NCBI GenBank assembly: GCA_934096125.1 | Contig: CAKOLB010000004.1 | Span: 55,117-119,116, forward strand | DNA: 64,000 nucleotides | Direction: 5' to 3' | From: an uncultured Bacilli bacterium | Lineage (GTDB): Bacteria; Bacillota_I; Bacilli_A; RF39; UBA660 | In this document: positions 1 to 64,000 of the stretch, piece by piece | Position numbering within the stretch: the stretch's first letter is position 1 | Layout of the letters: each line of letters opens with the position of its first letter | Notes under the pieces: generated by a model | Databases searched by the model: none | Told to the model about the DNA's origin: nothing | What the model saw: only the letters and a program-made list of their open reading frames with translations | Position numbers and translations under genes: made by a program

Positions 1-1
1 T

Positions 2-397
2 GTAAGTGATGAAGATGTTAAAATAGAAATACATCAAAAAATAAATGAAATTGATTCTTATGATAAATTATTGCAAGTAAAAGAAGAAATTGAAGACCGC
101 TTTGGTAAAATTGATGAAAATATGCTTGTGTATATGTATGAAGAATGGTTTGAAAAGCTTGCCTTAAAATATAACATTACGAATGTGGTACAAACTGATA
201 GATTAGTGGAAGTTACTTTGCCTGAGGAAATATCTGCAGGTATTAAAGGCGATAAACTTTTGTTTGATGCGATGAACTTATCAAAATCATTTAATATAAA
301 GTATCAAAATAAAAAAATAATTATTACTTTATATATTAAAAATTTAGAAAAACACTTTATCTTTTATTTAGTTAGTTTATTAGAAAAGACTTTGTAA
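2..397 (+). CDS. mfd: transcription-repair coupling factor Mfd, C-terminal end (5' partial at window edge)
   Basis: The frame of ORF 71..397 stays open upstream to nt 2 (VSDEDVKIEIHQKINEIDSYDKL...). The sequence looks like the TRCF C-terminal region, and spoVT follows immediately as in Bacillus. Confidence 0.6.
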   Translation, partial: VSDEDVKIEIHQKINEIDSYDKLLQVKEEIEDRFGKIDENMLVYMYEEWFEKLALKYNITNVVQTDRLVEVTLPEEISAGIKGDKLLFDAMNLSKSFNIKYQNKKIIITLYIKNLEKHFIFYLVSLLEKTL

Positions 398-434
398 GAA
401 TAACACTAAAACTTTTGGTTATACTAAGGGTGAA

Positions 435-923
435 GTGAGTGTGAAAGTTTTGAAGTCAACAGGTGTTACAAGAAAAATAGATGAGCTGGGAAGAATAGTG
501 GTTCCCAAAGAGATACGAAAAAATTTAGGGATAAGAGAAGGAGAAAGTTTAGAGATATATACAAGTGATGATGCTATAGTCTTAAAAAAACATTATGAGA
601 TATGGCAAAATCATGAAAATATTAAAAGAATAATTAATATAGCAGAGGATATGCTGGATCTGGAAGTTTTAGTAACGGATAGAGAAAAGATTATTTTAGG
701 AAGTTGTAAGAATACTAAACTTTCAGTAGAACTACTTTCTTATATAGATAATCGGGAGATGTATTTTGGGTATGTGGAAAGTCTTGGAGATATTTACACA
801 CTGGTGCCGATTATTTCGGAGTCATCTGCTTTAGGTTTAATTATGATAAAGGAAAATGTTGATAATAGTAAGATAGGAAAGTTTTTAGCAAGGCTTATCG
901 CTGATAAAATTGATATAACATAA
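435..923 (+). CDS. spoVT: stage V sporulation protein T (AbrB-type N-terminus plus C-terminal sensor-like domain)
   Basis: N-terminal AbrB/SpoVT motif TRKIDELGRIVVPKEIRKNLGIREGESLEIY. The length (~160 aa) and the position after mfd also fit. The start could be GTG 441 instead. Confidence 0.8.
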   Translation: MSVKVLKSTGVTRKIDELGRIVVPKEIRKNLGIREGESLEIYTSDDAIVLKKHYEIWQNHENIKRIINIAEDMLDLEVLVTDREKIILGSCKNTKLSVELLSYIDNREMYFGYVESLGDIYTLVPIISESSALGLIMIKENVDNSKIGKFLARLIADKIDIT

Positions 924-1011
924 ATCTTAAGGATAAATTCTTTAAGATTTTTTTCATCTATTGATGAATACCTTAATTTGTGCTAGACTTAAGGTAAATT
1001 TGGGAGGTATT

Positions 1012-1479
1012 ATGCGCAAATTTGAAAAGATAAGTAAAGATGAGTTTCAGAAATATTTTAAAATAGAAGAGTATGAGGGTTTTAATCTTCCAAGAAGAGC
1101 GACGAAAAGTAGTGCTGGCTATGATTTTTTTGCTATTTCTGATTATGTGTTTCATCCAGGGGAAAAATTCCTTGTTCCAACTGGGTATAAAGTAAAAATG
1201 GAAAGTGATGAAATGCTTATGATTGTTATTCGAAGTAGTATGGCTATTAAGCGTAGTATTCGGGTAGTTAATCAAGTTGGAATTATTGAAAGTGATTATT
1301 ACAATAATGAAAGTAATGAAGGGCATATATTTGTGAGTTTAGAAAATTTTGGGGATGAAGATTTTGTATTAGAAAAAGGTGTGGCTTATGCGCAAGGAAT
1401 TTTTACGAAGTTTTTAGTGACTGATGATGATGTAGCTTTAAATAAGAGAACTGGTGGTATTGGAAGTACAACTAAATAA
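1012..1479 (+). CDS. dut: dUTP diphosphatase (trimeric dUTPase family)
   Basis: Motifs SAGYDF, IRSSMA and GIIESDYY. I moved the start from 961 to in-frame ATG 1012, which sits behind a GGGAGG ribosome-binding site. Confidence 0.75.
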   Translation: MRKFEKISKDEFQKYFKIEEYEGFNLPRRATKSSAGYDFFAISDYVFHPGEKFLVPTGYKVKMESDEMLMIVIRSSMAIKRSIRVVNQVGIIESDYYNNESNEGHIFVSLENFGDEDFVLEKGVAYAQGIFTKFLVTDDDVALNKRTGGIGSTTK

Positions 1480-1494
1480 AGAAAGGAAGAAAAA

Positions 1495-3012
1495 ATGAAA
1501 GAAAAATATTATATAACAACAGCGATTGCTTATACTTCAGGGAAACCTCATATTGGTAATACATATGAGATTGTTTTAGCAGATACAATTGCTAGATATA
1601 AAAGATTAATGGGGTATGATGTTTATTTTCAAACAGGTACTGATGAACATGGGGAAAAGATTGAAATTAAAGCAAAAGAACAAAATAAAACTCCTCAAGA
1701 TTTTGTTGATGATGTGTCAAAAGAGATTAAAAGTATTTGGGATGTTATGAATACAAGTTATGATAAATTTGTTAGAACAACTGATGAAGTTCATGAGAAA
1801 AAAGTTCAAGCTATATTTAAGAAAATGTATGATAATGGGGATATATATAAAGGAGAGTATACGGGAAAATATTGTATTCCTTGTGAATCCTTTTGGACTG
1901 ATACTCAGCTTGTGGATGGTAAATGTCCAGATTGTGGTAGAGATGTTGTTAGTAAAGGAGAAGAGGCTTACTTCTTTAGATTATCTAAATATCAAAAAAG
2001 ACTGGAAGATTATATTCTAAGTCATCCAGATTTTATTAAGCCAGAGTCTCGAAAAAATGAAATGCTTAATAATTTTATTCGTCCAGGTTTACAAGATTTA
2101 TGTGTGTCTAGAACTAGTTTTAAATGGGGAATTCCGGTGACATTTGATGATAAGCATATTGTTTATGTGTGGCTAGATGCACTTACTAACTATATTACGA
2201 ATATTGGTTATGATACAGAAAATCCATCTTCTGAATTTAATTATTGGTGGCCGGCTGATTTACATTTAGTTGGCAAAGATATTGTTCGCTTTCACACTAT
2301 TTACTGGCCATGCTTTTTGATGAGTCTTGGTTTAGATTTGCCTAAACAAGTATTTGGTCATCCATGGCTGATTGTGGAAGGTGGCAAGATGAGTAAGAGT
2401 CTTGGTAATGTGGTTTATGCCGATGATTTAGTGGCAAAATACGGTGTAGATGCAGTTAGATATTATTTTTTACATGAAATTCCATATGCATCTGATGGCT
2501 TGTTTACTGAAAAACTACTCGTAGAGAGAATTAACAGTGACCTTGTAAATGTTCTGGGAAATTTAGTAAATAGAACGATTACTATGGCTTATAAATATTT
2601 TGATGGTGTTATTGATTGTAAGCGAGAAAGTGAAGAAATAGATAAGGATTTTGAAAAAGTAATTGATACACTAAATGAAAATGTGGCTAAAAAAATGGAT
2701 GAATTAATGGTTGGAGATGCTTTAGAAGAAATATTTAAAGTATATAAAAGATGTAATAAATATATAGATGAAGCTATGCCTTGGGTACTTGCGAAAGATG
2801 AAGAGAAAAAGAATAGATTAGCAACAGTTCTTTACAACTTACTTGAGGGAATTAGAAAGGCAACCGTTTTATTACAAGCCTTTTTGCCTGAGACTGCTAA
2901 AAAAGTTTTAGATGCTTTAAATACAAAACAAAGAAGTGTACGTGATGAAGCATTATTATTGCCAGTTACTTTACAAAAATTAGATCATTTATTTGAAAGG
3001 ATAGATGAGTAA
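1495..3012 (+). CDS. metG: methionine--tRNA ligase (short form)
   Basis: HIGH-type motif KPHIGNTYE, KMSKS motif, and zinc knuckle CIPCESF...CPDCG. Confidence 0.9.
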   Translation: MKEKYYITTAIAYTSGKPHIGNTYEIVLADTIARYKRLMGYDVYFQTGTDEHGEKIEIKAKEQNKTPQDFVDDVSKEIKSIWDVMNTSYDKFVRTTDEVHEKKVQAIFKKMYDNGDIYKGEYTGKYCIPCESFWTDTQLVDGKCPDCGRDVVSKGEEAYFFRLSKYQKRLEDYILSHPDFIKPESRKNEMLNNFIRPGLQDLCVSRTSFKWGIPVTFDDKHIVYVWLDALTNYITNIGYDTENPSSEFNYWWPADLHLVGKDIVRFHTIYWPCFLMSLGLDLPKQVFGHPWLIVEGGKMSKSLGNVVYADDLVAKYGVDAVRYYFLHEIPYASDGLFTEKLLVERINSDLVNVLGNLVNRTITMAYKYFDGVIDCKRESEEIDKDFEKVIDTLNENVAKKMDELMVGDALEEIFKVYKRCNKYIDEAMPWVLAKDEEKKNRLATVLYNLLEGIRKATVLLQAFLPETAKKVLDALNTKQRSVRDEALLLPVTLQKLDHLFERIDE

Positions 3013-3805
3013 ATTGAAACCTTTTTTAATAGATTCTCATTGTCATTTGTTTAGTGATGATTACAGTGATTTAACCAAAGTAATTAAAGAAGCAAGGGAA
3101 GAACGGGTAAAATATTTTCTTAATAATGGGAGTAATAAAAAATATAATGAAGAGCTTATAAAGATGCTTTCAAATTATCCAAATATGGTTGGAGCTCTTG
3201 GTATTCATCCGGAGAGTGTGGAAGACGCAGGAGATGAAGATTTAGATTTTATTGAAAGAAATTTAGGTTATGAAAAGATTGTTGCTATTGGAGAGATTGG
3301 ACTTGATTACTATTATGGTAAAGCGAGTAAAGAGGCGCAAATTAAATTTTTGGAAAAACAACTAAAAATGGCCGAGAAATATGAGATGCCGGTTGTTATT
3401 CATAGTAGAGAGGCAACGCAGGATACTATTAGTCTTTTGCAAAAATATAATGTGAAAGGTGTTATCCACTGTTTTTCTGGAAGTTATGAAACGGCCAAAA
3501 TTTATATAAAAATGGGGTATAAACTGGGAGTTAATGGTGTTATTACTTTTAAAAATGCCAATATAAAAGAGGTAATAAAGAAAGTGGGTCTTGAAAATAT
3601 AGTTTTAGAAACTGATAGTCCCTATCTTACACCAGAGCCTTACCGTGGGAGACAAAATTGTCCCAAGCATGTGCTGGAAGTGGCAAAATTTGTCGCTGAT
3701 TTATTTGATACTACACTAGAAGAAGTAATGAAAGTTACGACAAATAATGTCTTAAATACTTTTTCAAAATTTGCAAAAATTGTAAGTTGCGATGAAAATG
3801 ATTAG
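3005..3805 (+). CDS. tatD: TatD-family metal-dependent DNase/hydrolase
   Basis: IDSHCHL start motif, GEIGLDYYY, VIHSREA, ETDSPYLTP. Follows metG as yabD does in Bacillus. Confidence 0.85.
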   Translation: MSKLKPFLIDSHCHLFSDDYSDLTKVIKEAREERVKYFLNNGSNKKYNEELIKMLSNYPNMVGALGIHPESVEDAGDEDLDFIERNLGYEKIVAIGEIGLDYYYGKASKEAQIKFLEKQLKMAEKYEMPVVIHSREATQDTISLLQKYNVKGVIHCFSGSYETAKIYIKMGYKLGVNGVITFKNANIKEVIKKVGLENIVLETDSPYLTPEPYRGRQNCPKHVLEVAKFVADLFDTTLEEVMKVTTNNVLNTFSKFAKIVSCDEND

Positions 3806-3842
3806 ATGATATAATATTTTGGCCTGGTGAGGAGGGCAATAG

Positions 3843-4367
3843 ATGAGAATTGTTAATTATTTTTTGAGGGTGTTTTTAATGATTGGTGTTTTGTTTTTAG
3901 CAGAAAGCAGTACGAATAATCATATGAAAATAGCCATAAATGAGAATGTTAATAAAACAATAAATGTTGATGCGATGTCAATGAAAGTATTGGAAGTTAC
4001 CGAGAGTTTGAAGTTTAGAGCCATAGATTCTTATACGGGTGATATGACTGGCTATGCGGCGAATTGTCCGAAGTGCAGCGGCAAGCTTTCATGTCTTCCT
4101 AGTTTGGATGTAACTGGGGGAAAAAATACTTATGAAGATGCGACTTATGGTAAAGTTAATATAGTTGCAGCGAGTAAAAATTTAGCGTGTGGCTCTATTG
4201 TTAGTTTTTATAATGATAGAATATCAAATGAAAAGATAGTAGCAATAGTACTAGATAGAGGAGTATATGCTAATACCTTAGACTTTTTAGCTCCGAGTGA
4301 AGCTTATGCTAGCAATTATATAGGCCGCAGAAGTATTACTTATGATGTGTTAAGAGTTGGGTGGTAA
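3843..4367 (+). CDS. secreted 3D/RlpA-like (double-psi beta-barrel) domain protein, YabE-like position
   Basis: N-terminal signal/TM segment, TGYAANCPKCSG motif, and C-terminal VAIVLDRGV...LDFL. Sits between tatD and rsmA where Bacillus has yabE. Confidence 0.45.
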   Translation: MRIVNYFLRVFLMIGVLFLAESSTNNHMKIAINENVNKTINVDAMSMKVLEVTESLKFRAIDSYTGDMTGYAANCPKCSGKLSCLPSLDVTGGKNTYEDATYGKVNIVAASKNLACGSIVSFYNDRISNEKIVAIVLDRGVYANTLDFLAPSEAYASNYIGRRSITYDVLRVGW

Positions 4368-4368
4368 G

Positions 4369-5154
4369 ATGCGAGCAAAAAAAAGACTAGGGCAAAACTT
4401 TTTGATAAGTAAGGAAATAATTAAAAAAATAATGTTAGAAGTTGAAGCTTTAGAAGATGATTTAATTATTGAAATTGGTCCAGGGATGGGAGCATTAACA
4501 AAAGCTATGAAGAAAAAAAATGCCCATTTAATAGCTTATGAACTGGATACTGATTTAAAGCAAGTCTTAAGTCCTTTAGAAGATGAGAAAACAAAAGTTA
4601 TATATAAAGACTTTTTGCAAAGTGATGTTAGAAGTGATATAAAAAATATGAAGTATAATAATATTTATATTGTTGGTAATTTACCATATTATATTACTAC
4701 TCCGATAATAGAACATATAATATCTTTGAATTTAGATTTAAAAAGACTTACAATTATGGTGCAAAGGGAAGTAGCTGAGAGATTTTTAGCAAAGCCTGGT
4801 TCAAAAAGTTATGGTTATATCACATTGTTTTTAAGATATTATTTTTCGGCTTATAAAGTATGTGATGTAAGTAGTAAATGTTTTAGCCCAGAGCCAAAGG
4901 TGCAAAGTGCTGTGGTAAGTTTTGAGCCAAGGAAGCAAAAATTAGAGCTGGATGATGGTTATTTTAAATTTTTGAAAGTAATATTTAAACAGAAGAGAAA
5001 AAATATTCGAAATAATTTAAAAGGTATTTATGAAGAAGATGTTTTAAAGGAAAAACTTGAGAAGATGAATTTGGATATGCAAGTAAGAGCAGAAGAATTA
5101 AGTGAAGAGCAAATAATAATGTTATATAAAGAGTTAACCAAGAAGAGGGGTTAG
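4369..5154 (+). CDS. rsmA: 16S rRNA (adenine1518/1519-N6)-dimethyltransferase
   Basis: LGQNFL start motif, EIGPGMGALT SAM-binding motif, and NLPYYITTPI. Start taken at ATG 4369, in frame with listed ORF 4357. Confidence 0.9.
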   Translation: MRAKKRLGQNFLISKEIIKKIMLEVEALEDDLIIEIGPGMGALTKAMKKKNAHLIAYELDTDLKQVLSPLEDEKTKVIYKDFLQSDVRSDIKNMKYNNIYIVGNLPYYITTPIIEHIISLNLDLKRLTIMVQREVAERFLAKPGSKSYGYITLFLRYYFSAYKVCDVSSKCFSPEPKVQSAVVSFEPRKQKLELDDGYFKFLKVIFKQKRKNIRNNLKGIYEEDVLKEKLEKMNLDMQVRAEELSEEQIIMLYKELTKKRG

Positions 5155-5208
5155 CTTTTTTTGAATAAATTACTTTGATAAATAATATAATTAAATGGTG
5201 ATTATATT

Positions 5209-5985
5209 TTGGATATAAAAAAAGGGGATTATGTAACTAGAAATAGTTATAATAATGATACTGTTTTTAAAGTTATAAATGTTAAAGATAATATGGTTTA
5301 TTTAAAAGGGGTAGAGGTTCGTTTAGTAGCCGATGCTTTAGTTACGGACTTAAGAAAAGAAGAAAATGTTAGTCAAGATAACTTAATAGATGAAATAAAA
5401 GTGCAAGAAGATCTTTTGGTGCGAGGGGAGTATTTTTATTTGCCGGCGAAAGTTCTTCATATTGATGCGGATGAGGAGTACTTGAGAAGATGTTTGAAGT
5501 TTTATAAGAAAAATGGGATTTTTGCTATTGGCAAGAAAATAAATGAGAAAAATATTTATGAGCAGTTACTCATGCTTTTAAGGGAATATAAACCCGATAT
5601 TGTTGTGATTACAGGACATGATGCTTATTATAAGAAAAAAGGAAATATTAATGATTTAAAAAATTATAAAAATTCAGCGTATTTTGTTAAAGCAGTGAAA
5701 GTAGCTAGAAATTATGAAAAAAGTCATGAAAAGCTTGTAATTATTGCTGGGGCTTGTCAAAGTGATTATGAAGAGTTAATTAAAGCTGGAGCAAATTTTG
5801 CCTCTAGTCCCAAAAGAATTAATATTCATGCATTAGACCCAGCGATTATTGCGAGTACTATATCACTTACGGAAAGAAGTAGGGAAATAGATTTAAAGAA
5901 ACTTTTAGATAAAACGAAATATAAAGAAGAAGGTATGGGGGGAATTATTTGTAATGGACTTATGTATGTGGGGTATCCAAGATGA
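5209..5985 (+). CDS. yabG: sporulation-specific protease YabG
   Basis: YabG-like sequence (DIVVITGHDAY, ACQSDYE) in the conserved position rsmA-yabG-veg. Confidence 0.8.
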   Translation: MDIKKGDYVTRNSYNNDTVFKVINVKDNMVYLKGVEVRLVADALVTDLRKEENVSQDNLIDEIKVQEDLLVRGEYFYLPAKVLHIDADEEYLRRCLKFYKKNGIFAIGKKINEKNIYEQLLMLLREYKPDIVVITGHDAYYKKKGNINDLKNYKNSAYFVKAVKVARNYEKSHEKLVIIAGACQSDYEELIKAGANFASSPKRINIHALDPAIIASTISLTERSREIDLKKLLDKTKYKEEGMGGIICNGLMYVGYPR

Positions 5986-6191
5986 ATATTAATATAATAA
6001 GAGATCATATCAAAAAACTTTTAAATAAGAAAGTAATGCTCTCTGTTTATGGGATGCGTAACAGAGTAACAAGATATGAAGGAATTGTTTATAAAATGTA
6101 TCCTAATATCTTTACGTTACTAATAAATGGAGAAGAGAAGAGTTTTTGTTATAGAGATGTTGCAACAGGAGATATAAAAATAAATGTATAA
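5982..6191 (+). CDS. veg: Veg protein
   Basis: 69 aa with a Veg-like pattern (GMRNRVTRYEGIVYKMYPNIFTL...SFCYRDVATGDIKI). Synteny after yabG. Confidence 0.8.
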   Translation: MNINIIRDHIKKLLNKKVMLSVYGMRNRVTRYEGIVYKMYPNIFTLLINGEEKSFCYRDVATGDIKINV

Positions 6192-6216
6192 TAAAAAAAA
6201 TAAAACATATAATTAA

Positions 6217-6507
6217 ATGGTGATAAAAATGGATGGAACGGTTTATGGTAATCAAGAAGTAAAAATGATTGATAGAAGTAATATTTCAATATCAGGAGTT
6301 AAAAAAATTGTTAGTTTTGATGATCAAGAGTTTTTGATGGAAACTAATATGGGAAATATGCGGATACTTGGAAATACTTTAGAGCTTTTGAAACTTGATA
6401 CTCAGGATGGAAATGTAAAGATTAAGGGGAAGATTAACTCCTTTATGTATGTAGATGGAAAGGGAAAAAATAAAGAAGATAGTTTGATGAGTAAGTTATT
6501 TAAATGA
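6217..6507 (+). CDS. yabP: sporulation protein YabP
   Basis: YabP-like core ISGVKKIVSFDDQEFLMETNMGNMRILGNTLELLKLD. Overlaps the yabQ start. Confidence 0.8.
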   Translation: MVIKMDGTVYGNQEVKMIDRSNISISGVKKIVSFDDQEFLMETNMGNMRILGNTLELLKLDTQDGNVKIKGKINSFMYVDGKGKNKEDSLMSKLFK

Positions 6508-6803
6508 GTAGTTCCCTGCAACTTGTAAGTTTTCTTTTTTCTTTTCTATTTGGAGTAGTATTTAGTTTTTTAACAAGTGTTAATAATTATGTTTTGCAGG
6601 ATAAATCAAAAATTGTGAAGTGCTTTATAACCGGGGTATTTGTTCTTGATATAGTACTTTTGTATGTTTATATGATGTATAAAATAAATATGGGAATTTT
6701 ACATATATACTTTATAATGGTATTGGTATTAGGTTATATTGGGGCGGTTAAGTGTCAAACTTGTGTCAAAAGAAAAATTAAACTATTTAAAAAGACAAAA
6801 TAA
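6504..6803 (+). CDS. yabQ: spore cortex biosynthesis membrane protein YabQ
   Basis: Small polytopic membrane protein directly after yabP with an ATGA overlap. Confidence 0.7.
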   Translation: MSSSLQLVSFLFSFLFGVVFSFLTSVNNYVLQDKSKIVKCFITGVFVLDIVLLYVYMMYKINMGILHIYFIMVLVLGYIGAVKCQTCVKRKIKLFKKTK

Positions 6804-6849
6804 GTTGTCTTTTTTTGATATACTAATTAAAGATTTGATGGGGTGGAAA

Positions 6850-7134
6850 ATGAAAAAAACAAGGAAAGAGAAGAAGAGACTTATTACGATTAGCTTGATT
6901 ATTATGTTTATGCTTGTGTCTTTGGTAACTTCTGTTGCTAGTGACTGGACTAAAATTTTAGAAAATAAAAGTAAGATAGAGTCTTTAAATGTCAAGTATA
7001 ATACTTTGCTAAGTGATGAAGAGAAGCTTGTTAGTGAAGTAACTAAACTTCAAGATACTGATTATATAGCAAGATATGCTAAAGAAAAGTATATGTATTC
7101 AGCAGATGGTGAAACAATTATTAGAATGGACTAA
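6850..7134 (+). CDS. divIC: septum formation initiator (DivIC/FtsB family)
   Basis: Basic N-terminus, a single TM segment, a coiled coil, and the [10 protein letters not shown] motif. Start set to ATG 6850 behind GGGGTGG; the listed 6739 start overlaps yabQ. Confidence 0.75.
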
Positions 7135-7709
7135 ATAATATTTTTCTTAAGTATTTCATCAATTAATCCATACTCGAGGGCTTCATCAGCGCTTAGAAAG
7201 TTATCTCTTTCGGTATCATTATAGATTTTTTCCACAGACTTTCCAGTGTTTTGAGCTAGTATTTGATTTAATTTTTCTTTAAGTTTAATAATTCTTTCAG
7301 CGGCAATTTTGATATCACTTGCCCGCCCACTTGCACCACCTAGAGGTTGGTGAATCATGACTTCAGTATTTGGTAAAGCATATCTTTTATCGCCACTTGA
7401 AAGTAAAAAGGCTCCCATACTTGCACAAAGACCAAGGCCAATGGTTATTATTTTGCTTTCAGTATACTTCATAGTATCGTAAATAGCCATACCAGCGGTG
7501 ATAGCTCCTCCAGGGCTGTTGATATAAAGGTAAATATCATCATGACTTAGGTTATCAAGATAAAGAAGCTGACCGATGATATTACTTGCCAAATTATCCT
7601 CAATTTCACCACTTAAAAAAATAATTCGGTCCTTTAAAAGACGAGAGTATAAGTCAAAGGCATACTCTTTATTGCTAGTTTTTTCAATTACTGTAGGTAT
7701 TATGTTCAT
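7131..7709 (-). CDS. clpP: ATP-dependent Clp protease proteolytic subunit
   Basis: ClpP motifs: YDIYSRLL-like [23 protein letters not shown] (catalytic Ser), MIHQP (His). Confidence 0.95.
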
Positions 7710-7813
7710 ATTTTTGTCTCCTTATAAGTAAATAATAGTAAATATATTTAAATTTTATTCACAAGAACTAAAAAAATTGATATAATTGTTATTAAGAATA
7801 GAGGGAGATAATA

Positions 7814-9457
7814 GTGAGCTATTTTGAAGTTGAATTTGATGGTGTGAAACATAAATATCCTCAAGGTACTTTGTTTTATGAAGTATCTAAGGCTTCTAAA
7901 AAAGAAAATATAATGGCTTATAAAATAGGTAATGAAGTGTTTTCTTTAGATGAAAAAGTAAATAAAAATGTTAAGATAGAGTTTATAAATACGGATGATA
8001 TAATTGGTAATAAGATATATAAAGCAGGACTTAAGTTTTTGTTTGAAGTGGCTCTTTTGGAGTGTTTTCCAAATTTAGAAGTTACTTATGAACATAGTGT
8101 GCCAAGAGGAATGCTTGCTCATGTATCAGGAGATAAAGTTTTAACCCAAGATGATATTTCAGTAATTAAGGGAAAGATGAGTGAGATAATATATAATAAT
8201 GATAAAATTATAAAGCTTAATATTTTGCCGAAAGAGGCGATTAATTATTTTTATCATCATTCTTTGTATGAAAAGGCGGAAAATATCCAAAATATAAGTG
8301 ATAGGGTTGTTAATTTTTATAGTTTGCGGAAAAGACTTAATTATTTTTATTCACTTATGCCTTATAATACTGGTGCTCTTAATAAGTTTGAAATAGTATA
8401 TTTAGGAAAAAATAAGTTAATATTTTTGTTCCCAACTGTTAAAAGTCATGGAAAAGTGCCAGAGTATGTGCATTATGCTAGTATCTTAGAAAGCTTTTGG
8501 GAAGGTAAAAAATGGCTTAATCAAATGCATATTCCTTATGTTTCCGATTTAAATAAATTAGTTGGTAATGGAAAGATTAAAGATTTTATTACTTCTTCTG
8601 AGCTTAAGTTTAACTTAAACATTTCCAAAGTGGTAAAGGATGTGCAAGCAAGAAAAGATATTAAGTTCATTTTGATTGCGGGTCCATCATCTTCAGGAAA
8701 GACAACGACGACCTCAAGAATTGCGAATTATTTTGCGGCTGAAGGGTATGATACAATTAAAATAAGTTTGGATGATTATTTTCTAGACCGAGAAAAAAGT
8801 CCAAAGGATGAAAATGGTAAGTATAATTTTGAATGTTTAGAAGCTTTGGATGTTTCCCTTTTTAATCAAGATTTAAATGATTTACTTATGGGTAAGGAAG
8901 TGTTGCTTCCAAAGTATAATTTTTTAACAGGGAAAGGTGAAAAGGGAAAAGAAAAAATTTCTTTAAAAGAAAATAGTATTGTTCTAATTGAAGGACTTCA
9001 TGCTTTAAATGAAGAACTTACGAAGTCTATTGCATCAACATATAAGTACAAAGTGTATTTAAGTCCATTTATTCCTCTTAGTATCGATAGACATAACTAT
9101 ATATCAACTCTAGATATGCGGCTTTTAAGAAGAATGGTTCGTGATAATAGAACAAGAGGTTATGAAGTTACAGCGACAATTGATAGTTGGCAGAGCGTTC
9201 GAAGTGGAGAAGAAAAATATATTTTTCCATATATTCATGAGGCTGATACAATTGTTAATACGGCGCTTCCCTATGAAATTGGGGTGCTGAAAGTTTATGT
9301 GCTTCCTCTTTTGTTATCAGTTGATGTAAATTCTATTTATTATGAAGAGGCAAGAAGATTAGTGGATTTCTTAAAACAGTTTTTTCCTATTCCAGGAGAA
9401 TATGTTAATGATGAATCAATATTACGCGAGTTTATAGGAGGTAAATATAATGATTAA
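7814..9457 (+). CDS. uridine-kinase-family nucleoside kinase with an N-terminal ThrRS/TGS-like extension
   Basis: P-loop IAGPSSSGKTTTT in the C-terminal half, with a long N-terminal domain typical of the Firmicute 'AAA/uridine kinase' fusion. Confidence 0.55.
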   Translation: MSYFEVEFDGVKHKYPQGTLFYEVSKASKKENIMAYKIGNEVFSLDEKVNKNVKIEFINTDDIIGNKIYKAGLKFLFEVALLECFPNLEVTYEHSVPRGMLAHVSGDKVLTQDDISVIKGKMSEIIYNNDKIIKLNILPKEAINYFYHHSLYEKAENIQNISDRVVNFYSLRKRLNYFYSLMPYNTGALNKFEIVYLGKNKLIFLFPTVKSHGKVPEYVHYASILESFWEGKKWLNQMHIPYVSDLNKLVGNGKIKDFITSSELKFNLNISKVVKDVQARKDIKFILIAGPSSSGKTTTTSRIANYFAAEGYDTIKISLDDYFLDREKSPKDENGKYNFECLEALDVSLFNQDLNDLLMGKEVLLPKYNFLTGKGEKGKEKISLKENSIVLIEGLHALNEELTKSIASTYKYKVYLSPFIPLSIDRHNYISTLDMRLLRRMVRDNRTRGYEVTATIDSWQSVRSGEEKYIFPYIHEADTIVNTALPYEIGVLKVYVLPLLLSVDVNSIYYEEARRLVDFLKQFFPIPGEYVNDESILREFIGGKYND

Positions 9458-10454
9458 AGTTGCGATTAATGGTTTTGGGAGAATTGGGAGGTTAGCTTTT
9501 AGACAAATAGTTACACAAACAGATTTTGATATTGTAGCTATTAATGACTTAACTAGTGCTGAAGATTTAGCATATTTAGTTAAGTATGATACTGTTCATG
9601 GCTCTTTTCATGAAGATGAAATTACTTTTGATGGTAATGAAATAGTTGTAGCAGGAAAGAAAAGAATTAAAGTTTATAGTGAAACTGACCCTTTTAATTT
9701 ACCATGGGGTGAATTAGGTGTAGATTTAGTTCTTGAATGTACTGGTAAGTTTACATCAAGAGAAGGGGCAATGAAACATATTACATCTGGCGCAAAAAAG
9801 GTACTTATTTCTGCACCTTGTAAAGATGAGGTAAAAACTATTGTTTATGGTGTTAATGATAATATTTTAACTAGTGATGATATTATTGTTTCTGGGGCAA
9901 GTTGTACTACCAATTGTTTGGCACCAGTTTTATATGTTTTAAATAAAAATATTGGAATTAAAAAAGGTTTTATGACTACTGTTCATGCTTATACAAATGA
10001 CCAAGCTACTTTGGATATTGCTCATAAAAAAGGTATTAAAGCTAGAAGAGGTAGAGCATGTGCGCAAAATATTGTTCCAGCATCTACTGGAGCAGCAAAA
10101 GCAATTGGGCATGTTATTCCTGAACTTAATGGAAAACTTGATGGAATGGCAATGCGAGTTCCAACTGCAGATGGTTCTTTAATTGATGTAACTTTGGAAC
10201 TAGCTCGAAAGACAACTATAGAAGAAGTTAATAATTTGTTTAAAAATAATCAAAGTGTTGTTCTTAAGTACACAGAAGACCCAATTGTTTCAAGCGATTG
10301 TCTTGGTAAAAAATTTGGGGCTATAGTTGATGGACTTTCAACTAATATAATTGAGTCAGATGACACACAACTTGTTAAAGTACTTGCTTGGTATGATAAT
10401 GAATATGGGTATACAGCACAAATGCTTAGAACTGCAAAAAAAATGTTTGAATAG
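9450..10454 (+). CDS. gap: type I glyceraldehyde-3-phosphate dehydrogenase
   Basis: INGFGRIGR Rossmann start, active site SCTTNCLAP, and WYDNEYGY. Confidence 0.95.
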   Translation: MIKVAINGFGRIGRLAFRQIVTQTDFDIVAINDLTSAEDLAYLVKYDTVHGSFHEDEITFDGNEIVVAGKKRIKVYSETDPFNLPWGELGVDLVLECTGKFTSREGAMKHITSGAKKVLISAPCKDEVKTIVYGVNDNILTSDDIIVSGASCTTNCLAPVLYVLNKNIGIKKGFMTTVHAYTNDQATLDIAHKKGIKARRGRACAQNIVPASTGAAKAIGHVIPELNGKLDGMAMRVPTADGSLIDVTLELARKTTIEEVNNLFKNNQSVVLKYTEDPIVSSDCLGKKFGAIVDGLSTNIIESDDTQLVKVLAWYDNEYGYTAQMLRTAKKMFE

Positions 10455-10477
10455 AGTCTTATGACTTTTTTTGCTAG

Positions 10478-10728
10478 TTATAAATAATTTTGATTGATTT
10501 TTTTGATAATGGAGTTAGGGTAAGGTTTTCTTTCATCAGTTTTGCCTACGATATAATCTATTGATGTGTCGTAAAATATAGCTAGTTCATAAAGCTAGTT
10601 GATTGGCATTAGTCTTTTGCCTATTTCACATTCACTAAATTGTTGCTGTTTAATTCCAAGGGCATTAGCTGCATCTTTTTGTTTTAAATCTTTGTCTTCT
10701 CTAATTCTTTAAGTCTATTGATATTCAT
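10478..10728 (-). pseudogene. decayed XRE-family HTH regulator
   Basis: The minus strand reads MNINRLKEL. A 1-nt frameshift is then needed to continue REDKDLKQKDAANALGIKQQQFSECEIGKRLMPIN. An in-frame TAG follows, then LYELAIFYDTSIDYIVGKTDERKPYPN. No intact ORF appears in the track. Confidence 0.6.
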
Positions 10729-10875
10729 ATGGAGTTTATTATTCTAGACAAAGTATTGGGCACTGCCAGGCTATGATGCATCTGGAAATGATATTAGAAA
10801 AGAAATTATAAAATATAAAATTTGATTTAATCGATTTGGATACTGAAACAAAATCAAACCCAATTAGGATAAACT

Positions 10876-10913
10876 AAAAAGTTAGTAAATTATTTAGTCT
10901 TTACTAACTTTTT
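10876..10913. terminator. bidirectional hairpin terminator overlapping the 3' end of the murJ-like gene
   Basis: AAAAAGTTAGTAAA..TTTACTAACTTTTT: perfect 9-bp GTTAGTAAA/TTTACTAAC stem flanked by A and T runs. The stop codon lies in the loop. Confidence 0.6.
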
Positions 10914-12515
10914 CTTTGGAAGTTTATTAATTATTCTATCTCCTAGTAGTTTGTTTAATAAGTCTTTATTCATGCTATAGTATAAAACTAGTGATGAAAG
11001 ACCGATGACCGCAAGAATTGTAAATGTTATGATTTTGCTGTAAGAATGGTCAAAAATTAAGTTGCGAGCTATAGTGCATATGATAACTAAAATGATAATT
11101 GTAATAAATAATTTAGGAATAGATTTAAGAGTTTCTTTGTAGCTGAAATTATATTTGTGTTTGAGTGTATATAAAGGAATTAATAGTGATAAACAGTAGC
11201 CGATGGTAGTTGCTAAGATAGCTCCATAAAATGGATAAATACCAATTTTGTTGAATAATAAAATTAAAGGAATATCAAGAATGGTTTTAGTGATAAGACC
11301 AATACCTACCGATGTATATATGAGTTTTGTTTTATTTAAACCTTGAAGAGCACTACATATCATTATGTAAGCAGAGTCTAAAATGGCTAGTAAAATGGTA
11401 TATTTAAATATTAGAGGTCCATAAAAACTTTGACCATAGAAACAAGTCCATATTTCTTTGGAAAAGATACTTAAGAAAATTGATAGGGGAAGTATTGCAT
11501 AAAGTAATACTTGAAGTGTTTTGTTAAATTGTAAGTTTACTTCTTTCATATCTTTTTTAGTAAAAGCTTCCACAATTGAGGGAATAAGACTGATGACTAG
11601 GCCTGTTGCAATGGCTGTAACAACACTTACAAGTTTTGCACCCCAGGTGGTAAAGATACTACTGATGGTTTCGATATCTTCGGCAGGATAACCAATCCAG
11701 TTTAAACCTTTGATAACTAAAATCATATCAACAGAATTATAAATACTGTTAGCAACATTGATAACGATGAAAGGAATGCAGTAGCCGATTAATTTTTTTA
11801 AGATAGATTTCTTTTCTTCTTGAGAGACTTCTTCGTACTTTGTAAATAAGTCTTTTTTGATGGCCCTAGTTTTTATAAGTAAGTACATATAAGAGATAAT
11901 GGCTCCGATGAATGCTCCAGAAACGGCGATACCTACGGCTTTAGCAACATTTAAATGAAATACTTTAAGAGCTAGAAAAGAACCAATGATGATTATTAGA
12001 ACTCTGGTAAATTGTTCGATAACTTGGCCAATTGATGGAGCGGCGATGTACCGGTGTCCTTGAAGATATCCTCTTAAAATACTTAGAAGAGGAACAACTA
12101 ATATGGCAAAAGATACACACCTAAGAACGTATGTTACATCGGCAACAGAATTTCCGCCTTGTAAATCACCAACGATAACCTGAGCTATTAATGGAGCACC
12201 GAAAAAACAAATACAAAAAGAGACAATAGAAAATATCTGAATGATTTTACTAGCATACTTAAACATATATGTTTTTTCTTTTTGTTTTCCTAAAGTGTTG
12301 TATTCACTTGTTATCTTACTAATGGCAAGAGGTATGCCGGCGGAAGAAATTATAAGAAAGAAATTATATATATTGTAAGCATAACCATATAAAGACCCAC
12401 CGTTTTCACCAATTATATTATAGAAAGGAATAACGTATACTACTCCTAAAATTTTGGATACGATAATAGCAATTGTGGCAATTAAAGCGCCTTCCATAAA
12501 TTCATTTTTTTTCAA
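10890..12515 (-). CDS. MOP-superfamily flippase (MurJ/SpoVB family)
   Basis: 541 aa with about 14 predicted TM segments and a MurJ/SpoVB-like N-terminus (GALIATIAIIVSKILGVVYVIPF). Confidence 0.7.
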   Translation of the reverse strand: MKKNEFMEGALIATIAIIVSKILGVVYVIPFYNIIGENGGSLYGYAYNIYNFFLIISSAGIPLAISKITSEYNTLGKQKEKTYMFKYASKIIQIFSIVSFCICFFGAPLIAQVIVGDLQGGNSVADVTYVLRCVSFAILVVPLLSILRGYLQGHRYIAAPSIGQVIEQFTRVLIIIIGSFLALKVFHLNVAKAVGIAVSGAFIGAIISYMYLLIKTRAIKKDLFTKYEEVSQEEKKSILKKLIGYCIPFIVINVANSIYNSVDMILVIKGLNWIGYPAEDIETISSIFTTWGAKLVSVVTAIATGLVISLIPSIVEAFTKKDMKEVNLQFNKTLQVLLYAILPLSIFLSIFSKEIWTCFYGQSFYGPLIFKYTILLAILDSAYIMICSALQGLNKTKLIYTSVGIGLITKTILDIPLILLFNKIGIYPFYGAILATTIGYCLSLLIPLYTLKHKYNFSYKETLKSIPKLFITIIILVIICTIARNLIFDHSYSKIITFTILAVIGLSSLVLYYSMNKDLLNKLLGDRIINKLPKKKLVKTK

Positions 12516-12690
12516 GTTATCATCTCCGTCTTCCTAATTATAATAGAAAATTTAGGGTGAGGCAAATAAATTTAAGGGAAAATGTCAAGTAGGGGTAAAA
12601 GTTATGAGGTGTTATGAAAGTGTCAAGTTCTTTTTTTATTATTTTAATAATCTAAAAAGTCGTGTTATAATTATGGTGGAGGATTGTCTT

Positions 12691-13392
12691 ATGAAGTTTA
12701 TTGAATTAAAAAATGTTAATAAAACTTATAAAAATGGGATAACAGCGATTGCGGATTTGTCGGTGGGAATTACCAAAGGTGAATTTGTCTTTGTAATAGG
12801 TCTTACCGCCAGTGGAAAATCGACGTTTATTAAAATGTTATATAGAGAAGAAAAACCAACTAGTGGAACTGTTTATGTTGGTGGTTTAAATGTGGGGAAA
12901 CTTAGAAATGGTAAGGTTTACAAACTTAGAAGAAAACTAGGAATTGTTTTTCAAGATTTTAAACTTTTGCCAAAGCTTACGGTTTATGAAAACGTTGCTT
13001 TTGCTCTTGAATGTATTGGTCTTAAGTCTAGTGAGATTAGACCAAAGGTTTTAAATGCCTTGGAAAGAGTAGGCTTAAAAGAAAAGGTAAGGGCATTTCC
13101 AGGGGAACTATCTGGTGGAGAACAGCAAAGAGTGTGTATTGCTAGGGCAATTGTAAATGAGCCAAAACTACTTATTTGTGATGAACCTACAGGTAATTTA
13201 GATCCTAAAACTAGTAAAGAAATTATGAAAGTAATTGAAAACATTAATAAAGATTTAGGGACAACTATAGTTATGGCTACTCATGATAAAGAAATAGTGG
13301 ACCGAATGAAGAAAAGAGTTCTTTTGATAGACCATGGGGTTTTAGCAGGAGACTATGCGAAAGGAAGTTATAAGACAAATGAGGGTGTGTAG
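12691..13392 (+). CDS. ftsE: cell division ATP-binding protein FtsE
   Basis: Walker A GLTASGKST, signature LSGGEQQR, Walker B LLICDEPTGNLD. Start moved to ATG 12691 behind GGTGGAGG. Confidence 0.9.
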   Translation: MKFIELKNVNKTYKNGITAIADLSVGITKGEFVFVIGLTASGKSTFIKMLYREEKPTSGTVYVGGLNVGKLRNGKVYKLRRKLGIVFQDFKLLPKLTVYENVAFALECIGLKSSEIRPKVLNALERVGLKEKVRAFPGELSGGEQQRVCIARAIVNEPKLLICDEPTGNLDPKTSKEIMKVIENINKDLGTTIVMATHDKEIVDRMKKRVLLIDHGVLAGDYAKGSYKTNEGV

Positions 13393-14272
13393 AATATTTA
13401 TAAGAAGTGTTAGAGATGCTTTTAAAAGTGTAGTTAGAAATTTCTCTTTAAGTTTTGCTTCAATCATGTGTACAACAATAACTCTTATTTTAGTATCTGT
13501 AGCTTTGATATGTGCTTTAAATGTGGATAATGCAACTAAGATGGTCGAAAATGAATTAACTGTTGTAGTATATTTGAAAAAAGATGTAACTGATGATGTG
13601 GTTAGTAATATTAAGGCAGATTTGAAAAATCAAGGGAATATAAGTGAGATGACTTATAAAAGTAAAGATGAGTGGAAAAGTGAAATGAGTGAATATGATG
13701 ATGCTTTTAAAACTGTCCTTGATTACTTAGATGAAAATCCTTTGCTTGATTCTTTTGTTATTAAAGTAAAAGATGTGAAGAAGTTAAAGGAAACTAGTGA
13801 GTATATTAAAACTTTAGATGGTGTAGATACTGTCAAATATGGTGAGGGAATGGTTGAAACTGTTATCTCGGTATTTGATATAGTTCAAAAGGTAGTTATT
13901 GTGGTGGTAATAGCTTTAGTGCTTGTTACAGGTTTTCTAATTAGTAATACTATTAAACTTACAATATTTAGCCGAAGAAATGAAATAGAAATAATGAGAC
14001 TCGTTGGTGCTAGCAATATGGCGATTAAATTACCATTTTTATTCGAAGGCTTTATGATTGGTTTAATTGGTTCAATAATTCCAGTGTGTGTAACAATTTA
14101 TGGATATGTAATTTTGTATACGCGATTACATGGTAGATTATTTTCTAATATGCTTATGCTTATTAAACCTTATAATTTTGTATTTTATGTCTCTTTAATA
14201 CTAGTTTTAATTGGAGCTTTAGTAGGTATGTATGGTAGTGTTAAAGCCGTTAGGAAGTATTTGAAGATATGA
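13379..14272 (+). CDS. ftsX: cell division permease-like protein FtsX
   Basis: Four-TM FtsX topology with an extracytoplasmic domain, and EIEIMRLVGAS motif. The start is uncertain (13355 or ATG 13379); either overlaps the ftsE end. Confidence 0.85.
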   Translation: MRVCRIFIRSVRDAFKSVVRNFSLSFASIMCTTITLILVSVALICALNVDNATKMVENELTVVVYLKKDVTDDVVSNIKADLKNQGNISEMTYKSKDEWKSEMSEYDDAFKTVLDYLDENPLLDSFVIKVKDVKKLKETSEYIKTLDGVDTVKYGEGMVETVISVFDIVQKVVIVVVIALVLVTGFLISNTIKLTIFSRRNEIEIMRLVGASNMAIKLPFLFEGFMIGLIGSIIPVCVTIYGYVILYTRLHGRLFSNMLMLIKPYNFVFYVSLILVLIGALVGMYGSVKAVRKYLKI

Positions 14273-15480
14273 TGAAGATGGTAAATTATTTTGTGCGTTA
14301 TATTCTAGCTATATGTATGATTTGTGCTTCTTTTATGGTAAATATTAAAAGTGCAAGTGCAAAAAGTGAAGCGACTACTTTGGCAGAACTTCGGCAAGAG
14401 CTTAAGAATTTACAAGCAAAAAAACAAAGTACACAAAATCAGAAGAACATGACGGAAAAAGAAAAGAGACAAAGAAATAATGATATTATGAATGCCAATC
14501 AGGAGATTCAAAATTCGGAGAATAAGATTGCTGAGGCTAAGGCTGATATCGAAGCAACACAAGTAAAGATTGCTGAGCTTGACAAACAGACTAAGGATCT
14601 TATGGAGTCCTATCAAGTGATGCTGGGTGATAATTCTTATCTAGAGTTTGTGACAGATTCTTCGTCGATGACTGAGCTTATCATGAGAATAGATGCTGTG
14701 CGGCAAGTAACTAATTACAATAAAGATAAACTAGCAGAGATGGAAGAACTTATTAAGACTAATGAGCAAAAACAAGTAGATTTAAAAAATTATGAAGTAG
14801 AACTTAATAATAATATTGATTCTTATCAAAAACAAATTGAAAGTTTAGACTCTAGTTTGCTTGCTCTTTCTGATATTTCAATTGGTATCGATGAAGAAAT
14901 TGATATTGTACAAACAAATATAAAAAATTATGTAGCAATGGGATGTGGAGAAAATCAAAAATTTACGGAATGTGCTTCATATTCTTATAATAGTACTTGG
15001 TTAAAGCCTGTTACCAAGGGGACTGTGACTAGTTTATTTGGCTGGCGAAAGTTAAACGGAGCTAGTAGCAACCATAGTGGTATTGATATTGGAACGCCGG
15101 AAGGAACAAGTGTTTATTCGGCCACAAATGGGAAAGTTGTCTATATTATAAGAGGCTCTAGTTGTGGGGGAAATCAAGTTTATATTGAGTCTAAAGTAGA
15201 TGGTGTTACTTATACGATGCTTTATGCACACATGTTATCAATTAATGTTAGCCTTCATCAAGATGTAAGTAATCAAACAGTTATAGGTAAATCTGGAGGT
15301 CAAAGTACGGCGAAAAAGTATGGTGGCTATGATAGATGTACTTTTGGAGCGCATCTTCACTATAGTGTTTCAAAGAGTAACTGGACTACTTGGTCACACT
15401 TCTATTCTAATTTAATTAATCCGCCGGGATTTCCAGGAAAAGGTGCTTCGTTTTATTCGCGGACACAATGGTTTAGATAA
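14269..15480 (+). CDS. M23-family peptidoglycan metalloendopeptidase with coiled-coil N-domain (FtsEX-partner type)
   Basis: Signal peptide, long coiled coil, and M23 motifs HSGIDIG and GAHLHY. Immediately downstream of ftsEX. Confidence 0.8.
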   Translation: MMKMVNYFVRYILAICMICASFMVNIKSASAKSEATTLAELRQELKNLQAKKQSTQNQKNMTEKEKRQRNNDIMNANQEIQNSENKIAEAKADIEATQVKIAELDKQTKDLMESYQVMLGDNSYLEFVTDSSSMTELIMRIDAVRQVTNYNKDKLAEMEELIKTNEQKQVDLKNYEVELNNNIDSYQKQIESLDSSLLALSDISIGIDEEIDIVQTNIKNYVAMGCGENQKFTECASYSYNSTWLKPVTKGTVTSLFGWRKLNGASSNHSGIDIGTPEGTSVYSATNGKVVYIIRGSSCGGNQVYIESKVDGVTYTMLYAHMLSINVSLHQDVSNQTVIGKSGGQSTAKKYGGYDRCTFGAHLHYSVSKSNWTTWSHFYSNLINPPGFPGKGASFYSRTQWFR

Positions 15481-15482
15481 TT

Positions 15483-15983
15483 ATGGAAGTTAAAAGAGTT
15501 GTAGTAGGTGACCTGCAAGAAAACTGTTATATTGTAAGTGATGGTAAGTATTCTTTAATTATTGACCCAGGAAGTGAAGCGGATAAAATATTAGAAGCTG
15601 CTAAAGACTTAAATGTTGTGGAAGTTCTTGTTACTCATCATCACTTTGACCATGTTGGAGCTTTAAAGCCAATTTTAAATCATTATAATTTAGAAGAAAA
15701 TAAAAGAAGTGGAAAATTTAATTATGAGATAATTTTAGTGCCCGGGCATACTTTGGATAGTAAATGTATTTATTTTCCTGATGATAAAATTATGTTTACA
15801 GGCGATTTTATCTTCTATAACGCAATTGGAAGAACTGATTTGGGTGGAAGTGATACTCTTATGAAGCAAAGTCTTGAAAGTATGATGGCTTATCCAGATG
15901 ATCTTATCCTGTATCCGGGGCATGGTTCGTCCACAACTTTAGGACGAGAAAAACAAAATTTTAAATATTATTATGATAATTAA
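15483..15983 (+). CDS. MBL-fold metallo-hydrolase
   Basis: THHHFDH motif, with downstream PGHT and GH residues. Confidence 0.8.
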   Translation: MEVKRVVVGDLQENCYIVSDGKYSLIIDPGSEADKILEAAKDLNVVEVLVTHHHFDHVGALKPILNHYNLEENKRSGKFNYEIILVPGHTLDSKCIYFPDDKIMFTGDFIFYNAIGRTDLGGSDTLMKQSLESMMAYPDDLILYPGHGSSTTLGREKQNFKYYYDN

Positions 15984-16084
15984 AACTACTTATTTGCGTA
16001 ATAAGTAGTTTTTTTAGTGGGAAAATGTGATGGTAAGTGTTTAGGACAAGAAAAAACTGATAAGAAATCTACTTATCAATTTTT

Positions 16085-16453
16085 TTAATATGTTTTTTCT
16101 GAGTAACTATGAGAATAAATAATTGGTTCCATAAATTCAACATAATTTAAGTAAATAATTCGGATTAAGTACCATAAGTTATTGGTGTTGTCTCGGATTA
16201 TTAAGTGGTCTTTGCCTGCTTCTTCAATAATTCCCTCATATACTTTATTTTGCCAAGCACTACTGTCGGGATAAGAGACATAAGCTTTGATTTTTCTTCC
16301 TTTGTTAAGTCTTAATATATTTTCAATATAACTTGCTTCCATCACTGGTGTTTTTTCTACTTCAATTGAAGACATGTTTCCAGGTGGAGTAGGAAAGTTT
16401 TGCGATGGAAATGTTGGATTTTGGTAGTAGTTACCATTCATAAAATTTATCAC
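16085..16453 (-). CDS. gerQ: spore coat protein GerQ
   Basis: GerQ-like core SYIENILRLNKGRKIKAYVSY...GIIEEAGKDHLIIRD...WYLIRIIYLNYVEF after a Q/P/N-rich N-terminus. Confidence 0.75.
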   Translation of the reverse strand: MINFMNGNYYQNPTFPSQNFPTPPGNMSSIEVEKTPVMEASYIENILRLNKGRKIKAYVSYPDSSAWQNKVYEGIIEEAGKDHLIIRDNTNNLWYLIRIIYLNYVEFMEPIIYSHSYSEKTY

Positions 16454-16529
16454 CTCTAAAAAAGTATATGTTTCTCTTTTCTTTTTTTGCTTATTTATGT
16501 TAAACTTATTATAAAAGTAGGTAGTAGTT

Positions 16530-17405
16530 ATGGATAATCTGAGTATAAAAGAAATAGTTATTAATGGATTGTGTTTTGTTTTCGGTGTATTTTTATATGC
16601 TTTAACCTTTAATTTGTTTTTAACTCCTAATAATTTGGTGGTATCAGGTTTTAGTGGTGTTGCAATTGTCGTGCAACAGTGGTTTGGAGTTACTCCATCA
16701 ATATTTATCTATGTTATGAATCTTTTGATGCTTGTAGTTGGTTTAATAGTTCTTGGATGGAGCGCTACAAAAAGAAATTTAGCGGGTTCATTATTATATC
16801 CATATATGATTATTGCATCGATGCCTATTGCTAAGTTTTTGAGTAAATATTTAATAAGTGATGATTTTTATTTAGTACTACTTTTTTCAACTATATTTTA
16901 TGGCGTTAGTAGTGGTCTTATTTATCGAAGTGGTTTTTCAACTGGTGGATCTGATATTATTATGCAGATAATTCATAAAAAGGTGCGAATTAGTGAGTCA
17001 AAGGCAATGATTGCAGCAAATACGATAATTATTATTTTGGGAATGTTTACCTTTGGCCTAAATCATGGTATTTATTCTTTTATAATTTTAGCAGGATCAA
17101 CTTATTTTGTTGATAAAATACTTTTTGGAGTATCAAATAGTAAACTTTTCTTTATTACGACGAAACATCCACATAAAATGAGAAAACTGATAATCGATGA
17201 GTTTGAAACAGGGCTTACTATTATTCCAACAAAGGGTGGATATACGAAGCAATCCGGGTTTTTAATTATGTGCGTTATAGCTAATACACAGTATTATTTA
17301 TTTAAAGAAAGAGTACTGGAGGTAGACCCGAATGCTTTTATAGTTATTGATAAGTGTTATGAAGTAAATGGAGGAGTTAAAAGAAGTAGTATTCCTTTTC
17401 TTTGA
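16530..17405 (+). CDS. YitT-family membrane protein (DUF2179 C-terminal domain)
   Basis: Five to six TM segments and a soluble C-terminal domain (TIIPTKGGYT...IVIDKCYEVNGG). Confidence 0.7.
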   Translation: MDNLSIKEIVINGLCFVFGVFLYALTFNLFLTPNNLVVSGFSGVAIVVQQWFGVTPSIFIYVMNLLMLVVGLIVLGWSATKRNLAGSLLYPYMIIASMPIAKFLSKYLISDDFYLVLLFSTIFYGVSSGLIYRSGFSTGGSDIIMQIIHKKVRISESKAMIAANTIIIILGMFTFGLNHGIYSFIILAGSTYFVDKILFGVSNSKLFFITTKHPHKMRKLIIDEFETGLTIIPTKGGYTKQSGFLIMCVIANTQYYLFKERVLEVDPNAFIVIDKCYEVNGGVKRSSIPFL

Positions 17406-17438
17406 TTTATGTGTTAAACTTACAAATGAGTGATAGAT

Positions 17439-18392
17439 ATGAAAAAAATTGTAATTTTTGGAGGAGGAAGTGGACTTTCTCAACTATTAAAGGGGATAAA
17501 GTTATTTCCTTTAGAAGTAACTGCAGTAGTTTCTGTTGCCGATAATGGTGGTAGTACAGGACTTTTACGAAGAGAACTTAATATTCCAGCGGTGGGAGAT
17601 ATTACAAAAGTAATGCTTAGTATGTCGGAAGCTAGCTCGGATGTTATCGATTTAATGAATTACCGGTTTACCAAACCAAAGTCTTTAAAGGTTCATTCAG
17701 TTAAAAATCTTTTATTGATGGCTCTTTTAGATATCAAGGGTGATTTTGCATCAGCTATGCCAATTATGGAAGACTTATTAGATGTTAAGGGAAAGATACT
17801 TCCTTTAACGGAGGATAATGTTAATTTAGTGGGTATTACTGCAAGTGGTAAAAAAATAGTAGGAGAAGAGCAGCTGACAAAGTGTGCAAGTAAAATTGTT
17901 AAAGTAGAATATGATAAAAAAATAACAGTTAATCCTAAAGTCTTAAAAGCTGTTGCAAATGCCGATTTAATTATCTTTTCTTCTGGTAGTTTGCTTACTA
18001 GTATTGTTCCACATCTAATTGATAAAACTTTAGTGGATGCGATTAATAATGCTAAAGCAGATGTGATGTATATATGTAATTTGTTTACTCAGCCAGGGGA
18101 AACTGATAATTTTACAGTTAAAGACCATATTGATTATTTAGAGAAATATTTGGGAAAAAATGCGATAGATGTTGTAATTGCTAATAATGTTGTTATGAGT
18201 AATAAGTTAGTGGCTAAGTATGCTACTGAAGAACAAAAAGATCAAATTGTATATAAAAATGAGCTTGACGATCGTGGTGTGTATGTTATTGCTGATAAAA
18301 TGTATACGATTGAAGATGGATTTTATCGGCATGATGCACTTAAAACTGGTTATTTAATCTTTTCTTATTTGATGGATGGGCGAAAAAAATGA
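17439..18392 (+). CDS. yvcK: gluconeogenesis factor YvcK (CofD-like, UPF0052)
   Basis: IVIFGGGSGLS and VADNGGSTG motifs, directly upstream of whiA. Start set to ATG 17439. Confidence 0.85.
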   Translation: MKKIVIFGGGSGLSQLLKGIKLFPLEVTAVVSVADNGGSTGLLRRELNIPAVGDITKVMLSMSEASSDVIDLMNYRFTKPKSLKVHSVKNLLLMALLDIKGDFASAMPIMEDLLDVKGKILPLTEDNVNLVGITASGKKIVGEEQLTKCASKIVKVEYDKKITVNPKVLKAVANADLIIFSSGSLLTSIVPHLIDKTLVDAINNAKADVMYICNLFTQPGETDNFTVKDHIDYLEKYLGKNAIDVVIANNVVMSNKLVAKYATEEQKDQIVYKNELDDRGVYVIADKMYTIEDGFYRHDALKTGYLIFSYLMDGRKK

Positions 18393-19303
18393 CTTTTACA
18401 ACGATGCTTAAAGAAGAAATTTCTAAAGAAGAGATAAACCTCATTAATATAAGATATGAGCTTTTGGCATTTTTAACTATTGCTGGAAAAATAAATACTG
18501 AGGAGTTACTTCTTACTTTGGAAAATGCAAGTATTGCTAGACGTATATATAAAGAACTAAAAATAATATATGGGGTAAATCCAAAAATAACTATTAGAAT
18601 GCAGAAAAGATTTAAAGTTAAACAAATATATATATTAAGTGTTAAAAATAATTTAGAGGTTATACAAGAAGATATAAATAAATTTAAGTTAGAAGATTTG
18701 GTTAGTGATGAAGAGAAGAAAGACTATTTGCTGGGAAGTTTTTTAGCTAGTGGTAATATTTCTAATCCGAGTACTAGTGGTTATCATTTGGAGTTTGTAC
18801 TAGCCTTAGAAAGTAAAGCTTTAGAGATTTTGGAAGTGTTAAATTATTTTAACTTAAAAGCGAAGATGATAAAAAGAGGATATAAATATATAACTTATAT
18901 TAAAGCTAGTGAGTGTATTAGTGATTTAATAAAGATGTTTAAAGCAACTAGTTCTTTGTTTTATTTTGAAGATATAAGAATATATAAAGATCATAAAAAT
19001 ATGGTTAATAGACTTAATAATTGTGAGATTGCTAATCAAGAGAAGAGTTTTAAATCGGGGATGGAACAAGTTAAAAATATAGAATACTTAAAAGAGCATG
19101 ATATGTTTGATTTGTTAGATGAGAAAACTAAGATTGTGGCAGAGATGAGAGTGATGTATCCAGAGTATTCGATGCAAGAGATTGCTGATTTAATAAGTAG
19201 TGAAAACAATTATAAAATAGGAAAGTCGGGTGTAAATCATCATTTTATTAAGATAAAAAATTTAGTGCAAAAAGAGATGGAGAGATGTAGGGATGAAAGT
19301 TAG
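18389..19303 (+). CDS. whiA: DNA-binding protein WhiA
   Basis: LAGLIDADG-like middle domain and a C-terminal HTH (MQEIADLI...GKSGVNHHFIKI). yvcK-whiA synteny. Confidence 0.85.
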   Translation: MTFTTMLKEEISKEEINLINIRYELLAFLTIAGKINTEELLLTLENASIARRIYKELKIIYGVNPKITIRMQKRFKVKQIYILSVKNNLEVIQEDINKFKLEDLVSDEEKKDYLLGSFLASGNISNPSTSGYHLEFVLALESKALEILEVLNYFNLKAKMIKRGYKYITYIKASECISDLIKMFKATSSLFYFEDIRIYKDHKNMVNRLNNCEIANQEKSFKSGMEQVKNIEYLKEHDMFDLLDEKTKIVAEMRVMYPEYSMQEIADLISSENNYKIGKSGVNHHFIKIKNLVQKEMERCRDES

Positions 19304-19790
19304 GTTAGCTTCAGAATTACAAAAGGATAGTATAATTGATGGTAAAGGAATAAGGACAGTTATTTGGTTTCAAGGATGCTCACATAAGTGCTTAGGGTGC
19401 CAAAATCCAGGGACGCATAGTTTTGATGGTGGTTTTGTTTGTGATACTAAAGATATATTTGTGCAAATAGATGAACTTTCTTATCAAAGTGGTATTACTT
19501 TATCTGGGGGAGACCCATTTTATCAAGCTGATGCGGCGCGTGAAATTGCTCATTATGCCCATCAAAAAGGTTTAAATGTGTGGGCATATACAGGCTTTGT
19601 TTTTGAAGATATTTTAAAAAGTGAAAATAGCATGAAAAAGCTTTTGGAAGAAATTGATGTTTTAGTGGATGGCCCTTTTATTATAGAGAAGAAAAGTTTT
19701 GGATGTAAGTTTCGCGGAAGTACTAATCAAAGAATTATAGATGTTGCTAAGTCTTTAGAAAGTGGTAAGGTGTGCTTGTATGAAGTTTGA
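19293..19790 (+). CDS. nrdG: anaerobic ribonucleoside-triphosphate reductase activating protein (radical SAM)
   Basis: FQGCSHKCLGCQNP CxxxCxxC cluster motif, GITLSGGDP, and ~165 aa length. Confidence 0.8.
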   Translation: MKVRLASELQKDSIIDGKGIRTVIWFQGCSHKCLGCQNPGTHSFDGGFVCDTKDIFVQIDELSYQSGITLSGGDPFYQADAAREIAHYAHQKGLNVWAYTGFVFEDILKSENSMKKLLEEIDVLVDGPFIIEKKSFGCKFRGSTNQRIIDVAKSLESGKVCLYEV

Positions 19791-20256
19791 TAGTAAATTA
19801 AATTATACGGTTTTAACTAATAAAGCAAATAAGACATTTTTAGAAAAATTTTCGGGTATAAGTGTGATAAATGAAAAGCTCTCTTTTGATGAGTTAAAAA
19901 AAAGCTTAGAGTTTTTTCCAAGTAAGCAAGTGGTGTTTGTAGAAACATTTTCTTATTTGCAAAAAACAGAAAGAGAGGCAGTAATTAAAATGTTGGAGCT
20001 AGAAAATGTAAAGTTTATTAATGTGACAAGTGATGTGGAAGAGGCTTTATATAGTGATTATGTTTATGTATTTGATGAAGATAATATGGTTTTAGAAGGA
20101 AAGACTTTCGAAGTACTTGAAAATGAAAAAATGTTAAAACAATTAGGATATGGGTTGCCATTTGTTACAGATTTATCAAGACAACTTATGATTTATGATC
20201 TTTTAGACTATCCATTTTATGATGTGAAAGATTTAGTGGAGGAATTATGGAGTTAA
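19780..20256 (+). CDS. degenerate EcfA-like ABC ATPase remnant (C-terminal half only, catalytic motifs lost)
   Basis: Resembles the Walker B-to-C-terminus part of ECF energy-coupling ATPases. It has VETF in place of DEPT and VTS in place of ITH, with no Walker A. It sits where ecfA1 normally lies upstream of truA. Confidence 0.5.
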   Translation: MKFDSKLNYTVLTNKANKTFLEKFSGISVINEKLSFDELKKSLEFFPSKQVVFVETFSYLQKTEREAVIKMLELENVKFINVTSDVEEALYSDYVYVFDEDNMVLEGKTFEVLENEKMLKQLGYGLPFVTDLSRQLMIYDLLDYPFYDVKDLVEELWS

Positions 20257-20798
20257 AAAATTTAAGGGGATGTATAATTGGTCTTGTTTATGATAAATAT
20301 AAAGAAGAGAAAATGACTGGCCTTGTAAAAGATATTGTAACTAAAAAGACTTTGGCATCTTTAAAAATGGTAGGTTTAGCTGAAAGTTTGGTAGATGAAG
20401 ATATAGGTAGTTTATCAAGGGGTGAGCAAAATAAAGTTGGGCTTGCAAGTAAACTTTTAGATGATGTGATTGTGCTAAAGGATTTTTCTGTAGGTTTAAC
20501 TAAGAAAGAATTAACATTTTATAAACGATTATTTAAAAAGATTTCATCTTATAATAAAAAAATAATTTTGATTGATAAGAATGCTGAGCTTTTTATAGAT
20601 TTAGTTGATAATATTTATGTGATTGATGAAGATATTTTGTATGAAACAAATGATATATATGATGCTAAACTTTATGACTATATCGATAAGCCATTTTTGG
20701 TAGAATTTACTATGCTTTCCGAAGACTATGGTGTTAAACTAAATCATTATTATGAACTAGATGAGCTTTTGAAAGCAATATATAGGATTAAATCATGA
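20247..20798 (+). CDS. degenerate EcfA-like ABC ATPase remnant (signature motif kept, Walker A/B lost)
   Basis: LSRGEQNKV resembles the LSGGQ signature. The Walker B position reads VLKDFSVGL and there is no P-loop. The C-terminal EcfA2-like tail is retained. GGAGG RBS before ATG 20247. Confidence 0.5.
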   Translation: MELKNLRGCIIGLVYDKYKEEKMTGLVKDIVTKKTLASLKMVGLAESLVDEDIGSLSRGEQNKVGLASKLLDDVIVLKDFSVGLTKKELTFYKRLFKKISSYNKKIILIDKNAELFIDLVDNIYVIDEDILYETNDIYDAKLYDYIDKPFLVEFTMLSEDYGVKLNHYYELDELLKAIYRIKS

Positions 20799-21514
20799 GA
20801 TACTTAATTCGTTTTAGATATGATGGTACTTGCTTTCATGGTTTTCAAAGGCAAAAAGAGTTAAAAAGTGTGCAGGGAACGCTGGAAAATGCTCTATCAA
20901 AAATGCTTGATTGTCAGATAGTTATTAAAGGTAGTGGCAGGACGGATGCAGGAGTTCATGCTTTAGCACAGTGTGCTCATTTTGATTATGATGGAAGTCT
21001 TGGCAAGAAAGATTTAGAAATAATTAATGATTATTTAGGAGGAGAAATCTATATTGATAAAATAGAGAAAAAGTCTAGTGATTTTCATGCTCGGCATAGT
21101 GTTTTAAAGAAGGTTTATGAATATCGGGTTAATTTTGGCCCTTTTAAAGATGAGTATAAAGGATACTATTATCAGTATAAGGGGAAGTTTGATATTAAAG
21201 AGATGAAAAGAGGGGCAAAGTTAATGGAAGGTAAACATGATTTTCGCCAGTTTGTAAGTGGACCACGGAATGATTATACTTCCTACATTTACAAAATAAC
21301 AATAAAAGTAAAGAAGAATATACTTATATTTAAGTTCGTTGGAGCAGGGTTTTATAGATATATGGTAAGGCATTTGGTTGGAGCTTTAATGGATATTGGG
21401 AAAGGAAAATTAAAGGCTGAAGATGTTAAAGCTATGCTGGAGTGTCAAGATATGTCTAAAAATCATAGTATTGTGGTGGCAGATGGCCTTTATTTAGTGA
21501 AAGTTTATTATTAA
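20795..21514 (+). CDS. truA: tRNA pseudouridine(38-40) synthase
   Basis: GSGRTDAGVHA catalytic motif, FYRYMVRHLVG, and conserved truA-rplM-rpsI order. Confidence 0.9.
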   Translation: MRYLIRFRYDGTCFHGFQRQKELKSVQGTLENALSKMLDCQIVIKGSGRTDAGVHALAQCAHFDYDGSLGKKDLEIINDYLGGEIYIDKIEKKSSDFHARHSVLKKVYEYRVNFGPFKDEYKGYYYQYKGKFDIKEMKRGAKLMEGKHDFRQFVSGPRNDYTSYIYKITIKVKKNILIFKFVGAGFYRYMVRHLVGALMDIGKGKLKAEDVKAMLECQDMSKNHSIVVADGLYLVKVYY

Positions 21515-21530
21515 TAATCGTGAAAACTTG

Positions 21531-21559
21531 TTGACTTTTTGTAGGTTTTCCCATATAAT
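21531..21559 (+). promoter_or_regulatory. sigma-A type promoter of the rplM-rpsI operon, followed by an ~80-nt leader
   Basis: TTGACT (21531-21536), 17-nt spacer, TATAAT (21554-21559). The leader up to ATG 21640 may be an L13-type autoregulatory leader, but I did not verify any structure. Confidence 0.6.
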
Positions 21560-21639
21560 TTTAATCGGTACATTTAATTTGTGATTTTTATTTAGCCGTG
21601 GGAAAGCTTGATAAAAAACATAAATGGAAGGAAATTATT

Positions 21640-22071
21640 ATGAAAACATTTATGCAAAGAAAAGAAGATATCGAAAGAAATTGGTATGTAATTGATGCTG
21701 AAGGTCAAACTCTTGGACGCATTGCAACTAAGGCTGCCCATGTACTTCGTGGAAAGCATAAAGTTACATATACTCCTCATGTTGACTGTGGCGATTATGT
21801 TATTATTATTAATGCAGAAAAAGTTGCTTTAACTGGTAACAAACTAAATGATAAGATGTATTATAATCATAGTGGTTATCCAGGAGGACTTAGAGAAAGA
21901 ACTGCAAAAGAAATGATTGAAAAATATCCAGAAGAAATGGTTGAAAGAGCTGTTAAAGGAATGCTTCCTCACAATAGACTTGGAAGAGCTATGGGTAAGA
22001 AGTTATTTGTTTATCGTGGTACTGATCATAAGCATCAAGCTCAAAAACCACAAGCTTTGGAAGTTAAATAG
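21640..22071 (+). CDS. rplM: 50S ribosomal protein L13
   Basis: Classic L13 N-terminus [29 protein letters not shown]. Start set to ATG 21640 rather than 21598. Confidence 0.95.
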
Positions 22072-22079
22072 GAGGATAT

Positions 22080-22499
22080 ATGACTAAGAAACAAGAATGG
22101 ACTGCAACAGGTAGAAGAAAAAGAAGTGTTGCGCAAGTAAAACTTGTTGGTGGAACAGGTAATATTACTGTTAATGGTGTTGATGTTAATGAGTATATGC
22201 CATATGCTACACTTGTAAAAGATTTAAAACAACCACTTACTGTTACTGATAATGAAAATCGTTTTGATATTACAGTTACTGTTAAAGGTGGAGGTTTTTC
22301 TGGTCAAACTGGTGCTATTAGATTAGCTATTACTAGAGCATTACTTAAATTTGATGCTAATACTGACCAAACTAGGGAAGATAGTTATAGACATGTTTTA
22401 AAAATTAATGGATTTACAACAAGAGATCCAAGAATTAAAGAAAGAAAGAAATATGGTCTTAAAAAAGCACGTCGTGCACCACAATTCTCTAAGAGATAA
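22080..22499 (+). CDS. rpsI: 30S ribosomal protein S9
   Basis: [10 protein letters not shown] motif and C-terminal [14 protein letters not shown]. Confidence 0.95.
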
Positions 22500-22518
22500 T
22501 ATCAATTTTCTTTGGAAA

Positions 22519-22543
22519 GGCTACCCTTTTGGGTGGTTTTTTT
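22519..22543 (+). terminator. rho-independent terminator after rpsI
   Basis: CTACCC-TTTT-GGGTGG hairpin (one G-U pair) followed by a T7 run. Confidence 0.6.
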
Positions 22544-22786
22544 GTTTAGCTTCATTTTCTACATATGCTTACTTTATTGCTCAAAGTGATACTGCGTCGA
22601 ATAGTAGTGTGCGAGTACAAACATCCCCAACTGATAACTTATCTTTTAGTATGGGGTCTTCCATTAACTTAACGGCAGACCAATCATCATTTGCAAGTGG
22701 TAAAGGTAATGTGACAGGAAGTACAACTGCAAAATTTAACTCGTATTAAGGAGTTATGTGAAAAAAATGAGGACATAGACCCAGCA

Positions 22787-23065
22787 GTGCGGATGGCTCG
22801 TCTTGATGCTTTGAATAAGTGTCTCTCTTTATCAGATGCTTTGGATACAAAAGATGTTTGTGAACTTGATAAAAAACGTGATGGGGTTATGATAAGTGGA
22901 TATGAAGATGGTCTTAGTCCGGTGGAAAAGCTATATCAAGAAATTGTTAGTTTGCATCTTTATACTTCTCAAGAGAGGTTTTTACGAAATCTTTTGAAAG
23001 AAAGCAGAGATATGCCTGATAGTACAAAAAGATATTATGGTTTGCCGCTTTCTAGAACACGCTAG
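22787..23065 (+). CDS. hypothetical protein (no recognisable family)
   Basis: 92-codon ORF with a GTG start (alternative ATG 22793). It ends inside a palindromic terminator. No motif recognised. Confidence 0.35.
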   Translation: MRMARLDALNKCLSLSDALDTKDVCELDKKRDGVMISGYEDGLSPVEKLYQEIVSLHLYTSQERFLRNLLKESRDMPDSTKRYYGLPLSRTR

Positions 23066-23084
23066 AGAATTCTCTAGTTTTTTT
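23062..23084 (+). terminator. palindromic hairpin plus T-run
   Basis: CTAGAGAATTCTCTAG perfect 16-nt palindrome followed by TTTTTTT. Confidence 0.5.
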
Positions 23085-23155
23085 ATGTCAACGTGATCTT
23101 AATTTTCTTGTAAAACATTATTATAAATAGTACAATTAATTTGTGAGGTATAGAT

Positions 23156-24019
23156 ATGAGGCTAAGTGAAAAATGGCAAGATTATGAATGTATAGATGCT
23201 GGTAATGGAGAAAAGTTAGAACGATTTGGAGATGTTGTGCTTGTAAGACCGGAACCACAAGCGATGTGGCCAAGGCAAATAAATGATAGTTGGAAAAAAA
23301 TTGATGGGATTTATCATCGAAGTAAAGATGGGGGAGGAAGCTGGGAGTTTTATAAAAAGTTGCCAGATTTTTGGACAGTTTCTTATGGCGATTTAGTGTT
23401 TAAAGTAACGCCGACGAATTTTAAGCACACTGGTCTTTTCCCTGAACAAGCCACTAACTGGGATTTTATGATGGATAAAATAAAAAATGCCGGCCGAGAT
23501 ATAAAAGTTTTGAACTTGTTTGGATATACAGGGGCAGCGACAGTTGCTTGTAGTAAAGCTGGGGCTAAAGAGGTAGTGCATGTAGATGCGTCTAAAGGAA
23601 TTGTTGGATGGGCTAAAGAAAATGCTAAATTATCTGGTGTTAGCAACAACTACATTAGATATTTAGTAGATGATTGTTTGAAGTTTGTTGAAAGAGAGAT
23701 TAGAAGAGGTAATAAGTATGATGCAATAGTTATGGACCCTCCAAGCTATGGACGAGGACCCTCTGGGGAAATGTGGAAACTTGAAAAAAATTTAGAAAAA
23801 CTCATTACTAGGTGCTCTATGTTACTTTCTGATAAACCATTATTCTTTTTAATAAATGCTTATACTACAGGTTTATCTAGTACAGTTTTATATAATATAT
23901 TAAAACTTACGATCGAAAAGAAATATAATGGAAAGGTTGATGCTGGAGAAATAGGTCTTCCAATTACTAATAATAAACTTGTTCTTCCTTGTGGTATTTA
24001 CGGTAGATGGCAGGCATGA
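23156..24019 (+). CDS. class I SAM-dependent (RlmI/RlmK-like) RNA methyltransferase
   Basis: LNLFGYTGAATVA SAM-binding motif, HVDASK, and VMDPPSYGRGP catalytic-loop motif. Confidence 0.7.
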   Translation: MRLSEKWQDYECIDAGNGEKLERFGDVVLVRPEPQAMWPRQINDSWKKIDGIYHRSKDGGGSWEFYKKLPDFWTVSYGDLVFKVTPTNFKHTGLFPEQATNWDFMMDKIKNAGRDIKVLNLFGYTGAATVACSKAGAKEVVHVDASKGIVGWAKENAKLSGVSNNYIRYLVDDCLKFVEREIRRGNKYDAIVMDPPSYGRGPSGEMWKLEKNLEKLITRCSMLLSDKPLFFLINAYTTGLSSTVLYNILKLTIEKKYNGKVDAGEIGLPITNNKLVLPCGIYGRWQA

Positions 24020-24729
24020 GAAGTAATAGAGATATTTTTATAAGTTATGTAAATAGTTTTAAGTTTAAGGGAAAAGAAAGTAATCGAAAACTTAATCACT
24101 CGGTTAGAGTAAGCATGCTTTGTAAAGGAATTGCTAAAAGTCTTAACTTAAGTGAAAAAGAAATAGAACTTGCCGAGTTAATTGGACTTGTTCATGATAT
24201 TGGGAGATTTTGGCAATGGGAAAAATATCAGACGTTTGATGATAGTAAAAGTATTGATCATGCGTTGCTGGGAATAGAAGTCTTATTTGAAAATAAAGTG
24301 ATTGAAGATTTTAATGTTGATATCAAAGACTTTCAAACTATTAAAGATGCTGTCTTTTATCATAATAAATATAAAGTAGATAATGCACTTAATCTTGAGA
24401 GTTTAATTATGGTAAAAATAATAAGGGATGCTGATAAAGCGGACATACTTTGTATGGTTGCTAATGATATACTTCCTTTAGAGGAAGATGGACAAAAGTT
24501 AAGTGAGCAAGTAGTACGTAGTTTTTTGAATAAGACTAGTGTAAAAATACTAGATGTACATAACTTGAGTGATAAGATACTTTTTCAACTGGCCTTTATA
24601 TTTGATTTAAATTTTGAGTATACAAAAAAATTTGTAAAAAAAGAAAGATGTTTAGATGTAATATATGAAAAATTAGAGAAAAAAGAGGTTATTAAGCCTT
24701 ACTTTGAATTTGGAAAAAGATATTTGTAA
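24007..24729 (+). CDS. HD-domain phosphohydrolase
   Basis: H...LVHDIGR HD motif and RDADKADIL. Confidence 0.7.
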   Translation: MAGMRSNRDIFISYVNSFKFKGKESNRKLNHSVRVSMLCKGIAKSLNLSEKEIELAELIGLVHDIGRFWQWEKYQTFDDSKSIDHALLGIEVLFENKVIEDFNVDIKDFQTIKDAVFYHNKYKVDNALNLESLIMVKIIRDADKADILCMVANDILPLEEDGQKLSEQVVRSFLNKTSVKILDVHNLSDKILFQLAFIFDLNFEYTKKFVKKERCLDVIYEKLEKKEVIKPYFEFGKRYL

Positions 24730-24795
24730 GTTATGTCTTTTTTTTTGAAAAGTTATGTTATATAATAGGTTTGCTAAAAAAAGTGGGTGAAGTAT

Positions 24796-25620
24796 ATGGA
24801 AGAAAGATATAAAGAGATAGAAAGAAGTATTATAAAGAAGTATCGAAAAGAGTTATGGAGTAAATTTATGCATGGGGTTTCTTTATATAACCTAATTGAA
24901 GAAGGGGATAGAGTAATGGTGTGTGTGTCTGGTGGTAAAGACTCTTTTTTGCTTGCAAAATGTATTGAAGAATTACAAAAACATGGGAATGTTCATTTTG
25001 ATGCCTATTTTGTTATGATGGATCCTGGCTATAGTGAAGAGACACTTGAAGCAATTTGGAAGAATGCTGAGGTTTTAAATGTTGATTTGCAAAGTTTTAA
25101 GTCTGATATTTTTGAAGTTACAAATGAGCTGGCAGAGAAAAGTCCTTGTTATTTATGTGCGAGAATGAGAAGAGGGCATTTATATAATAAGGCTAAGGAG
25201 CTTGGGTGTAATAAAATAGCTTTAGGTCATCACTTCGATGATGTTATTGAGACAACTCTTTTATCAATGTTTTATGGAGCGGAGCTAAAAACAATGCTTC
25301 CGAAACTACATAGTGATAATTTTGAGCATATAGATTTAATTAGACCTCTTTATTTTGTTAAAGAAGAAAATATTATAAAATGGAGAGAATATAATAATCT
25401 AAAGTTTATTAATTGTGCTTGTAAGTTTACTTTGGAAAATAATGTACCTAATAAAGGAACAAGTAAAAGAAAAGAGATAAAGGAAATAATAAAAAGTCTT
25501 AAAAAAATAAATAAAGATATTGATTATAATATATTTAAGTCTTTAGATAATATAAATTTAAATTGTGTTCTAGGTTATAAAAAGGATGGCGATTATAAAT
25601 CATTTTTAGACAATTTTTAG
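24796..25620 (+). CDS. ttcA: TtcA-family tRNA thiolation ATPase (PP-loop)
   Basis: PP-loop VCVSGGKDS, CYLCARMRRG, and LGHHFDDVIET. Start set to ATG 24796. Confidence 0.75.
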   Translation: MEERYKEIERSIIKKYRKELWSKFMHGVSLYNLIEEGDRVMVCVSGGKDSFLLAKCIEELQKHGNVHFDAYFVMMDPGYSEETLEAIWKNAEVLNVDLQSFKSDIFEVTNELAEKSPCYLCARMRRGHLYNKAKELGCNKIALGHHFDDVIETTLLSMFYGAELKTMLPKLHSDNFEHIDLIRPLYFVKEENIIKWREYNNLKFINCACKFTLENNVPNKGTSKRKEIKEIIKSLKKINKDIDYNIFKSLDNINLNCVLGYKKDGDYKSFLDNF

Positions 25621-25628
25621 GGGGATAT

Positions 25629-27080
25629 ATGGATAGTGAAAAGTTACCAAAGGATATTTGGGAGAAAATAAATTATAAACATTTGCGAAAAATAGAAGAA
25701 AGCTTGCAGCCTCTTGTAGGGAATATGGCAAGGATTTATGCAGTGCATTTTCTTTTGTTAATTGGTTATGAAAGAGCATGGGATTTTGTAAATAATAAAT
25801 ATGGTACTTTAAATAAAGAAAATGTCCAAAAAATATTTAATGTGGATGAAGATATAAGTTATGTAAAGTTTACTTTGGATAAGAAAAGATATGTGCCAGT
25901 TTTAAATGAAAGGTTAGTGGAAAAGCTTTTTGGAAAAAGTTATAAAGATGAAACTTCATTAATTAAAGAGTATATAAATGGATTTGAAAAACAAATGACA
26001 AGTCAAAAACAACATAAGAAGAATGCAGAAGAGTTTATTGATAATTTTTATTATATACATAAGAATTTCGATAAGATAGTAGAACTTCATTATGAAAAAC
26101 AAGCTCTTTTTCAAAAAAAAATAAGATTAAATATTGAGGAGATTAATAAACTTTGTAAAGTATGTCGAGAAAATAGACCTTATAATAAATATTCTTTTTT
26201 GGAAAGTTATGCAAGGTTTATGGATAATGGTGATTTGGTTTTGGCTAGGACTAGCGAGTTAAAAAAGTTTATGGATTTGCAAAAGTTTAAAAAGATACCT
26301 AATACATTTGTGTATAATGATGGTTATTTCATGCATATGATGGGGCCACATGATGAGAGAATATTTGCTTCTGGTTATAAAACTCATAGTTGTTTTGCCC
26401 CAATGCATAATGCTGATAATAAAGGAAAGGATAATGGGCTTCTTTCGTATTCAATAAAGAGTATGTATGGTGGAGTGCTTGAACTAATTAATAATCAAGG
26501 TAAAGTTTTGATGATTGGCCCTATTTTAAGAAATGGTAATGTTTTGATGATACATTCAATTGAGAGTATTAATTTGACTATAGAGGAAAAAACAGTGCTA
26601 GAAAAGATGCTTCATAAGTGGAGTGAAAGAGTAATTATGGAAAGTAAGTTTAATCATGATGATATAGATTATGTGTTAATTACTGATTTACATCCAATGA
26701 TAGATTTTGATTCACTTTCAAAAAGCCCATATAAATTTGAAGTTTATGATCCTTTTGAAGAATATGAGGGAATGTATACCAATTTTGATAAGACAGAGCA
26801 TTACGTTTTAAAGGCAAATCAAAATAAGGACATGAAGTTTGGGAGTATGGTTTCAGCTTTGTATACTTATGATGATTATAATTTATTATGCGGAGTTTTT
26901 TTGCCTTTGAACATTATAAAAATAAAGGATATGAAAAAGCTAAAAGAAGTGCTTTTAAAAAGGAGTTTGGAAGATAATATTAATTACTTTCAAGTTTATA
27001 ATGATTTGGTGGGTACTGGGTTTGACAAAGTGTATTATGATAATTTTGGAAATGTTTTAAAAAGAGAAAAAAAATTGTAA
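25629..27080 (+). CDS. hypothetical protein, 483 aa, no family recognised
   Basis: Long uninterrupted ORF tightly packed after ttcA. No motif I can name. Confidence 0.5.
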   Translation: MDSEKLPKDIWEKINYKHLRKIEESLQPLVGNMARIYAVHFLLLIGYERAWDFVNNKYGTLNKENVQKIFNVDEDISYVKFTLDKKRYVPVLNERLVEKLFGKSYKDETSLIKEYINGFEKQMTSQKQHKKNAEEFIDNFYYIHKNFDKIVELHYEKQALFQKKIRLNIEEINKLCKVCRENRPYNKYSFLESYARFMDNGDLVLARTSELKKFMDLQKFKKIPNTFVYNDGYFMHMMGPHDERIFASGYKTHSCFAPMHNADNKGKDNGLLSYSIKSMYGGVLELINNQGKVLMIGPILRNGNVLMIHSIESINLTIEEKTVLEKMLHKWSERVIMESKFNHDDIDYVLITDLHPMIDFDSLSKSPYKFEVYDPFEEYEGMYTNFDKTEHYVLKANQNKDMKFGSMVSALYTYDDYNLLCGVFLPLNIIKIKDMKKLKEVLLKRSLEDNINYFQVYNDLVGTGFDKVYYDNFGNVLKREKKL

Positions 27081-27156
27081 TGAATAATATAAATGAAAAA
27101 GTAATTGATTTAAAAAGTTATGGAAATAAAAGAAGTAATTATTAATAATATTTAAT

Positions 27157-27807
27157 ATGAATAGATATTATTGGTTTGTAATTACTCTTTTTTTGCTAGT
27201 TTTAGTATTTTTTAGTGGCAAATCTGCTCATGCTAGTTTACCTCTTTTGGGAAGAACTATTGTGGTTGATGCAGGACATGGCGGGTTAGACCCTGGAGCT
27301 ATTTATAATGATATTTATGAGAAAGACATTACTTTAAAAATTGGAAAGTATTTAGAAGAGTATTTGACTAAAATGGGGGCAACAGTTGTGATGACAAGAA
27401 CTGATAATAATGATTTAAGTAATGGAACACAAAACAAACGAAAGAAAAAAGATTTTGATGAAAGAATTAAAATAATTAATGATAAAAAAATAGATATGTA
27501 TGTATCAGTTCATTTAAACTTTTTAAAAAATTCTAGATACTATGGTCCTCAAGTGTTTTATAATTATGATAACAAAGATTTGGCTGATTTCATTCAGAAA
27601 TATTTAAATAAACAACTTAAAGGGAAAAGAAATGTTAAAAGTATTCCAAGTAATACATATATGTATAAGAGATTAAAAAGGCCAGGATTTTTGATAGAAT
27701 GTGGGTTTTTATCAAACGCTGAAGAAAGAAATAAACTTACAAATAAAAGTTATCAACAAAAGTTTGCTCAGAGTTTAGCTGAAGCGATAAGTCATTATTA
27801 TAATTAA
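27157..27807 (+). CDS. cwlD: germination-specific N-acetylmuramoyl-L-alanine amidase CwlD (Amidase_3)
   Basis: Signal/TM N-terminus, VVDAGHGGLDPGA, SVHLNF, LIECGFLSN, and CwlD-like length. Confidence 0.8.
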   Translation: MNRYYWFVITLFLLVLVFFSGKSAHASLPLLGRTIVVDAGHGGLDPGAIYNDIYEKDITLKIGKYLEEYLTKMGATVVMTRTDNNDLSNGTQNKRKKKDFDERIKIINDKKIDMYVSVHLNFLKNSRYYGPQVFYNYDNKDLADFIQKYLNKQLKGKRNVKSIPSNTYMYKRLKRPGFLIECGFLSNAEERNKLTNKSYQQKFAQSLAEAISHYYN

Positions 27808-27971
27808 TTGTTATTAACTGTGGCTTTTTTTGTTTTAGTATGTTATGATAAAGTAAAGTAGAGTTAGTAAATGGTAGTTGTGTTATTCTTTAGTTGGTCA
27901 ATTATTTTTATAATTCTATTTGTTTTTGAATAATCAGAATAAATGATTGATGAGAAAGGAAGTTGTAGTTT

Positions 27972-28844
27972 ATGAATTGTTCAAATTGTGGTTATTATAA
28001 TAATACTGAGTCAAAATTTTGTGTTAAGTGTGGTCAAAGTTTGGCTTTAAGTGTTGATGTGAATTCATTAGGAGCGGCATCAAATGTGCAAATGCCTATT
28101 AACAACGTTGGTGTTGTGGAGAAACAAGTTAACATCCAACCTCAAAGCCCTGAAGTTTTAAGTGTTTCAAATAATAGTAAAGTTGAAATAATGGATTTAT
28201 TTAAATTAGTATTTAGTTTTATTACTAAGCCGTTTACAGCAACTCAAGAAAAAATGGGTATGATTTCTGAGATTAAAAATTCAGTTTTAATAACAGTAAT
28301 TGTTTCACTTATTGCAACACTTATTAATTTAGTGAAATCAATGATTTCTGCGGTAGTGGTTAAAGATTTTGACTGGTATGCTGGAACTTATAAGACAACT
28401 GTTCAAATGGCTAATTTAGGTAAATTAAATTATTTACAATTAATCGGAAAAACTTTAATTATCATAATAGCTTCGATTGCTTTTATTGCAGCGGTTTATT
28501 ATATTGTAAGCTTGATTATAAAAAAGCAACCTTCTTTTGCTAAAATACTGGGAATATCAGCTCTTTGTGTTACTCCAGTTTTAGGAGCGGTATTGTTATT
28601 TGCACCTATATTGTCTCTTATATGGTCTTTATTGTATATGCCAGTAGTTATTATAGGTTTTGTTTATACTTTTATTCTTATGTATGAAGGCATTAATAAT
28701 GAAATAGCACTAGATGGTAATGTTAAATATTATTTTAATTTAATATGTTTATCGATTATTCTTATAGCACTATACTATTTATATACTAAGATGTTTGTCG
28801 GTTCTATTACGGGAATAAGTGACGTAATGAATTTACTAGGGTAA
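27972..28844 (+). CDS. zinc-ribbon plus Yip1-like polytopic membrane protein
   Basis: N-terminal CSNCG...CVKCG double-CxxC ribbon, then about five TM segments. Confidence 0.5.
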   Translation: MNCSNCGYYNNTESKFCVKCGQSLALSVDVNSLGAASNVQMPINNVGVVEKQVNIQPQSPEVLSVSNNSKVEIMDLFKLVFSFITKPFTATQEKMGMISEIKNSVLITVIVSLIATLINLVKSMISAVVVKDFDWYAGTYKTTVQMANLGKLNYLQLIGKTLIIIIASIAFIAAVYYIVSLIIKKQPSFAKILGISALCVTPVLGAVLLFAPILSLIWSLLYMPVVIIGFVYTFILMYEGINNEIALDGNVKYYFNLICLSIILIALYYLYTKMFVGSITGISDVMNLLG

Positions 28845-28852
28845 TTTTAGTT

Positions 28853-30388
28853 ATGAATAATAATTATAATTTTGACCCTATGACAGGTGCACCAATTCAA
28901 CAGAGTGTTAATGACTTACAAAAAAAGAAAAAAAATAATATTTTTAAATTTGTTGTGGCTGGTATAGTTTTATGTGTAGTTGTTGGTCTATTATTTTTAT
29001 TTTTAAATAAAAATGATAAAAATGTGAATTCTTTAACTGTGGATTATGATTTAATTTTTGATGTGAGTAAACCAATTCCGGTAAAAAATGGAGATAAATA
29101 TGGATATATTGATACTGATGGAAAAATTTTATTAGATTTTAACTATAAAGCAGCGGATACTTTTTATGGTGATTATGCGGTTGTAGGTGTTGATAATCCT
29201 GATAAAACTGCTTATTATGATACTGTTTATGAGGTTATTGATAGAAATGGAAATGTGAAAATGACCTCTGATAGTTATGTTGCTCCAAAGTATTATGAAG
29301 ATGCTGGTGTATGGGTTATTAATAACACTATGTATGACTCTAAACTTAATAAGCTTTTAGATGATGGGGTAGACGTTAAATATTTGGCATATGATTATTT
29401 TCAATTTATAAATAGAGAAAAAAAAGAATCTGGAATCATTAAATCAAATGGGAAGAAAGTCTATACTATAAATGAAAGTTATATTTCTTCAAGTATATCA
29501 GAAAATGAATATAATCAAGATGATTTATATGCTGAGATTCGTACCTCTGGAGATAATGGTAAGGAAATGGTTATATCCTTAAAAACAAATGATGTTTTAT
29601 TTACTTTAGATGATGCTGATAAATACTATTTGAATGCTGAAAAAGATGGTATTTTTACTTATTATAATCATGAACAAGATGATGGTTATGAAAATAAAAA
29701 GTATTTAGTATTCATGAATAATAAATTAGTTTATCAAACTACTGAAAAGGTATCTGATGTAAAATTCTTAGATTATAAAAATCAAATCTTAAAAATAAGT
29801 TATGGTTATGATTATAGAGAGTTAGGAAAAGAGTATTTATTTGATTATTACGATATTAAAAGTGGGTCTATGTTAAGTTCAGAACCTGATAATTCGAGTT
29901 CGGATTCTGATTTAGAAAAAGAGAAAAGAGAAAAAGACTATGGATATAAAGAATTCATGTGCTCAGGAAAGGTTGGTTTAAAGAAAGATAATAAAGAAGT
30001 AGTATCTTGTGATTATTATGAAATTGATTATTTAAACTTGAATATGTTTAATTATATGAAATCAAAAGGACAAGAGTTAGTTGTGTTAGAAAAATATGAT
30101 GAAACGATATTATATGATGTTAAAAATTCAAAAACAATAGAATCGTTTGATTCTTTAACTTATGTTACTCCTACGGGGAATACTACTTTTATTGATTTAT
30201 CTAAATATGATGATAATTTTACAAAGACTGGAGTTCATGTTTATAACTTAATAACTAATAAATCTATGGATTATTCTGGAGATGTTAATGTTAGTTTAAA
30301 AGTTAATTATATAATAGTAGATGATGGAACTAAGCAAACATATTATAATATGGATTTTAAAGAAATATATAGTGTAGAAAAAGTGTAG
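28853..30388 (+). CDS. membrane-anchored WG-repeat (KWG) protein
   Basis: Single TM after a K-rich N-terminus, with repeats of the NGDKYGYIDTDGKILLDFNYKAADTFYGDYAVV type. Confidence 0.5.
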   Translation: MNNNYNFDPMTGAPIQQSVNDLQKKKKNNIFKFVVAGIVLCVVVGLLFLFLNKNDKNVNSLTVDYDLIFDVSKPIPVKNGDKYGYIDTDGKILLDFNYKAADTFYGDYAVVGVDNPDKTAYYDTVYEVIDRNGNVKMTSDSYVAPKYYEDAGVWVINNTMYDSKLNKLLDDGVDVKYLAYDYFQFINREKKESGIIKSNGKKVYTINESYISSSISENEYNQDDLYAEIRTSGDNGKEMVISLKTNDVLFTLDDADKYYLNAEKDGIFTYYNHEQDDGYENKKYLVFMNNKLVYQTTEKVSDVKFLDYKNQILKISYGYDYRELGKEYLFDYYDIKSGSMLSSEPDNSSSDSDLEKEKREKDYGYKEFMCSGKVGLKKDNKEVVSCDYYEIDYLNLNMFNYMKSKGQELVVLEKYDETILYDVKNSKTIESFDSLTYVTPTGNTTFIDLSKYDDNFTKTGVHVYNLITNKSMDYSGDVNVSLKVNYIIVDDGTKQTYYNMDFKEIYSVEKV

Positions 30389-30405
30389 TGAAAGAGGGAA
30401 GTTAT

Positions 30406-33114
30406 ATGTTTTGTCCAAATTGTGGAAATAAAATAAATAAAAATGAAGACTTTTGCTCTAGTTGTGGTACTAATGTAAAAAATTTATTTCCTCCAAAAAA
30501 TAATATATTTTTAAAATGCTTGCAGATATTTGTTAATAATAAGAAAAAAGTGTCTTTGACTTTTTGTGCATCCTTGATTGTTGTTGTAAGTGTTTTACTT
30601 TTTAATAGAGTTTATGGTTTTCATAATTTAAGTTGGGATGATAGTTATAGCGATTATAAACTTACATATGTTTCTCAAACTAATGTTAAGTTGGGAGTAA
30701 AATACAATGGAAATGATGGCTTAAAAAATATTAAGTATATGGCTACTTGTGGAGAAGTTAAAAGTAAGGGATTAAATATAATTTGGGATTTAACTAATTC
30801 TAAAGGCGATTGCGTTATTACAGCTCAAGTGAAAAAAAGAAAAATTACAAAAAGTGTTAAAGTAATAGATGATAAAATAAATGAGGCAGATTTGTGGCTT
30901 TCGGAAGACGAAGATTTTGATAGTGATGATGATTCTGATTATGATGGACTATCTAATAAGCAGGAAAAAGAGTATGGAACTAATCCAAAACTTTTAGATA
31001 GTGATATGGATGGGCTAGATGATTATTATGAAATATTTACTAGTAAAACTGACCCGTTAAAGAAAGATTCTGATAATGATGGTTTAAATGATTATGATGA
31101 AATAGAACTCGGATTAAATCCGCTAGAAAAAGATTCTAAAAATGATGGATTGCTTGATGGAAATAGAACTTTAACGTATGAGTATGAAAAAAATAATATT
31201 AAGATTATTATTAAAGGAACAGGAAATATAGCTAGTGTTAATGCTATAATCAATTCTGATACTAAGATTAGTAATAAAAAAGGTTTAATTAATAAGTTAT
31301 ATACTTTTTATACGGATGGAAAAATAAAGGAAGCTGAAGTAGTTATTCCATATACTGATGAAGAATTAATAAAGTATGGTTTAAGTGAAGATAACTTATC
31401 ACTATATTATTATAATACTGATAGTTCAGTATATGAAAAAATAGATACTGTTATAGATAAAGAAAACAATATTTTAAAAGCTAATTTAGAGCATTTTTCA
31501 AATTATGTTATTGGAGATTCTTCTTTGGTAAGTAATAATATTTCAACAGAAGTGTTATTTATTTTAGATAATTCTTGGAGTATGTATAGTGATGAGGATT
31601 ATAAAAAGATTACTGGTAATGATTCGACTTCGAAGTGGGAAGGATTTGATGCTTCGGGTTTAAGATTTAAACTTACTGACAATTTAATGACAAGGCTTGG
31701 AAATAAAAATTATAAAATTGGATTATCTGAGTTTCGGCGAGATTATCAAAATATCATGGGAATTGGTAGTAGCTTACGAAAACTAAAAAGTGCAATTGAA
31801 TTAATGAATGGAAATTTTTCAACGATTTTACCTGGTACAGATATTTCTAATGCTTTGGTAAGTGGTATTCAGGAATTTAGTGATGATGACACTAATAAAT
31901 ATATAGTTTTACTTACAGATGGGCAGGATTCTGATTTACATAAAGAGGCAAGCAATGTTATAAATAAAGCTACGCTTAAAAATGTAAAGATTTGTTCTAT
32001 AGGTTTTGGTGGAGGTTCTTATAATATGGAACTTGCAAATATTTCTAATGCCACTGGTTGTAAATTTTATTCTTCTGGGGAAGCCTCAGGACTTACAGAG
32101 TTATTTGAAAATCTTGGCTCAGAGTTGGATGATGATTTAGTTGATATTGATAATGATAATAAAGCAGATGGTATTTTAGTTGCTGATAGTGATTTTATAG
32201 TTAATAGAGATGGTTTTTCTTTTAATAATTATCGCTCTAACTTAGCTGATGGACATTGTTATGGTATGGCAACCTTTGCCCAACTTTATTACAAAAAAAT
32301 GTTACCCTTAACTTTTCAAAGTAAAGTACTTGAAGATGCACGTTCTTATGCGTATGATTTAACTAATATATCAAATAATTATCCTAACTTATATAGCTAT
32401 AAGTTACAATCTAATGCACTGAAATATACTTTTGGTTTTGATGTTTTTAAAGAAGAAGTGCCATCGGATTATAGAGTGTTAGAAAAAAATAGATTACTAA
32501 TATCATCAAAATATAAACAAGATATTGAGAGGTTAAATCTTTATGATATCAATCAGCTAGAGTCATCCTTGACCAAAGAAGAGAAAGAACAACGTTATGG
32601 AGTAAATTTTAAAACTTATGAAGTGCCATATTTAAATGAAGATAAAATGCAAAATAATAGTGTTATGGTTCAAGATGATGTAGAACTTTTAAATGCTATA
32701 TATGCATCCTTTATAAAACAATATAATGCATCAAGTTATAGTTCGGGAATGAATTTTGTTTTGTGGCTTAGGAATGTCATAGGGACAGAGTCAAATGATT
32801 ATTCTGGACAGCAAGGTTTTATAAATATTCTTAAAACCCGAATAACTGATAAAGACCCTGTAGTGCTAGCTTCAAATTATAGTGGTGGATTACATGCGAT
32901 AAATGCTATTAGTTTAGTTCAAAGTATTGATAATCCTAATTACTATTACATTGGTGTTTATGATAATAACTATCCAGGAGAAAAAAGATATGTTGATGTC
33001 GAGTGTAAAAATGATTCTTGTTTCACTGTTAGTAATAGTTATTATTCAATGTCAGGTGAACCGCTTAGAATTACACCGTCTTTGGAATATGATTTAAACT
33101 ATTTTAAACAATAG
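30406..33114 (+). CDS. zinc-ribbon / TSP3-like Ca-binding repeat / VWA domain protein with a possible C-terminal Cys-peptidase-like domain
   Basis: CPNCG...CSSCG ribbon and a TM segment. DSDxDGLxDYxE repeats run x4-5. VWA MIDAS motif is LFILDNSWSM, followed by VLLTDGQD. C-terminal GHCYGMA ... GGLHAINAI ... YYIGVYDNN. Start set to ATG 30406. Confidence 0.55.
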   Translation: MFCPNCGNKINKNEDFCSSCGTNVKNLFPPKNNIFLKCLQIFVNNKKKVSLTFCASLIVVVSVLLFNRVYGFHNLSWDDSYSDYKLTYVSQTNVKLGVKYNGNDGLKNIKYMATCGEVKSKGLNIIWDLTNSKGDCVITAQVKKRKITKSVKVIDDKINEADLWLSEDEDFDSDDDSDYDGLSNKQEKEYGTNPKLLDSDMDGLDDYYEIFTSKTDPLKKDSDNDGLNDYDEIELGLNPLEKDSKNDGLLDGNRTLTYEYEKNNIKIIIKGTGNIASVNAIINSDTKISNKKGLINKLYTFYTDGKIKEAEVVIPYTDEELIKYGLSEDNLSLYYYNTDSSVYEKIDTVIDKENNILKANLEHFSNYVIGDSSLVSNNISTEVLFILDNSWSMYSDEDYKKITGNDSTSKWEGFDASGLRFKLTDNLMTRLGNKNYKIGLSEFRRDYQNIMGIGSSLRKLKSAIELMNGNFSTILPGTDISNALVSGIQEFSDDDTNKYIVLLTDGQDSDLHKEASNVINKATLKNVKICSIGFGGGSYNMELANISNATGCKFYSSGEASGLTELFENLGSELDDDLVDIDNDNKADGILVADSDFIVNRDGFSFNNYRSNLADGHCYGMATFAQLYYKKMLPLTFQSKVLEDARSYAYDLTNISNNYPNLYSYKLQSNALKYTFGFDVFKEEVPSDYRVLEKNRLLISSKYKQDIERLNLYDINQLESSLTKEEKEQRYGVNFKTYEVPYLNEDKMQNNSVMVQDDVELLNAIYASFIKQYNASSYSSGMNFVLWLRNVIGTESNDYSGQQGFINILKTRITDKDPVVLASNYSGGLHAINAISLVQSIDNPNYYYIGVYDNNYPGEKRYVDVECKNDSCFTVSNSYYSMSGEPLRITPSLEYDLNYFKQ

Positions 33115-33251
33115 ATGGTTTTTCTAAATCATCTTTTTGTATGGCTTACTTCACTTAATTATCACTTTTTTACCTTAAGTTTACCAAAAATATATTCTAT
33201 ATTTATTTTGTTTGGTGTGATATAATTGATTAGTAAAGGTGGCATGGTGAT

Positions 33252-34187
33252 GTGAAGTTAAAGACATTTAAAACCTTAGATGAACAAATAGATATTCTAA
33301 CAAAAAAAGGATTAGTTATTGAAGATACTGAGGCTGCTAAAAATATATTGCTTCGAGAGAATTATTTTTTCTTAAGTGGTTATCGTCATTTATTTATGGA
33401 TCCAAGTAATAATAAACGTTACTTAGAAAATACAACATTTGAAGAGTTATTTGCAATGTTTACTTTTGATAGACAACTTAGAAATATTATTTTTAAAAAT
33501 ATATTAATTGTGGAAAATAATTTGAAAAGTATACTGGCTTATGTGATGAGTAAAAACCATGGTTTTAAAGAACATAATTATTTAAATCCAAATAATTTTA
33601 ATAATGACCCTAGACGAAGTAAACAAATAAATGATTTAATAAGAAAGATGAAAAGGCAAATAACTGTTAATGGTAAACAACATACAGCGACTGCTCACTA
33701 CCTATATAATTATGGTTATATTCCTTTATGGGTTGTTGTAAAAGTCTTATCATTTGGGATAGTTGGAGAACTTTATACTGTGCTTCAGCATCAAGACCAA
33801 CAAGAAATTGCCGATGTTTATGGTATTTCCATTGATAATATGGTTTTATATTTACCACTAGTTGCTAATTATCGTAATTTGTGTGCTCATGAAGATATAT
33901 GTTATATAAACAGAACTCAAAAGGAGATTGAAAACACCAAATACCATCGTCTTTTGTATATTCCTTTAGCAAGTGGGGAGTATATATATGGTAAAAATGA
34001 TTTGTTTGCTCTGGTAATAATATTAAAACAATTGCTTGATGCTGATAATTTTAATCTATTTATAAGTGAAATAGCATATGAATTTGATAGACTGGCAGGG
34101 AAGCTTAAAGTAATAGAGATTGAAAAGGTTATGCATGAAATGGGATTTCCAAATAATTATAAAGAAATAGTGAGGTTAGAAAAATGA
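33252..34187 (+). CDS. Abi_2 (AbiD/AbiF-like) abortive-infection family protein
   Basis: N-terminal FKTLDEQIDILTKKGLVIED...NYFFLSGY, IPLWVVVKVLSFG, and YRNLCAHED motif, as in the Abi_2 family. Confidence 0.7.
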   Translation: MKLKTFKTLDEQIDILTKKGLVIEDTEAAKNILLRENYFFLSGYRHLFMDPSNNKRYLENTTFEELFAMFTFDRQLRNIIFKNILIVENNLKSILAYVMSKNHGFKEHNYLNPNNFNNDPRRSKQINDLIRKMKRQITVNGKQHTATAHYLYNYGYIPLWVVVKVLSFGIVGELYTVLQHQDQQEIADVYGISIDNMVLYLPLVANYRNLCAHEDICYINRTQKEIENTKYHRLLYIPLASGEYIYGKNDLFALVIILKQLLDADNFNLFISEIAYEFDRLAGKLKVIEIEKVMHEMGFPNNYKEIVRLEK

Positions 34188-35299
34188 AAGATAATATAAA
34201 TAATAATAATAGAAAAACAATTAATTATATATTAATATTTTTTATTGGTTGTTTAGTGATGTATGCGGTTGTTTACTTTTTTCCAACGACAATTACGCAA
34301 AAAGTAACTAAATTAGAAAAAGATGTAACAGTGACAGATACTGGTATAGCAGATGCAGTTGAGAAAGTATATGATGCAGTTGTTATAGTATCTACTTATA
34401 AAAATGACCAATATACAGCATCAGGAACTGGTTTTGTCTTTAAAAAAGATAATGATACTTATTATCTTCTTACCAATAATCATGTTATTGAAGGTGGTAA
34501 TAAAGTAACTGTTACATTTACCAATGGTAATGTTGTGGAAACAAAAGTGGTTGGTAGTGATCAATATTCTGATATAGCTGTTTTATCATTAGAAAGTAAA
34601 GATGATATAGCTGTAACTTCACTTGGTAATAGTGAGAATTTAAGGGTAGGGGATACAGCTTTTACTGTTGGAGCTCCACTTGATAGTGTCTATTCATGGA
34701 CTGTTACAAGAGGAATAGTTTCTGGGAAAGATAGAATGGTTGAAGTATCTTTAGGTTCCAGTAGTAACAGTAGTGATTATGTTATGAAAGTTTTACAAAC
34801 TGATGCATCAATTAACTCTGGTAATAGTGGTGGACCTTTATGTAATTCTAATGGTGAAGTTATTGGTATTACTTCCCTTAAGCTTGTTAGTAGTGGGGTT
34901 GAGGGAATGGGATTTGCCATTCCAATTGAAAATGCTTTAACTAAGGCGGAAGAAATTATCTCAGGCGTATCATCAGAATATCCTTATTTAGGAGTTGGAA
35001 TGATTGATATAGCTACTGCTTACTATTCATATGAGTATTATGACTTGATTAAGAGTTCTGGTCTTTCAAGTGGTGTTATAGTAACTCAAGTAGAAAAGAA
35101 AAGTCCAGCAGGAGAAGCTGGTTTGAAAGATAATGATATAATAACTAAGATTGATGATAAAGAAGTTAAAAATGTTGCTTATTTAAGATATTATTTATAT
35201 CAATATAAGGTTGGAGATAAAGTTAAAATTACATTTAATAGAGATGGTAAAGAAGAAAGTGTAGAAGTAAAACTTGGAACTAATAAAACTACAACTTAA
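34184..35299 (+). CDS. htrA: HtrA/DegP-family serine protease with PDZ domain
   Basis: TNNHV (His), SDIAVL (Asp), GNSGGPL (Ser), N-terminal TM, and C-terminal PDZ. Confidence 0.9.
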   Translation: MKDNINNNNRKTINYILIFFIGCLVMYAVVYFFPTTITQKVTKLEKDVTVTDTGIADAVEKVYDAVVIVSTYKNDQYTASGTGFVFKKDNDTYYLLTNNHVIEGGNKVTVTFTNGNVVETKVVGSDQYSDIAVLSLESKDDIAVTSLGNSENLRVGDTAFTVGAPLDSVYSWTVTRGIVSGKDRMVEVSLGSSSNSSDYVMKVLQTDASINSGNSGGPLCNSNGEVIGITSLKLVSSGVEGMGFAIPIENALTKAEEIISGVSSEYPYLGVGMIDIATAYYSYEYYDLIKSSGLSSGVIVTQVEKKSPAGEAGLKDNDIITKIDDKEVKNVAYLRYYLYQYKVGDKVKITFNRDGKEESVEVKLGTNKTTT

Positions 35300-35320
35300 A
35301 TATGGGAGTGATGGTAAAGT

Positions 35321-35908
35321 ATGAAGTGGAAGAGATTAGGAGCTTATCTTATTGATTATACATTTGTGATACTACTGGCAACTTTAATAGCGCAAATTCA
35401 TGTTATTAATCCATATTATGATAATTATCAAGCTGCTTACGAAAAGTATGAAGAAGTAATTAGTGATGTAAATGTTAATAATTCTCTTAGTTATATTAAA
35501 TCTAGTGAGTATGCAAGTAGTTATCATGATGTTATTAAATATGGTTCAGTGATATCGAGTATTTCTATTGTTTGTACACTTCTTTATTTTGTTGGTTTTC
35601 AAAAATGGAATAAAGGTCAAACTTTAGGAAAGAAAATGTTCGGTTTAAAACTGGTAAATGATGAGGGAGAAAATCCAAGTTTACTTGCCTATATCTTGAG
35701 AACAGTTATTATTTATAATGTTTTAATTAATATGCTTATTATAATTTTGGCATTTTTATGCAAGGGGTTAGTATTTGTTATTTTATCGATTATTCTAAAT
35801 TTTGTTGGTAATATTTTGGTATATGGAAGTGCGGCATGTATATTTTTGCGAAAAGATAATAAAGGACTTCATGATATTATTGCTAAAACGAATGTTGTGG
35901 ATGCTTAA
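35321..35908 (+). CDS. RDD-family membrane protein
   Basis: RLGAYLIDY N-terminal motif, GQTLGKKMFGLKLV, and GLHDIIAKT. Confidence 0.7.
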   Translation: MKWKRLGAYLIDYTFVILLATLIAQIHVINPYYDNYQAAYEKYEEVISDVNVNNSLSYIKSSEYASSYHDVIKYGSVISSISIVCTLLYFVGFQKWNKGQTLGKKMFGLKLVNDEGENPSLLAYILRTVIIYNVLINMLIIILAFLCKGLVFVILSIILNFVGNILVYGSAACIFLRKDNKGLHDIIAKTNVVDA

Positions 35909-35938
35909 AAAAAGACAAGTTTTAATTAACTTGTCTTT

Positions 35939-36490
35939 TTATCTGGCATGACCTAGTGTTCTATTTTTTAGTTTTTCTTTAATTTCTTCCTCATTATTTG
36001 AGCAAGATAAATTTGGTGTGATACCATACAGTTTAGCTTGGTCTTTAAACATTGATTGAGCGATTAAAACTGCATAACTTGGTCTTTTTTCTTTCATAGC
36101 ATTTGTAAATGGTTTTATATATTTTTCAAATATACTTTTTATGTTAGTTATATTATTAGTTTTAGCATCGTTATATACACCGCTAGCTAAAGCTGGACTT
36201 AACATATCATATGTATAAAGCAAGACTTGACCAGTTTTATCTTTTAATAGAAGACTACGTAGTGTTCGAAAAGCTTCCATATAAATACAGTTATCTGCAA
36301 AACCTAAAGAAGATAGTATAGCTGTAACATCGCAGCCGCCGGGCTTGTAACCATTACCAGGTTTATTTACAAAGTCATTACATGCTTGGCTGTTGGGATT
36401 AACGTATTTTCCTTTTTTATTACAGTATCCGTTTCCTGTCCATCTGTCGATTGAACCATCAAAGTTTGCACAATTTAAACAATTATTCAT
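35939..36490 (-). CDS. Cys-rich hypothetical protein
   Basis: N-terminal CLNC...C...C cluster, then GGCDVTAILSSLGFADNCIYMEAFRTLR. This resembles an uncharacterised Firmicute C-x-x-T-A...D-x-C...LR family. Function unknown. Confidence 0.45.
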   Translation of the reverse strand: MNNCLNCANFDGSIDRWTGNGYCNKKGKYVNPNSQACNDFVNKPGNGYKPGGCDVTAILSSLGFADNCIYMEAFRTLRSLLLKDKTGQVLLYTYDMLSPALASGVYNDAKTNNITNIKSIFEKYIKPFTNAMKEKRPSYAVLIAQSMFKDQAKLYGITPNLSCSNNEEEIKEKLKNRTLGHAR

Positions 36491-36644
36491 ATTTTCCCCC
36501 TTGTTGTACTAGCTATTATACTATTTATTTGCAGGTTGTCAATAGTAGTACCTTGTGTGTTAATCATACCTAAATGATTAAAAAATATTGTTAGGCACTT
36601 GACGATATTTTTTTTTTAAGATAAAATTGTATTTCGGTGGTATT

Positions 36645-37100
36645 ATGAGTGAGTGTGGTGTTTTGCGGAAAATTCATGATGTTGATAAATTAATCATGAA
36701 AGAGTTTATTGCGGGGCGAGAAAATTCTTCAAAGTTTTATGTTCCTAGTGCAACGCAGATGAAAATTATGAAATACATATTAGATAACTGTGATAATCCG
36801 GTTTATCAAAGAGATTTGGAAAACATTTTGGGTCTTTCAAGAGCCAGTGTTTCTGGAGTGTTAAAGACGATGGAGAAACATAAAATGATAAAGCGGGTAA
36901 TAGATAGTGATGATGTTAGATGTAAAAGGATAATGCTTAATGATGCTGCTTTGATGATATTTAACCAAGGAAAAGAGAAGTTTACTGAACTTGAGGCTGC
37001 TGTTATAAAGGGGCTTTCGAAGAAAGAGTTAGATACGTTTGATTGGTTGATAAAAAAGATAGAGAATAATATAATTGATTATGTAAATGAGAAAGGATAA
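36645..37100 (+). CDS. MarR-family transcriptional regulator
   Basis: Winged-helix region QRDLENILGLSRASVSGVLKTMEKHKMIKR, upstream of an ABC exporter pair. Confidence 0.75.
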   Translation: MSECGVLRKIHDVDKLIMKEFIAGRENSSKFYVPSATQMKIMKYILDNCDNPVYQRDLENILGLSRASVSGVLKTMEKHKMIKRVIDSDDVRCKRIMLNDAALMIFNQGKEKFTELEAAVIKGLSKKELDTFDWLIKKIENNIIDYVNEKG

Positions 37101-37103
37101 GTT

Positions 37104-38867
37104 ATGAGAAAATTAATAATAAAAAATTTTAATAAAAAAGATTGGGCTCTAATTTTAGTTAGCGTTGTTTTAATTTTCGGTCAAGTATGGCTAGAACTTA
37201 AGATGCCCGATTATATGTCACAAATTACAGTTTTAGTGCAAACTGAGGGTAGTAAAATGTCTGAAATTATTAAAAATGGGGCATATATGATTTTATGTGC
37301 TTTGGGAAGTTTACTAAGTGCTGTAGTTGTTGGATATTTGATTGCCCGTTTATCTGCGAACTTTTCAAAAGACTTAAGAGAAAAGTTATTTAGTAAAGTT
37401 GAAAGTTTATCTATGCATGAGATAAAAGGCTTTTCAACTAGTAGTTTAATTACTAGGACAACAAATGATGTTACTCAAATAGAAATGTTTGTAGGTATGG
37501 GGATTCAACTTTTGATAAAAGCTCCGATTACGGCGATATGGGCGATTACCAAAATACTAAATAAAAGCTGGCAATGGAGTGCGGTGACAGCTACTTGTGT
37601 AGTAATACTACTTGCGGTTATAAGTATTTTAGTTGTTTTAGTTATGCCAAAATTTAAGATTGTTCAAAAATTAACTGATAAATTAAATAATGTTACGAGA
37701 GAAAATTTAATGGGTATTAGAGTGGTTAGAGCTTTTAATGCGGAAGATTTTCAACAAGACAGATTTGAAGATGTTAATAATAATTTAACAAATTTACAAC
37801 TTTTCAATCAAAAAACTATGGCGATAATGTCACCAGTGATGTACCTTATTATGTATATGTTAACTTTGGCAATTTACTTTATCGGAGCCTTTTTAATTCA
37901 AGATGCTATGATGGCAGATAAAATTTCATTGTTTGGAGATATGGTGGTATTTTCTAGTTATGCAATGCAAATTATTATGTCTTTCTTGATGTTAGCAATG
38001 ATTTTTATGATTTTACCAAGAGCTAGTGTTTCTGCAGGAAGAATAAATGAGGTGTTGGAAACAAATGTTTCTATTCAAAATGGTAGTTATACAAATATAG
38101 ATACGGATGAAGTTGGAGTTGTTGAATTTAAAAATGTATCGTTTAAATATCCTGATGCAGAAGAATATATTTTGAAAGATATATCATTTACGGCGAAAAA
38201 AGGAGAGACTGTTGCATTTATTGGATCTACTGGAAGTGGAAAGTCAACCTTAATTAACTTAATAGTTCGTTTTTATGATGCTACTAGTGGAGAAATATTA
38301 ATTGATGGTATAAATGTAAAAGATTATGATACTGAAGTGCTTTATAAAAAAATTGGATATGTTTCTCAGAAACCAGTGATATTTAGTGGAGATATAAATT
38401 ATAATATTGCTTATGGTGAAGCTAAAAATGAAATAACTGAACAAAAAATTAAAGAGGCAGCTTTAGTGGCACAAGCTCAAGAGTTTATTTTGAAAATGGA
38501 TGAAACATATCAAACAAAGCTTGCGCAAGGAGGAACAAACGTTTCTGGGGGACAAAAACAAAGATTATCGATTGCCCGGGCCATTGCTCGAGATCCGGAA
38601 GTATATATATTTGATGACTCTTTTTCAGCGCTTGACTATAAAACGGATGCAACACTTCGAAGTGAACTCAAGAAATATACAAGTGATGCTACAAACTTAA
38701 TAGTAGCACAAAGAATAGGAACTATTATGCATGCTGATAAAATTATTGTACTTGATAATGGATGTGCAGTTGGAGTGGGTACGCATGCGGAACTTTTAAA
38801 AAATTGTGATATATATAAACAAATTGCGTTATCACAATTATCGAAGGAGGAACTGGAAAATGCCTAG
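37104..38867 (+). CDS. ABC exporter, fused permease/ATPase subunit A
   Basis: Six TM segments, Walker A GSTGSGKST, signature VSGGQKQR, and Walker B IFDDSFSALD. Confidence 0.9.
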   Translation: MRKLIIKNFNKKDWALILVSVVLIFGQVWLELKMPDYMSQITVLVQTEGSKMSEIIKNGAYMILCALGSLLSAVVVGYLIARLSANFSKDLREKLFSKVESLSMHEIKGFSTSSLITRTTNDVTQIEMFVGMGIQLLIKAPITAIWAITKILNKSWQWSAVTATCVVILLAVISILVVLVMPKFKIVQKLTDKLNNVTRENLMGIRVVRAFNAEDFQQDRFEDVNNNLTNLQLFNQKTMAIMSPVMYLIMYMLTLAIYFIGAFLIQDAMMADKISLFGDMVVFSSYAMQIIMSFLMLAMIFMILPRASVSAGRINEVLETNVSIQNGSYTNIDTDEVGVVEFKNVSFKYPDAEEYILKDISFTAKKGETVAFIGSTGSGKSTLINLIVRFYDATSGEILIDGINVKDYDTEVLYKKIGYVSQKPVIFSGDINYNIAYGEAKNEITEQKIKEAALVAQAQEFILKMDETYQTKLAQGGTNVSGGQKQRLSIARAIARDPEVYIFDDSFSALDYKTDATLRSELKKYTSDATNLIVAQRIGTIMHADKIIVLDNGCAVGVGTHAELLKNCDIYKQIALSQLSKEELENA

Positions 38868-41136
38868 ACCAAATAGAGGGACTGGAAAAGCTAAGGATTT
38901 TAAGGGAGCGCTTAAAAGACTATTTAAAGAATTAAAAGAGTTTCGAGTGCTAGTTTCTATAGCAATGGTTTTGGCTGTTGTCTCAGCAGTTTTGACTATT
39001 TGTACTCCTAATATTTTATCTGATTTAACGGATAAGATATCTGAGGGACTAGTAATAAATAAAGATAATTTTGAAAAAATTACTAAAGAAGTAACGGGCT
39101 CATTTAGTCAATCAAAAATGGCTAGTATCATGGCGATGGATTTAAGCGATAAAAAAATGATGAGTTTATTTTTAGATAGTAGTATTTCGCCAGAAGATTT
39201 GGAAAGTTTTCAAAAAATAACTAAGTCGCTTCAAAATACTAGTGATGAAAGTGAACAGATGAAGTTAATTGCTAGCATTCCATCTAGTATTTTGGCGAAA
39301 GTTTTAAACCAAGATGATAAAATAAGTATTCAAGATAAAGTAACATTTATTAAAAGTATGGGTAGTGATTTAGTTATTCCTGATAGCATTGCTAGTAGCT
39401 TATTTACAGAGTTTTCTATTGATGGTGTAGTAATTACTAGTAGTGATTCTGCTAGATTTATGGAAATGCTTAGTACGGTAAAGGATGAAGATGTAAGTCT
39501 TTTATATAGTAAACTAGATAAGTTACCTGATAATATAAAAGAAGTAGTAAAGCCTGTTTTGGATATGGTAAAAATTAAAAGTATTGCTCTTACACTTGTT
39601 GTTATTTACTTAATTAGTGCGTTATTTAATTATATTGAATCTATATCTATGACTAGTGTTTCGAATAATTTTGCTCGTCGTATTAGAACAAAAATATCAG
39701 AAAAGATTAATGCTTTACCACTTAAATACTTTGATAAACATGCAACTGGTGATACTCTTTCAAGAGTAACTAATGATGTTGATACAATTGCCCAGTCGAT
39801 GAATCAGTCATTGTCAACTTTAGTAAGTGCTGTAACATTATTCTTAGGAACAGTCCTAATGATGTTTGTGACAAACTGGGTTATGGCATTAACAGCGATA
39901 ATTGCAAGTTTACTGGGATTTATCTTTATGGTGCTTGTTCTTTCTAAATCACAAAAATATTTTGTCGCTAAACAAAAAGGTTTAGGAAATTTAAATGGAC
40001 ATATTGAAGAGATATATTCAGGACTTATGGTAGTAAAAGCTTATAATGGTGTGAAAGATGCAACTGATAAATTTAATAAATTAAATTATAATTTATATAA
40101 TGCTAATTGGAAAAGTCAATTTTTATCAGGTCTTATGATGCCAATGATGGTATTTATTGGAAACTTTGGTTATGTTGCAGTATGTATTGTTGGTGCATTA
40201 CTTGCAATGAAAGGTTATATTAGTTTTGGTGTTATCGTAGCATTTATTGTGTATGTTAGATTGTTTACATCACCTTTATCACAAATAGCTCAAGCGATGA
40301 CAAGTTTACAATCTACTGCAGCGGCAAGTGAAAGAGTGTTTGAATTTTTAGATGAAAAAGAGATGAGTAGTGAAGAAAAAGTAACTAAACATTTAGATAA
40401 AGATAAAGTTAAAGGAAAGATAGAATTTAAACATGTATCCTTTAAATATGATGGTAATGATAAGCCGACGATTAATGATTTTAGTGCTATTGCAAAACCT
40501 GGTCAAAAGGTAGCGATTGTTGGACCTACTGGAGCAGGAAAGACAACCATGGTTAATTTGCTTATGAAGTTTTATGATATTAATGATGGGGAAATACTTA
40601 TTGATGGAGTATCAACTAAAGACTTGACAAGAAAAAATATTCATAGCTTGTTTACGATGGTTCTTCAAGATACTTGGATTTTTGATGGAACTGTAAAAGA
40701 AAATATTGTATATAATCAAAGTGATGCAAGTGACTATGATGTGCGAGAAGTTTGTAAGACTGTTGGGCTTGATCATTTTATTAAGACGTTACCTAGTGGT
40801 TATGATACAGTTATTAGTGAAGATTTGATTTCGGCAGGACAAAGACAACTTTTAACAATTGCTAGGGGAATGATGCAAAATGTGCCTTTCCTAATTTTAG
40901 ACGAAGCAACTAGTAATGTTGATACTAGAACGGAAGAATTGGTTCAAAAAGCGATGGATAAACTTACGGAAGGAAAAACTTCATTTATAATTGCCCACAG
41001 ATTATCCACAATTAAAAATGCAGATTTAATATTAGTTATGAAAGATGGTAATATTATTGAACAAGGTGATCATGAAAGCCTTCTTGCTAAAAAAGGATTT
41101 TATGCTGATTTATACAATTCTCAATTTGAGTTATAG
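38860..41136 (+). CDS. ABC exporter, fused permease/ATPase subunit B, with ~190-aa insertion between TM1 and TM2
   Basis: Walker A GPTGAGKTT, signature ISAGQRQL, and Walker B ILDEATSNVD. Start set to ATG 38860 behind AGGAGG, overlapping the subunit A stop. Confidence 0.9.
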   Translation: MPRPNRGTGKAKDFKGALKRLFKELKEFRVLVSIAMVLAVVSAVLTICTPNILSDLTDKISEGLVINKDNFEKITKEVTGSFSQSKMASIMAMDLSDKKMMSLFLDSSISPEDLESFQKITKSLQNTSDESEQMKLIASIPSSILAKVLNQDDKISIQDKVTFIKSMGSDLVIPDSIASSLFTEFSIDGVVITSSDSARFMEMLSTVKDEDVSLLYSKLDKLPDNIKEVVKPVLDMVKIKSIALTLVVIYLISALFNYIESISMTSVSNNFARRIRTKISEKINALPLKYFDKHATGDTLSRVTNDVDTIAQSMNQSLSTLVSAVTLFLGTVLMMFVTNWVMALTAIIASLLGFIFMVLVLSKSQKYFVAKQKGLGNLNGHIEEIYSGLMVVKAYNGVKDATDKFNKLNYNLYNANWKSQFLSGLMMPMMVFIGNFGYVAVCIVGALLAMKGYISFGVIVAFIVYVRLFTSPLSQIAQAMTSLQSTAAASERVFEFLDEKEMSSEEKVTKHLDKDKVKGKIEFKHVSFKYDGNDKPTINDFSAIAKPGQKVAIVGPTGAGKTTMVNLLMKFYDINDGEILIDGVSTKDLTRKNIHSLFTMVLQDTWIFDGTVKENIVYNQSDASDYDVREVCKTVGLDHFIKTLPSGYDTVISEDLISAGQRQLLTIARGMMQNVPFLILDEATSNVDTRTEELVQKAMDKLTEGKTSFIIAHRLSTIKNADLILVMKDGNIIEQGDHESLLAKKGFYADLYNSQFEL

Positions 41137-41528
41137 AGAGGAAACTTCAGTTCATGCTAAATAAAAAACATATTTAGTTTGAATAGTAAAAAGTGTTAAG
41201 TTTTTCTCTTTTTTTTTACAGTAAATAAGAGTAAAATTTTTAATTATTTAAAAATAAATTAAATATATTAAAAATAATTATATCTATTTTTTTCTTTTCC
41301 AAATGAAATTTTCTTATTACGACAAAAAAACAAATAATTACAACTCATAGAATGATGTGTGATCACTTCAAAAGAAATTTTTTGCTCTTGTTGAATTTTT
41401 TTGCTTGGCGATGATATAAATTACTTAGGTGGTAAGTATTTACAATATAAGAAAATATGATAAACTAGTTATACCAAGTATGACTATAACTTTAAGATTA
41501 AGTTAGTAGTTTAGTGGTGGAGGATGTT

Positions 41529-42089
41529 ATGTTCGAAGTAGAATTAAATTATATACGAAATGAGAGAATAAGGGAGAGTGCTAAAGTTTTAATTGATGGA
41601 TTGCCAGAGTACTTTTTTCGGATTGCTGCCTCTTCAACGGGAAAATATCATCCTGCTTTTGCCTTGGGTGAAAGAGGTTTAGTAAGACATACTAAAGTAG
41701 CGGTGAGAATAGCGTATGAGTTATTTCAGATTATACCTTATGATCGTTTATTTTCTAGTGATGAAAAAGATATTATGATATTAAGTTTATTGATACATGA
41801 TGGAATAAAAAAAGGATTTACTGAAGAAAGATATACTAGGTTTGATCACCCTAATTTGATAGCAGATTATGTGGAGTTAAATAAAGGGAAAACTAGGCTC
41901 AGTGAAAAAGAGATAGATTTAGTAAAGCATGTTTTAAACTCCCATATGGGAAAGTGGAATACAAATCCTTATAGTAAGGTTGTGCTTAAGCTTCCAAATG
42001 ATAAATATCAATATTTTGTGCATATGTGTGATTATTTAGCTAGTCGTAAGTTTTTAAATGTTAATTTTAATGGTGATAATATAGAATAA
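41529..42089 (+). CDS. HD-domain protein
   Basis: GKYHP and LLIHDGIKKG motifs. Start at ATG 41529 behind GGTGGAGG. Confidence 0.6.
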   Translation: MFEVELNYIRNERIRESAKVLIDGLPEYFFRIAASSTGKYHPAFALGERGLVRHTKVAVRIAYELFQIIPYDRLFSSDEKDIMILSLLIHDGIKKGFTEERYTRFDHPNLIADYVELNKGKTRLSEKEIDLVKHVLNSHMGKWNTNPYSKVVLKLPNDKYQYFVHMCDYLASRKFLNVNFNGDNIE

Positions 42090-42200
42090 AGATGGTAATA
42101 GTTGAAATAGCATAAGGTGCTAAGCAGATAAAACAATGTTAAATAATTTTTGGGATATTTCGTTTTTTGAAAAAAGGCATATAATATCTTAGGTGATAAC

Positions 42201-42247
42201 ATGAATGATAGAGCTTTAAAAAAGGTGGTTTTGGATGCCGGACATGG
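42201..42247 (+). pseudogene. split Amidase_3-LysM hydrolase gene, segment 1 of 3
   Basis: ATG 42201 encodes MNDRALKKVVLDAGHG. The frame then enters unrelated sequence and stops at TGA 42270-42272. Confidence 0.8.
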
Positions 42248-42269
42248 GAGATACTGTTATTCTACACAA
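42242..42269. repeat. attL of element 1 (core ACATGG plus P' arm TTATTCTACACAA)
   Basis: TTATTCTACACAA (42257-42269) is the exact inverted complement of TTGTGTAGAATAA at 50551-50563. Confidence 0.7.
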
Positions 42270-42317
42270 TGAATAGAAACTATCAGAACTAGTTGATTTA
42301 CATGAAAATTAAACTTT

Positions 42318-42345
42318 AAAGAGATATTTGAAAAAGTATCTCTTT
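42318..42345 (+). promoter_or_regulatory. perfect 9-bp inverted repeat upstream of mob (candidate oriT hairpin or insulating terminator)
   Basis: AAAGAGATA-N10-TATCTCTTT followed by TTGCATATT, 29 nt before the mob start. Confidence 0.3.
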
Positions 42346-42373
42346 TTGCATATTAAAAAAAAGGGGGAATTAT

Positions 42374-43633
42374 ATGAGTTATGCAATATTTAGAAGTCAA
42401 CCAATAAATACACTACAAGATTTAGCGCAAATTGGTTCACACAATAAAAGAGAAAAGAAAGCTTATAAGAGCAATCCAGATATAAAATTAGATAGAAGTA
42501 AGGATAATATAGAATTAGTAAAATGTGCTGAAAAATATGTTAAAAGATTTTACGAATTAACTAAAGACTATAAAAAAGAACATGAAGAAAGACAAAAGAC
42601 AATGCGAGAAGATAGAAAAAAATCCTATTATAAAATGCTTAATGATGCTAGAAATGTAGTAGCAGATGAATTGTTATTTACAAGTGATAGTTTATTCTTT
42701 AAAGATAAAAGTAAGAAAGAAATATTAAGGTGGGCTAATACTTGTATGGATTTTGTTTATAATGATTTAGGTTATACTAAAGAACAGGTATTACATTCTA
42801 CTATTCATATGGATGAAAAAACACCACACATTCATTGTGTAGTGATTCCACTAGTTAAAAAATTAGATAAAAGAACTAATACAGAAAGATATACTATCTC
42901 AAAAAAGCAATATATCAAAAATAACGAGCATTTAAGTGAATTACAAGATAAATACCATAATAGATTAGTTAAGGCTGGTTTTGATCTAGAAAGAGGTTTA
43001 AAAGGCAGTACAGCAGAGAATATAAATATAAAAGAATTTAAAAAAATGACTAGAAGGTTAGATAAGTCATTAGAGAAAAGTACACTATTATTAAATGATG
43101 ATTATAATGACTTAAAAGTTAAATTAAATAAAAGTAAACCTACAATAACTGGCAAGGAAGTTAAAATAGATAAAGATACTTATCAAACATTAAATAAATT
43201 TATGAGTACGGCTAAAAGAATAATAGAAGATATTCCTAAAACACAATCAATGGTAAAAACTTTAGATGAGTATACCAAAATCTTTAGAAGTACGCAAAGA
43301 GAGAATATTCAATTAAAGAAAGAAGTAAATAGACTTGAATTAGAAAAAGAAGAAATCAAACAAGAAAATAATAGACTAGAAAATCTTATGTATAATTTAC
43401 TTCAAAGATTAAAAGATTTATTTAAAAAAATTCTTCATATAGGTACTGATAAAGAAAAAGATAATGTATCAAAAGAAATAAAGTATCATTATGATAATAA
43501 TTATTATAACGATTTAGATTTATGCTATATTTCTAAGGGAACAACTAAAGAAAGAGATATATTTGAACACATTGGTTATATCAAAAAAGGGTATAACAAA
43601 GAAAAAGAAGAAGATTTTGATATAAATAGATAA
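42374..43633 (+). CDS. mob: MobV-family (Mob/Pre) relaxase
   Basis: N-terminal HNKR motif, HMDEKTPHIHCVVIP (HxDExxPHxH) motif, and a coiled-coil C-terminal half. Confidence 0.8.
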   Translation: MSYAIFRSQPINTLQDLAQIGSHNKREKKAYKSNPDIKLDRSKDNIELVKCAEKYVKRFYELTKDYKKEHEERQKTMREDRKKSYYKMLNDARNVVADELLFTSDSLFFKDKSKKEILRWANTCMDFVYNDLGYTKEQVLHSTIHMDEKTPHIHCVVIPLVKKLDKRTNTERYTISKKQYIKNNEHLSELQDKYHNRLVKAGFDLERGLKGSTAENINIKEFKKMTRRLDKSLEKSTLLLNDDYNDLKVKLNKSKPTITGKEVKIDKDTYQTLNKFMSTAKRIIEDIPKTQSMVKTLDEYTKIFRSTQRENIQLKKEVNRLELEKEEIKQENNRLENLMYNLLQRLKDLFKKILHIGTDKEKDNVSKEIKYHYDNNYYNDLDLCYISKGTTKERDIFEHIGYIKKGYNKEKEEDFDINR

Positions 43634-43699
43634 GTCAAAACAAAAACGGACTTTTTTCGTGGTATAATAAAGAAAAACTTGTTATTTTTGGAGGTAGTT

Positions 43700-45910
43700 A
43701 TGAACAAAGAAAATAAAATTATAAATTTTAAAAATGAAGATTCAAAGAAAAATATTTCTTTAGAATTAGATAAAAAAATGATTTTTATTTACGGTAAAAA
43801 TGGTAGTGGCAAAACAACTTTTTCTAGATCGAACGATTTGGATAAAAAATATGTATTTAATGAAGACTTCGTATATAAAAATGTTTATATAATAGACGCT
43901 GAAGGAGCAAAAATTGATTCAGGTGTTAAAAATAATTTTTCAGAGTTGCTTGTTGGAGAAGATGTTGTTCTATTAAAAGAAAAACAAAATAAATTAGAAG
44001 AAATATATAAAGAATTAAATACTAAAAGTAATGATAATGAAACATTTATCAATTCTAGTTTAGCAAGTAATGGTATTCCAAACAGTTATAATTTTTTAAA
44101 GGAAAAAGTTGATGAAACTTTTAATTATGATGAAACAAAAACAATCGAAGAACAAATGGAGATATATAAGAGCGATTTAGAATTGGAACAGACTATTACA
44201 AATGATAAAGAGTTAGAAATCAATGTGAATCAAATAAAGAAACATGAGAATATTAAATTATTAATAGAAAAAATAAAAAAAATACCATTGTTAGAGGAGT
44301 TTCTTTTTTCAGAGGATTATCCAATACTATTGAAACTTAATTCTGATTTAGACATTATTAATACAAATATTCAAAACATTAAAAGTTTAGAAGAGTTAGG
44401 GAAAAAGAAAAGGGTAGAAAAAAATGATTTTTCTATTATAAGAGATTGTATAACATTACAAGAAAAAGTGGGAACTGATATTTGTGTATTATGTGGTAAT
44501 ACTGAAATTAAAGCAGGTATAGAAGAATGGAAGAAAATATTTCAGGACAAAACAGTAAATTTAAAAACGAAAGTAATATCAGAATTAAATGATATTCTAA
44601 AAAATTGTAAAACTATTATTGATGATAGAAAAGTATATGAACCTGTTGCACCTGGTACTATTAACAATATAATAATATTTATAGGAATTATAGAAAACGC
44701 TTTAAAAGAAGTGAATTTAGGCAATGTTTTAGAAATTAAATATCAAGAAATCGTAAGAGAAAAATATACTGAAGACATTATTCAAAAGTATAAAACTATT
44801 GCAAATTACGTATTAAAGAAATATAAAGATAAAACTATTTTCTTAAATTCATCACTTAAAAGTGTAGGTGGTAAAATAAAAGTAATAAAAGAAAACATAG
44901 AAAAAATTTTAAAGCTAAATGCTGACACCCATAAAGAATCAATAAACTCTATTCTTAAAGATTTGGGATTAGATAAAGAAATAACCGTTGGTGTTGATAG
45001 ACTAGGCGGTAAAATAAAATATTCACTAAATGTAGTTAATAACAATTTATCAAAATTGAGTGATGGGCAAAAACATAAATTAGCTTTGGCAATATTTTTA
45101 AATACTATTAAAAATGAAGATTTAAAAGGTAAAACAGTTGTGTTTGACGACCCTGTTGTTGCGCTTGATGAACTAGGATATCACTTTTTTAAACAATATG
45201 TTATAAAAAATATAATGAATAATCCTAACATAGAAGAATGCCCTAATCTTATTATATTAACTCACAACTTTAATTATCTTTATATACAAACAAGTAATAT
45301 AATAATTAGTCCTAATTTACAAGACAATACAAAAATATTGAAATTAAATTCAGATGGATTTAAAGAATTAGATTTTGAATTGTTTAAATTAGATGATATC
45401 GCATTATTTAAAAAATGCTTAGATAATATTAAGTATGAAGATGAATTGATAGACTTAAGTAGTTTATACAATAAAGTTTTTAGAGAATTTTTGGATTTAA
45501 AACTAAGAATACTTGGAAATCCATTAAATGGTAATCCAGCAGAAGAAATAAAGATAATAGTATCTGATGAACAAACAAGAAAATTGTTGCAGGAACAAAG
45601 TAATAAGTTAAGTAGTTATTCAAAAAATAAAAATATAACAATAGAAGAATCGAAAGAAGGTTTTTGCTTATTATCAGATATGCTAAAGACAATAGGGTTT
45701 GATGAATATATTCTGCCTCAAAACATTGATTCAATTAAAAATATTGTAAAGAGGGAAGAAATAATTTATTCAGATATATTTTATATTATTCATGAAATAG
45801 CAAATATTTTAAGAAATGAAGATAATAAATATAAAAATTATATAAATTATTTAAATCATCCAAGAATATCATTTACTAAAAATATGATGTCAACATCTAT
45901 GGATGCATAG
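43700..45910 (+). CDS. AAA_13 / RloC-PrrC-like ABC-type ATPase with zinc-hook insert (putative anticodon nuclease)
   Basis: Walker A GKNGSGKTT and a long K/E-rich coiled insert with CVLC (CxxC). Signature LSDGQKHKLA, Walker B VVFDDPVVALDE, and H-loop LTHN. The ~200-aa C-terminal domain has FREFLD and YLNHPR. Start at ATG 43700 behind GGAGG. Confidence 0.55.
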   Translation: MNKENKIINFKNEDSKKNISLELDKKMIFIYGKNGSGKTTFSRSNDLDKKYVFNEDFVYKNVYIIDAEGAKIDSGVKNNFSELLVGEDVVLLKEKQNKLEEIYKELNTKSNDNETFINSSLASNGIPNSYNFLKEKVDETFNYDETKTIEEQMEIYKSDLELEQTITNDKELEINVNQIKKHENIKLLIEKIKKIPLLEEFLFSEDYPILLKLNSDLDIINTNIQNIKSLEELGKKKRVEKNDFSIIRDCITLQEKVGTDICVLCGNTEIKAGIEEWKKIFQDKTVNLKTKVISELNDILKNCKTIIDDRKVYEPVAPGTINNIIIFIGIIENALKEVNLGNVLEIKYQEIVREKYTEDIIQKYKTIANYVLKKYKDKTIFLNSSLKSVGGKIKVIKENIEKILKLNADTHKESINSILKDLGLDKEITVGVDRLGGKIKYSLNVVNNNLSKLSDGQKHKLALAIFLNTIKNEDLKGKTVVFDDPVVALDELGYHFFKQYVIKNIMNNPNIEECPNLIILTHNFNYLYIQTSNIIISPNLQDNTKILKLNSDGFKELDFELFKLDDIALFKKCLDNIKYEDELIDLSSLYNKVFREFLDLKLRILGNPLNGNPAEEIKIIVSDEQTRKLLQEQSNKLSSYSKNKNITIEESKEGFCLLSDMLKTIGFDEYILPQNIDSIKNIVKREEIIYSDIFYIIHEIANILRNEDNKYKNYINYLNHPRISFTKNMMSTSMDA

Positions 45911-46068
45911 TCTTTTTTGAAAAATGGATATATAAAGATACATTTTAGTAACACACTACGATATTGACAGAGCCAATAACGATGTGTGCCAAGGGGATTG
46001 TCCCTTTGGAAACCCTATTAGCTCTATCGCCACTTTCATTGCTAAAGCAACAAAACGTGCCACGAGCT

Positions 46069-46103
46069 AAAAAGACTGACAAAAATTAATTGTCAGTCTT
46101 TTC
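46069..46103. terminator. bidirectional hairpin terminator
   Basis: AAAGACTGACAA-N7-TTGTCAGTCTTT perfect 12-bp stem flanked by A and T runs. The stop of the minus-strand XRE gene lies in the loop. Confidence 0.65.
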
Positions 46104-46361
46104 TGATGGAATATCATCAAATAGTTGTCTGATGTCTATTCCTAAAGCATCAGCAAATTTACCTATGGTTTCTAATGTTGGAGTTTTATCAATGCTTAAG
46201 CATTCTAAATCTCGAACATATCCATGAGTCAGTTCAGTTAAATCAGCTAATTCTTGAAGTGTATAACCACGTATAAGTCTGTATTTTCGAATGTTTTTTC
46301 TAACTTGAATAGATAAAATTGTTTTTGAATATCTTCTCATAGAAGTTATACACCTCCTCAC
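46086..46361 (-). CDS. XRE-family HTH transcriptional regulator
   Basis: HTH region LIRGYTLQELADLTELTHGYVRDLE. 91 aa. Confidence 0.75.
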   Translation of the reverse strand: MRRCITSMRRYSKTILSIQVRKNIRKYRLIRGYTLQELADLTELTHGYVRDLECLSIDKTPTLETIGKFADALGIDIRQLFDDIPSEKTDN

Positions 46362-46448
46362 ATTTAAATTATTTCATAAAAATTTTAAAAAATATGTCGC
46401 CTGACAGAAGTTTTTGTGATATAATTAAAATGAAAGGAGACTGCTTTT

Positions 46449-46925
46449 ATGAAGAAATGCAAATATTGTCAAACTGAAATTGACTCAAAAGCAAAAATTT
46501 GCCCAAACTGTAAAAAGAAACAAGGTAAACCAAAATGGTTAATAGCTTTAATTGTTATTATTGTAATAATGATTATTGCATCTGTTGCTGGAGGTAACGA
46601 AGAGAATGCTAAGGAAGGAAATGTTTCAAACGGAGGTAATAAGCCAACAGAAAAATTTACTTATGAAGTAACAAAACAATATGCAGATGAATATGGTATG
46701 TCTTATTATATAGAAGGTAGTGTAAAAAATAATAAGGATAAAGATTATTCATATGTTCAAATTGAATTTGTTTGCTATGATGCAGAAGGCAATAACCTTG
46801 GAACTGCTATTGATAATACAAATAATTTACTAGGAAATCAGACTTGGAAATTTAAAGCAATGGCTATGTTTAGTGATGCTGAAACTGTTGATCATTGCGA
46901 TTATCATGAAATAACAAGCTGGTAA
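46449..46925 (+). CDS. zinc-ribbon / TM / FxLYD-like domain protein
   Basis: CKYC...CPNC ribbon, one TM, and an extracellular beta-rich domain with IEFVCYDAEGNNLG (FxLYD-like). Confidence 0.45.
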   Translation: MKKCKYCQTEIDSKAKICPNCKKKQGKPKWLIALIVIIVIMIIASVAGGNEENAKEGNVSNGGNKPTEKFTYEVTKQYADEYGMSYYIEGSVKNNKDKDYSYVQIEFVCYDAEGNNLGTAIDNTNNLLGNQTWKFKAMAMFSDAETVDHCDYHEITSW

Positions 46926-47035
46926 AATAGTTGGAAGTCTTTTTAAGACTTCTTTTTGTTAGATTTTTTTACCAAAATAGTCGTTTTATATTTGTTTTAT
47001 GTTATAATAATATTTAATGAAAAAAGGGTGGTTTT

Positions 47036-47335
47036 ATGTATCAATTATTGAGTTTATTCAGTTTTCTTATTAGGGCATATTTGTGTTATTGCACAATAGA
47101 TAATATTCCAATATTAGCTAATCCGATATTAAATAGTATTTTAGGGGAAGTAATATCCTTATATACTATTTTGTGGGCAATAAGTTATTTTGTTGTTGGA
47201 AGATTTTATGATAAAGGTTCTGAACCCTTGTTAGGTGTTATTTTATATTTTATTGTATATGTTGTAATTCTGGGAATTACATATTTATTGTTGTTATTAT
47301 TAACATATATTGGAGTTTTACCAATAGTTATATAA
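47036..47335 (+). CDS. small hypothetical membrane protein
   Basis: 99 aa with three hydrophobic segments. No family recognised. Confidence 0.4.
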   Translation: MYQLLSLFSFLIRAYLCYCTIDNIPILANPILNSILGEVISLYTILWAISYFVVGRFYDKGSEPLLGVILYFIVYVVILGITYLLLLLLTYIGVLPIVI

Positions 47336-47364
47336 ATAAAAAAACTTATCGTTGTGATAAGTTT

Positions 47365-47904
47365 TTATAGGTTTATTCTATCATCAGGTAATTTTGAGTA
47401 ATCATATTTTTCAGCACACATTTCTAAATCTTCGTAAATAGAGGTTAATTGTGCTAATATTTTTTCGGGTGGAAGTAATTCTTTATAATAATCATAATCT
47501 TTAAGTAAAAGCATCATTTGGAATATTCTTGTTCTGCAATCAGCAACTTTAGTTCTTTTCTCATAAGAATCTTCTAATAAATCCAATTGAGATTCTCTAT
47601 ATTGTTTTACTAATTCCTTTATATTTTTAGGAGTTTTATGTTTTGAAGTGTCTTTGAAACTATCTAGAATATCACTATAACCAGCAGTAGTTAAAAGAAA
47701 TTCTAAACTTATTTCTAATACTTCAGATAAACTTCTTAACATATCTATATCTGGTTTTTTAATATTACCTTTTTCAAGTTCATTATATGTAGAGTGATGT
47801 GTATTGATTAAACGAGCTACTTTTCTTTGAGAGTAGCCTTTTTTTGTTCTAGCAGTCCTTAATATTTTACTTAATTCTTCAAGATTAGCATTATTATTTT
47901 CCAT
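47365..47904 (-). CDS. XRE-family HTH regulator with C-terminal extension (element repressor candidate)
   Basis: HTH region KKGYSQRKVARLINTHHSTYNELEKGN. Divergent from the HTH_36-like ORF across an operator-bearing intergenic region. Confidence 0.7.
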   Translation of the reverse strand: MENNNANLEELSKILRTARTKKGYSQRKVARLINTHHSTYNELEKGNIKKPDIDMLRSLSEVLEISLEFLLTTAGYSDILDSFKDTSKHKTPKNIKELVKQYRESQLDLLEDSYEKRTKVADCRTRIFQMMLLLKDYDYYKELLPPEKILAQLTSIYEDLEMCAEKYDYSKLPDDRINL

Positions 47905-47971
47905 TTAAACCACCTCTAAAATGCTTTCTTCCAATAACATAATACCATAACGAAAATTAAAAAGCAATAAT

Positions 47972-48037
47972 TTTGTCGGTTATTCTTGACAAAATTATAA
48001 TTACAATGTATATTATAGTTGTCGGGCAATCTTGACA
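47972..48037. promoter_or_regulatory. two copies of a 20-bp operator-like site overlapping -35 elements
   Basis: TTGTCGGTTATTCTTGACAA (47972-47991) and TTGTCGGGCAATCTTGACAA (48018-48037). Each is a TTGTC...GACAA inverted repeat containing TTGACA. The first TTGACA has a 17-nt spacer to TATATT. Confidence 0.5.
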
Positions 48038-48134
48038 AAAAAGGGGGATAGTAATAAAGTAGATTGCTAATGCGACTAATGTTCTTTGAAAATTTACACA
48101 AGTCTTTAAAGGTTAATTAAAAGGGGGTGATAGC

Positions 48135-48638
48135 ATAACAGAATCTATAAAAGATGGGTTTTGGATTATACCTGCAAAAGTAGGTATAGATGATGCACTC
48201 ACATTACAAGATAAATTACTATATGCTCAAATCTTATCATTAACAAGACAAGATGGATTCTGTTTTGCTACTAATTCTTATCTATCTAATTTAAATAATG
48301 TTACTCCAAAAACAATTTCTAACAGTATTTCTAATCTTAAAAAAAATAATTATATACGAGTTGAATATCACAAGGAAAAAATAAATAAAGATAAAAGAAA
48401 AATATTTGTAACTGATAAGGGGGTATGGAAAACAAATCCTGGGGATATAGAAAAAAATGTTAATACCGGTATGGAAGATAATTTCCAATATAATAATATA
48501 AAGAATAAAAAGATAAAAAAATATAATACCAATAATAATGTTCCTTGGTGGCTAGATAAAGAAATTAAAGAAAATCCTGCATCTCTAGAAGAACAAGCAG
48601 AGATGGAAGCACTACTAAGCGAATTTAAAAAAGATTGA
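48135..48638 (+). CDS. HTH_36-type winged-helix protein (plasmid/ICE replication- or regulation-associated), no canonical start codon
   Basis: The frame is open from 48117 to TGA 48636-48638 and encodes ...WIIPAKVGIDDALTLQDKLLYAQILSLTRQDGFCFATNSYLSNLNNVTPKTISNSISNLKKNNYIRVEY. The strong SD AAGGGGG (48121-48127) lies 7 nt before ATA 48135. The first in-frame ATG/GTG/TTG is not until about 48470. Confidence 0.55.
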   Translation: MTESIKDGFWIIPAKVGIDDALTLQDKLLYAQILSLTRQDGFCFATNSYLSNLNNVTPKTISNSISNLKKNNYIRVEYHKEKINKDKRKIFVTDKGVWKTNPGDIEKNVNTGMEDNFQYNNIKNKKIKKYNTNNNVPWWLDKEIKENPASLEEQAEMEALLSEFKKD

Positions 48639-48714
48639 AAAGGAGTTGGTTTTATAAATAAATACAAGACTAAATCATAAAATTTAATAAAAAGGAAAAG
48701 GGGGAATTATAAGA

Positions 48715-48846
48715 ATGGAGGTAGTACTTAAGGCAAAACACACATTTAAAACTGATATATCAAACGAAGAATTATTTAGAGATAGATTTAACGAGATATT
48801 GTTAAAAGTTATATTGCATCTTGAGCAAAATTACCAAAGTAGTTAA
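48715..48846 (+). CDS. small ORF (43 aa) immediately upstream of recombinase 1
   Basis: ATG 48715 preceded by AAAAGGGGG. Encodes MEVVLKAKHTFKTDISNEELFRDRFNEILLKVILHLEQNYQSS. Too short to appear in the track. Confidence 0.35.
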   Translation: MEVVLKAKHTFKTDISNEELFRDRFNEILLKVILHLEQNYQSS

Positions 48847-48937
48847 AAAAATTATAAATAACTATCAAAAAGGGGTATAATATAAGTTGTAGTCGATTTA
48901 GTTCTGATAGTTATACACAGAATTGGAGGATATAACT

Positions 48938-50533
48938 ATGAGACTAAGAGTTGGTATTTATGGGAGGTTATCACAAGAGGATATAGATAAGATAAACAAA
49001 GAAGATGAAAGTGAAAGTATCCAAAATCAAAAAAGAATGTTATTAGAGTATGCTTTAAAAAATGATTGGGATGTAGTTGATATTTATATTGATGAAGATT
49101 ATTCAGGTGCTGGAGTTTATAGACCAGAGTTTGAGAGAATGCTAAAAGATTGTGAAAATGGAAAACTAGATATAGTTTTATGTAAGAGTCAATCAAGATT
49201 CTCGAGAGATATGGAAATAATTGAAAGATATATAAATAACAAATTTAAAGAATGGAATGTTAGATTTATTAGTTTAGTAGATAATATAGATACTGATAAT
49301 AAATCTAATAAGAAATCTATTCAAATATTAGGACTAACTAATGAATGGTATTTAGAAGATTTATCAGATAACATTAAAAGAACAATTAGGAATAAAAAAG
49401 AGTCTGGACAATTTACTGGTTCATTTGCTCCCTATGGTTATTTAAGAAGTGAAGAAGATAAACACAAATTAGTTATTGATCCTATTGCTTCAATCATTGT
49501 TAAAAAGATATTTGAAATGTATAAACAAGGTAATGGTTATACTAAAATAGCAACTTATTTGAATGATACTAATGTTCCTAGTCCTTATGAACACAAAAAA
49601 GCAAGTGGTAGTAAATTTGTATGTGGAAATGTTGGAAAGGAAAAATCATATTGGTATTCAGATACAATTGCTAAAATCTTAAAAGATGAAGTATATATTG
49701 GAAATCTAGTACAAGGAAAAACAAGGCATATAAGTTATAAAAATAAAAAATCAGTTCCTGTTCCTAAAGAAGATTGGATAATTGTTAAAAACACACACGA
49801 ACCTATAATAGATGAAGATACTTGGAATATAGTTTCTGCTAAATTTAAAGGTAGGACAAAGCCAAGTAAATCTGGGGAAATTCATATGTTTACTAAAAAG
49901 GTTTATTGTGATTGTTGCAAAAAAATATTTTATAATGGTTATTCTAAATCAGGAAATGGGAACAAGCATTATTATTTAACTTGTAAGTCTAGAAAATCAG
50001 GGGTGTTTTGTGAAAATAATCTATCTATTAGAGTAGATAAATTAAAAGACTTTATCCTTAATGAGATTAATGAATATATCAAAGTTTATCATAATTCTAA
50101 AGCTTTAAATGAGAAATACCAAAAATTAAATACTAAGAATAATAAAAATGAGATTCAAGAACAAATTAAAACTTTGGAAAAACAACAAACTGAATTAGAA
50201 AAATCACAAAGTAAAAAGAATTCTTATTTAAGAAAATTATATGAAGATAGAATAGAGGGTTTCATTACTGATGAGCAATACAAAGCTTTTAGTAAAGACT
50301 ATGATGATGAATTAAATGAATTGCAAAACAGAATTCAATTAATAAAAGATGAAATCACTCTCTTAAATCAAAGGCACAGTGATATGATTGATAGAGATAA
50401 AATATTTAATAAATATAAATCTATAAAGGAATTAGATAGAAGTATATTAGATGATTTTATAGAAAAAATATATATCGGTGCAGTAGATAAAGAAACGAAT
50501 GAACGAGAAATAAATATTGTATGGGCCATATAA
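48938..50533 (+). CDS. large serine recombinase (resolvase domain, recombinase domain, zinc ribbon, coiled coil)
   Basis: VGIYGRLSQED catalytic-Ser motif, SIQNQ, YIDEDYSG, and SRFSRD. Cys cluster CDCC...C...C. C-terminal coiled coil with FIEKIYIG...REINIVW (DUF4368-like). Start at ATG 48938 behind GGAGG. Confidence 0.9.
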   Translation: MRLRVGIYGRLSQEDIDKINKEDESESIQNQKRMLLEYALKNDWDVVDIYIDEDYSGAGVYRPEFERMLKDCENGKLDIVLCKSQSRFSRDMEIIERYINNKFKEWNVRFISLVDNIDTDNKSNKKSIQILGLTNEWYLEDLSDNIKRTIRNKKESGQFTGSFAPYGYLRSEEDKHKLVIDPIASIIVKKIFEMYKQGNGYTKIATYLNDTNVPSPYEHKKASGSKFVCGNVGKEKSYWYSDTIAKILKDEVYIGNLVQGKTRHISYKNKKSVPVPKEDWIIVKNTHEPIIDEDTWNIVSAKFKGRTKPSKSGEIHMFTKKVYCDCCKKIFYNGYSKSGNGNKHYYLTCKSRKSGVFCENNLSIRVDKLKDFILNEINEYIKVYHNSKALNEKYQKLNTKNNKNEIQEQIKTLEKQQTELEKSQSKKNSYLRKLYEDRIEGFITDEQYKAFSKDYDDELNELQNRIQLIKDEITLLNQRHSDMIDRDKIFNKYKSIKELDRSILDDFIEKIYIGAVDKETNEREINIVWAI

Positions 50534-50550
50534 TTTAGTCCATACAGGAC

Positions 50551-50580
50551 TTGTGTAGAATAAACATAACCTCCACATGG
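50551..50580. repeat. attR of element 1 (P arm TTGTGTAGAATAA plus core ACATGG)
   Basis: Lies 18-47 nt after the recombinase stop. The arm is the inverted repeat of 42257-42269, and the core is identical to 42242-42247. Confidence 0.7.
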
Positions 50581-50806
50581 TGGTGATGATCCGGGGACTA
50601 TTGCAAATGGAATAACTGAAAAAGATTATACTTTGAAGATAACAAATTATATTCACAACAGATTAGATGAACTTGGAGTGCCAAATAAATTATCGAGGAG
50701 TACTGATGAGACTTTAGATGCCAGTAGTAGGCCACAGAGAATACAAAGTCTTTATGGAAATGGGAGTGATGTGATTGTTGTGTCTAATCACATAAATGCA
50801 GGGGGA
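50581..50806 (+). pseudogene. split Amidase_3-LysM hydrolase gene, segment 2 of 3
   Basis: Continues in frame from segment 1: (G)GDDPGTIANGITEKDYTLKITNYIHNRLDELGVPNKLSRSTDETLDASSRPQRIQSLYGNGSDVIVVSNHINAGG. It then diverges and stops at TAA 50816-50818. Confidence 0.8.
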
Positions 50807-50828
50807 CAGGACGCGTAATATGTGGTTA
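50785..50828. repeat. attL of element 2 (B arm TAATCACATA, core GGA, P' arm TATGTGGTTA)
   Basis: TAATCACATA at 50785-50794, GGA at 50804-50806, and TATGTGGTTA at 50819-50828. The last is the inverted form of TAACCACATA. Confidence 0.6.
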
Positions 50829-50928
50829 ATCGTAGGCGCAGTGTATAACTTTAATAAGCTTCTTATTTTACTGTATATGATGGTATAATAGATATATCAA
50901 ATAACTTTAAAGATGAGAGGTGAAAAGA

Positions 50929-51840
50929 ATGTTATATATAACTGGTGATACTCATGGAGATTTTTATAGATTTGGTCATTTAGGATTAAATGAAGGTGAT
51001 ATTATGATTATCTTAGGGGATGTGGGTATTAATTATTACTTAGATGAATATGATAAAAAGTTAAAGGAAAGATTAAAAAGATATAATTTTAAATTTTTCT
51101 GTATTCAAGGTAATCATGAAAAAAGACCAGAAAATATTTCAAGTTACCACGAAGTGGAAATGTTTGGCGGTAAAGTATTTGTAGAAGATGAATATCCTAA
51201 TTTAGTATTTGCTAAAAATGGAGAACTTTATAATATTGATGACAAAAGTATTTTAGTAATAGGTGGAGCTTATTCTATTGATAAAGATTATAGAATAAGT
51301 AAAGGATATCCTTGGTTCAAAGATGAACAATTAACTGAGAAAGAGAGACTAAATATATTGGACGAGTATTCTGGTAAACATGTGGATATAATTTTATCTC
51401 ATACTTGTCCATTAAGATATGAACCTAAAGAAAGCTTTAAATTAAGTTTGCCACAGATTGCGATAGATAAATCTATGGAGTATTTTCTAAATGAAGTAGA
51501 GCAAAGAGTAGATTATGGTAAATGGTATTGTGGACATTATCATTTAGAAAAAATTGTGGACAAGTTAGAGTTTATGTTTGGAAGAATTAAAAGTGTTGAC
51601 ACAGGAGAATTTATTCCTAAATATGATTTCCATAATGGCTACAAAATAGTTAGAGATGTATGTAGTCAAAAAGATTATAAATATTGTCCTGAATGTAAAG
51701 GAGATAATATAATTATAGAAAAAGGTGAAGGACATAATATTAATGGTTTAGATTTTATTGCTATCATTTGTAATGATTGTAAAAAAGTTTATGGATTTAA
51801 TGATGTTAATTATAAACGTAATTGTCCTAAAGAATTGTAA
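50929..51840 (+). CDS. calcineurin-like metallophosphoesterase with C-terminal zinc ribbon
   Basis: GDTHGD, GDVG, and QGNHE motifs, plus SHTCP. C-terminal CPECKG...CNDCKK. Confidence 0.7.
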   Translation: MLYITGDTHGDFYRFGHLGLNEGDIMIILGDVGINYYLDEYDKKLKERLKRYNFKFFCIQGNHEKRPENISSYHEVEMFGGKVFVEDEYPNLVFAKNGELYNIDDKSILVIGGAYSIDKDYRISKGYPWFKDEQLTEKERLNILDEYSGKHVDIILSHTCPLRYEPKESFKLSLPQIAIDKSMEYFLNEVEQRVDYGKWYCGHYHLEKIVDKLEFMFGRIKSVDTGEFIPKYDFHNGYKIVRDVCSQKDYKYCPECKGDNIIIEKGEGHNINGLDFIAIICNDCKKVYGFNDVNYKRNCPKEL

Positions 51841-51914
51841 CTGTGTTTACCAAATTTTAAAATTTATGCTATAATTAAGATGTAATAATTATTTGACTAA
51901 GTGTGGTGAGTAGT

Positions 51915-52550
51915 ATGGAGTATAGAAAATATTCATTTAGACATGCAGAAGATATTTTTAAAAACGATAAGGATTTTACTTATTTATGGAATGAAATTTT
52001 GGAAGTGCTTGATAGTATAAGCGATGATGATTTAATTAATGAATTTAACATTGAAACTAGAAAAGCAAAAAGCATTTCCGAAGCAATTAATAAATTAATT
52101 GCAAAAAGGCTAAGTGAAAAAGGATGGCATGAACAAAGTTACATTTTTGCTGACCCTGATTATTCTGATAATAAAGGTACATGGAGATTAGATTTTGCAA
52201 AAGATAATATTGCAATTGAAGTTGCATTTAATCATGGAGGAAATGTATCTTGGAATTTAATTAAGCCAGTATTATCTAGTGAATTAAATCATGTTAAAAA
52301 GGCAATACAAACTCAAGCTGGCGTTGTCATAACAGCAACTGATGCTATGAAAAAAGCCGGTGGATTTGATAATGCTATCGGTACCTATGAAAAATATGTT
52401 GAATATCTAAAACCATTAAATAATTTGTTAACCACACCTATGATGATAATAGGATTAGAACCACCAAAAAAGTTTACTATTGAGCAGAAAAAAGAAGATG
52501 GTAAAATGGTTGGACATGTTAAATTAAAAGAAGAAGATAATAACTTTTAG
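51915..52550 (+). CDS. BglII/BstYI-fold restriction endonuclease-like protein (orphan)
   Basis: WRLDFAKDNIAIEVAFNH...SSELNH...GVVITAT...TYEKY...MMIIGL parallels the BglII core DIDFGKRDTLVEVQFSN...SELFH...IIITK...LVGL as I recall it. The D-x8-E spacing is kept, but the E-V-Q glutamine position is Ala. Confidence 0.55.
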   Translation: MEYRKYSFRHAEDIFKNDKDFTYLWNEILEVLDSISDDDLINEFNIETRKAKSISEAINKLIAKRLSEKGWHEQSYIFADPDYSDNKGTWRLDFAKDNIAIEVAFNHGGNVSWNLIKPVLSSELNHVKKAIQTQAGVVITATDAMKKAGGFDNAIGTYEKYVEYLKPLNNLLTTPMMIIGLEPPKKFTIEQKKEDGKMVGHVKLKEEDNNF

Positions 52551-52601
52551 ACTTACAATTTTGTGAGTCTTTTTATTTTGAAAAAGAAAGGATACGATAT
52601 T

Positions 52602-52895
52602 ATGAAAATAAAAACAAATAGAGAAGAGGGTTATGTAGTTATGGGTAACTATCATCTAAGAGATAAAAAATTAAGCTTAAAAGCAAAAGGACTATTATCT
52701 ATAATGTTGTCATTACCAGACACATGGTGTTATTCCACGCTAGGATTATCTAGTATTTGTGTTGAAAGCAGGGATACAGTTAGAAATATATTAAAAGAAT
52801 TAAAGGAAGCAAAATATTTAAAGGTAGTTGAAAATAGAGATGAAAATGGTAGATTTAATTATGAATATGTAATTTATGAAAAACCCTATATGTAA
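52602..52895 (+). CDS. HTH_36-type winged-helix protein
   Basis: LSLKAKGLLSIMLSLPDTWCYSTLGLSSICVESRDTVRNILKELKEAKYLKV. Same family pattern as the ORF at 48135. Start set to ATG 52602. Confidence 0.55.
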   Translation: MKIKTNREEGYVVMGNYHLRDKKLSLKAKGLLSIMLSLPDTWCYSTLGLSSICVESRDTVRNILKELKEAKYLKVVENRDENGRFNYEYVIYEKPYM

Positions 52896-53069
52896 TAATC
52901 CATGGTATCATTACGGTTACATGGATTTCCGTATGCGGTTATTTATTCACAATAAATTATTTAGAAGTAATTAATAAAACAAATAGATAAAGTCGATAAA
53001 ACCTCTATCGATTCAAAAAAAGAGAAGGTTTTATAGTATAATTTCTCTTTTCATTGGTTAATTTAGCTA

Positions 53070-54467
53070 TTAAATAAATTCTTTTAATATATTTTCTAAG
53101 TATTTACTATTTAACCAAAAACAATGCTTTGTATATTCAGCTAATCCTGTTAACTTGTCTTTTACAGGTAATGGCAAAGTATCTTTTGAGTCTCTAGCAT
53201 GTGGTCTAACATGGCAAACTCCATTATCCCCGATTCCTGGAAAGTTAGTATTTCTTTTACCCATATTATCAATTGATTTAATAATATTTCCAGATAAAAT
53301 AATGTTTTTTGTATTATTCCACATATTTTTCACTTCATTTTCAAGTGTTAGTTCTGGCATGTTCCATAATTTTATACCACTAAAGATATAATCATTATCT
53401 TTCTTTTTAAATATAAAGAACATGTATTTTGTAGTTTCTAATTCTTCTTTTAACTTTGATTCTTCCCAATCAGTTGTTTTAAAATCCATATAATTGAAAT
53501 ATGGAAAAGGCATAGATTCTTTAATGTGTCCATTTTCTTCAACTCTGATTGTTCTTGGAACTATATTTGCTTTTTGGAATTCATCAGTATCACGAAGTCT
53601 AGATTTAACATTAAACATTCTAGCTATCAGTATTCCATTTAAATTTTTTGCATTAGAATCAATATTAAATTCATGCATTAATTGTTTTTGAGTTTTCCCC
53701 TGATATTTCTTGGTAACATTTTCAACAAATTCAGTAAATGATTCACCAGCATTTTTAATAACTTTTTCAACATCTTCATAATTTCCAATATATTTTCTAA
53801 CGAGTCCTGTCATATAAGAAGTTTTTAAACAAAATGCTCTTTGCTTTGCTTTAATTGATGAAAAAGGTTGTTCTCTAACGGATTTTTTATTTGCTCCTTT
53901 TGTACAAGCACCAAGATACATTGTATCTGCTTCTGATATCTCATGGGCTTTTCCTTGTTTAATTTTATTAATTATTGTTTCCCAATCCTTAATAATTATT
54001 GGTAAATCTTCTTTTGGAAATGTAAATAATAACTCGTGTGTTATTCTTAAATCATTTTTATTTTTGTGAGGTTCGTAAAAATACCAAATTATTTGAATTT
54101 TATTATTTTTAAACCAAAAATGACTAGAGTAAAATTCATTTTTATATTCATCCATATAATTAATTATGTTTAGAACAAGTCTTTCTTTAGCTGATAAAGT
54201 ATTGTCTTTGTTTTTCTTATACGGTGTAACTTTAAGTTCTATTCCCGCATCAATAAAGTCAGGCGCAGATATTGAATTAATGTTGTATCCATATACATTA
54301 GTTTCAAATAAATGACCAAAGAAAGCTTTATTAAACTTTTCATCATCTTTGTTATATTCATTGTTATAAATAGTTGTTACATTCATATTATTTAATTCTT
54401 TAAAAGTTTTTCCTAATGCACTTTTAGCTAAAATTTGAATTTCATCTTTTGTGTAACTTTTTGCCAT
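53070..54467 (-). CDS. MutH/Sau3AI-family type II restriction endonuclease
   Basis: N-terminal MutH-like core APDFIDAGIELKVTP (D...E-x-K). The size fits the two-domain Sau3AI type. Divergently paired with a C5 methyltransferase. Confidence 0.7.
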   Translation of the reverse strand: MAKSYTKDEIQILAKSALGKTFKELNNMNVTTIYNNEYNKDDEKFNKAFFGHLFETNVYGYNINSISAPDFIDAGIELKVTPYKKNKDNTLSAKERLVLNIINYMDEYKNEFYSSHFWFKNNKIQIIWYFYEPHKNKNDLRITHELLFTFPKEDLPIIIKDWETIINKIKQGKAHEISEADTMYLGACTKGANKKSVREQPFSSIKAKQRAFCLKTSYMTGLVRKYIGNYEDVEKVIKNAGESFTEFVENVTKKYQGKTQKQLMHEFNIDSNAKNLNGILIARMFNVKSRLRDTDEFQKANIVPRTIRVEENGHIKESMPFPYFNYMDFKTTDWEESKLKEELETTKYMFFIFKKKDNDYIFSGIKLWNMPELTLENEVKNMWNNTKNIILSGNIIKSIDNMGKRNTNFPGIGDNGVCHVRPHARDSKDTLPLPVKDKLTGLAEYTKHCFWLNSKYLENILKEFI

Positions 54468-54636
54468 AAAAATTTCCTTTCGATCTTGTTTTTATCTCAA
54501 AAATAATTTAAAATATATATATAGTGTTGATCTTTTTAAAATATTATTTTATAATTAATATGTAAGAAGTTGATCTTTTCGCTTAAATATATTATAATAT
54601 ATTTAAATATGTTTAACAATTATTAGGAGGCGTTTT

Positions 54637-55875
54637 ATGCAAAAAACAGTAGTAGAATTATTTGCCGGTGTTGGTGGATTTAGATGTGGATTAAATAATG
54701 TAAAATTAAAAGATAATAAAGTTATTGAAAAAGGTAATTGGAATTTTGTGTGGGCGAATCAATGGGAACCTTCTACTAAAACACAAGAGGCTTTTGAATG
54801 CTATTCAAAAAGATTTGGAAAGGATGATGTTAGTAATGTAGATATATTTCAAGTAAATAAAAAAGAGATACCTAATCATACTTTATTAGTTGGTGGTTTT
54901 CCATGTCAAGATTATTCTGTTGCACAGACACTATCTAATAGCAAAGGAATTGATGGAAAAAAAGGTGTTTTGTGGTGGGCAATTGCAGATATATTAAAAG
55001 TTAAGAAACCTCCATTTGTGTTTTTAGAAAATGTTGATCGCTTACTTCTTTCGCCAGCGAGTCAAAGAGGCAGAGATTTTGGAATAATTTTGAGAAGTTT
55101 TTATGAAAATGGATATGATTTAGAATGGCGAGTTATCAATGCGGGAGAATATGGATTTCAACAAAAACGTAGGAGAATTTATATAATTGCATATCACAAA
55201 TCAACTAAATATTGTAAGAAAATGAGAAAAATTGATAAGAAAAATATATTACTTAAGGAAGGTATTTTCATAAAACAGTTTCCTGTAAAAGAGAAAGAGT
55301 TTAACTCAAATGTATCAAGTATTTCAGAATATAAAGATTTAGTCGATGTTAGTGATAATTTTAAAAACCAATTTTATAATTCTGGAGTTATGATAAATGG
55401 TGAAATATATACTGCCAAATTAGAACATAATTGCGATAGTGTATATCAGTTAGGCAATTTAATAGAAACTAATAAGGTTGATGAAAAATATTTCCTTTCA
55501 AAAGATAGAATTGAGAAATTTAGAATATTAAAGGGAAGTAAAAGAATACCTAGAAAAAAGCCAAATGGAGATGATTACATTTATTCTGAAGGTTCAATGC
55601 CATTTCCTGATAATCTAAATGTTCCTGCTAGAACAATGCTGACTTCAGAAAGTGGAACTAGCAGAATGACACATGTTATAGAGGACTATAGAACTAAAAA
55701 ATTAAGATTTTTAACACCATTAGAGTGTGAAAGAATTAATGGATTTCCAGATAATTGGACAAATACTGGGATGAGTGATAAGAAACGATATTTCATGATG
55801 GGTAACGCTTTAGTAGTAAATGTTGTTGAAAAAATAGGGATTGAATTGGAAAAAATAGTAGAAATGGAAGAGTAA
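54637..55875 (+). CDS. DNA (cytosine-5)-methyltransferase, Sau3AI-type (GATC specificity inferred)
   Basis: Motif I ELFAGVGGF, motif IV GGFPCQDYS, motif VI LENVDRLL, motif VIII QQKRRRIYIIA, and motif X GNALVV. WANQWEPS and SPASQRGRDF resemble M.Sau3AI-like enzymes. Confidence 0.85.
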   Translation: MQKTVVELFAGVGGFRCGLNNVKLKDNKVIEKGNWNFVWANQWEPSTKTQEAFECYSKRFGKDDVSNVDIFQVNKKEIPNHTLLVGGFPCQDYSVAQTLSNSKGIDGKKGVLWWAIADILKVKKPPFVFLENVDRLLLSPASQRGRDFGIILRSFYENGYDLEWRVINAGEYGFQQKRRRIYIIAYHKSTKYCKKMRKIDKKNILLKEGIFIKQFPVKEKEFNSNVSSISEYKDLVDVSDNFKNQFYNSGVMINGEIYTAKLEHNCDSVYQLGNLIETNKVDEKYFLSKDRIEKFRILKGSKRIPRKKPNGDDYIYSEGSMPFPDNLNVPARTMLTSESGTSRMTHVIEDYRTKKLRFLTPLECERINGFPDNWTNTGMSDKKRYFMMGNALVVNVVEKIGIELEKIVEMEE

Positions 55876-55984
55876 ATGAAAAAATGTTAAAATTTGGTAA
55901 TTTATCTAAATAGTGTTATAATTTTATACAGAAGATATGCAGTATTTGTCTTTTTAAGATGGATACTGCATTTTTTTGAAGTAG

Positions 55985-56950
55985 GTGGTAGTATTGGATT
56001 CACTTAATTATGAAGTTTTTAAAAAAATAAAGAAATATTATAATGATAATTGCAAACCTTTAATTTTTGTTGGAGAAAAATTATTATCGCAGAATAACAA
56101 ATGTAAAATGTATTTTTGTGATGTTGATTTAAATCAAGAAAAAGAAAATTATAGAAAAGTTTTTCAAGAATATTTGGCACTTTATGTTAGAAATCATGAT
56201 TTGCTAAAATATTATGATAAGATTATAAAAAGTGAAACAGAAGATGAAATTTCAGAAGCTTTAATTTATTATGGAAATGATTTGTGGAATAATACCGTAT
56301 TGATAACTACAACTACACCAGAGACTTTAGGGATATATGGAGAAGCCATTAATGATTTTTATTTAAATATTGTTAAGAATGAAAATATAATTATCACTTA
56401 TTCAGCAAAAAGGGGGTATGGTGAACGTAATATAAAAGGGGTAGATGTAGTTGCATGTACTTGGAAAAAAGATAATCTTGTACTAATATTTTCTGAGTGT
56501 AAATTTGTCGAATCAATATATAAGGCGTCGTGTGGTTTATATAATGATATAAAGGGAACTCAATATGAATTGGCACATATAAGTAAAGATTATATAAACG
56601 GATATTCTACTTATATTGTTGATAATGCTCATTCAATTTTTGCAGAGAGTAATAATTCAGATAAAATTATAGATGTTTTGGACAAATTGAATAGTAGGAT
56701 AATAAATGGAAACAAGGCGATAGATGTGTTTAATGAATTAAACATAAAAATTCAATTTAATTTCTTTGCAATTTACTGTGATAATAAATTTACACCAGAT
56801 GAAAGACAAATAATGTTTGAAAAAGTATATAATGCTTTTTATGAAAATGTAAAATTAACAGGTATTAAAAATTATGATATGGAAATTGTGTATATACCTA
56901 TTAAAAATACAAGCTCTGTGGTAAAGGAATGTATGAGACAATGGAATTGA
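55985..56950 (+). CDS. HamA-like (DUF1837-type) PD-(D/E)xK nuclease candidate, first gene of a Hachiman-like pair
   Basis: 321 aa, with GVDVVACTWKKDNLVLIFSECKF giving a D...E-x-K arrangement. Overlaps the downstream helicase gene by 22 nt. Confidence 0.5.
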   Translation: MVVLDSLNYEVFKKIKKYYNDNCKPLIFVGEKLLSQNNKCKMYFCDVDLNQEKENYRKVFQEYLALYVRNHDLLKYYDKIIKSETEDEISEALIYYGNDLWNNTVLITTTTPETLGIYGEAINDFYLNIVKNENIIITYSAKRGYGERNIKGVDVVACTWKKDNLVLIFSECKFVESIYKASCGLYNDIKGTQYELAHISKDYINGYSTYIVDNAHSIFAESNNSDKIIDVLDKLNSRIINGNKAIDVFNELNIKIQFNFFAIYCDNKFTPDERQIMFEKVYNAFYENVKLTGIKNYDMEIVYIPIKNTSSVVKECMRQWN

Positions 56951-59322
56951 CACGAAATACAATTGTAAAGAAAATAAATTTATTTTCAATGGAAAGGAAT
57001 AATAAAGAATTAATAAATCTACTATGTGATATTTTAGAAAGTAAAAATTACATGGATAATTATGATCTTATTTTAATTATAATAAATATTGCCGAACTTT
57101 ATGGTTATCAAGAATTTTTTAATAATTTTGATGCAAATAGTATACCTAAATATAACGTGCATGCAATATCTAATGATATTAGAAAAAATCTATATAAAAG
57201 CAAAAAAGGTAATAATATATATTATAATTCTGGACAATTATCTTTATTAAAAGAATTATCACTATATGATAAGCTTTTTATATCAGCTCCCACGTCATTT
57301 GGTAAAACCAGTTTAGTTTTAGAGCATATAGCAATGAATAACTCAATATATAAAACTATTATTTTTTTAGCTCCAACTAATGCATTAGTAGAAGAATTGT
57401 ATCTAAAATTTTTAAAATTAAATAAAGAATGTAATTTAAATTATGATGTAATAACAATGCCAAAAAATAAAAATAATAATACAATATGGATATTAACACC
57501 AGAGAAATTTTTACTTTTGGTTGAAGAAAAAAGTATAGATTTTGATTTGATAGTTATGGATGAGGCTTATAAAATTGAAAATGAAGAATCAATTGATAGA
57601 AAAGATATTTTAAATTCTAGGTCAAGCAAATATAGGAAAGTAATGGAATATATGGCTAATTCTAATTCGAAGATTATATTTTTATCTCCATATACTTATA
57701 ATAAGGCGCCATCTATGACAAGATTCTTAAAAAAATATAGTATCAAGGATATTGACAGGAATATTAATTATGTAAAAAAAGACATAATAGATATTTATGA
57801 TAGCAAAAGTTATAAAAGTAATTTTTCCAATAGTATATTTAGTATTAAAAAAGGTGATTCTGGGATTAAAAAAGCAATGGCAGCTGTTCCCTATTTATCT
57901 GATAATACAATTATATATGTAAAATATCCAAGTGAGGCAATAAAAGTTTTAGAATTAATGCCTAATGAAAAAGCAAGTATAGATAATGAAAGATTTAAAA
58001 AATTTTTGAACCATTTAAAAGAAAATTATTTATTTGAAGACAGCAATTGGTATATTATAGATGCTCTAGAAAAGGGAATTGGCATATATGTATCACCTAT
58101 TCCTCGATATATAAAAAAAGAAATAATATATTTATTTAATAAGGGAATAATAAAAAAACTTATAGTTACAACTGCATTTGCTGAAGGAGTTAATAGTTCA
58201 GCTAAGAACATAATTATAACAAATAGAATAACAGGATCTAATAAAAAACTAACTAATTTGGATATATTGAATTTAAGTGGTAGAGCAGGCAGATTTGGTG
58301 TATATAGCAAAGGAAAAGTTTTTTCTGCAGTTGAAGAAGTAAGTGATATTTTAAGAAAATCATCTGAAAATGGAGTAATTATAAATAATCCTAATTACGA
58401 ATTAGCAAGTGATATTATACCTAGAACTGATTATGAAATCGATATGATAGATGATTATCTATTAAATGAAGAAGAAAAAAATATAAAGGAAACCACAAAA
58501 AAAAGGCAATTAAATTTTAATTTGACCAACGATGATTTAAATATAGCTTTATCAATTGCAAATGAAATAAAAATCGATGTATATTCATATTTTTTTGAAA
58601 CAATTAACAATGGAAAAATTCAAGATATAAGATTTAATAATATTAAAAATTTATTGTCTACAGAGAAAAATGATATTATAAAATCAATTACATTTATTTT
58701 TAACGAATTAAAAAATGCAGATATTCCAATAGTTTCAGATTTTGGTGATATTAATCCATTTAATAGTAAAGGTGATTTTATTTGGGGCATTTTTTACGGA
58801 ATCCACTCTTCAGGAAATATTAGAGATGTTTTGAAATCAAGAAAAGGCTTTATTTTAAAACAGTTAAGTGAAATTGAAAAAATATTAAATTTAAAACTTA
58901 AAAATTTTAATAATAAAGAAATAGAAAAAATATTACGTGAGTACGATAAAAAATGGATATACGATTATTTAACTAAAGGTGAAATTGATGATGCAAAACT
59001 ATATAATGGTGCATTTAAATTTATATCAAACATAATTGAATATAGAATACCATTTTATATTGGATTGTATATATCAGTTTTTAAAATGTTTTGTAGAAAG
59101 AATAATTTAAATTATGATTTTAATTTTGATATTGTTGAAATATCTACATCATTAGAAAATAAAAATATAGAAAAAAAGTATTCTGATATGTTGGAATTTG
59201 GCATACCATTAGATACAATCAAAAAGATAAATAAATTTAAAAATGATAATAATATTTTTGAAATATTAGATGATTATGAAAAAATTATGTTAAGTGAATA
59301 TAATTACTATTTTGATAAATAA
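56929..59322 (+). CDS. HamB-like SF2 (Ski2/Hel308-like) helicase
   Basis: Motif I SAPTSFGKTS, Ia LAPTNALVEE, II VMDEAYK, V TTAFAEGVN, and VI LSGRAGRFG. 797 aa with a long C-terminal domain. Confidence 0.6.
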   Translation: MYETMELTRNTIVKKINLFSMERNNKELINLLCDILESKNYMDNYDLILIIINIAELYGYQEFFNNFDANSIPKYNVHAISNDIRKNLYKSKKGNNIYYNSGQLSLLKELSLYDKLFISAPTSFGKTSLVLEHIAMNNSIYKTIIFLAPTNALVEELYLKFLKLNKECNLNYDVITMPKNKNNNTIWILTPEKFLLLVEEKSIDFDLIVMDEAYKIENEESIDRKDILNSRSSKYRKVMEYMANSNSKIIFLSPYTYNKAPSMTRFLKKYSIKDIDRNINYVKKDIIDIYDSKSYKSNFSNSIFSIKKGDSGIKKAMAAVPYLSDNTIIYVKYPSEAIKVLELMPNEKASIDNERFKKFLNHLKENYLFEDSNWYIIDALEKGIGIYVSPIPRYIKKEIIYLFNKGIIKKLIVTTAFAEGVNSSAKNIIITNRITGSNKKLTNLDILNLSGRAGRFGVYSKGKVFSAVEEVSDILRKSSENGVIINNPNYELASDIIPRTDYEIDMIDDYLLNEEEKNIKETTKKRQLNFNLTNDDLNIALSIANEIKIDVYSYFFETINNGKIQDIRFNNIKNLLSTEKNDIIKSITFIFNELKNADIPIVSDFGDINPFNSKGDFIWGIFYGIHSSGNIRDVLKSRKGFILKQLSEIEKILNLKLKNFNNKEIEKILREYDKKWIYDYLTKGEIDDAKLYNGAFKFISNIIEYRIPFYIGLYISVFKMFCRKNNLNYDFNFDIVEISTSLENKNIEKKYSDMLEFGIPLDTIKKINKFKNDNNIFEILDDYEKIMLSEYNYYFDK

Positions 59323-59333
59323 AATCATGTCCG

Positions 59334-59362
59334 TTGACTGTCCTATAAATTTATGGTAAAAT
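59334..59362 (+). promoter_or_regulatory. near-consensus sigma-A promoter in the hamB-to-59637 intergenic region
   Basis: TTGACT (59334-59339), 17-nt spacer ending in TGG, then TAAAAT (59357-59362). Confidence 0.5.
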
Positions 59363-59636
59363 GGTAATATAGGATAAGTGTAAGAGATGCAAATTTATGA
59401 GAGGATTTTCCCTCTTTTTTTGTGTCTTTAAAAAAAATTATCTTTTTGAAAGAAAGGTAAATTTTATCTAAAATATTCTAAACTGTCGGAGACTATTAGT
59501 GGGTTTTAGGGATATTCCCTAACAAGCTAGATGGGTGTGTATACACCATGCTTGATATATTATATTACACGGGTATGTAACCTCAAAATAGGATTTAATG
59601 GTAATCTGAAATGTGGTATGAAATGAAAGGAGAAAT

Positions 59637-60209
59637 ATGGAATTTAAGTCAATGGAGAAGTGGCGTGTTTTACAGAAGTTTAAAATTAGCGAAAAACAGT
59701 ATAAGAGATTAGTGAAAAGATTAAAAAGAAGACATCCTAATGAAAGATGGATTGATGAACATTTTGCTCAAAATGGTGAAAGAGTAGTATATCTAAAATT
59801 AGAATTTGTAGAATGGATAGAAGAAGTTTATTTAAATAACAATCTATTTTATTTAGATGCTGAAATTGTTTTCTTTAAAAAGCAAATATTAAGACTAGAA
59901 GATGAATTAAATTTTCCTCATAGTGGGTTTGAATATGAAGATATATCTTTAAAAGATTTAAGGGAGTATTTTAATAAGAGTAAAGATGTGATAGGTGTTG
60001 CAATAAATAGAATGGAAAAGAGAAATGATAAATCATTCAAGTATATAAAAGATGCTAAAGTTATGATTAATAAAGAAGGCGTTAAATGGTTAAGTGAAAA
60101 CTATTTCCGTAAAGATTATTTAAAAAAGTTAGAATTTTATAAATTAGAACTTCAAAATGTTAAGAGAAAAAGAAATAGATTAAAAGAATATAGTATTTTC
60201 TATTACTAA
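59637..60209 (+). CDS. hypothetical basic protein (190 aa), element-encoded
   Basis: GGAG RBS before the ATG. K/R-rich N-terminus (KQYKRLVKRLKRRHPNERW) and a K/R-rich C-terminal tail. No family recognised. Confidence 0.5.
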   Translation: MEFKSMEKWRVLQKFKISEKQYKRLVKRLKRRHPNERWIDEHFAQNGERVVYLKLEFVEWIEEVYLNNNLFYLDAEIVFFKKQILRLEDELNFPHSGFEYEDISLKDLREYFNKSKDVIGVAINRMEKRNDKSFKYIKDAKVMINKEGVKWLSENYFRKDYLKKLEFYKLELQNVKRKRNRLKEYSIFYY

Positions 60210-60312
60210 CTAGATTAGTTTGGAATATAACTAATTTTTTTATGTCCTAATTTTGATAATAAAGTCTTATAGTTGTTCTTATTTCATAAAATGAAAGGAG
60301 AGGTGTAGATTA

Positions 60313-60405
60313 GTGAATATAACTGAAACTTTCGATAAAGATAAAAACTTGGTTGAATTAATAGAGGAGTATTTAAAATTGATGTTAGAAAATAGTAAGC
60401 AATAA
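60313..60405 (+). CDS. small ORF (30 aa) immediately upstream of recombinase 2
   Basis: GTG 60313 lies 10 nt after GGAGAGG. Encodes VNITETFDKDKNLVELIEEYLKLMLENSKQ. Same position relative to the recombinase as ORF 48715. Confidence 0.3.
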   Translation: MNITETFDKDKNLVELIEEYLKLMLENSKQ

Positions 60406-60463
60406 GAGTTTGTGATATAATGATATTGCTTATTGAAGTTATACACGTTGGAAGGAGTAGTAA

Positions 60464-62089
60464 GTGTATAACAATGTAATACAAGCACCAAGTTTTTATA
60501 GAGTAGGTATATATATCAGATTATCAGAAAGTGATGAAGATAAAACTTATGAGTCAGAGAGTGAAAGTATAATCAATCAAAGAAATTTATTAATGGATTA
60601 TGTAAAAATGAGTGGATTTACTTTGGTTGATGAGTATGTAGATGATGGATTTACAGGAACTAACTTTGATAGGCCTTCTTTTCAAAGATTATTAAAAGAT
60701 ATTGAAAGTGGTCGAATCAATTGTGTAATCACAAAAGACTTATCAAGATTAGGTAGAGATTATATTCAATGTGGATATTATGTAGAACAATATTTTCCAC
60801 AAAAGAAAATTAGATATATTTCTATACTAGATCAAGTTGATACATTTCTAGAAAGTGCTAATAATGACATTGCTCCATTTAAAGCTTTGTTTAATGATAT
60901 GACTAGTAAGGATACTTCTAAGAAGATTCGTTCAATATTAAAAAATAAAAAAGAACAGGGTAAATTTATTGGAAGCAAACCATGTTATGGATATATGAGA
61001 GATCCACTTGATAAAGGACATTTAATACCCAATCCAGAAGTTGCTCCTGTTGTTAAAAGGATATTTAAAATGGCTCATTCTGGAACTGGAGTAAGTGATA
61101 TAGTATCATACTTAAATGATAATAAGATATTAAGCCCTAGTATGTATAAAAATACTAAATCATCTTCAAGACAAAAAGTGAATGTATGGACAATATCCTC
61201 AGTCAACAAATTACTAAAAAATAGAATGTATACAGGAGATATGGTACAAAATGTTCAAACTAAGTTAAGTTATAAATCTCAGAAGAAAGTTGCTTTAGAA
61301 AAAGAGTTTTGGATAATAGTTGAAAATACTCATGAACCTCTTGTTAGTAAAACAGTATTTGAAGCAATACAAAATGCTCCTGCTAGAGTAAGGACAACCC
61401 ATTGTAATAGAGAAAAAAGATTATTAGAAAATCTTCTTGTTTGCAAAGAATGTGGAAACTCTTTAAGCGTTCTTTATAGAAAAAATAAAAATTATAAGGG
61501 TGGAAAGTATTGGAGTGTTAATTGCAATAAATATGCAAGAGATCCAAGAAGACATTTGTGCTATCCACACTTCTTTCCTTATGATAAACTAGAAGAAAAA
61601 ATAATGAGTGTTATTAAAACTACTTGTCAAAAATATTTAGATAGTTTAAATATCAAAGAATTATCTGAAAGAGTATTACAAGATAGAGCAAAGGAAAAGA
61701 ATGATAGGCAAAAGGAAAAGCAACAATTATTAAATGAGATTGATGAATTAAAAAGAAAATCTGATGCTTTATATGATGACAAATTTAATGGAATAATAAG
61801 TGTTGATACTTATACAAGAATCTCTGCACAAACTGAAAAACAAATATCAGCCTTAAATTATAGAATTTATGAAATAGATAATGAAGAAAATCAGATTAAA
61901 GAAGATACAAAAGAAATAACTAAATATGAAGAACAAATAAAATCACTTTTAAATTTAGATGAACCCAACAGAGAACTCATAAAAACTTTAGTAAAAAAAA
62001 TTTATATAGATAAAGATAGAAATATAGAAATTCAATATAGATTTAAGGTGCTAGATGATATAAAAACTAATTATGAAGAAATAAATTAA
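60464..62089 (+). CDS. large serine recombinase (second, distinct copy)
   Basis: VGIYIRLSESDED catalytic-Ser motif, SIINQ, YVDDGFTG, and LSRLGRD. Zinc ribbon CKECG...C...C. C-terminal coiled coil with LVKKIYID...IEIQYRF. Confidence 0.9.
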   Translation: MYNNVIQAPSFYRVGIYIRLSESDEDKTYESESESIINQRNLLMDYVKMSGFTLVDEYVDDGFTGTNFDRPSFQRLLKDIESGRINCVITKDLSRLGRDYIQCGYYVEQYFPQKKIRYISILDQVDTFLESANNDIAPFKALFNDMTSKDTSKKIRSILKNKKEQGKFIGSKPCYGYMRDPLDKGHLIPNPEVAPVVKRIFKMAHSGTGVSDIVSYLNDNKILSPSMYKNTKSSSRQKVNVWTISSVNKLLKNRMYTGDMVQNVQTKLSYKSQKKVALEKEFWIIVENTHEPLVSKTVFEAIQNAPARVRTTHCNREKRLLENLLVCKECGNSLSVLYRKNKNYKGGKYWSVNCNKYARDPRRHLCYPHFFPYDKLEEKIMSVIKTTCQKYLDSLNIKELSERVLQDRAKEKNDRQKEKQQLLNEIDELKRKSDALYDDKFNGIISVDTYTRISAQTEKQISALNYRIYEIDNEENQIKEDTKEITKYEEQIKSLLNLDEPNRELIKTLVKKIYIDKDRNIEIQYRFKVLDDIKTNYEEIN

Positions 62090-62195
62090 ATAATAAAAAT
62101 AGGGTGGTAAAATTTGGTAATCACACAATCTTACCATCCCCTATACTATTTTTAGAAAAAATAAAAACGCAGTAAAATCAAGAAAAATGATAGCC

Positions 62196-62218
62196 TAATC
62201 ACATAAAATCTTTCCGGA
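62196..62218. repeat. attR of element 2 (P arm TAATCACATA plus core GGA)
   Basis: TAATCACATA at 62196-62205 and GGA at 62216-62218. About 107-129 nt after the recombinase stop. Confidence 0.6.
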
Positions 62219-63133
62219 GGTGGCGATGGTGCAGAAGTAATATATGCTCTTAGAAATAATGATGTATTTGCAAGTAAAATTGCAAGAGAACTAGAGAGTG
62301 CAGGACAAAATATTAGAAAATATTATCAGAGAAGACTTCCAAGTAATCCAGCGAAAGATTATTATTATATAATGCGAGATACTCCTAATAATGAAACTGT
62401 AATTGTAGAGTATGGGTTTGCAGATTCTACTGGTGATGATGTTGAGCAGTTAAAAAATACTTGGGAAAACTTAGCAGAAGCGGTGGTTAAAGCAATTACT
62501 GAGTATGCTGGCGGTACTTATACACTTCCAAATACGGGCAATTATTACATAGTTAAAAGTGGTGATAGTCTATGGAGCATATCCAAAAAAACAGATGTTT
62601 CTATTGCCAAGATTAAGGAACTTAATAATCTTAAGAGTAATTTGTTAAGTATTGGTCAGAAATTAACATTACCACAAACAAGTGAAGATACCCCATCGCT
62701 AGATACATATATTGTTCAAAAAGGCGATAGTTTATATAAAATCGCTAACAAGTTTAATACTACTGTTGATAACTTAAAACTTATTAACAATCTTCAAAGC
62801 AATAATTTAGCTATAGGTCAAAAATTAAAGGTAAGTAGTAGTGAAAACAAATACACAGTGCAAAAAGGTGATACACTATACAGCATTGCCACTAAATTTT
62901 CTGTTAGTGTAGATTCATTAAAAAACGCTAATAATTTAGTTAGTAACACAATTGCCGTTGGTCAATCCTTAATTATCCCAGAACAAAAAACAACTAAAAC
63001 TTATACGGTTCAAAAAGGCGATAATCTTTATAGCATAGCAAGGCGATATAATACGACTGTAAATACAATAATGTCTTTAAATAATCTAGCTTCAACTAAT
63101 TTAACTATCGGTCAAAAGCTACTTGTTCCGTAA
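62219..63133 (+). pseudogene. split Amidase_3-LysM hydrolase gene, segment 3 of 3 (end of the Amidase_3 domain plus four LysM repeats)
   Basis: The frame of ORF 62372..63133 is open upstream to 62216 and reads GGGDGAEVIYALRNNDVFASKIARELESAGQ...YYYIMRDT...VEYGFADS. Four Y-x-V-x-x-GD-(S/T/N)-L-(Y/W)-x-I-(A/S) LysM units follow. Confidence 0.8.
62543..63130 (+). repeat. four tandem LysM domain-coding repeats
   Basis: YYIVKSGDSLWSISKK..., TYIVQKGDSLYKIANK..., KYTVQKGDTLYSIATK..., TYTVQKGDNLYSIARR..., each ending in IGQKL or VGQSL. Confidence 0.85.
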
Positions 63134-63140
63134 ATGTATA

Positions 63141-63170
63141 AAAACCCCGTTTTTCAAAAGCGAGGTTTTT
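63141..63170. terminator. bidirectional hairpin between convergent genes
   Basis: AAAACCCCG-N11-CGAGGTTTTT, an imperfect stem with one mismatch, flanked by A and T runs. Confidence 0.45.
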
Positions 63171-63186
63171 ATATGTAATTTTAAAA

Positions 63187-63867
63187 TTATTTTTTCTTTT
63201 TGGTGTGTTTTAAAAATCCTCTAGTTTTATTTTTAATAATTTTAGTCATATTAGGGAAAGCTTTAATGATTCTTTCATACATAAAAGGATTAATAATAAC
63301 AAGTTTTTTAATAGCTTTGTTGATGTCTTCAGTTGAGTCTTTTCTCAAATTTTTGGTAATACTTTTGATATTAAAAACAACGTTGCAAGTTATAATGATA
63401 TCAAAAAGAAATATGAATAAAATGACAATACTACTAAGTTCTTTTATATTAGGTGGTATTTTGGTTATAGCGTTATAGATAAATGGGTGAATGTAGTTTA
63501 GAAAGATAACTCCCGTTAAGGCAAAAGGAACCATAGTTTCTAAACATATTCTACCATTTATATTAAATTTCATATCGGAGTAATCCCACCATCTAAGTTT
63601 AAATATTTTTTCCATTAAAAAGCTGGTAAGATACTCAACTAATGAACATATAAACATAATTAAAACGAAAAGAACTAAGTAGTTATCTTTGTATTTGTCA
63701 AGCAGCCACACTAAAAGAAGACATCCCGCTCCATAGATTGGACAATATGGACCAATTAGAAAACCTCGATTGATTAATTTTTTTTCTTTAAAAAAAGTAA
63801 AGACTATTTCTATTAACCAACCAAAAAAAGAATATATAATAAATAGTAAAAAGTATGTGTATATCAT
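63187..63867 (-). CDS. polytopic membrane protein (putative ABC-transporter type IV / CmpB-like family)
   Basis: N-terminus FFGWLIEIVF...RGFLIGPYCPIYGAG is typical of that family. About six TM segments. Confidence 0.55.
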   Translation of the reverse strand: MIYTYFLLFIIYSFFGWLIEIVFTFFKEKKLINRGFLIGPYCPIYGAGCLLLVWLLDKYKDNYLVLFVLIMFICSLVEYLTSFLMEKIFKLRWWDYSDMKFNINGRICLETMVPFALTGVIFLNYIHPFIYNAITKIPPNIKELSSIVILFIFLFDIIITCNVVFNIKSITKNLRKDSTEDINKAIKKLVIINPFMYERIIKAFPNMTKIIKNKTRGFLKHTKKKK

Positions 63868-64000
63868 TTTTGTTCTCCCTTACTACTATCTATTATACAT
63901 TAATAACTTTTCTTTGCAAATATTAATGTAGCTTAGTGCATACACCAGCATTAGGATTATAAAAACAATGACTTTTGTACCTTCCCGCTAGGTCTTGATT

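Follow-up and report, generated by a model that had tools for sequence, protein, structure and literature searches.

An amidase gene of an uncultured gut bacterium is split by two serine-recombinase elements in the manner of sporulation intervening elements

Results

An amidase gene in three pieces

The window analysed here is a 64,000-nt stretch of contig CAKOLB010000004.1 (GCA_934096125.1) of an uncultured Bacilli bacterium (RF39; UBA660), to which all coordinates refer. It holds one gene for an Amidase_3 protein with four LysM repeats, which lies in three in-frame pieces that join into a stop-free ORF. Two serine-recombinase elements, independent of each other and about 225 bp apart, split it (Table 1). 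The preliminary description had already read the pieces as one gene; its splice (42201-42247, 50581-50806 and 62219-63133) is indeed free of stops, but its length of 1,188 nt and 395 aa becomes 1,185 nt and 394 aa once the second crossover is corrected to GG (see below).

The rebuilt product matches the Amidase_3 profile over its full length (residues 9-185, profile positions 1-173 of 174) and has no signal peptide. The uninterrupted orthologues whose search had been proposed exist: they are about 399 aa long, 76-86% identical, and colinear with the rebuilt product across both junctions, which are also spanned in the alignment to solved Amidase_3 structures. In this alignment His15 of GHGG (segment 1) falls on the conserved GHGG, Glu29 and His86 (segment 2) on conserved residues, and Glu155 (segment 3) on a conserved Glu; these four presumably serve in zinc binding and catalysis. 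Altogether 531 relatives were detected. The best NCBIfam amidase match of the split gene is CwlD, below the cut-off, and a separate CwlD-like gene lies at 27157-27807. Synteny 3' of the amidase is conserved, with CmpB-like and CwlJ-like genes.

Because the source is metagenomic, we considered that the arrangement might be a mis-assembly or might combine pieces of more than one gene, for instance of a prophage endolysin. We found nothing in favour of this reading, and it is refuted by the colinear orthologues and by the recurrence of the same junctions in independent assemblies from several studies; the downstream synteny and the absence of phage structural genes also speak against it.

Table 1. 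Features of the split amidase gene and its two elements (window coordinates)
Feature	Position	Strand	Basis or remark
CATATAATA, sigmaK/sigmaE-type -10	42178-42186	+	14 nt 5' of amidase start codon
Amidase segment 1, codons 1-15 plus 2 nt (MNDRALKKVVLDAGHG)	42201-42247	+	sequence, orthologue alignment
attL1 shared core ACATGG	42242-42247		identical hexamer at both ends; attR1 core 50575-50580
Element 1, 8,333 bp, GC 25.4%	42248-50580	+	Tn4451-like integrative mobilisable element
12-nt inverted repeat, candidate oriT hairpin	42318-42345	+	between attL1 and relaxase gene; position relative to Mob_Pre
Mob_Pre (MobV) relaxase, 419 aa	42374-43633	+	Pfam PF01076, 8.4e-28
AAA_13 ATPase, 743 aa, candidate defence cargo	43679-45910	+	Pfam AAA_13 1.3e-13; PADLOC PDC-S06 1.2e-11
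HTH_3 repressor-like protein, 179 aa	47365-47904	-	profile match; conserved in related elements
HTH_36-like gene, 167 aa	48135-48638	+	no canonical start; ATA 7 nt after RBS AAAGGGGG
43-aa conserved ORF, candidate directionality factor or regulator	48715-48846	+	directly 5' of recombinase 1
Large serine recombinase 1 (Resolvase, Recombinase, Zn_ribbon_recom, DUF4368)	48939-50533	+	reads toward attR1
Amidase segment 2, residues 16-91	50581-50805	+	orthologue alignment, attP symmetry
attL2 crossover dinucleotide GG	50804-50805		attR2 copy 62219-62220
Element 2, 11,415 bp, GC 25.6%	50806-62220	+	recombinase-borne defence island
Metallophosphoesterase	50920-51840	+	profile match
BglII-like nuclease	51903-52550	+	profile match
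HTH_36 protein	52563-52895	+	profile match
Sau3AI-like (MutH-domain) type II restriction endonuclease	53070-54467	-	Pfam MutH 2.6e-30; PADLOC REase_II 3.3e-105
C5 cytosine DNA methyltransferase	54637-55875	+	Pfam 2.2e-65; PADLOC MTase_II 9.4e-166
Hachiman pair (HamA-like 55985-56950, HamB helicase 56929-59322)	55985-59322	+	HamB 8.9e-71; HamA 2.3e-4
30-aa ORF 5' of recombinase 2	60313-60405	+	preceded by CATAAAAT at 60285
Large serine recombinase 2 (Resolvase, Recombinase, Zn_ribbon_recom; no DUF4368)	60464-62089	+	reads toward attR2
Amidase segment 3, residues 92-394, four LysM repeats	62221-63133	+	profile match, alignment

Junctions and crossovers

At junction 1 the core ACATGG stands as first proposed, and the reconstructed attP1 is symmetric (20 of 30 positions match) about the CA within it, which we infer to be the crossover (42243-42244). 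At junction 2, however, the proposed core GGA is really GG: three further elements inserted here in the same species share the end ...GG/TGGCGATGG, one attL there reads GCAGGTGG up to the junction, and the reconstructed attP2 is symmetric about GG. The GGA splice inserts a fourth Gly, unlike the NAGGGDG present in all orthologues at this junction, which matches the 394-aa version. The GG crossover therefore fixes the limits of segments 2 and 3 given in Table 1 and changes the size of element 2 from 11,412 to 11,415 bp, whereas the size of element 1 is as first given. In both attP sites the symmetry is that of inverted repeats centred on the putative crossovers.

Two independent elements

Profile matches agree with the earlier statement that each element ends with a large serine recombinase reading toward its right junction; the two recombinases are 33% identical. 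The backbone of element 1 (Mob_Pre, HTH_3 on the minus strand, HTH_36, small ORF, recombinase) is conserved at the same site at loci L040, L045, L046, L053, L062, L065, L067 and L081, and recombinases 47-52% identical to recombinase 1 occupy this site in 10 other species. Small ORFs homologous to the 43-aa ORF precede the recombinases at site 1 and at a third site in the gene (see below); those at site 2, in the same position, may be homologous as well.

In appearance element 1 is a selfish mobilisable element of an ordinary kind. With Tn4451 and Tn4453 it has in common a TnpX-like recombinase with DUF4368, a MobV/Mob_Pre relaxase, a length of 8.3 kb, a core that fits a 2-bp crossover, and the inability to conjugate by itself. 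Unlike them it has no antibiotic-resistance cargo, and while Tn4451 shows low target specificity with GA crossovers, a single precise position in one gene serves element 1 and its relatives across at least 15 species. Element 2 lacks a relaxase, and profile matches revealed no phage structural genes in either element. Anti-phage cargo had been assigned to both: for element 2 this is solid, given the matches of the restriction endonuclease, the methyltransferase and HamB, though HamA matches weakly, as does a separate precomputed HamA match; for element 1 the AAA_13 ATPase is a candidate only.

A sporulation-type promoter motif

SigmaE and sigmaK recognize the same -10, and the -35 of sigmaK is AC (PMC3789822, PMC517825). 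The motif CATAnnnTA lies 23-31 nt before the ATG in all 66 orthologues with an upstream region available for examination, as against 8% of 549 background genes, and the extended form AC-N16/17-CATAnnnTA in 54 of these 66, as against 4.2% of the background. In the host genome itself the -35 position reads TC, not AC. A sigma-70-type promoter was not called upstream of the amidase start. In front of the linked CwlJ-like gene the motif is found in 40 of 45 upstream regions. The recombinase genes, in contrast, have a conserved, sigmaA-like TATAAT -10, seen for instance 5' of the recombinase 1 family, and across families no conserved sigmaE/sigmaK motif precedes the recombinases or their small ORFs.

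Among the proteins encoded by the host are Spo0A, YabG, YabP, YabQ and CwlD-like, SpoVT-like and SpoVB-like ones; of the sporulation genes listed in the preliminary description GerQ alone was not found. In CwlC of B. subtilis an Amidase_3 domain forms the N-terminal part, wall-binding repeats the C-terminal part, and there is no signal peptide. The split gene carries LysM repeats rather than the SPOR-type repeat, and it need not be an orthologue of CwlC, but it has the late mother-cell promoter type of CwlC and CwlH, the sigmaK-controlled lysis amidases (PMC3789822, PMC517825). Judged from its sequence, it most likely encodes a late mother-cell sporulation enzyme of the CwlC-like, lysis type.

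A recurrent landing pad with mobile occupants

At least three sites in the gene are recurrent recombinase targets, namely the codons of GHGG (site 1), NAGGGDG (site 2) and the LysM motif GD(S/T)L (site 3). Insertions were found in the amidase gene of 17 out of 80 species-level relatives. Site 1 is occupied in 15 of the 80 species and site 3 at five of the 80 loci as well as in about 32 or more truncated proteins; site 2 is also taken in other species (P0225, P0230, P0249, P0269). Two elements in one such gene had been thought to be without parallel, but L065, L067, L069 and a P0161 contig, all within the clade, are doubly interrupted too. All eight fully reconstructable interrupted alleles are devoid of stops and frameshifts. 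These observations strongly support the view that the gene is a recurrent landing pad for recombinase elements throughout this group of uncultured gut bacteria, and the suggestion that it serves as one for defence islands is likewise strongly supported by the at least four element types, with differing defence cargo, that occupy site 2 in strains of the host species.

In the host species all inspected contigs and all catalogued gene products had site 2 occupied (10 of 10 contexts shown, plus a fragment of 253 aa that is on record for 77 contigs); an intact allele was not found there, and no database protein more than 85% identical was intact. Some strains lack an insertion at site 1 (P0182). 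A copy of element 2 in a second, distant host species is 99.93% identical over 5,757 nt, whereas the amidase DNA of that host is only 66% identical, and one element end is common to five rabbit-gut species. The elements are thus horizontally mobile at present.

The insertions might nevertheless be dead, one or both elements being unable to excise and the amidase being on its way out in the host species. The missing intact allele, the missing -35 AC and the HTH_36 gene of element 1 without a canonical start codon would fit such decay. However, neither recombinase ORF is truncated or lacks a domain, the att pairs of both elements are intact and symmetric, the near-identity of element 2 in another host means that it moved very recently, and the empty site 1 together with the element types at site 2 indicates ongoing turnover. 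Moreover, the three fragments are stop-free and segment 3 has a dN/dS of about 0.16 or lower within the species (synonymous/non-synonymous changes 3/0, 4/0 and 7/4), although the insertions may be young, in which case intact fragments and low dN/dS could be seen without any selection since insertion. We regard dead insertions as improbable.

Discussion

We favour, with a probability of roughly 0.6, the reading that a sigmaK-type sporulation amidase is silenced by the two elements and restored by their excision. The chromosomal amidase, with its clade-wide sigmaK-type promoter, would be silent during growth, and the stretches coding for its most conserved motifs would offer good, widely common attB sites, on which several large serine recombinase families may have specialized. 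A Tn4451-like mobilisable element would have integrated at the GHGG codons with its crossover inside ACATGG, and a restriction-modification and Hachiman island, independently, at the NAGGGDG codons. Since integration separates His15, Glu29/His86 and Glu155, the amidase should be off in the inherited chromosome; and since serine-recombinase crossovers are scarless, precise excision of both elements would rebuild the 394-aa ORF. Restoration would keep the gene under selection. By analogy with skin, SPbeta, gin and yin, we think that such restoration probably does occur, with the terminal mother cell as its most plausible place, and that it maintains selection. Against this stand the sigmaA-like -10 of the recombinases and the lack of a conserved sporulation motif there, the need for two excisions within one cell, and the host -35. 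No attB or attP excision product was found, in data that had almost no power to reveal one.

Alternatively, selfish or defence islands may simply have knocked out a dispensable or redundant amidase that serves as a safe harbour, with excision at a low constitutive rate just for transfer, a host that lives without the enzyme, and no developmental switch. The recombinase promoters, the relaxase of element 1, the very recent spread between species and a host species in which no intact allele was found would all suit a tolerated knock-out. Disruption of dispensable genes has also been reported for serine-recombinase mobilisable elements, and no directionality factor is required for excision by the Tn4451 recombinase (PMC5704250). 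Such tolerance would not, however, be expected to leave gene and motif in all examinable orthologues and among so many relatives, nor interrupted alleles free of decay even in a species with apparently fixed occupancy, and all experimentally studied recombinase elements in mother-cell genes excise during sporulation (PMC4191935, PMC5595907, PMC5025042, PMC10747680). We hold this alternative to be possible but doubtful.

The reading of a sporulation amidase restored by excision draws on known systems, and the comparison with skin and SPbeta made at the outset is supported at the level of architecture and strengthened by the clade-wide motif. As in skin within sigK (B. subtilis, C. difficile) and SPbeta within spsM, a large-serine-recombinase element splits the coding sequence of a late mother-cell gene, here a probable one, the recombinase lies at one end, scarless excision would rebuild the ORF, and the interrupted allele is the inherited form. 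The split-gene anatomy and the motif together thus match the architecture of sporulation intervening elements, with a target gene that is new for them. The differences are that the target is a peptidoglycan amidase instead of a sigma factor or polysaccharide gene, that the elements are not prophage-like, and that two of them independently share one gene.

The heterocyst nif/hup interruptions of cyanobacteria (for example Calothrix NIES-4101) likewise place several independent recombinase-bearing elements in one gene or operon whose product serves terminally differentiated cells alone, and hence require multiple excisions (PMC4874684, PMC11249958); phylum, cell type and target differ, and there excision has been demonstrated experimentally. 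A further parallel is gin in gerE of B. cereus ATCC 10987, a non-prophage element with restriction-modification genes and serine recombinases in a small sigmaK-stage gene (PMC5595907), while yin in yabG of C. botulinum shows heterogeneous excision (PMC10747680). Both are single elements at a single site, whereas the amidase gene offers three sites clade-wide, two of them occupied here, with cargo that includes Hachiman and with a relaxase on one element.

The split amidase gene and its junctions

The three segments of the amidase gene lie where the preliminary description had placed them, and joined as first proposed they give a stop-free open reading frame of 1,188 nt (395 amino acids) with a full-length Amidase_3 match (residues 9–185, profile positions 1–173/174) and four LysM repeats. 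Uninterrupted relatives provided the decisive check. A protein database search returned proteins of ~399 amino acids by the thousands, with 76–82% identity and end-to-end coverage of the query, and in most of the 80 species-level loci from related genomes the N-terminal 192 residues fall within one colinear match, with identities reaching 86%. The orthologue alignment is unbroken at junction 1 and at junction 2, and the solved Amidase_3 structures 5j72 and 4rn7 align over both. Since relatives are uninterrupted and colinear, the observation of one gene in three pieces is real. An assembly chimera is ruled out by the same junctions occurring in independent assemblies. Each element interrupts a host gene within its coding region and encodes its own site-specific recombinase beside an att site, as do the sporulation gene-intervening elements skin, SPβ, vfbin, vrin, gin and yin.

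The join at junction 2 had to be corrected. The proposed GGA core and the 395-residue product introduce a fourth glycine where all orthologues have NAGGGDG, and both were rejected. Three different elements at this position (site 2) in other strains of the species end ...GG followed by TGGCGATGG, one left junction at site 2 in another strain reads GCAGGTGG and then enters the element, and the inverted-repeat symmetry of the reconstructed attP2 (the rejoined ends of element 2) is centred on GG. Taken with the orthologue sequences, these observations identify the crossover as the GG dinucleotide, so element 2 is 11,415 bp long and the product has 394 amino acids. The 394-residue join made in silico has no indel relative to the orthologues, i.e. 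precise excision is predicted to restore an orthologue-like reading frame. At junction 1 the symmetry centre is the CA inside the shared ACATGG, with 20/30 arm matches.

Alignment to the solved amidases assigns His15 to the first piece, Glu29 and His86 to the second and Glu155 to the third. If these are the zinc-binding and catalytic residues, as expected for the family, no piece would be active alone.

Positions of the features discussed (nucleotides; minus strand marked (-); L numbers are loci from related species-level genomes)
Feature	Position	Content
YabG peptidase	window 5209–5985	Pfam 1e-88
YabP and YabQ	window 6217–6803	
SpoVB-like	window 10890–12515(-)	
CwlD-like amidase	window 27157–27807	
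Element 1	window 42248–50580	Mob_Pre relaxase, AAA_13 ATPase, HTH_3 repressor-like, HTH_36, 43-aa ORF, DUF4368 large serine recombinase
Inverted repeat	window 42318–42345	12-nt repeat, 4-nt loop
99-aa protein, element 1	window 47036–47335	
HTH_36-like gene, element 1	window 48135–48638	
-10-like motifs	window 48676–48683; 60285–60292	CATAAAAT
Small ORFs 5' of recombinases	window 48715–48846, 60313–60405; L012 15028–15225; L040 8129–8284	
Amidase segment 2 (corrected)	window 50581–50805	
Junction-2 crossover	window 50804–50805 / 62219–62220	GG
Element 2	window 50806–62220	metallophosphoesterase, BglII-like nuclease, Sau3AI-like endonuclease and C5 methyltransferase, HamA/HamB, recombinase 2
Amidase segment 3 (corrected)	window 62221–63133	
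CwlJ/SleB-family gene	L081 9523–9945	
Site-3 element	L012 10790–17000	
Homologue of the 99-aa protein	L069 10713–10904	

Two different elements in one gene

The large serine recombinases of the two elements (recombinases 1 and 2) are 33% identical, and outside the recombinase genes the elements share no DNA, such as a common oriT. Both have a GC content of 25.4–25.6%, compared with 29.8% in the flanks, and no tRNA target was found at 40000–64000 of the window. Recombinase 1 is TnpX-like with a C-terminal DUF4368 (5.8e-08), as in Tn4451-type elements, and element 1 encodes a MobV (Mob_Pre) relaxase with no type IV secretion genes among its ORFs; its AAA_13 ATPase corresponds to the PADLOC candidate PDC-S06. 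The element thus carries the same gene set as Tn4451, a TnpX-type recombinase and a MobV relaxase. Whereas Tn4451 and Tn4453 have low target specificity and a GA crossover, element 1 and its relatives use the same codons in at least 15 species, with a CA centre. Judged by gene content and target, element 1 would work like a Tn4451-type element, yet it is a distinct, site-specific lineage.

Element 2 carries two anti-phage systems recognizable from their gene pairs. A HamA-like gene (DUF1837, weak match, 2.3e-4) is adjacent to a HamB helicase gene (8.9e-71), which it overlaps by 22 nt, as expected of a Hachiman system. Adjacent, divergent REase_II (3.3e-105) and MTase_II (9.4e-166) genes are predicted to form a type II restriction-modification system.

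Occupancy within the species and in relatives

With the gene for the downstream membrane protein as a handle for genomic contexts within the species, site 2 was found interrupted in all ten contexts listed, and at least three different elements are involved: the type seen in the window, a 5.5-kb element with type IIG restriction-modification and one with type I restriction-modification. A fourth variant shows up as a fusion protein, and the 253-residue 3' amidase fragment is on 77 contigs. These contexts, together with the 77-contig fragment, identify the allele interrupted at site 2 as the germ-line or population form. The exact 394-residue restored product is absent among 15 billion proteins, and a search with a short query that covers both junctions gave no intact protein across junction 2 at >85% identity. 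At least one strain type (P0182) has no insertion at site 1 (the GHGG codons at junction 1).

The same gene is a landing pad across the clade. Among the 80 related species, 15 have an amidase match that starts exactly at the site-1 codons; a recombinase 47–52% identical to recombinase 1 ends just upstream in ten of these 15, and in six of them the 5' amidase fragment (M..KKVV.D.GH) is found 8.6–9.6 kb further upstream. Site-1 elements conserve a backbone of relaxase, HTH and small ORFs. (A regex-based site-1 classification of database proteins was unreliable and is left out of the results.) Site 2 is occupied in other species at ~87% identity (P0225, P0230, P0249, P0269). The LysM motif GD(S/T)L provides a third site, used within LysM2 in L012 and L071 and within LysM1 in L065, L067 and L069, by recombinases ~39% identical to recombinase 2; the protein database also has at least ~32 truncated proteins of 209–220 residues with this kind of end. 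Because these insertions fall in either LysM1 or LysM2, a single family of recombinases appears to target repeated attB copies within one gene. The site-3 elements (L012, P0160, P0172, P0174, P0189, P0208) have a conserved left end, which is read through as F(M/L)xNN(E/K/V) after GD(S/T)(L/I). Double interruption is seen in the loci L065, L067 and L069 and in the contig of P0161, so gene copies with two elements recur in the clade.

Over 5,757 nt, element 2 is matched at 99.93% identity in a second host (positions 1–5760 of L092–L094, L097 and L098 against 56464–62220 of the window). In this host the 3' part of the amidase gene has only ~66% DNA identity and the flanking genes are different (VanY, GH31). 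One site-1 element end is nearly identical in five species from the rabbit gut, and the amidase genes of these species differ at numerous synonymous positions. From these identities, the elements are evidently moving between species now. Element 2 encodes no relaxase despite its near-identical copy in the second host.

A probable late mother-cell amidase

The amidase has no signal peptide; its Amidase_3 domain begins at residue 9, with the LysM repeats after it. The motif CATAnnnTA stands 23–31 nt before the ATG in 66/66 orthologues with an extractable upstream region, as against 8% of 549 background genes, and the longer AC-N16/17-CATAnnnTA in 54 of the 66, as against 4.2% of background. This is a mother-cell type of promoter, whose -10 is common to σE and σK and in which AC at -35 marks σK (PMC3789822). 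In Bacillus subtilis lysis of the mother cell is the work of CwlC and CwlH, two amidases under σK/GerE control (PMC517825), and the σK regulon of Clostridioides difficile includes two amidases (PMC3789822). The amidase resembles CwlC in its N-terminal Amidase_3 domain, the lack of a signal peptide and its C-terminal wall-binding repeats, although these are LysM here and SPOR repeats in CwlC. A gene for a 140-residue CwlJ/SleB-family protein (Hydrolase_2) is linked to the amidase gene in 54/80 loci, lying just past the right end of the window in the window's own contig, and has a CATAnnnTA -10 in 40 of 45 distinct upstream regions, which suggests that the two genes may form a small mother-cell hydrolase locus. 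The sporulation proteins located in the host are Spo0A, YabG, YabP, YabQ and CwlD-like, SpoVB-like and SpoVT-like proteins; sigK was not among them, and the gerQ gene named in the preliminary description was not found in the window. From the absence of a signal peptide, the promoter motif, the linked CwlJ/SleB-family gene and the sporulation genes, we infer that the split gene encodes a late mother-cell amidase. A prophage endolysin is ruled out by the conserved chromosomal synteny and promoter, and by the absence of phage genes.

Restoration by excision or tolerated loss

Two readings of the interrupted allele were weighed. The chances seem somewhat better than even that excision restores the gene, most plausibly in the mother cell: all eight interrupted alleles that could be fully reconstructed are free of stops and frameshifts, and the recombinase elements studied so far in mother-cell genes have all proved to excise when the cell sporulates (PMC4191935, PMC5595907, PMC5025042, PMC10747680). 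Segment 3 also shows few non-synonymous changes within the species (3/0, 4/0 and 7/4 synonymous/non-synonymous), although this is weak evidence, because the low dN/dS may predate the insertions. A tolerated knock-out of the amidase, which we consider rather unlikely, would fit insertions that may be young, the TATAAT conserved upstream of the recombinase genes, and the lack, in each of the three site families, of a conserved σE/K-type motif upstream of recombinases or small ORFs; each of these points is either against restoration or neutral on it. No attB or attP junction came to light, and a search for the attP2 junction in JGI metagenome contigs and IMG/VR gave no match; the control pattern (host side of junction 2) found one contig of the species there, interrupted by a fourth element, so this negative is without power.

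In the window, a σE/K-like -10, CATAAAAT, precedes both small ORFs; such motifs occur only six times on the plus strand of 42100–62300, and those at the small ORFs are not conserved in related elements. They are a weak lead towards possible sporulation control of the recombination modules. Each of the large serine recombinase genes examined is immediately preceded by a small ORF of 30–65 codons, which is recognizably conserved at sites 1 and 3 (e.g. MEV.YNV.YKFK...KLL.VIL.LE / MVKYKVNLKFKENGKSLNETITNVLKIELEKK). It may encode a directionality factor or a regulator; for Tn4451, excision and integration were reported without a directionality factor (PMC5704250).

Restoration by excision is one part of a wider reading, to which we give a probability of about 0.4: the locus would be a double-lock switch, in which a σK-stage amidase is rebuilt only if two unrelated islands, the mobilisable element 1 and the Hachiman/restriction-modification element 2, both excise in the terminal mother cell, and also a clade-wide, three-site, germline-neutral parking place through which defence islands are exchanged between species.

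Comparison with known intervening elements

The split amidase has the architecture of skin, SPβ, gin and yin. In the literature searched, intervening elements of spore-formers are known from sigK, spsM, spoVFB, spoVR, gerE and yabG, none of them an amidase gene and each described with a single interrupting element; no report of multiple elements in one gene of spore-formers was found there. Heterocyst nif genes are a documented case of several elements per gene, as here (PMC4874684, PMC11249958). New are the class of target (a cell-wall amidase), the host group (abundant yet uncultured Bacilli of the human and animal gut), a single gene with three independent recombinase sites and frequent double occupancy, and a species in which nearly every allele is occupied while the anti-phage cargo is swapped rapidly; to these comes very recent transfer between species. 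If excision is timed to sporulation, the locus would be a two-key developmental switch in which defence islands exploit the disposable mother-cell genome. Even without such timing, it is a natural source of three large serine recombinase families, each site-specific and with its attB/attP pairs well defined; these and the documented, very recent transfer between species are useful to mobile-element ecology and to work on recombinase tools.

Further features of element 1

A 12-nt inverted repeat between attL1 (the left end of element 1) and the Mob_Pre gene is a candidate oriT. The 99-residue protein of element 1 has a homologue (61% identity) in the site-3 element of L069, so this cargo is common to elements with different att sites. 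The HTH_36-like gene lacks an ATG, GTG or TTG start, and a strong ribosome-binding site is followed 7 nt on by ATA; homologues in related elements begin with ATG, and the ATA may either serve as a rare start codon or be a mutated one.

Follow-up and report, generated by a model that had tools for sequence, protein, structure and literature searches.

The window, that is, the whole stretch of 64,000 nucleotides that was analyzed, contains an Amidase_3-LysM gene in three pieces, and its state is explained by two insertions. Element 1 (8,333 bp from CA to CA) splits the gene at its DAGHGG codons, and element 2, about 11.4 kb in length (50804-62218), interrupts the same amidase at HINAGG codons located 230 nt 3' of element 1. 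The parts of the amidase gene and the features of element 1 are arranged as follows.

42201..42244, + strand: N-terminal fragment of the amidase (Amidase_3-LysM gene), MNDRALKKVVLDAGH
42218..42269, + strand: attL, composed of a B half-site from the host (42218-42242), CA (42243-42244) and a P' half-site from the element (42245-42269); the P' half-site is the 12-nt spacer TGGGAGATACTG plus the 13-nt arm TTATTCTACACAA
42243..50575, + strand: element 1, integrative mobilizable element, 8,333 bp CA to CA, with copies 99.1-100% identical in other amidase genes
42374..43633, + strand: MobV (Mob_Pre) relaxase, 419 aa (Pfam Mob_Pre E=8e-28; NCBIfam MobV 109 bits, cut-off 100)
43700..45910, + strand: AAA_13 / ABC-type ATPase cargo, weakly matching PDC-S06, a candidate defence family
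46086..46340, - strand: small HTH_3 regulator
47365..47904, - strand: HTH_3/HTH_19 regulator, 179 aa
48715..48846, + strand: conserved 43-aa ORF just 5' of the recombinase gene, alignable in five amidase-targeting lineages
48938..50533, + strand: large serine recombinase (LSR), 531 aa, with Resolvase, Recombinase, Zn_ribbon_recom and DUF4368 domains
50551..50602, + strand: attR, composed of a P half-site from the element (50551-50575), CA (50576-50577) and a B' half-site from the host (50578-50602); the P half-site is the 13-nt arm TTGTGTAGAATAA plus the 12-nt spacer ACATAACCTCCA
50576..50806, + strand: middle fragment of the amidase, HGGDDPG...SNHINAGG, cut again by element 2
62216..63133, + strand: C-terminal fragment of the amidase, with the remaining catalytic domain and four LysM repeats

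Element 1 has about nine ORFs, which also encode small membrane or zinc-ribbon proteins, and none of them is a type IV secretion gene. A MobV relaxase, an LSR and att sites without type IV secretion genes make it a canonical integrative mobilizable element. The Pfam scores of the LSR are 5.6e-27 for Resolvase, 4e-25 for Recombinase and 1.4e-07 for Zn_ribbon_recom, and in alignments its catalytic Ser motif, YGRLS, falls on YERLS in TnpX and on YTRVS in TP901-1. Its closest solved structures are TnpX, a C. difficile conjugative-transposon recombinase, and TP901-1 integrase; the N-terminal domain of TnpX is the second-best PDB match (E=1.5e-14), a comparison limited to the catalytic domain. The identical LSR protein occurs in 51 blocks of the public assembly collection. 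The small ORF upstream of the recombinase gene has counterparts in relatives (L102 9778-9909, L111 199-324, L113 2670-2804 and L119 9788-9925), where it encodes 43 to 45 aa with the motif FNEKLLKVILYLE and lies directly 5' of the recombinase gene in five lineages regardless of cargo; judging from this conserved position, its product could be a directionality factor or a regulator. A putative oriT hairpin with a 12-bp stem lies 5' of mob (~42318-42345), but its fold is not significant (z = -1.1), and no nick site was identified there. Promoter and terminator scans at the element ends and the junction gave nothing above shuffled expectation.

Joining the outer flanks of element 1 gives one Amidase_3 reading frame, in which MNDRALKKVVLDAGH is followed by GGDDPGTIANG... 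Intact homologues (70-74% identity) align with the rebuilt amidase from end to end, and no indel marks the element 1 junction; this colinearity is indicative of conservative recombination, with neither duplication nor loss of the target. A search for the intact gene gave only homologues of ~70-74% identity and the fragment 3' of element 2; no intact copy of the exact window amidase with >90% identity is on record, nor is an empty site for the strain. The window flanks carry chromosomal genes, among them GAPDH and ABC transporters (in relatives, rplM/rpsI neighbourhoods), and the genomes that match best, with LSRs 96-99% identical, are MAGs of uncultured gut Bacilli. Neither the phage nor the plasmid collections gave a megablast match to the region. 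The view of the window as a prophage with an interrupted endolysin was dropped, given the chromosomal flanks and the relatives among uncultured Bacilli MAGs.

The inner flank of attL consists of ACATGG (42242-42247), GAGATACTG (42248-42256) and TTATTCTACACAA (42257-42269), and that of attR consists of TTGTGTAGAATAA (50551-50563), ACATAACCTCC (50564-50574) and ACATGG (50575-50580). Together they rebuild a 52-bp attP of the form TTGTGTAGAATAA-N12-CA-N12-TTATTCTACACAA, in full TTGTGTAGAATAA-ACATAACCTCCA-CA-TGGGAGATACTG-TTATTCTACACAA; the predicted circle junction is TTGTGTAGAATAAACATAACCTCCACATGGGAGATACTGTTATTCTACACAA, and the predicted repaired site is GGTTTTGGATGCCGGACATGGTGGTGATGATCCGGGG. An earlier sequence-only reading of this DNA had proposed perfect 13-bp inverted arms for this attP, and every sequence it quoted lies where it had placed it, with the arms complementary at 13/13 positions. 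The half-sites are complementary at 19/25 positions, and the best symmetry axis of attP falls between the C and the A of CATGG. Perfect inverted repeats of at least 13 nt were obtained in 15 of 200,000 random pairs of 40-nt segments drawn from the window (28.5% GC), and a chance origin of the arms is unlikely. Two perfect arm copies exist within the window, those of attL and attR. A third copy at 10739, with one mismatch, was set aside as a chance match; no CATGG adjoins it.

Copies elsewhere, in many contigs from gut metagenomes, came to light through look-ups of the exact protein and pattern scans. Element 1 occupies 10 different amidase genes, with 90.6-100% DNA identity over the alignable parts, and a sister element (P0002; LSR 86% identical) occupies six further amidase genes. 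All of the resulting 16 attB sites, each in a distinct Amidase_3 gene, read GGN-CATGG-NGG and encode (I/V/L)D(A/P/S)GHGGxD(P/S/G)G, and their DNA is represented by nTnGATGCnGGn-CA-TGGnGGnnnTGATCCnGG. The recombinase gene is co-directional with the amidase in 16/16 cases (P ~3e-5 under random orientation). The window copy and the copy in locus L011, whose target is a cwlD-like amidase, differ by 1 nt in 8,338; such near identity between insertions in different amidases indicates very recent transposition, and by the same comparison the window copy is intact. Element 1 and the sister element have the same arms without any change, and their spacers vary (GAGATACTG versus GAGTTGCTG, and C/T in ACATAAYCTCC). 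The sister element (L102-L110) retains both end modules, one with mob and the other with regulator and recombinase, and in place of AAA_13 it carries DUF4160, an OLD/TOPRIM ATPase and a UvrD-like helicase (Gabija-like); the difference between the two is an exchange of cargo between conserved ends.

Two further sites were noted. An intact cwlD-like Amidase_3 gene within the window (27157-27807) contains an unoccupied attB-consensus site, GTGGTTGATGCAGGA-CA-TGGCGGGTTAGACCCTGG, with its CA at 27277-27278, and the equivalent sites are occupied in L003 and L005. In L015 (1-80), attR is followed by non-amidase sequence (CAGATAATCTTATGCACGGTGC...) of which only 49 nt are present and which loosely resembles a P' half-site; this flank may represent either insertion off target or an element in tandem.

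The sites at 42218-42269 (attL) and 50551-50602 (attR) very likely belong to an active integrative mobilizable element of 8,333 bp that has its own DUF4368-type LSR and a 52-bp attP. In the proposed mechanism, attL and attR would be rejoined as the 52-bp attP upon excision, perhaps independently of a directionality factor, with each half-site presumably bound by one LSR subunit. The LSR would cut with a 2-bp stagger at CA, which is non-palindromic; in chromosomal Amidase_3 genes this CA opens the His codon of the zinc-binding motif DxGHGG and supplies two of its three bases. Strand exchange would be conservative, so that no sequence is duplicated or lost. The attB recognized consists of the codons of the conserved motif, GAT-GCN-GGN-CAT-GGN-GGN-NNN-GAY-CCN-GG, and an attB made of the coding sequence of a conserved motif gives entry to many paralogues of the amidase across many hosts, each time in a single orientation. 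Once excised, the circle may be mobilized by a helper conjugative system through the MobV relaxase.

Is this particular copy still active? The sequence-only reading had held that the element is intact and still a recombination substrate. Its first part is upheld by the single-nucleotide difference from the L011 copy; as to the second, the element 1 family is demonstrably mobile, and we infer from this that the window copy can be excised. No circle junction was found in the metagenome contigs, though nine contigs of that collection carry attR, nor was one found in the 123 loci; viral contigs likewise lack the junction, but attR is absent from them too, so that they are uninformative. Since circles are expected to be rare and seldom assembled, absence from contigs is weak evidence. 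An alternative is that the ends have stayed intact on a fixed remnant and that the window copy no longer excises, through a missing directionality factor or host signal or through a silent recombinase. The absence of both a circle junction among assembled contigs and an empty site for the strain would fit with this, as would the same insertion in several Hadza metagenome contigs (L002, L008, L009, L012 and L013), which points to stable inheritance. However, every ORF is intact, the recombinase protein is identical to that of copies at other sites, the near-identical L011 copy sits in a different gene, and the conserved small ORF, a candidate source of a directionality factor, is present; TnpX-type recombinases excise without such a factor (PMC5704250). 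A fixed remnant is thus unlikely.

A second alternative concerns the purpose of excision rather than its occurrence, and it is compatible with mobility. Like skin, SPbeta/SprA and the gin element in gerE, element 1 has an LSR at one end and interrupts a coding sequence that precise excision would rebuild in frame, so that it might be a gene-intervening element whose programmed excision, for example in sporulation, restores the amidase. Some of the targets are cwlD-like, sporulation genes are present in some hosts (SpoIIIAH, GerE and YlbD in L112), and serine-recombinase insertions in sporulation genes are known (PMC5595907, PMC5499854). Unlike those systems, element 1 encodes a relaxase along with defence-type cargo and has hit many amidase paralogues, the LysM type included, and nothing points to developmental control. 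Moreover, the window gene, itself of the LysM type, is broken a second time by element 2, meaning that excision of element 1 alone would not restore the amidase. A developmental role of this kind is distinctly unlikely.

Diverged recombinases, at 55-100% identity, retain the amidase target, and their att sites allow the anatomy to be compared. The attP of L112 (LSR 59% identical) is TTATTTGGATTTA-ATGGTACAGTCA-CA-TGGTAGCAACTG-TTATTCCAGATAA; in L119 (LSR 58% identical), attL is ...GATGCCGGG-CA-CGGCGGTAACGT-CTAAACCAAATAA and attR is ACATTTGGTTTAA-CCGATTCCACCC-CA-TGGGGGGAATGAC... Both retain the 13+12+CA+12+13 geometry with arms that differ from those of element 1, co-vary and are complementary at 10/13 positions. 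The left ends of the P0015, P0017 and L111/L026 lineages lie outside the contigs. For L111, L113 and L121, whose contigs likewise lack the left end, the P arms stand at the same distance from CA and show a TTTGG..TTAA-like pattern. The serine-integrase attP geometry proposed earlier is therefore supported by the complete LSR adjoining the site, by the 52-bp dyad itself and by its retention in diverged relatives.

Some of these relatives differ in other respects. A TraG/VirD4-type coupling protein is encoded in L113, L116, L118 and L119 (LSR 55-58%, amidase target), and L119 has a Replic_Relax protein instead of MobV; with different transfer modules beside the same amidase-targeting LSR type, the integration module is what they have in common. 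In L026 (2119-2200; LSR 65% identical), the recombinase-proximal arm adjoins a cwlD-like N-terminus in reverse complement, so that the orientation is opposite to that of all other copies; one base is missing before CA, and the other end lies off the contig. A polarity flip of the nearly palindromic attP would explain this orientation. Recombinases of 46-50% identity from genome contigs proved unusable for covariation, as no amidases flank them. Four of the recombinases in this identity range (L051, L055, L062 and L082) abut, on their 3' side, codons of the ABC-ATPase signature and Walker B motif (QRVALIRTLA...LLLDEP), and another branch of the DUF4368 clade thus seems to target codons of a conserved protein motif as well.

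The 16 sites also define where host sequence ends and element sequence begins. The base preceding CATGG is A, T or G in attL, as the third position of a host glycine codon, and A at every site in attR, and the base following CATGG is always G in attL and variable in attR. The variable base at 42242 is therefore host sequence and the constant A in attR element sequence; conversely, the constant G after CATGG in attL belongs to the element and the variable base in attR to the host. Accordingly, the core common to attL and attR in all copies is the 5-bp CATGG. The core ACATGG taken by the sequence-only reading stands for these five bases but not for its leading A, a sixth shared base in the window that is a coincidence of the host site. 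Since CATGG is shared by all copies, the exchange is confined to five bases.

Which dinucleotide within CATGG is exchanged? In serine integrases, as established from Bxb1 and phiC31, the central dinucleotide alone sets orientation, and the occurrence of all 16 insertions in one orientation excludes the palindromic AT as the crossover. In a register test on five attP sequences, complementarity was 77.6% at the proposed axis versus 31-49% when the axis was slid by 1-3 nt, and seven positions were changed on both sides of attP, five of them within the arms; with only three truly independent lineages among the five, the test is supportive and gives no statistical proof. In L119, attL reads GGG-CA-CGG and attR reads CCC-CA-TGG, so that their identity is exactly 2 bp, CA. 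This identity is the hallmark of a serine-recombinase crossover and cannot be squared with a 5-bp target duplication. For element 1 and its sister the matter is less direct, since attL and attR share five bases and sequence alone cannot choose among CA, AT, TG and GG; strand exchange in element 1 could then take place at TG or GG, with the arms offset from the cleavage centre. Against this, both the arm axis and the axis of the 19/25 half-site positions fall on CA, the register test loses its signal when the axis is moved by even a few nucleotides, and the L119 homologue has CA alone in common, with AT already excluded by the single orientation. A crossover at TG or GG is very unlikely, and the centre on CA proposed by the sequence-only reading holds for attP symmetry, for the register test and for L119; in element 1 itself, the crossover is probably at CA on the strength of the symmetry and of this homologue with a 58% identical recombinase. 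No dyad symmetry was found in attB at any axis (~25% complementarity), which makes attB uninformative on the crossover position, and no arm-like motif shifted 5 bp inward in the manner of A118 was seen in attB by inspection.

A DDE-type transposon, with the arms as 13-nt terminal inverted repeats and CATGG as a 5-bp target-site duplication, fits superficially through its inverted repeats near the ends and its 5-bp direct repeat, but it can practically be dismissed, given that element 1 has the LSR as its sole recombinase and no DDE transposase, that the repeats are subterminal, 12 nt from the exchange point, that insertion takes place at one specific motif in one orientation, and that the pentamers flanking L119 are unequal (CACGG versus CATGG), so that the repeat is not a duplication.

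Among known integrative mobilizable elements, those of the Tn4451 type have a MobV relaxase (TnpZ) together with a large serine recombinase (TnpX) whose substrates are 2-bp identities and which works without a directionality factor, and element 1 resembles Tn4451/Tn4453 of C. perfringens and C. difficile in its small size (6-9 kb), its MobV/Mob_Pre relaxase with a single LSR that appears to be of the DUF4368/TnpX-like branch, its 2-bp exchange core, the imperfect inverted repeats at its ends and the circular intermediate that is expected (PMC5704250). However, its core is CA, compared to GA at the ends and target of Tn4451, its cargo is an AAA_13 ATPase rather than catP, and its gene order differs, the recombinase gene being located at the right end and directed outward. 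The LSR, with 531 aa, is also shorter than TnpX (~707 aa). The circle junction of Tn4451 forms a promoter for the recombinase gene; in element 1, with the recombinase gene at the right end reading outward, the circle junction cannot supply one. In contrast to the loose specificity of Tn4451/Tn4453, element 1 and its sister are found at Amidase_3 DxGHGG codons in 16/16 complete sites. The CA core, the high target specificity and the different gene order place element 1 outside the Tn4451/Tn4453 family.

Element 1 shares with the phage LSR systems (Bxb1, phiC31, A118/LI and TP901-1) an attP of ~50 bp, dyad-symmetric outer motifs, a non-palindromic central dinucleotide, conservative and precise recombination, and the Resolvase, Recombinase and zinc-ribbon domains, but it is no phage, its LSR has a DUF4368 C-terminus, and its attB is without visible dyad symmetry. 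The DUF4368 domain marks a multi-targeting, TndX-like LSR clade (PMC10083194), and diverse LSRs with one conserved coding site, for example in a prolyl isomerase, are known (Durrant et al. 2022, PMC10083194). Like these cases and the streptococcal rumA-type elements (PMC5704250), element 1 inserts inside conserved coding sequence and disrupts the gene; unlike them, its target is a short catalytic-motif sequence common to many paralogues, so that one recombinase has many sites per genome and across genomes and is specific for a sequence while multi-targeting with respect to genes. No mention of an amidase target was found in the main text of PMC10083194 or the supplements consulted, nor in a further, limited selection of the literature.

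Taken alone, the attP reconstruction is ordinary, and the kind of element it describes is known; of more interest is that the amidase motif is targeted so consistently. The NHxNAGG motif, ~230 nt 3' of attR, is broken in 9/17 of the amidases bearing element 1 or its sister (L001, L002, L004, L018, L021, L024, L102, L103 and L108), and the inserts are of several types, which makes this motif a second hotspot for integration within the amidase family. On balance, we lean toward the view that the DUF4368 LSR clade (55-100% identical) homes to DxGHGG codons rather than to one gene, that separate, unrelated elements use HxNAGG, and that the amidases serve as double docking platforms for defence cargo. 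If true, a sequence-specific integrase would, much like a transposon, be able to reach all the amidase paralogues of many gut Firmicutes, and the defence cargo docked there would include AAA_13, Gabija-like, Hachiman and restriction-modification systems. Element 1 illustrates how a site-specific integrase can reach many targets by recognizing the codons of a conserved catalytic motif. For the host, such insertions mean the repeated inactivation of cell-wall amidase paralogues, coupled with the acquisition of defence genes. The sites also form a natural replicate set for an unstudied LSR, with 16 attB, four diverged attP with co-varying arms and a mapped crossover, which is the information needed for testing the LSR as an integration tool.

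Element 2 differs from element 1 in its gene content. It encodes a metallophosphoesterase, a BglII-like gene, a type II restriction enzyme, a cytosine methylase and Hachiman HamA/HamB, as well as an LSR of 541 aa (60464-62089) without DUF4368. Host sequence TAATCACATAAA recurs on the inner side of the attR of element 2, and the junction of this element is placed within ~3 nt in a GG(A) stretch, where a trial join gave one extra glycine.

Follow-up and report, generated by a model that had tools for sequence, protein, structure and literature searches.

How does a single cell-wall hydrolase gene come to carry two different mobile elements, each lodged in one of the motifs that build its active site? 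The question is raised by a 64,000-nucleotide stretch of a contig from an uncultured Bacilli bacterium (hereafter the window), in which an Amidase_3 gene with four LysM repeats lies in three pieces, separated by two elements that each bear a large serine recombinase, or LSR (Table 1). A preliminary description of the window had proposed that the elements split the gene at its two zinc-site motifs, and this was confirmed: the junctions, the restored reading frame and the Amidase_3 match of the rejoined product place element 1 in D-A-G-H-G-G and element 2 in H-I-N-A-G-G-G. The gene starts at 42201 (MNDRALKKVVLDAGHG), and positions 42231-42250 read TTG GAT GCC GGA CAT GGG AG, encoding L-D-A-G-H-G, after which comes element DNA. 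The amidase resumes at 50576 with CAT GGT GGT GAT GAT CCG (HGGDDPG) and continues to HINAGG at 50805, then resumes a second time at 62219 with GG T GGC GAT GGT GCA GAA (GGDGAEV) and reaches its stop codon at 63133.

Table 1. Position within the window of the amidase fragments, the two elements with their genes and recombination sites, and the intact paralogue.
Feature	Position	Strand	Remarks
cwlD-like paralogue, intact	27157..27807	+	DAGHGGLDPG, SVHLNF; unoccupied in the window
Amidase fragment A	42201..42244	+	Start codon to CA of the His15 codon; MNDRALKKVVLDAG + CA
attL1 crossover dinucleotide CA	42243..42244	+	His15 codon CAT; centre of attP1 symmetry
Element 1	42245..50577	+	8.3-kb integrative mobilisable element; 25.4% G+C vs 29.8% in host; absent from L105, L106, L111
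attP1 right arm	42257..42269	+	TTATTCTACACAA; perfect inverted repeat of 50551-50563, at equal distance from CA
MobV-type relaxase, element 1	42374..43633	+	Pfam Mob_Pre, E = 8e-28
AAA_13 ATPase, candidate defence gene	43679..45910	+	Weak matches: PADLOC PDC-S06, AbiLi
HTH_3 regulator, element 1	46086..46361	-	Domain match
HTH_3/HTH_19 repressor-like regulator, element 1	47365..47904	-	Domain match
Rec1, LSR	48923..50533	+	Resolvase + Recombinase + Zn_ribbon_recom + DUF4368
attP1 left arm	50551..50563	+	TTGTGTAGAATAA
Amidase fragment B	50576..50805	+	HGGDDPG ... SNHINAGG; predicted Zn ligands Glu29 and His86
attL2 crossover dinucleotide GG	50804..50805	+	Gly91 codon positions 1-2; centre of attP2 symmetry
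Element 2	50806..62220	+	11.4-kb defence island; no relaxase; 25.6% G+C
Metallophosphoesterase	50920..51840	+	Conserved left-end gene of Rec2-type elements
Type II restriction endonuclease (MutH/Sau3AI-like)	53070..54467	-	PADLOC REase_II, E = 3e-105
C5 cytosine DNA methyltransferase	54637..55875	+	Domain and PADLOC evidence
Hachiman-like pair, HamA + HamB helicase	55985..59322	+	HamB E = 9e-71; HamA weak, E = 2e-4
190-aa ORF, no assigned function	59637..60209	+	Adjoins recombinase in Rec2-type elements (59 contigs)
Conserved 30-aa ORF	60313..60405	+	Just upstream of Rec2
Rec2, LSR	60464..62089	+	Resolvase + Recombinase + Zn_ribbon_recom; no DUF4368
Amidase fragment C	62219..63133	+	GGDGAEV ..., predicted catalytic Glu154 (VEYGF), four LysM repeats, stop codon

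Rejoined, the three pieces form an ORF of 394 aa without frameshift or stop, which matches Pfam Amidase_3 (PF01520) over profile positions 1-173 of 174 and adds the four LysM repeats; intact orthologues (~70% identity) carry DAGHGGDDPG and HINAGGGDGAEV. Alignment to solved Amidase_3 structures matched H15, E29, H86 and E154 to the motifs of these homologues, His15 falling in GHGG and His86 in SxHxNA. CwlD of C. difficile binds zinc through His49, Glu65 and His133 and has Glu199 as its catalytic residue (PMC8496864). The proposal that the two interrupted motifs supply the zinc-binding histidines holds for His15 and His86 by alignment, but element 2 cuts five codons past His86, which stays intact. 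Because integration puts the zinc ligands and the catalytic glutamate on different fragments, it is reasonable to predict that the amidase is inactive while either element is integrated, and the gene, split as it is here, is presumably non-functional. Its layout is CwlC-like, with no signal peptide, an N-terminal Amidase_3 domain (catalytic domain from residue 9) and C-terminal LysM repeats; variable linkers make up much of the gene. An HD-like ORF, the amidase and then CmpB and SleB-like genes keep this order across species, and in related loci the amidase adjoins a SleB-type Hydrolase_2 gene, or YlbD_coat and YlbE. Interrupted copies show no decay (dN/dS 0.19-0.41, zero stops).

The crossover at site 1 is the CA at 42243-44 and 50576-77, the first two bases of the codon of the zinc ligand His15 in D-A-G-H-G-G, and at site 2 it is the GG at 50804-05 and 62219-20, in the Gly91 codon of H-I-N-A-G-G-G. 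The bases common to attL, attR and attB are only CA at site 1 and only GG at site 2, as in conservative LSR-type recombination with a 2-bp crossover and no long target duplication, and in the element variant of L104 attL and attR also have only CA in common. These dinucleotides are the centres of symmetry of the two reconstructed attP sites; attP1 reads AACCTCCACATGGGAGATACTG, while attB2, obtained by combining the attL of L106 with the attR of L002, is deduced to be AATGCAGGGGGTGGCGATGGTGC. Site 1 is empty in three contigs of the same species (L105, L111 and L106), where fragments A and B are contiguous and the sequence, GATGCCGGACATGGTGGTGATGATCC, is exactly attL1-left plus attR1-right. The 94-aa product predicted for a gene with site 1 empty and site 2 occupied is present verbatim on 20 contigs. 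Samples in which the species occurs include ERZ27287023 and ERZ27287205. No intact allele of this species' amidase was found among about 15 billion proteins and site 2 was never seen empty, so that it is only the turnover of different elements at site 2 that points to excision there.

Could the two positions be a coincidence, or the product of a chimeric assembly? The window itself holds two events only, and by our own arithmetic the chance that two random insertions fall within ~30 nt and ~27 nt of the 1185-nt gene is ~1e-3, which is small, though not negligible genome-wide. Such an origin is nevertheless extremely improbable, and is effectively refuted by recurrence: dozens of assemblies, made independently from different species and samples, have identical junctions, precise to the base pair, and the empty site is exactly as predicted.

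Both recombinases have the size (about 500 aa) and domain composition of LSRs, PF00239, PF07508 and PF13408 in Rec2 and the same three plus PF14287 in Rec1. The preliminary description spoke of two unrelated specificities, which is accurate for the att sites; the recombinases themselves, however, are homologous, with 33% identity. Only element 1 combines an LSR with a MobV (Mob_Pre) relaxase and no type IV secretion genes, the combination typical of Tn4451/Tn4453, integrative mobilisable elements with a large resolvase, TnpX, and a MobV relaxase, TnpZ (PMC5704250). It resembles them in layout, with the Mob_Pre (MobV) relaxase at one end and the DUF4368 LSR at the other, as well as in its small size and lack of conjugation genes. 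The integration specificity of Tn4451 has been described as low (PMC5704250), whereas the Rec1 clade has a strict Amidase_3 motif target with a CA crossover. Rec1 is likened to TnpX solely through the DUF4368 domain that they have in common. The crossover dinucleotide of Tn4451 is GA, and where Tn4451 confers chloramphenicol resistance, the cargo here is defence-related or of unassigned function. In element 2, the Hachiman assignment comes from adjacent HamA (DUF1837, a weak match) and HamB genes, and the L105 copy has a weak match to PF08878. An ORF at 10890-12515, considered as a third recombinase, proved unrelated and is SpoVB/MurJ-like.

An Amidase_3 protein without a signal peptide resembles endolysins, and some related recombinases come from viral-contig collections, where they adjoin Bro-N, RhuM or Fic genes, which might suggest prophages that use the amidase as a lysogeny site, or an amidase that is itself a phage endolysin. 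We consider this highly unlikely, as both elements are devoid of capsid, tail, terminase and portal genes, their content being a relaxase, regulators and defence genes, and the amidase lies in conserved chromosomal synteny across species.

The surveys of homologous recombinases showed how regular these insertions are. Relatives of Rec1 (at least ~46-49% identity) occupy ~50 resolvable loci from several collections, with differing cargos and in differing hosts, and all lie at the CA of the Amidase_3 motif His codon. In the scan of genome contigs, 15 of 80 species-level loci began exactly at residue 15; eight of the 15 lie at a contig start, with element-end sequence upstream of the junction confirmed for five of the eight. 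Upstream flank was available at ten loci, and each of these encodes a recombinase 46-51% identical to Rec1. All resolvable Rec1 relatives of at least 49% identity in the metagenome scan were at the His codon; eight of the targets were clearly of cwlD type and one more was ambiguous. P0242 (86% identical to Rec1) occurs as one identical protein in at least five different amidase genes, a cwlD orthologue among them, and the same His-codon junction is used by P0306 (52%), P0247 (59%) and a 714-aa recombinase on a conjugative element. Relatives of Rec2 at 81-97% identity, the survey having resolved none between 52% and 80%, are all at the HxNAGG/G junction, in at least four different amidase orthologues. 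A viral-contig scan with Rec2 gave two loci only, and a 52% relative, L114, lies in a tandem array adjoining a TraG-like gene.

A third LSR lineage inserts in the LysM motif Y-x-V-x-x-G-D/S; no amidase or LysM sequence was found near relatives of this recombinase at or below 52% identity (L118-L133). Sister clades of Rec1 target the stretch of an ABC ATPase that directly follows its LSGGQ signature and a constant position in a Mn catalase, so that the sites of distant relatives also encode conserved protein regions. The preliminary description had named relatives inserted at many unrelated loci, with no preference for amidase motifs, as the finding that would count against it; this pattern was looked for and the idea survived, with Rec1 relatives at one His codon and Rec2 relatives at the second motif. 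Part of the survey was ascertained through the amidase gene, which inflates the apparent share of amidase targets, and the recombinase-first surveys are the unbiased ones. A new start codon supplied to the truncated amidase by an element end was rejected as a general feature: it is seen exceptionally, in L096 (MPRH...), and is missing from most relatives as well as from the window, which has a stop codon three codons upstream.

The intact paralogue of the window had been described as not targeted. It is indeed spared here, its motifs intact, but its orthologues are occupied in other genomes (L092, L149, L152, L154-156, L207, L214), and these eight natural insertions in clearly cwlD-type genes make the cwlD motif DNA a natural substrate, as the preliminary description had wondered. 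With 193.8 bits against a CwlD (TIGR02883) equivalog cutoff of 221.55 bits the product of 27157-27807 falls below that cutoff, and we therefore use cwlD-like as the safe name, although the match is its best and full-length.

At least five or six element/recombinase types occupy this one amidase gene, at three regions. Double insertions recur in other genomes (L088, L089, L094, L095, L104 and L151), and about one fifth of species-level representatives have a site-1 insertion, with no obvious gene decay. All of this is also what one would expect if the gene were preferred rather than the motif, the autolysin being dispensable or its loss beneficial and the location in a motif incidental; once the amidase was broken, further insertions would cost nothing. 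A gene-level reason of this kind (a dispensable gene, or benefit from autolysin loss) could account for the recurrent hits no less well than constraint on the motif. As the full account it seems improbable to us, however, as the independent sites all fall within invariant motifs (DxGHGG, HxNAGGG or LysM GD(S/T)L) and none in the variable linkers, and each site is also occupied singly in other genomes. Moreover, the same Rec1-clade enzymes enter cwlD and other Amidase_3 genes that have only the motif in common, and sister clades pick the ABC signature region in an unrelated gene.

The reading that we favour, with a probability of roughly 0.8, is that two independent elements were site-specifically integrated by their own LSRs, each lineage having its fixed attB on DNA that encodes a catalytic-site motif. 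The target would be a non-essential autolysin gene of CwlC-like layout, and each integration would be a conservative site-specific recombination catalysed by the element's own LSR. The Rec1 lineage would exchange strands within D-x-G-H-G-G-x-D-x-G, at the CA with which the codon of the zinc-ligand His begins, and the Rec2 lineage at the GG of the Gly codon that comes second after S-x-H-x-N-A. With recognition falling mostly on the first and second codon positions of residues that do not vary, the site would persist across species and even in paralogues (cwlD), so that landing sites for the elements would be both widespread and lasting. Among 13 independent attB1 sequences the information at codon positions 1, 2 and 3 is 1.57, 1.84 and 0.82 bits, respectively; since conservation lies at positions 1 and 2, with wobble at 3, the att DNA is held constant by the protein. 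Motif constraint is probably why these sites were selected, and selection for att sites that cannot drift, as had been suggested, is how such a pattern is usually read. Precise excision would restore the amidase ORF, and it seems probable that excision occurs. The locus offers a natural test of the idea that integrases settle on DNA kept constant by protein function, and a single recombinase protein uses one motif in orthologues as well as paralogues from several hosts.

That integrases choose DNA that cannot drift is a principle already known (Durrant et al., 2022); many LSRs converge on the gene for the Mg-chelatase ComM, and a single conserved site in a prolyl isomerase is used by 33 (PMC10083194). 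As in that census, diverse clusters use one common attB inside a conserved protein-coding gene, specificity tracks recombinase phylogeny and one module carries differing cargos, but here at least three motif sites of one gene are used by different lineages. Durrant et al. (2022; PMC10083194) and its accessible supplements make no mention of an Amidase_3/LysM target family, and literature searches turned up no specific mention of an amidase targeted by serine recombinases or by intervening elements. The target gene is new here, as is the stacking of several lineages in one gene. The DUF4368 domain was proposed as the mark of a “multi-targeting” LSR clade, the rule being more than three target clusters (PMC10083194). 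Rec1, with its DUF4368 domain and with P0242 in at least five distinct amidase genes, falls into this class, but a reading of relaxed specificity does not apply to the Rec1 clade, because all of its targets have one common motif. Such censuses should be read with caution, as an enzyme classed as “multi-targeting” from the number of gene clusters that it enters may have strict specificity for a protein motif.

Mobilisable elements of Firmicutes are also known to integrate in traG and oriT of conjugative elements and in housekeeping genes (PMC5704250). They are similar in having serine recombinases highly specific for conserved coding sequence and in their tandem or stacked arrangements, whereas the target here is a chromosomal cell-wall hydrolase motif, used across paralogues. 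The cargos of the recombinase module range over MobV mobilisable elements, a conjugative element and defence islands, the last with swapped contents that include restriction-modification, Hachiman, CBASS, BREX-like and Gabija-like systems. For anyone seeking mobile defence islands in uncultured gut Bacilli, the amidase gene marks a place where they can be expected. The survey also supplies related recombinases with defined attB/attP pairs and crossover dinucleotides, which are candidate tools for genome engineering.

Gene-intervening elements of spore formers, skin (in sigK), SPbeta (spsM), gin (gerE) and yin (yabG), provide another comparison; gin is non-phage and relies on a 42-aa accessory factor (PMC5595907, PMC4191935). 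As in these cases, the coding gene of a spore former is interrupted by an element with an LSR, and precise excision would rebuild the gene. Unlike them, the elements described here are horizontally mobile and polymorphic within the species, and two or three different elements are stacked in one gene. An amidase target of intervening elements is not reported in PMC5595907 or PMC4191935.

It is possible, though on balance unlikely, that the two elements are sporulation-coupled in the manner of skin/sigK, SPbeta/spsM and gin/gerE, the amidase being a mother-cell lysin like CwlC. Excision in the terminally differentiated mother cell would then rebuild the gene and the forespore would keep the elements, which is compatible with site-specific integration into catalytic-motif DNA as favoured above and would put a further level of regulation on top of it. 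The host, which belongs to a group with no cultured member, encodes a YabG that passes the NCBIfam cutoff, as well as GerQ, SpoVT-like, SpoVB-like and CwlD-like proteins, the amidase has no signal peptide and in related loci has SleB-type Hydrolase_2 or YlbD_coat/YlbE neighbours, and some related recombinases target a CotJC-like Mn catalase and cwlD, both sporulation genes. Site 2 is seemingly always occupied in this species, yet the fragments remain open and under purifying selection (dN/dS 0.19-0.41), which developmental rebuilding would explain; recent, repeated insertions could equally account for the purifying selection. The elements are also actively mobile: one has a relaxase, cargos are swapped and presence is polymorphic, for all of which ordinary turnover is explanation enough.

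The promoters seen likewise count against coupling to sporulation. Those conserved upstream of Rec2 and of the 190-aa ORF look sigma-A-like (TTGACT-17-TAAAAT and extended -10). The aligned upstream regions were inspected by eye for promoters of sporulation type, but the only convincing conserved hexamers were sigma-A-like; in DNA of 25% G+C, resemblance to the sigma-E or sigma-K consensus is uninterpretable. The conserved leader upstream of the 190-aa ORF matched no Rfam family and showed no compensatory change in a covariation analysis, and no second copy of it was found within the window.

We are doubtful that in these uncultured gut spore formers the split amidase is a developmentally rebuilt gene from which two (elsewhere three) independent LSR elements are excised during sporulation to yield a CwlC-like mother-cell lysin. 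If it were, defence islands could ride permanently in the germline at no cost, and the locus would be the first of the skin/SPbeta type to hold several elements, and the first whose stacked passengers are exchangeable defence islands; sporulation-coupled excision would extend developmental gene reconstitution to stacked, exchangeable elements. A further feature in keeping with that comparison is that conserved ORFs of 30-43 aa, among them a 43-aa ORF at 48715-48846, adjoin the recombinase genes, as does GirX (42 aa) in gin (PMC5595907), and the one at 60313-60405 in element 2 may be an accessory or directionality factor.

The Amidase_3 and LysM gene opens at 42201 (MNDRALKKVVLDAGHG), reads TTG GAT GCC GGA CAT GGG AG at 42231-42250 and then enters unrelated AT-rich DNA. 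The frame is picked up again at 50576 (CAT GGT GGT GAT GAT CCG, HGGDDPG), is broken once more at 50805 after ...VVSNHINAGG, and resumes at 62219 (GG T GGC GAT GGT GCA GAA, GGDGAEV) to reach a stop at 63133. Joined, the three pieces form a 394-aa ORF with no frameshifts or stops that covers positions 1-173 of the 174 in the Pfam Amidase_3 profile and carries four LysM repeats; intact orthologues (~70% identity) read DAGHGGDDPG at the first joint and HINAGGGDGAEV at the second. The preliminary description had placed the insertions in the codons of the D-A-G-H-G-G and H-I-N-A-G-G-G motifs, and this is confirmed at base-pair level: element 1 cuts inside the His15 codon and element 2 at the Gly91 codon. 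No phage structural genes were found in either element (see table). Rec1 and Rec2, their large serine recombinases, share 33% identity, and although they are homologous their att sites show no similarity, in agreement with the earlier view of two unrelated specificities.

Features of the window discussed in the text
Feature	Coordinates	Strand	Description
SpoVT-like AbrB regulator	435-923		
YabG peptidase	5209-5985		above NCBIfam cutoff
SpoVB-like flippase	10890-12515	-	
GerQ	16085-16453	-	
Polymorphic segment beside cwlD	27972-33114		three ORFs (290, 511 and 908 aa); VWA domain in the 908-aa product
Element 1	42245-50577		8.3 kb; G+C 25.4% (host 29.8%); Rec1 (536 aa, with DUF4368), MobV relaxase, AAA_13 ATPase, two HTH regulators
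ORF directly upstream of Rec1	48715-48846		43 aa, conserved
Element 2	50806-62220		11.4 kb; G+C 25.6% (host 29.8%); Rec2 (541 aa, without DUF4368), metallophosphoesterase, BglII-like ORF, HTH_36, conserved 190-aa ORF, Sau3AI/MutH-like endonuclease and C5 methyltransferase, Hachiman pair (HamA weak match, HamB strong match)
Promoter and leader	59334-59600		TTGACT-17-TAAAAT, then ~110-nt leader
ORF directly upstream of Rec2	60313-60405		30 aa, conserved

Same-species contigs, retrieved via the gene neighbouring the amidase upstream, fixed the crossover points. In three of these (L105, L111, L106) site 1 is unoccupied and reads ...GATGCCGGACATGGTGGTGATGATCC..., exactly the left side of attL1 joined to the right side of attR1, and the 94-aa product predicted for an allele with site 1 empty and site 2 occupied is found verbatim on 20 contigs. 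Another (L104) carries a second type of element 1 with a different, 534-aa recombinase, and its attL and attR have only CA in common. Throughout the Rec1 clade attL reads host...GGN-CA/element and attR element...CA/TGG-NGG (slashes mark junctions), and the rebuilt attP1 is symmetric about CA, with a perfect 13-bp inverted repeat in register (50551-50563 and 42257-42269). The shared CA and the symmetry of attP1 together place the site 1 crossover at bases 1 and 2 of the His15 codon. At site 2, another type of element (attL in L106, attR in L002) has an 8-bp core, GGTGGCGA, in common at its two ends, which reveals the empty site attB2 as AAT GCA GGG GGT GGC GAT GG; Rec2 crosses over in the Gly91 codon, at the GG that is also the centre of symmetry of attP2, and the DNA coding S-N-H-I-N-A-G makes up the left half of attB2.

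In Clostridioides difficile CwlD, the zinc ligands are His49, Glu65 and His133 and the catalytic residue is Glu199; mutation of His49, Glu65 or Glu199 abolishes function (PMC8496864). Alignment of the rejoined amidase to the Amidase_3 structures 5J72, 4RN7, 5EMI and 7RAG puts His15 in the GHGG motif, His86 in SxHxNA and Glu154 in ExGF. These ligands and alignments bear out the claim that both interrupted motifs belong to the zinc site: because His15 aligns to GHGG, element 1 cuts within a zinc-ligand codon, and because His86 aligns to SxHxNA, element 2 cuts five codons past the other ligand. The key residues are divided among the fragments as His15, then Glu29 and His86, then Glu154, and it is a reasonable inference from the sequence that this separation would abolish amidase activity.

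An amidase-first scan of genome contigs yielded 80 species-level loci from uncultured gut Bacilli, in 15 of which the amidase match begins exactly at residue 15. Eight of the 15 sit at a contig start, and in five of the eight, element-end sequence was confirmed 60-87 bp upstream of the junction, indicating insertions where the assembly broke. Each of the ten loci with upstream flank (L001, L032, L033, L039, L044, L046, L054, L058, L069, L076) has a recombinase 46-51% identical to Rec1 that ends ~50 bp upstream. Recombinase-first look-up found P0242, a protein 86% identical to Rec1 that the collection lists in 251 blocks; a single, identical P0242 protein, on one 9-kb element with a Gabija-like pair, occurs in at least five different Amidase_3 genes. 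The same His-codon junction is used by the related recombinases P0306 (52%) and P0247 (59%) and, at L001, by a recombinase of 714 aa that a conjugative element carries. In a metagenome scan with P0242 as query (79 loci, 30-100% identity), all resolvable relatives at 49% identity or above, and L208 at 46%, abut an Amidase_3 gene at the His codon, which is CAC in some; one target reads H-G-Y-L-D-P-G. Overall, the ~50 resolvable Rec1-clade loci include no exception, so that convergence on amidase motif DNA is supported by a survey able to refute it. The intact paralogue cwlD is indeed not targeted in the window, but its motif DNA is not spared in general: one P0242 target is a cwlD orthologue (42% identity, same TIGR02883 score) in the same cwlD-Abi_2-HtrA synteny, and eight metagenomic targets are clearly cwlD-type (L158 is ambiguous), that of L207 being 65% identical to the window's cwlD.

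Beside cwlD itself there is a 5.4-kb presence/absence polymorphism, since three ORFs that separate it from the Abi_2 and HtrA genes in the window are missing from the same-species contig L106, in which Abi_2 comes immediately after cwlD. At L096 (11629) the element end provides an in-frame ATG (ATG CCC CGA / CAT GG), which accounts for a predicted 457-aa amidase beginning MPRHGG...; this start is not a conserved feature of the other elements and is probably fortuitous.

Thirteen independent attB1 sequences, rebuilt from both flanks, share the core V-I-D-x-G-H-G-G-x-D-x-G, with 1.57, 1.84 and 0.82 bits of information at codon positions 1, 2 and 3. This pattern indicates that attB1 conservation is the footprint of the protein and that the recombinases tolerate wobble changes. 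The suggestion that protein constraint holds the att DNA constant therefore stands, and constraint may also be the reason that such sites were selected.

Rec1's sister clade (42-48% identity to P0242) is not found at amidases. Five examined loci (L160, L163, L168, L180, L188) abut an ABC ATPase remnant starting (Q)RVAL...LLLDEP, the insertion point lying directly after the LSGGQ signature and a permease gene following. At three others (L200, L213, L217) the interrupted gene encodes a CotJC-like Mn catalase, and the break falls at the same place in the profile each time, position ~147-150. The attR at the ABC site reads ...CATTCA/AAGAGTTGC, where a CA crossover is again possible.

The best 120 Rec2 relatives all have at least 80% identity, and those examined (96%, 87% and 81%) all lie at a ...GG/TGG(C/T)GATGG or ...GG/TGCAGAAGG junction, although the amidase orthologues and the cargo vary. 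A serine recombinase of a third lineage (522 aa, 40% identity to Rec2) sits at Y-T-V-V-R-G-D/S-L-W-S-I-A, the hallmark LysM motif, some contigs having it in repeat 1 and others in repeat 2 (L097-L102, e.g. L099 12243-16190); its relatives at 88-89% identity likewise abut LysM at G-D/S. A repeated domain thus offers several alternative att sites inside one gene. The third element splits the same amidase gene and has an ASCH gene aboard. In the window's species, site 2 is used by at least three element families with junctions within ~9 bp of one another. One such family, present in some strains (L106 10975-20561 and L002 1-480), carries CBASS (SMODS and S_4TM), Fic, HipA and a type I restriction system; no recombinase was found within the stretches of those contigs examined. 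A more distant Rec2 relative (52%; L114 3403-10371) lies in a tandem array, in the order TraG-like coupling protein gene, recombinase, two metallophosphoesterase genes resembling that at the left end of element 2, and a second, shorter recombinase, an arrangement suggesting either that elements have accreted or that a conjugative element was the insertion target.

A search of ~15 billion proteins found no intact version of the amidase for the window's species, and the product of fragment C, the third piece, is on 77 contigs. Element 1 is polymorphic (on ~20 contigs, missing from 20), and element 2 varies in cargo by strain, with restriction-modification and Hachiman, CBASS with Fic/HipA and a type I system, BREX-like genes, or an NgoPII system. 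The catalytic part of fragment C in four site-2-interrupted orthologues has dN/dS of 0.19-0.41, at near-saturated dS, and no stops, indicating that the fragments are not old pseudogenes; either insertion keeps recurring or the gene is rebuilt from time to time. Rebuilding by developmental excision, by analogy with the skin, SPbeta and gin elements (PMC4191935, PMC5595907), seems unlikely, with the only convincingly conserved promoters being sigma-A-like, even though the host encodes YabG, GerQ and SpoVT-, SpoVB- and CwlD-like proteins, the amidase is without a signal peptide and in relatives neighbours SleB-like or YlbD/YlbE genes, cwlD and cotJC-like genes are targets of related recombinases, and small conserved ORFs adjoin the recombinase genes. 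The sporulation-associated genes in the window do make it probable that spores are formed in this lineage of uncultured gut Bacilli, whose relatives carry the label 'Acholeplasma sp. CAG:878'.

Convergence of diverse large serine recombinases on conserved coding DNA is already established: Durrant et al. (2022) reported it for genes such as ComM and prolyl isomerase, and described a DUF4368-bearing clade that appears 'multi-targeting' and has some complex motifs among its targets (PMC10083194). An amidase target is not mentioned in that paper and the supplements searched, nor in the reviews of mobilisable and intervening elements searched, and the present case is therefore a new example of a known principle. 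It is instructive in that the elements follow a motif of the protein and not one given gene, and in that several recombinase lineages are stacked in one gene. Element 1 is laid out like a member of the Tn4451 family but does not share the low specificity of that family.

By comparison with GirX, a 42-aa protein of the gin element, the conserved ORF that precedes Rec2 (30 aa) and the one that precedes Rec1 (43 aa) are candidates for a directionality or accessory role. Also found in all Rec2-type elements, upstream of the 190-aa ORF, was a conserved sigma-A-like promoter followed by a conserved leader with hairpins GGGATATTCCC and GGTGTGTATACACC, for which there was no Rfam match and no covariation; as element 2 is without a relaxase, the leader might serve as an oriT-like site or act as a regulatory RNA.

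Follow-up and report, generated by a model that had tools for sequence, protein, structure and literature searches.

How a large ATPase gene resembling that of the anticodon nuclease RloC comes to ride on a small mobilizable element, and what might trigger and control its product there, is the question raised by one locus in a 64-kb window (the whole stretch of DNA analyzed) from an uncultured Bacilli bacterium. We find the gene to be a divergent RloC-like one: a distant relative of RloC and a variant of a known anti-phage device, not a new kind of system. We assign a probability of about 0.6 to the reading that it encodes an RloC-type device in which one protein alone brings about abortive infection or a stress response.

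A split ABC-type head with an invariant CxxC

The gene (positions 43700–45910, forward strand) encodes a 736-aa protein that combines an RloC-like ABC ATPase, a coiled coil bearing a CxxC, and a helical C-terminal domain; all coordinates given for parts of this protein are on the forward strand. The longest version in the ORF list runs from a TTG at 43679 to 45910. The ATG at 43700 is preferred as the start because a GGAGG ribosome-binding site (43690–43694, forward strand) can be read in the sequence 5 nt ahead of it. The ORF is real, and each motif quoted for it in the first-pass annotation was found exactly once. Conservation was assessed in an alignment of 102 homologues sharing 23–90% identity. 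Walker A (GKNGSGKTT, residues 32–40, 43793–43819) is invariant at G32, N34, G35, G37, and K38; the ABC signature (LSDGQKHKLA, residues 453–462, 45056–45085) at S454, G456, H459, and K460; and the combined Walker B and D-loop (VVFDDPVVALDE, residues 480–491, 45137–45172) at D483, D484, P485, and D490, in a DDPxxSLD pattern that also occurs in the canonical RloC-like set. The H-loop (LTHN, residues 520–523, 45257–45268) retains H522 in 99 of 102 sequences. The split ABC/SMC-type head proposed from these four motifs is borne out: the full RloC ATPase motif set is present, invariant or nearly so among the homologues, and aligns with the motifs of canonical RloC-like proteins. The motifs are not there by chance.

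The head is split by a helical, coiled-coil insert (residues 87–421, 43958–44962), which the AF2 model builds from long helices at 87–123 and 360–421 with shorter ones between them. The separation of about 400 aa reported for the two halves agrees with the ~410 aa from Walker A to the signature; the description of this region as K/E-rich holds only modestly, since K and E make up 26% of residues 87–421 versus 22% of the whole protein. At ~335 aa and a dN/dS of 0.21–0.25, the insert is the least constrained part of the protein. Near its midpoint, in a modeled loop (258–269) between helices, sits C262-V-L-C265 (44483–44494), a candidate zinc hook. Both cysteines occur in all 102 sequences, no other Cys is invariant in the family, and hhalign pairs the motif with the CPFCG of canonical RloC-like proteins, so that the likeness to the RloC zinc hook suggested earlier appears well founded.

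Foldseek matches to the model included Rad50 and SMC heads bearing coiled coils, along with Lamassu LmuB and the retron Eco7 ATPase. A Rad50-like head, a coiled coil, and a central CxxC are also what one would see in an SbcC/Rad50-type ATPase with a housekeeping role in DNA repair. We hold that identity to be highly improbable: the arms are short, the distribution is patchy and linked to mobile elements, no SbcD/Mre11-type phosphoesterase gene is adjacent in the carrier (element 1, below) or in the sampled homologue contexts, and the protein has an extra 181-aa C-terminal domain, whereas Rad50 and SbcC are without such a domain (PMC2610378).

Homology to RloC and distance from PrrC

Profile searches gave a mixed outcome for the RloC/PrrC assignment. 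Pfam AAA_13 reached 51 bits, above its gathering score of 36, with coverage only to residue ~540. The top PADLOC match was PDC-S06, weak (E = 2.8e-13 over residues 353–527), with all PDC-S06 matches confined to residues ~350–550, whereas the PDC-S06 models match canonical RloC-like proteins over their full length at E values of 1e-223 to 1e-142. The PADLOC PrrC model had no match to the window protein at E ≤ 1; it does match three of four canonical RloC-like proteins, over their C-regions. None of these profiles reaches the C-terminal domain of the window protein; the AAA_13 and PDC-S06 matches end near residues 540–553. NCBIfam returned nothing over its cut-offs, PHROGs held no family for the protein, and a PDB sequence search gave nothing useful, its sole match being a DNA ligase (E = 0.023). 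When the 102-sequence family was compared with 37 canonical RloC-like proteins using hhalign, the probability was 100% (E = 6.7e-41, 597 columns). From these alignments, we conclude that homology to RloC-like proteins extends over the head, the hook, and the presumed first catalytic helix.

The closest described system is RloC of Geobacillus kaustophilus and Acinetobacter baylyi (Davidov & Kaufmann 2008; Klaiman et al. 2012, 2014), the PADLOC PDC-S06 clade. The window protein has its parts arranged in the same way (Walker A, coiled-coil insert bearing a central CxxC, signature, Walker B "DDP" with D-loop, H-loop) and shares a helical C-domain that opens with an R-x3-[E/D] helix, and a length inside the 658–897 range; both are single-gene, occasionally R-M-linked, and laterally mobile. 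It differs in that sequence similarity stops after the R-x3-D helix, and in having Asp for Glu and its His in Y-x-x-H-[PT]-R instead of R-x6-(S)H. PrrC of the E. coli EcoprrI locus has the architecture proposed for the window protein, in which an ABC-type NTPase head is followed at the C-terminus by an RNase domain of the HEPN class with Arg, acid, and His residues, and it shares the type I R-M association in some lineages. The resemblance to PrrC is nevertheless weaker than had been claimed: PrrC has 341–416 aa and lacks a coiled-coil/zinc-hook insert, whereas the window protein is twice that size and includes the 335-aa insert; the PADLOC PrrC model does not find it; and its Arg...His spacing departs from the triad. 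PrrC is also reported to lie always inside an hsd locus and to be silenced by the R-M enzyme, whereas R-M-linked copies of the window gene lie after hsdR, and the gene also exists without R-M genes. Other ABC-ATPase–HEPN fusions are the APECO1_4465 and ERFG_01251 groups (Anantharaman et al. 2013).

The family comprises ~84 clusters at 50% identity, with proteins of ~720 to 765 aa and a patchy distribution tied to mobile elements; the clade is found solely in uncultured low-GC gut Bacilli, Clostridia, and Mollicutes-like genomes. A tblastn search of PLSDB plasmids and GenBank phages gave no match. We consider the family not to be phage-borne, because 2.9 million IMG/VR contigs yielded one distant locus. 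With an overall dN/dS of 0.13 relative to R-M-linked copies, the gene is under purifying selection.

A conserved C-terminal domain with HEPN-like features

The all-helical C-terminal domain (residues 556–736, 45365–45907) is 181 aa long, conserved (dN/dS 0.05–0.07), and a candidate HEPN-like RNase. It had been likened to the Arg/Glu...His arrangement of anticodon nucleases, and the first part of that comparison stands. R595-x3-D599-x3-R603 occupies a single helix (45482–45508) in which R595 and R603 are invariant and position 599 is Asp in 101 of 102 sequences and Glu in the other; hhalign lines up R595/D599 with the near-invariant R-x3-E of RloC-like proteins. The second part does not carry over. 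The acid is Asp in place of Glu, and H720 lies ~120 residues past the R595-x3-D599 helix, whereas the catalytic His of RloC follows the Glu by 36–52 residues, often with a Ser before it (PMC2610378). H720 is the sole invariant His of the domain (102/102) and belongs to Y717-L-N-H720-P-R722 (45848–45865), at the end of helix 709–719, where Y717 is kept in 100 and R722 in 99 of the 102 sequences. The residue before H720 is N, E, or D, and the one five positions before it is K/R in 75 of 102 homologues and Ile in the window protein.

The HEPN core is an up-down bundle of four helices that often carries an insert after helix 2 and ahead of helix 3; helix 3 ends in an Rx4-6H motif. Several features are consistent with a HEPN domain. 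D599-x3-R603 is effectively invariant and fits the upstream acidic motif of the HEPN superfamily, whose acidic residue typically falls within Ex3[KR] (PMC3710099). Together with this D-x3-R on an early helix, a big helical insert ahead of the His helix, a His at a helix end, and a [KR]x4H pattern in 75 of 102 family members agree with the published HEPN description (PMC3710099). Searches with the domain itself returned little: hhalign of the isolated domain against the C-domains of canonical RloC proteins fell short of significance (probability 3%, E = 0.013), 40 family C-domains searched against Pfam at E ≤ 10 hit no recurring family, Foldseek found no PDB match at E < 1, and a homologue search with the C-domain profile recovered two fragments only. 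One protein that joins a RelA/SpoT-like N-terminus to this domain (P0176) was considered as a domain shuffle and rejected; a truncated gene or assembly chimera is the better account, because its final 140 aa are almost the same as those of P0022 and the arrangement occurs once.

A different role could be imagined for such a domain, namely that of a non-catalytic dock for a restriction enzyme or other partner, through which a DNA-sensing ATPase modulates or reports R-M activity while the effector acts in trans. This would suit the gene's recurrence right after hsdR or an REase-MTase pair and the fact that no profile finds a nuclease here; moreover, some HEPN domains are non-catalytic (PMC3710099), and the basic residue of [KR]x4H is missing in the window protein. 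We nonetheless judge it unlikely. An Arg/Asp/Arg/His set that does not vary is the pattern expected of a catalytic site, the gene is kept under purifying selection on elements without R-M genes, and a specific docking partner is improbable because the R-M partner types differ (type I with EcoR124_C, type I with EcoEI_R_C, and type II AlwI).

A cassette shared by R-M loci and a mobilizable element

The carrier, element 1, is an 8.3-kb integrative mobilizable element (42248–50580) flanked by ACATGG at 42242–42247 and 50575–50580, with terminal inverted repeats at ~42254–42269 and 50551–50567. It encodes a Mob_Pre (MobV) relaxase (42374–43633, forward strand; Pfam PF01076, E = 8.4e-28) and a large serine recombinase (48923–50533, forward strand; Pfam Resolvase, Recombinase, Zn_ribbon_recom, and DUF4368). 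As the first-pass annotation stated, the ATPase gene adjoins the relaxase gene, and no R-M gene lies inside element 1. Its picture of a stand-alone gene cannot be extended to the lineage, in which copies 90% identical sit directly 3′ of hsdR in type I R-M loci. Nor is the setting itself free of R-M genes: these lie 2–4 kb past the right end of element 1, in a second element, and hsd genes are absent from the 64-kb window.

Relatives at 30–31% identity come after both type I and type II R-M genes. Two distant lineages have the gene directly after hsdR, and a third has it behind a type II R-M pair; in the contexts examined, R-M-linked relatives come after hsdR and never within the hsd locus. Other family members belong to mobile elements, of which there are three kinds, or to islands that also contain Abi, RloB, or HEPN_Apea genes.

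Common to the window and the R-M-linked loci is a self-contained cassette of promoter-like site, ribosome-binding site, and ORF (43659–45916, forward strand). Its DNA is 91% identical to that of loci L022–L033 over exactly 43659–45916, with unrelated flanks (blastn, with the junctions seen in the alignments). An extended −10 promoter-like site, TGgTATAAT (43660–43668, forward strand), lies ~31 nt 5′ of the ATG; cassette homology begins there, and GTGGTATAATA is unchanged in all four aligned contexts. We infer promoter function for this site from its sequence; the site is absent from the output of a simple −35/−10 scan. An HTH gene at 46086–46361 was considered as a regulator or antitoxin and set aside, as it falls outside the shared cassette and is missing from the R-M-linked contexts.

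Adjacency to the relaxase gene, a position kept in 23 contigs, might instead suggest an SMC/Rad50-like module that serves the element by maintaining it, by keeping out competing elements or plasmids (Lamassu/Wadjet-like), or by assisting in mobilization, and the structural matches to Lamassu LmuB, the retron Eco7 ATPase, Rad50, and SMC point the same way. Against such a service role, which we rate as quite improbable, the 91% identical cassette occurs in chromosomal R-M loci without relaxase or recombinase, it begins at its own promoter-like site and is not fused to the mob operon, and no conserved LmuA/JetD-type partner nuclease gene is adjacent in the eight distinct context types sampled.

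A predicted DNA-break-responsive device

Most of what had been called unexplained in the trigger and control of this gene dissolves once the literature on RloC and the occurrence of the same cassette downstream of hsdR elsewhere are considered. The hallmark activity of RloC is that of an anticodon nuclease that excises the wobble nucleotide under the control of a DNA-dependent ATPase. For RloC, an internal zinc-hook/ATPase switch and activation by DNA breaks have been described (PMC2610378, PMC3458546, PMC3874168), and this switch may explain lateral transfer without an external silencer (Klaiman 2012, PMC3458546). The first-pass annotation called RloC often R-M linked; the defining paper gives 8 of 73 cases (PMC2610378). 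Given how seldom RloC is linked to R-M genes, and given its internal switch, stand-alone carriage is to be expected. A linked silencer would not be needed, so the cassette could work beside hsdR as well as in the role of element cargo.

If the gene is the RloC-type device that we favor, then by analogy with the Geobacillus and Acinetobacter proteins, two protomers would pair via the zinc hook, and the ATPase head would sense DNA ends or breaks. ATP hydrolysis might then free the C-terminal HEPN-type, metal-independent RNase, which would cleave the anticodon loops of tRNAs, or some other essential RNA, and stop translation in the infected or genotoxically stressed cell. A more elaborate version, tentative and on balance doubtful, takes the C-domain to be an unrecognized, enlarged HEPN variant with a rebuilt site (R595/D599/R603 plus H720/R722) and an RNA target unlike that of RloC. 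The autonomous, promoter-bearing cassette would shuttle between hsdR-adjacent slots and site-specific mobilizable elements, acting as a suicide module that senses DNA breaks, protects the element, and possibly backs up the R-M genes of the neighboring one.

The concept of how such systems work is unchanged by these results, and the biochemical claim is a prediction. Were the RloC-type reading true, defence-system catalogues would be detecting only partly a whole clade of RloC-like suicide RNases, and the ABC-ATPase/zinc-hook/HEPN design would come to include a nuclease domain that is laid out differently. In addition, the locus illustrates cleanly, in a natural setting, how a single defence gene moves between a type I R-M locus and a mobilizable element in the form of a promoter-bearing cassette.

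Two elements within one amidase gene

Element 1 splits an amidase gene. Joining its flanks yields one continuous Amidase_3 match (residues 9–184 to profile positions 1–173 of 174), and precise excision would restore the amidase target. The same element occupies the same amidase codons in L035–L037, as shown there either by both junctions or by the Amidase_3 gene downstream. The insertion site is the DAGHG|GDDPG codons of Amidase_3 genes, and related copies hit different amidase genes. That related elements might sit at unrelated sites was considered and dismissed, since alignments of the ends place them all at the same amidase motif.

In its large serine recombinase and MobV/Mob_Pre relaxase, small size, and short direct end repeats, element 1 resembles the Tn4451/Tn4453-type elements, in which the cargo gene also sits between mob and recombinase (PMC5704250). 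It differs from them in carrying a defence gene instead of catP/catD and in its site-specific insertion, compared with the low target specificity of the Tn4451 type. The second element, which carries the R-M genes, interrupts the same gene 75 codons further along, so that two defence-carrying serine-recombinase elements are stacked within one cell-wall amidase gene. The Metallophos gene nearest to the ATPase gene in the window (50920–51840) belongs to this second element and is missing from the other contexts.

Architecture and family of the RloC-like protein

The gene that forms the main cargo of element 1 is best read as encoding a divergent, single-protein device of RloC type for abortive infection or stress response. 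Its ORF runs from a TTG at 43679 to 45910 on the plus strand; an ATG at 43700, with GGAGG five bases 5' of it, gives a 736-aa product. This product and every motif quoted in the first-pass annotation are present as described, each once: Walker A GKNGSGKTT (residues 32-40), CVLC (262-265), the signature LSDGQKHKLA (453-462), VVFDDPVVALDE (480-491), LTHN (520-523), FREFLD (594-599), and YLNHPR (717-722). The coiled-coil insert (residues 87-421), described there as K/E-rich, is enriched in these residues, though modestly so (26% vs 22% in the whole protein). The AlphaFold model (pLDDT 84.8) builds the head from strands at 7-31 and 428-557. Long helices at 87-123 and 360-421, with shorter ones between, bear out a helical insert, and the CxxC lies in a loop (258-269) close to its midpoint. 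The C-terminus is predicted to be all-helical.

Pfam AAA_13 is matched at 51 bits against a gathering score of 36, with the best stretch limited to residues 352-540. Of the PADLOC models, PDC-S06 scores best (E = 2.8e-13, residues 353-527); the PADLOC PrrC model does not match the protein, and searches of NCBIfam, PHROGs, and PDB sequences returned nothing useful. Foldseek with the full-length model retrieved Rad50, SMC, Lamassu LmuB, and the retron Eco7 ATPase (E 1e-5 to 1e-3), with RloC and PrrC entries absent among the matches listed.

Searching 5.8 billion proteins yielded 108 relatives, almost all of them unnamed, metagenomic, and 720-765 aa long. Among 1.84 billion cluster representatives, a profile search returned just 84 clusters with E values under 1e-30; a second tier, at about 1e-20, comprises AAA_13 proteins of 750-800 aa that match only up to profile position ~521. 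Hosts in a scan of species-representative genomes are MAGs of uncultured gut Bacilli, Clostridia, Erysipelotrichaceae, Acholeplasmataceae, and Mycoplasmatales. In an alignment of 102 family members (identity to the query 23-90%), the Walker A, signature, Walker B 'DDP', D-loop Asp, and H-loop His are invariant or nearly so, as are C262, C265, D565, D566, R595, D599, R603, H720, and R722. Judged from this alignment, the quoted motifs are no chance matches.

Relationship to RloC and PrrC

Four second-tier proteins (P0234, P0205, P0200, and P0189) match PDC-S06 over their full length (1e-142 to 1e-223), and three of the four also match the PrrC model. In these proteins, 'RRLLESFLSF ... R-x6-(S)H' corresponds to the published RloC triad (PMC2610378); PDC-S06 is therefore the RloC-like clade. 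Aligning the family profile with that of 37 canonical RloC-like proteins by hhalign gave a probability of 100% (E = 6.7e-41, 597 columns), collinear through the Walker A, insert, CxxC (opposite CPFCG), signature, Walker B, and H-loop. 'KIFRxFLDLKLR' of the family pairs with 'RxxLE' of the canonical set, which equates R595 with the near-invariant Arg of the latter and D599 with its near-invariant Glu; one family member has Glu at this position. The alignment stops short of H720.

Within the C-terminal domain (residues 556-736), sequence similarity to RloC ends after the R-x3-D helix. Compared in isolation with RloC C-domains, it gave a nonsignificant hhalign probability of 3%, and a Pfam scan of 40 C-domains from the window protein's family matched no Pfam entry. 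The proposed RloC/PrrC resemblance thus holds for RloC in the ATPase motifs, the insert with its coiled coil and CxxC, the protein's length, and the R-x3-[E/D] helix, but not for the PrrC model or for the published RloC His spacing and local His motif: the Arg helix and His are 36-52 residues apart in RloC and about 120 in the window family. Because the RloC features are otherwise shared and RloC and PrrC models fail to recognize the C-domain, we class the protein as a variant within the ABC-ATPase/zinc-hook/HEPN kind, neither a plain RloC orthologue nor a PrrC. Two longer relatives (P0202 and P0174, ~870 aa) carry 'MRKFLESF' and, far downstream, 'NYLKYMRH', resembling 'NYINYLNH' of the window protein, which suggests a wider long-spacer group.

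The C-domain appears to fit the published HEPN description (Ex3[KR], helix 2-3 insert, His, Rx4-6H; PMC3710099) in four respects. An early helix carries D599-x3-R603, matching Ex3[KR]; a large helical insert before the His helix would correspond to the one frequent between HEPN helices 2 and 3; and the candidate catalytic His sits at a helix end, as the HEPN His does in helix 3. The counterpart of Rx4-6H is [KR]-[NDH]-Y-x-x-H in 75 of the 102 family members, with Ile at the basic position in the window protein itself. Since Foldseek with the C-domain found nothing, the fold evidence is suggestive but modest.

By analogy with published RloC work (PMC2610378, PMC3458546, and PMC3874168), the proteins would pair through the zinc hook, DNA ends would activate the ATPase, and this activation would release a metal-independent RNase that could cleave the tRNA anticodon. 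The data do establish the protein's architecture, its homology as far as the first catalytic helix, its conservation, and purifying selection, together with mobility of the gene and its association with defense islands and R-M genes. This kind of system is already known; the clade and its putative nuclease layout are fresh details, as are cassette movement between hsdR-linked slots and mobilizable elements and a doubly interrupted amidase gene.

Genomic contexts and apparent cassette movement

Eight distinct kinds of context were sampled. The protein of L028, which is identical, and a relative at 84% identity (P0007, 23 contigs) are carried by elements of the element 1 kind. Copies that are 90% identical (P0003, P0004, and P0005; >25 contigs) lie ~140 bp 3' of hsdR in hsdM-hsdS-x-x-hsdR loci, where a HigB-like/HTH-M78 gene pair comes after the cassette. 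In an Erysipelotrichaceae MAG, a relative at 31% identity directly follows an hsdM-hsdS-hsdR series, and a 30% relative begins 16 nt past an AlwI-type endonuclease and methylase pair. That the C-domain is non-catalytic and docks onto R-M enzymes is less well supported than the RloC-type reading. A 33% clade (L041-L043, 5012-9190) adjoins an AAA_21-RloB pair on an element that also carries AbiEi genes, a tyrosine integrase, and Mob_Pre and is inserted at three different sites. Other relatives adjoin a large serine recombinase (45%), lie on a relaxase-bearing island with HEPN_Apea nearby (32%, P0072), or sit within an RHS toxin locus (60%). A Rad50/SbcC-type repair function is likewise less well supported, as none of the eight contexts contains an Mre11/SbcD-type partner gene.

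The first-pass annotation took RloC to be often R-M-linked and the control of a stand-alone copy to be unexplained; in fact, linkage of RloC to R-M genes is reported for only 8 of 73 genomes (PMC2610378), and the literature already addresses such copies. Its statement that an R-M partner is lacking is accurate inside element 1, but R-M genes lie 2-4 kb past the right end, in element 2.

The window and the hsdR-linked loci share 91% DNA identity over exactly 43659-45916, with unrelated flanks. Since this block opens at GTGGTATAATA, an invariant extended -10 of TGnTATAAT form (unlisted by a simple promoter scan), and closes six bases past the stop codon, the gene appears to travel as a cassette with its own putative promoter. 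Between the two contexts, overall dN/dS is 0.13; the head halves give 0.04-0.10, the C-domain 0.05-0.07, and the coiled coil 0.21-0.25. By these ratios, both copies are under purifying selection, the putative nuclease domain included. An SMC-like module serving the element itself is a less well supported account of the protein.

The type I R-M loci with the 90% identical cassette (L022, L029, and L031; ~3800-6700 in L022) have variable genes between hsdS and hsdR, whose products are 232 plus 297 aa, 380 plus 252 aa, or an HEPN_Cthe2314 protein of 401 aa. Such loci appear to be hot spots for cargo of a 'restriction-linked' sort.

A twice-interrupted amidase gene

The window is chromosomal, containing genes for MetRS, MurJ, a PcsB-like protein, and HtrA. 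The RloC-like gene is preceded by a Mob_Pre relaxase (42374-43633) and followed, further along, by two HTH genes together with the large serine recombinase of 48923-50533. Homology to four related elements (L034-L037) ends within the coding sequence of an N-acetylmuramoyl-L-alanine amidase, whose pieces lie at 42201-42247 (encoding MNDRALKKVVLDAGHG), 50581-50803 (resuming GDDPGT...SNHINAGG), and ~62219-63133 (resuming GDGAEVIY..., then four LysM repeats). Joined in silico, they encode 394 aa, of which residues 9-184 match Amidase_3 without a break (profile positions 1-173 of 174), which places element 1 at 42248-50580. ACATGG repeats flank it, and terminal inverted repeats are present.

Element 2 (~50804-62218, about 11.4 kb) lies 75 codons further into the same gene, with CTAATCACATAAA at both ends (50786-50798 and 62197-62209). 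It encodes a metallophosphatase at 50920-51840, two endonucleases, one BglII-like (51903-52550) and one MutH/Sau3AI-like (53070-54467, minus strand), and an HTH_36 protein (52563-52895). Also present are genes for a C5 cytosine methyltransferase (54637-55875), a DEAD/ResIII helicase (56929-59322), and the element's own large serine recombinase (60464-62089), plus two unknown ORFs. As reconstructed, one Amidase_3/LysM cell-wall hydrolase gene is interrupted by two independent serine-recombinase elements. Large serine recombinases excise 'intervening elements' from sporulation genes, and the split amidase recalls these.

Several smaller features accompany element 1. Just inside its left end, 5' of the relaxase, an inverted repeat AAAGAGATA (n11) TATCTCTTT with a T-run after it (42318-42346), conserved in L034-L036, may serve as an oriT or as a terminator that shields the element from the amidase promoter. 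Between the stop codon of the RloC-like (AAA_13) gene and a convergent HTH gene, a noncoding stretch (45917-46085) conserved with the L034 element includes a GGGATTGTCCC hairpin, outside the cassette common to the R-M loci, and may be a bidirectional terminator or small RNA. An ORF of ~155 codons (48165-48629), missed by the ORF listing, is open throughout and 58% identical to the L034 HTH_36 protein upstream of the recombinase; no ATG, GTG, or TTG lies near its beginning, and it may have lost its start codon or use a non-standard one. Next comes a conserved ORF of 43 codons (48715-48843).

Immediately left of element 1, between an ABC exporter pair and the amidase start, a 191-aa protein (41514-42089; PHROG 5889, no Pfam match) contains 'HDGIKK', a motif suggestive of an HD-type hydrolase. 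An Abi_2 (AbiD-like) abortive-infection gene (33252-34187) lies directly 5' of the HtrA-like protease gene, and the same pair precedes the related element in L034.
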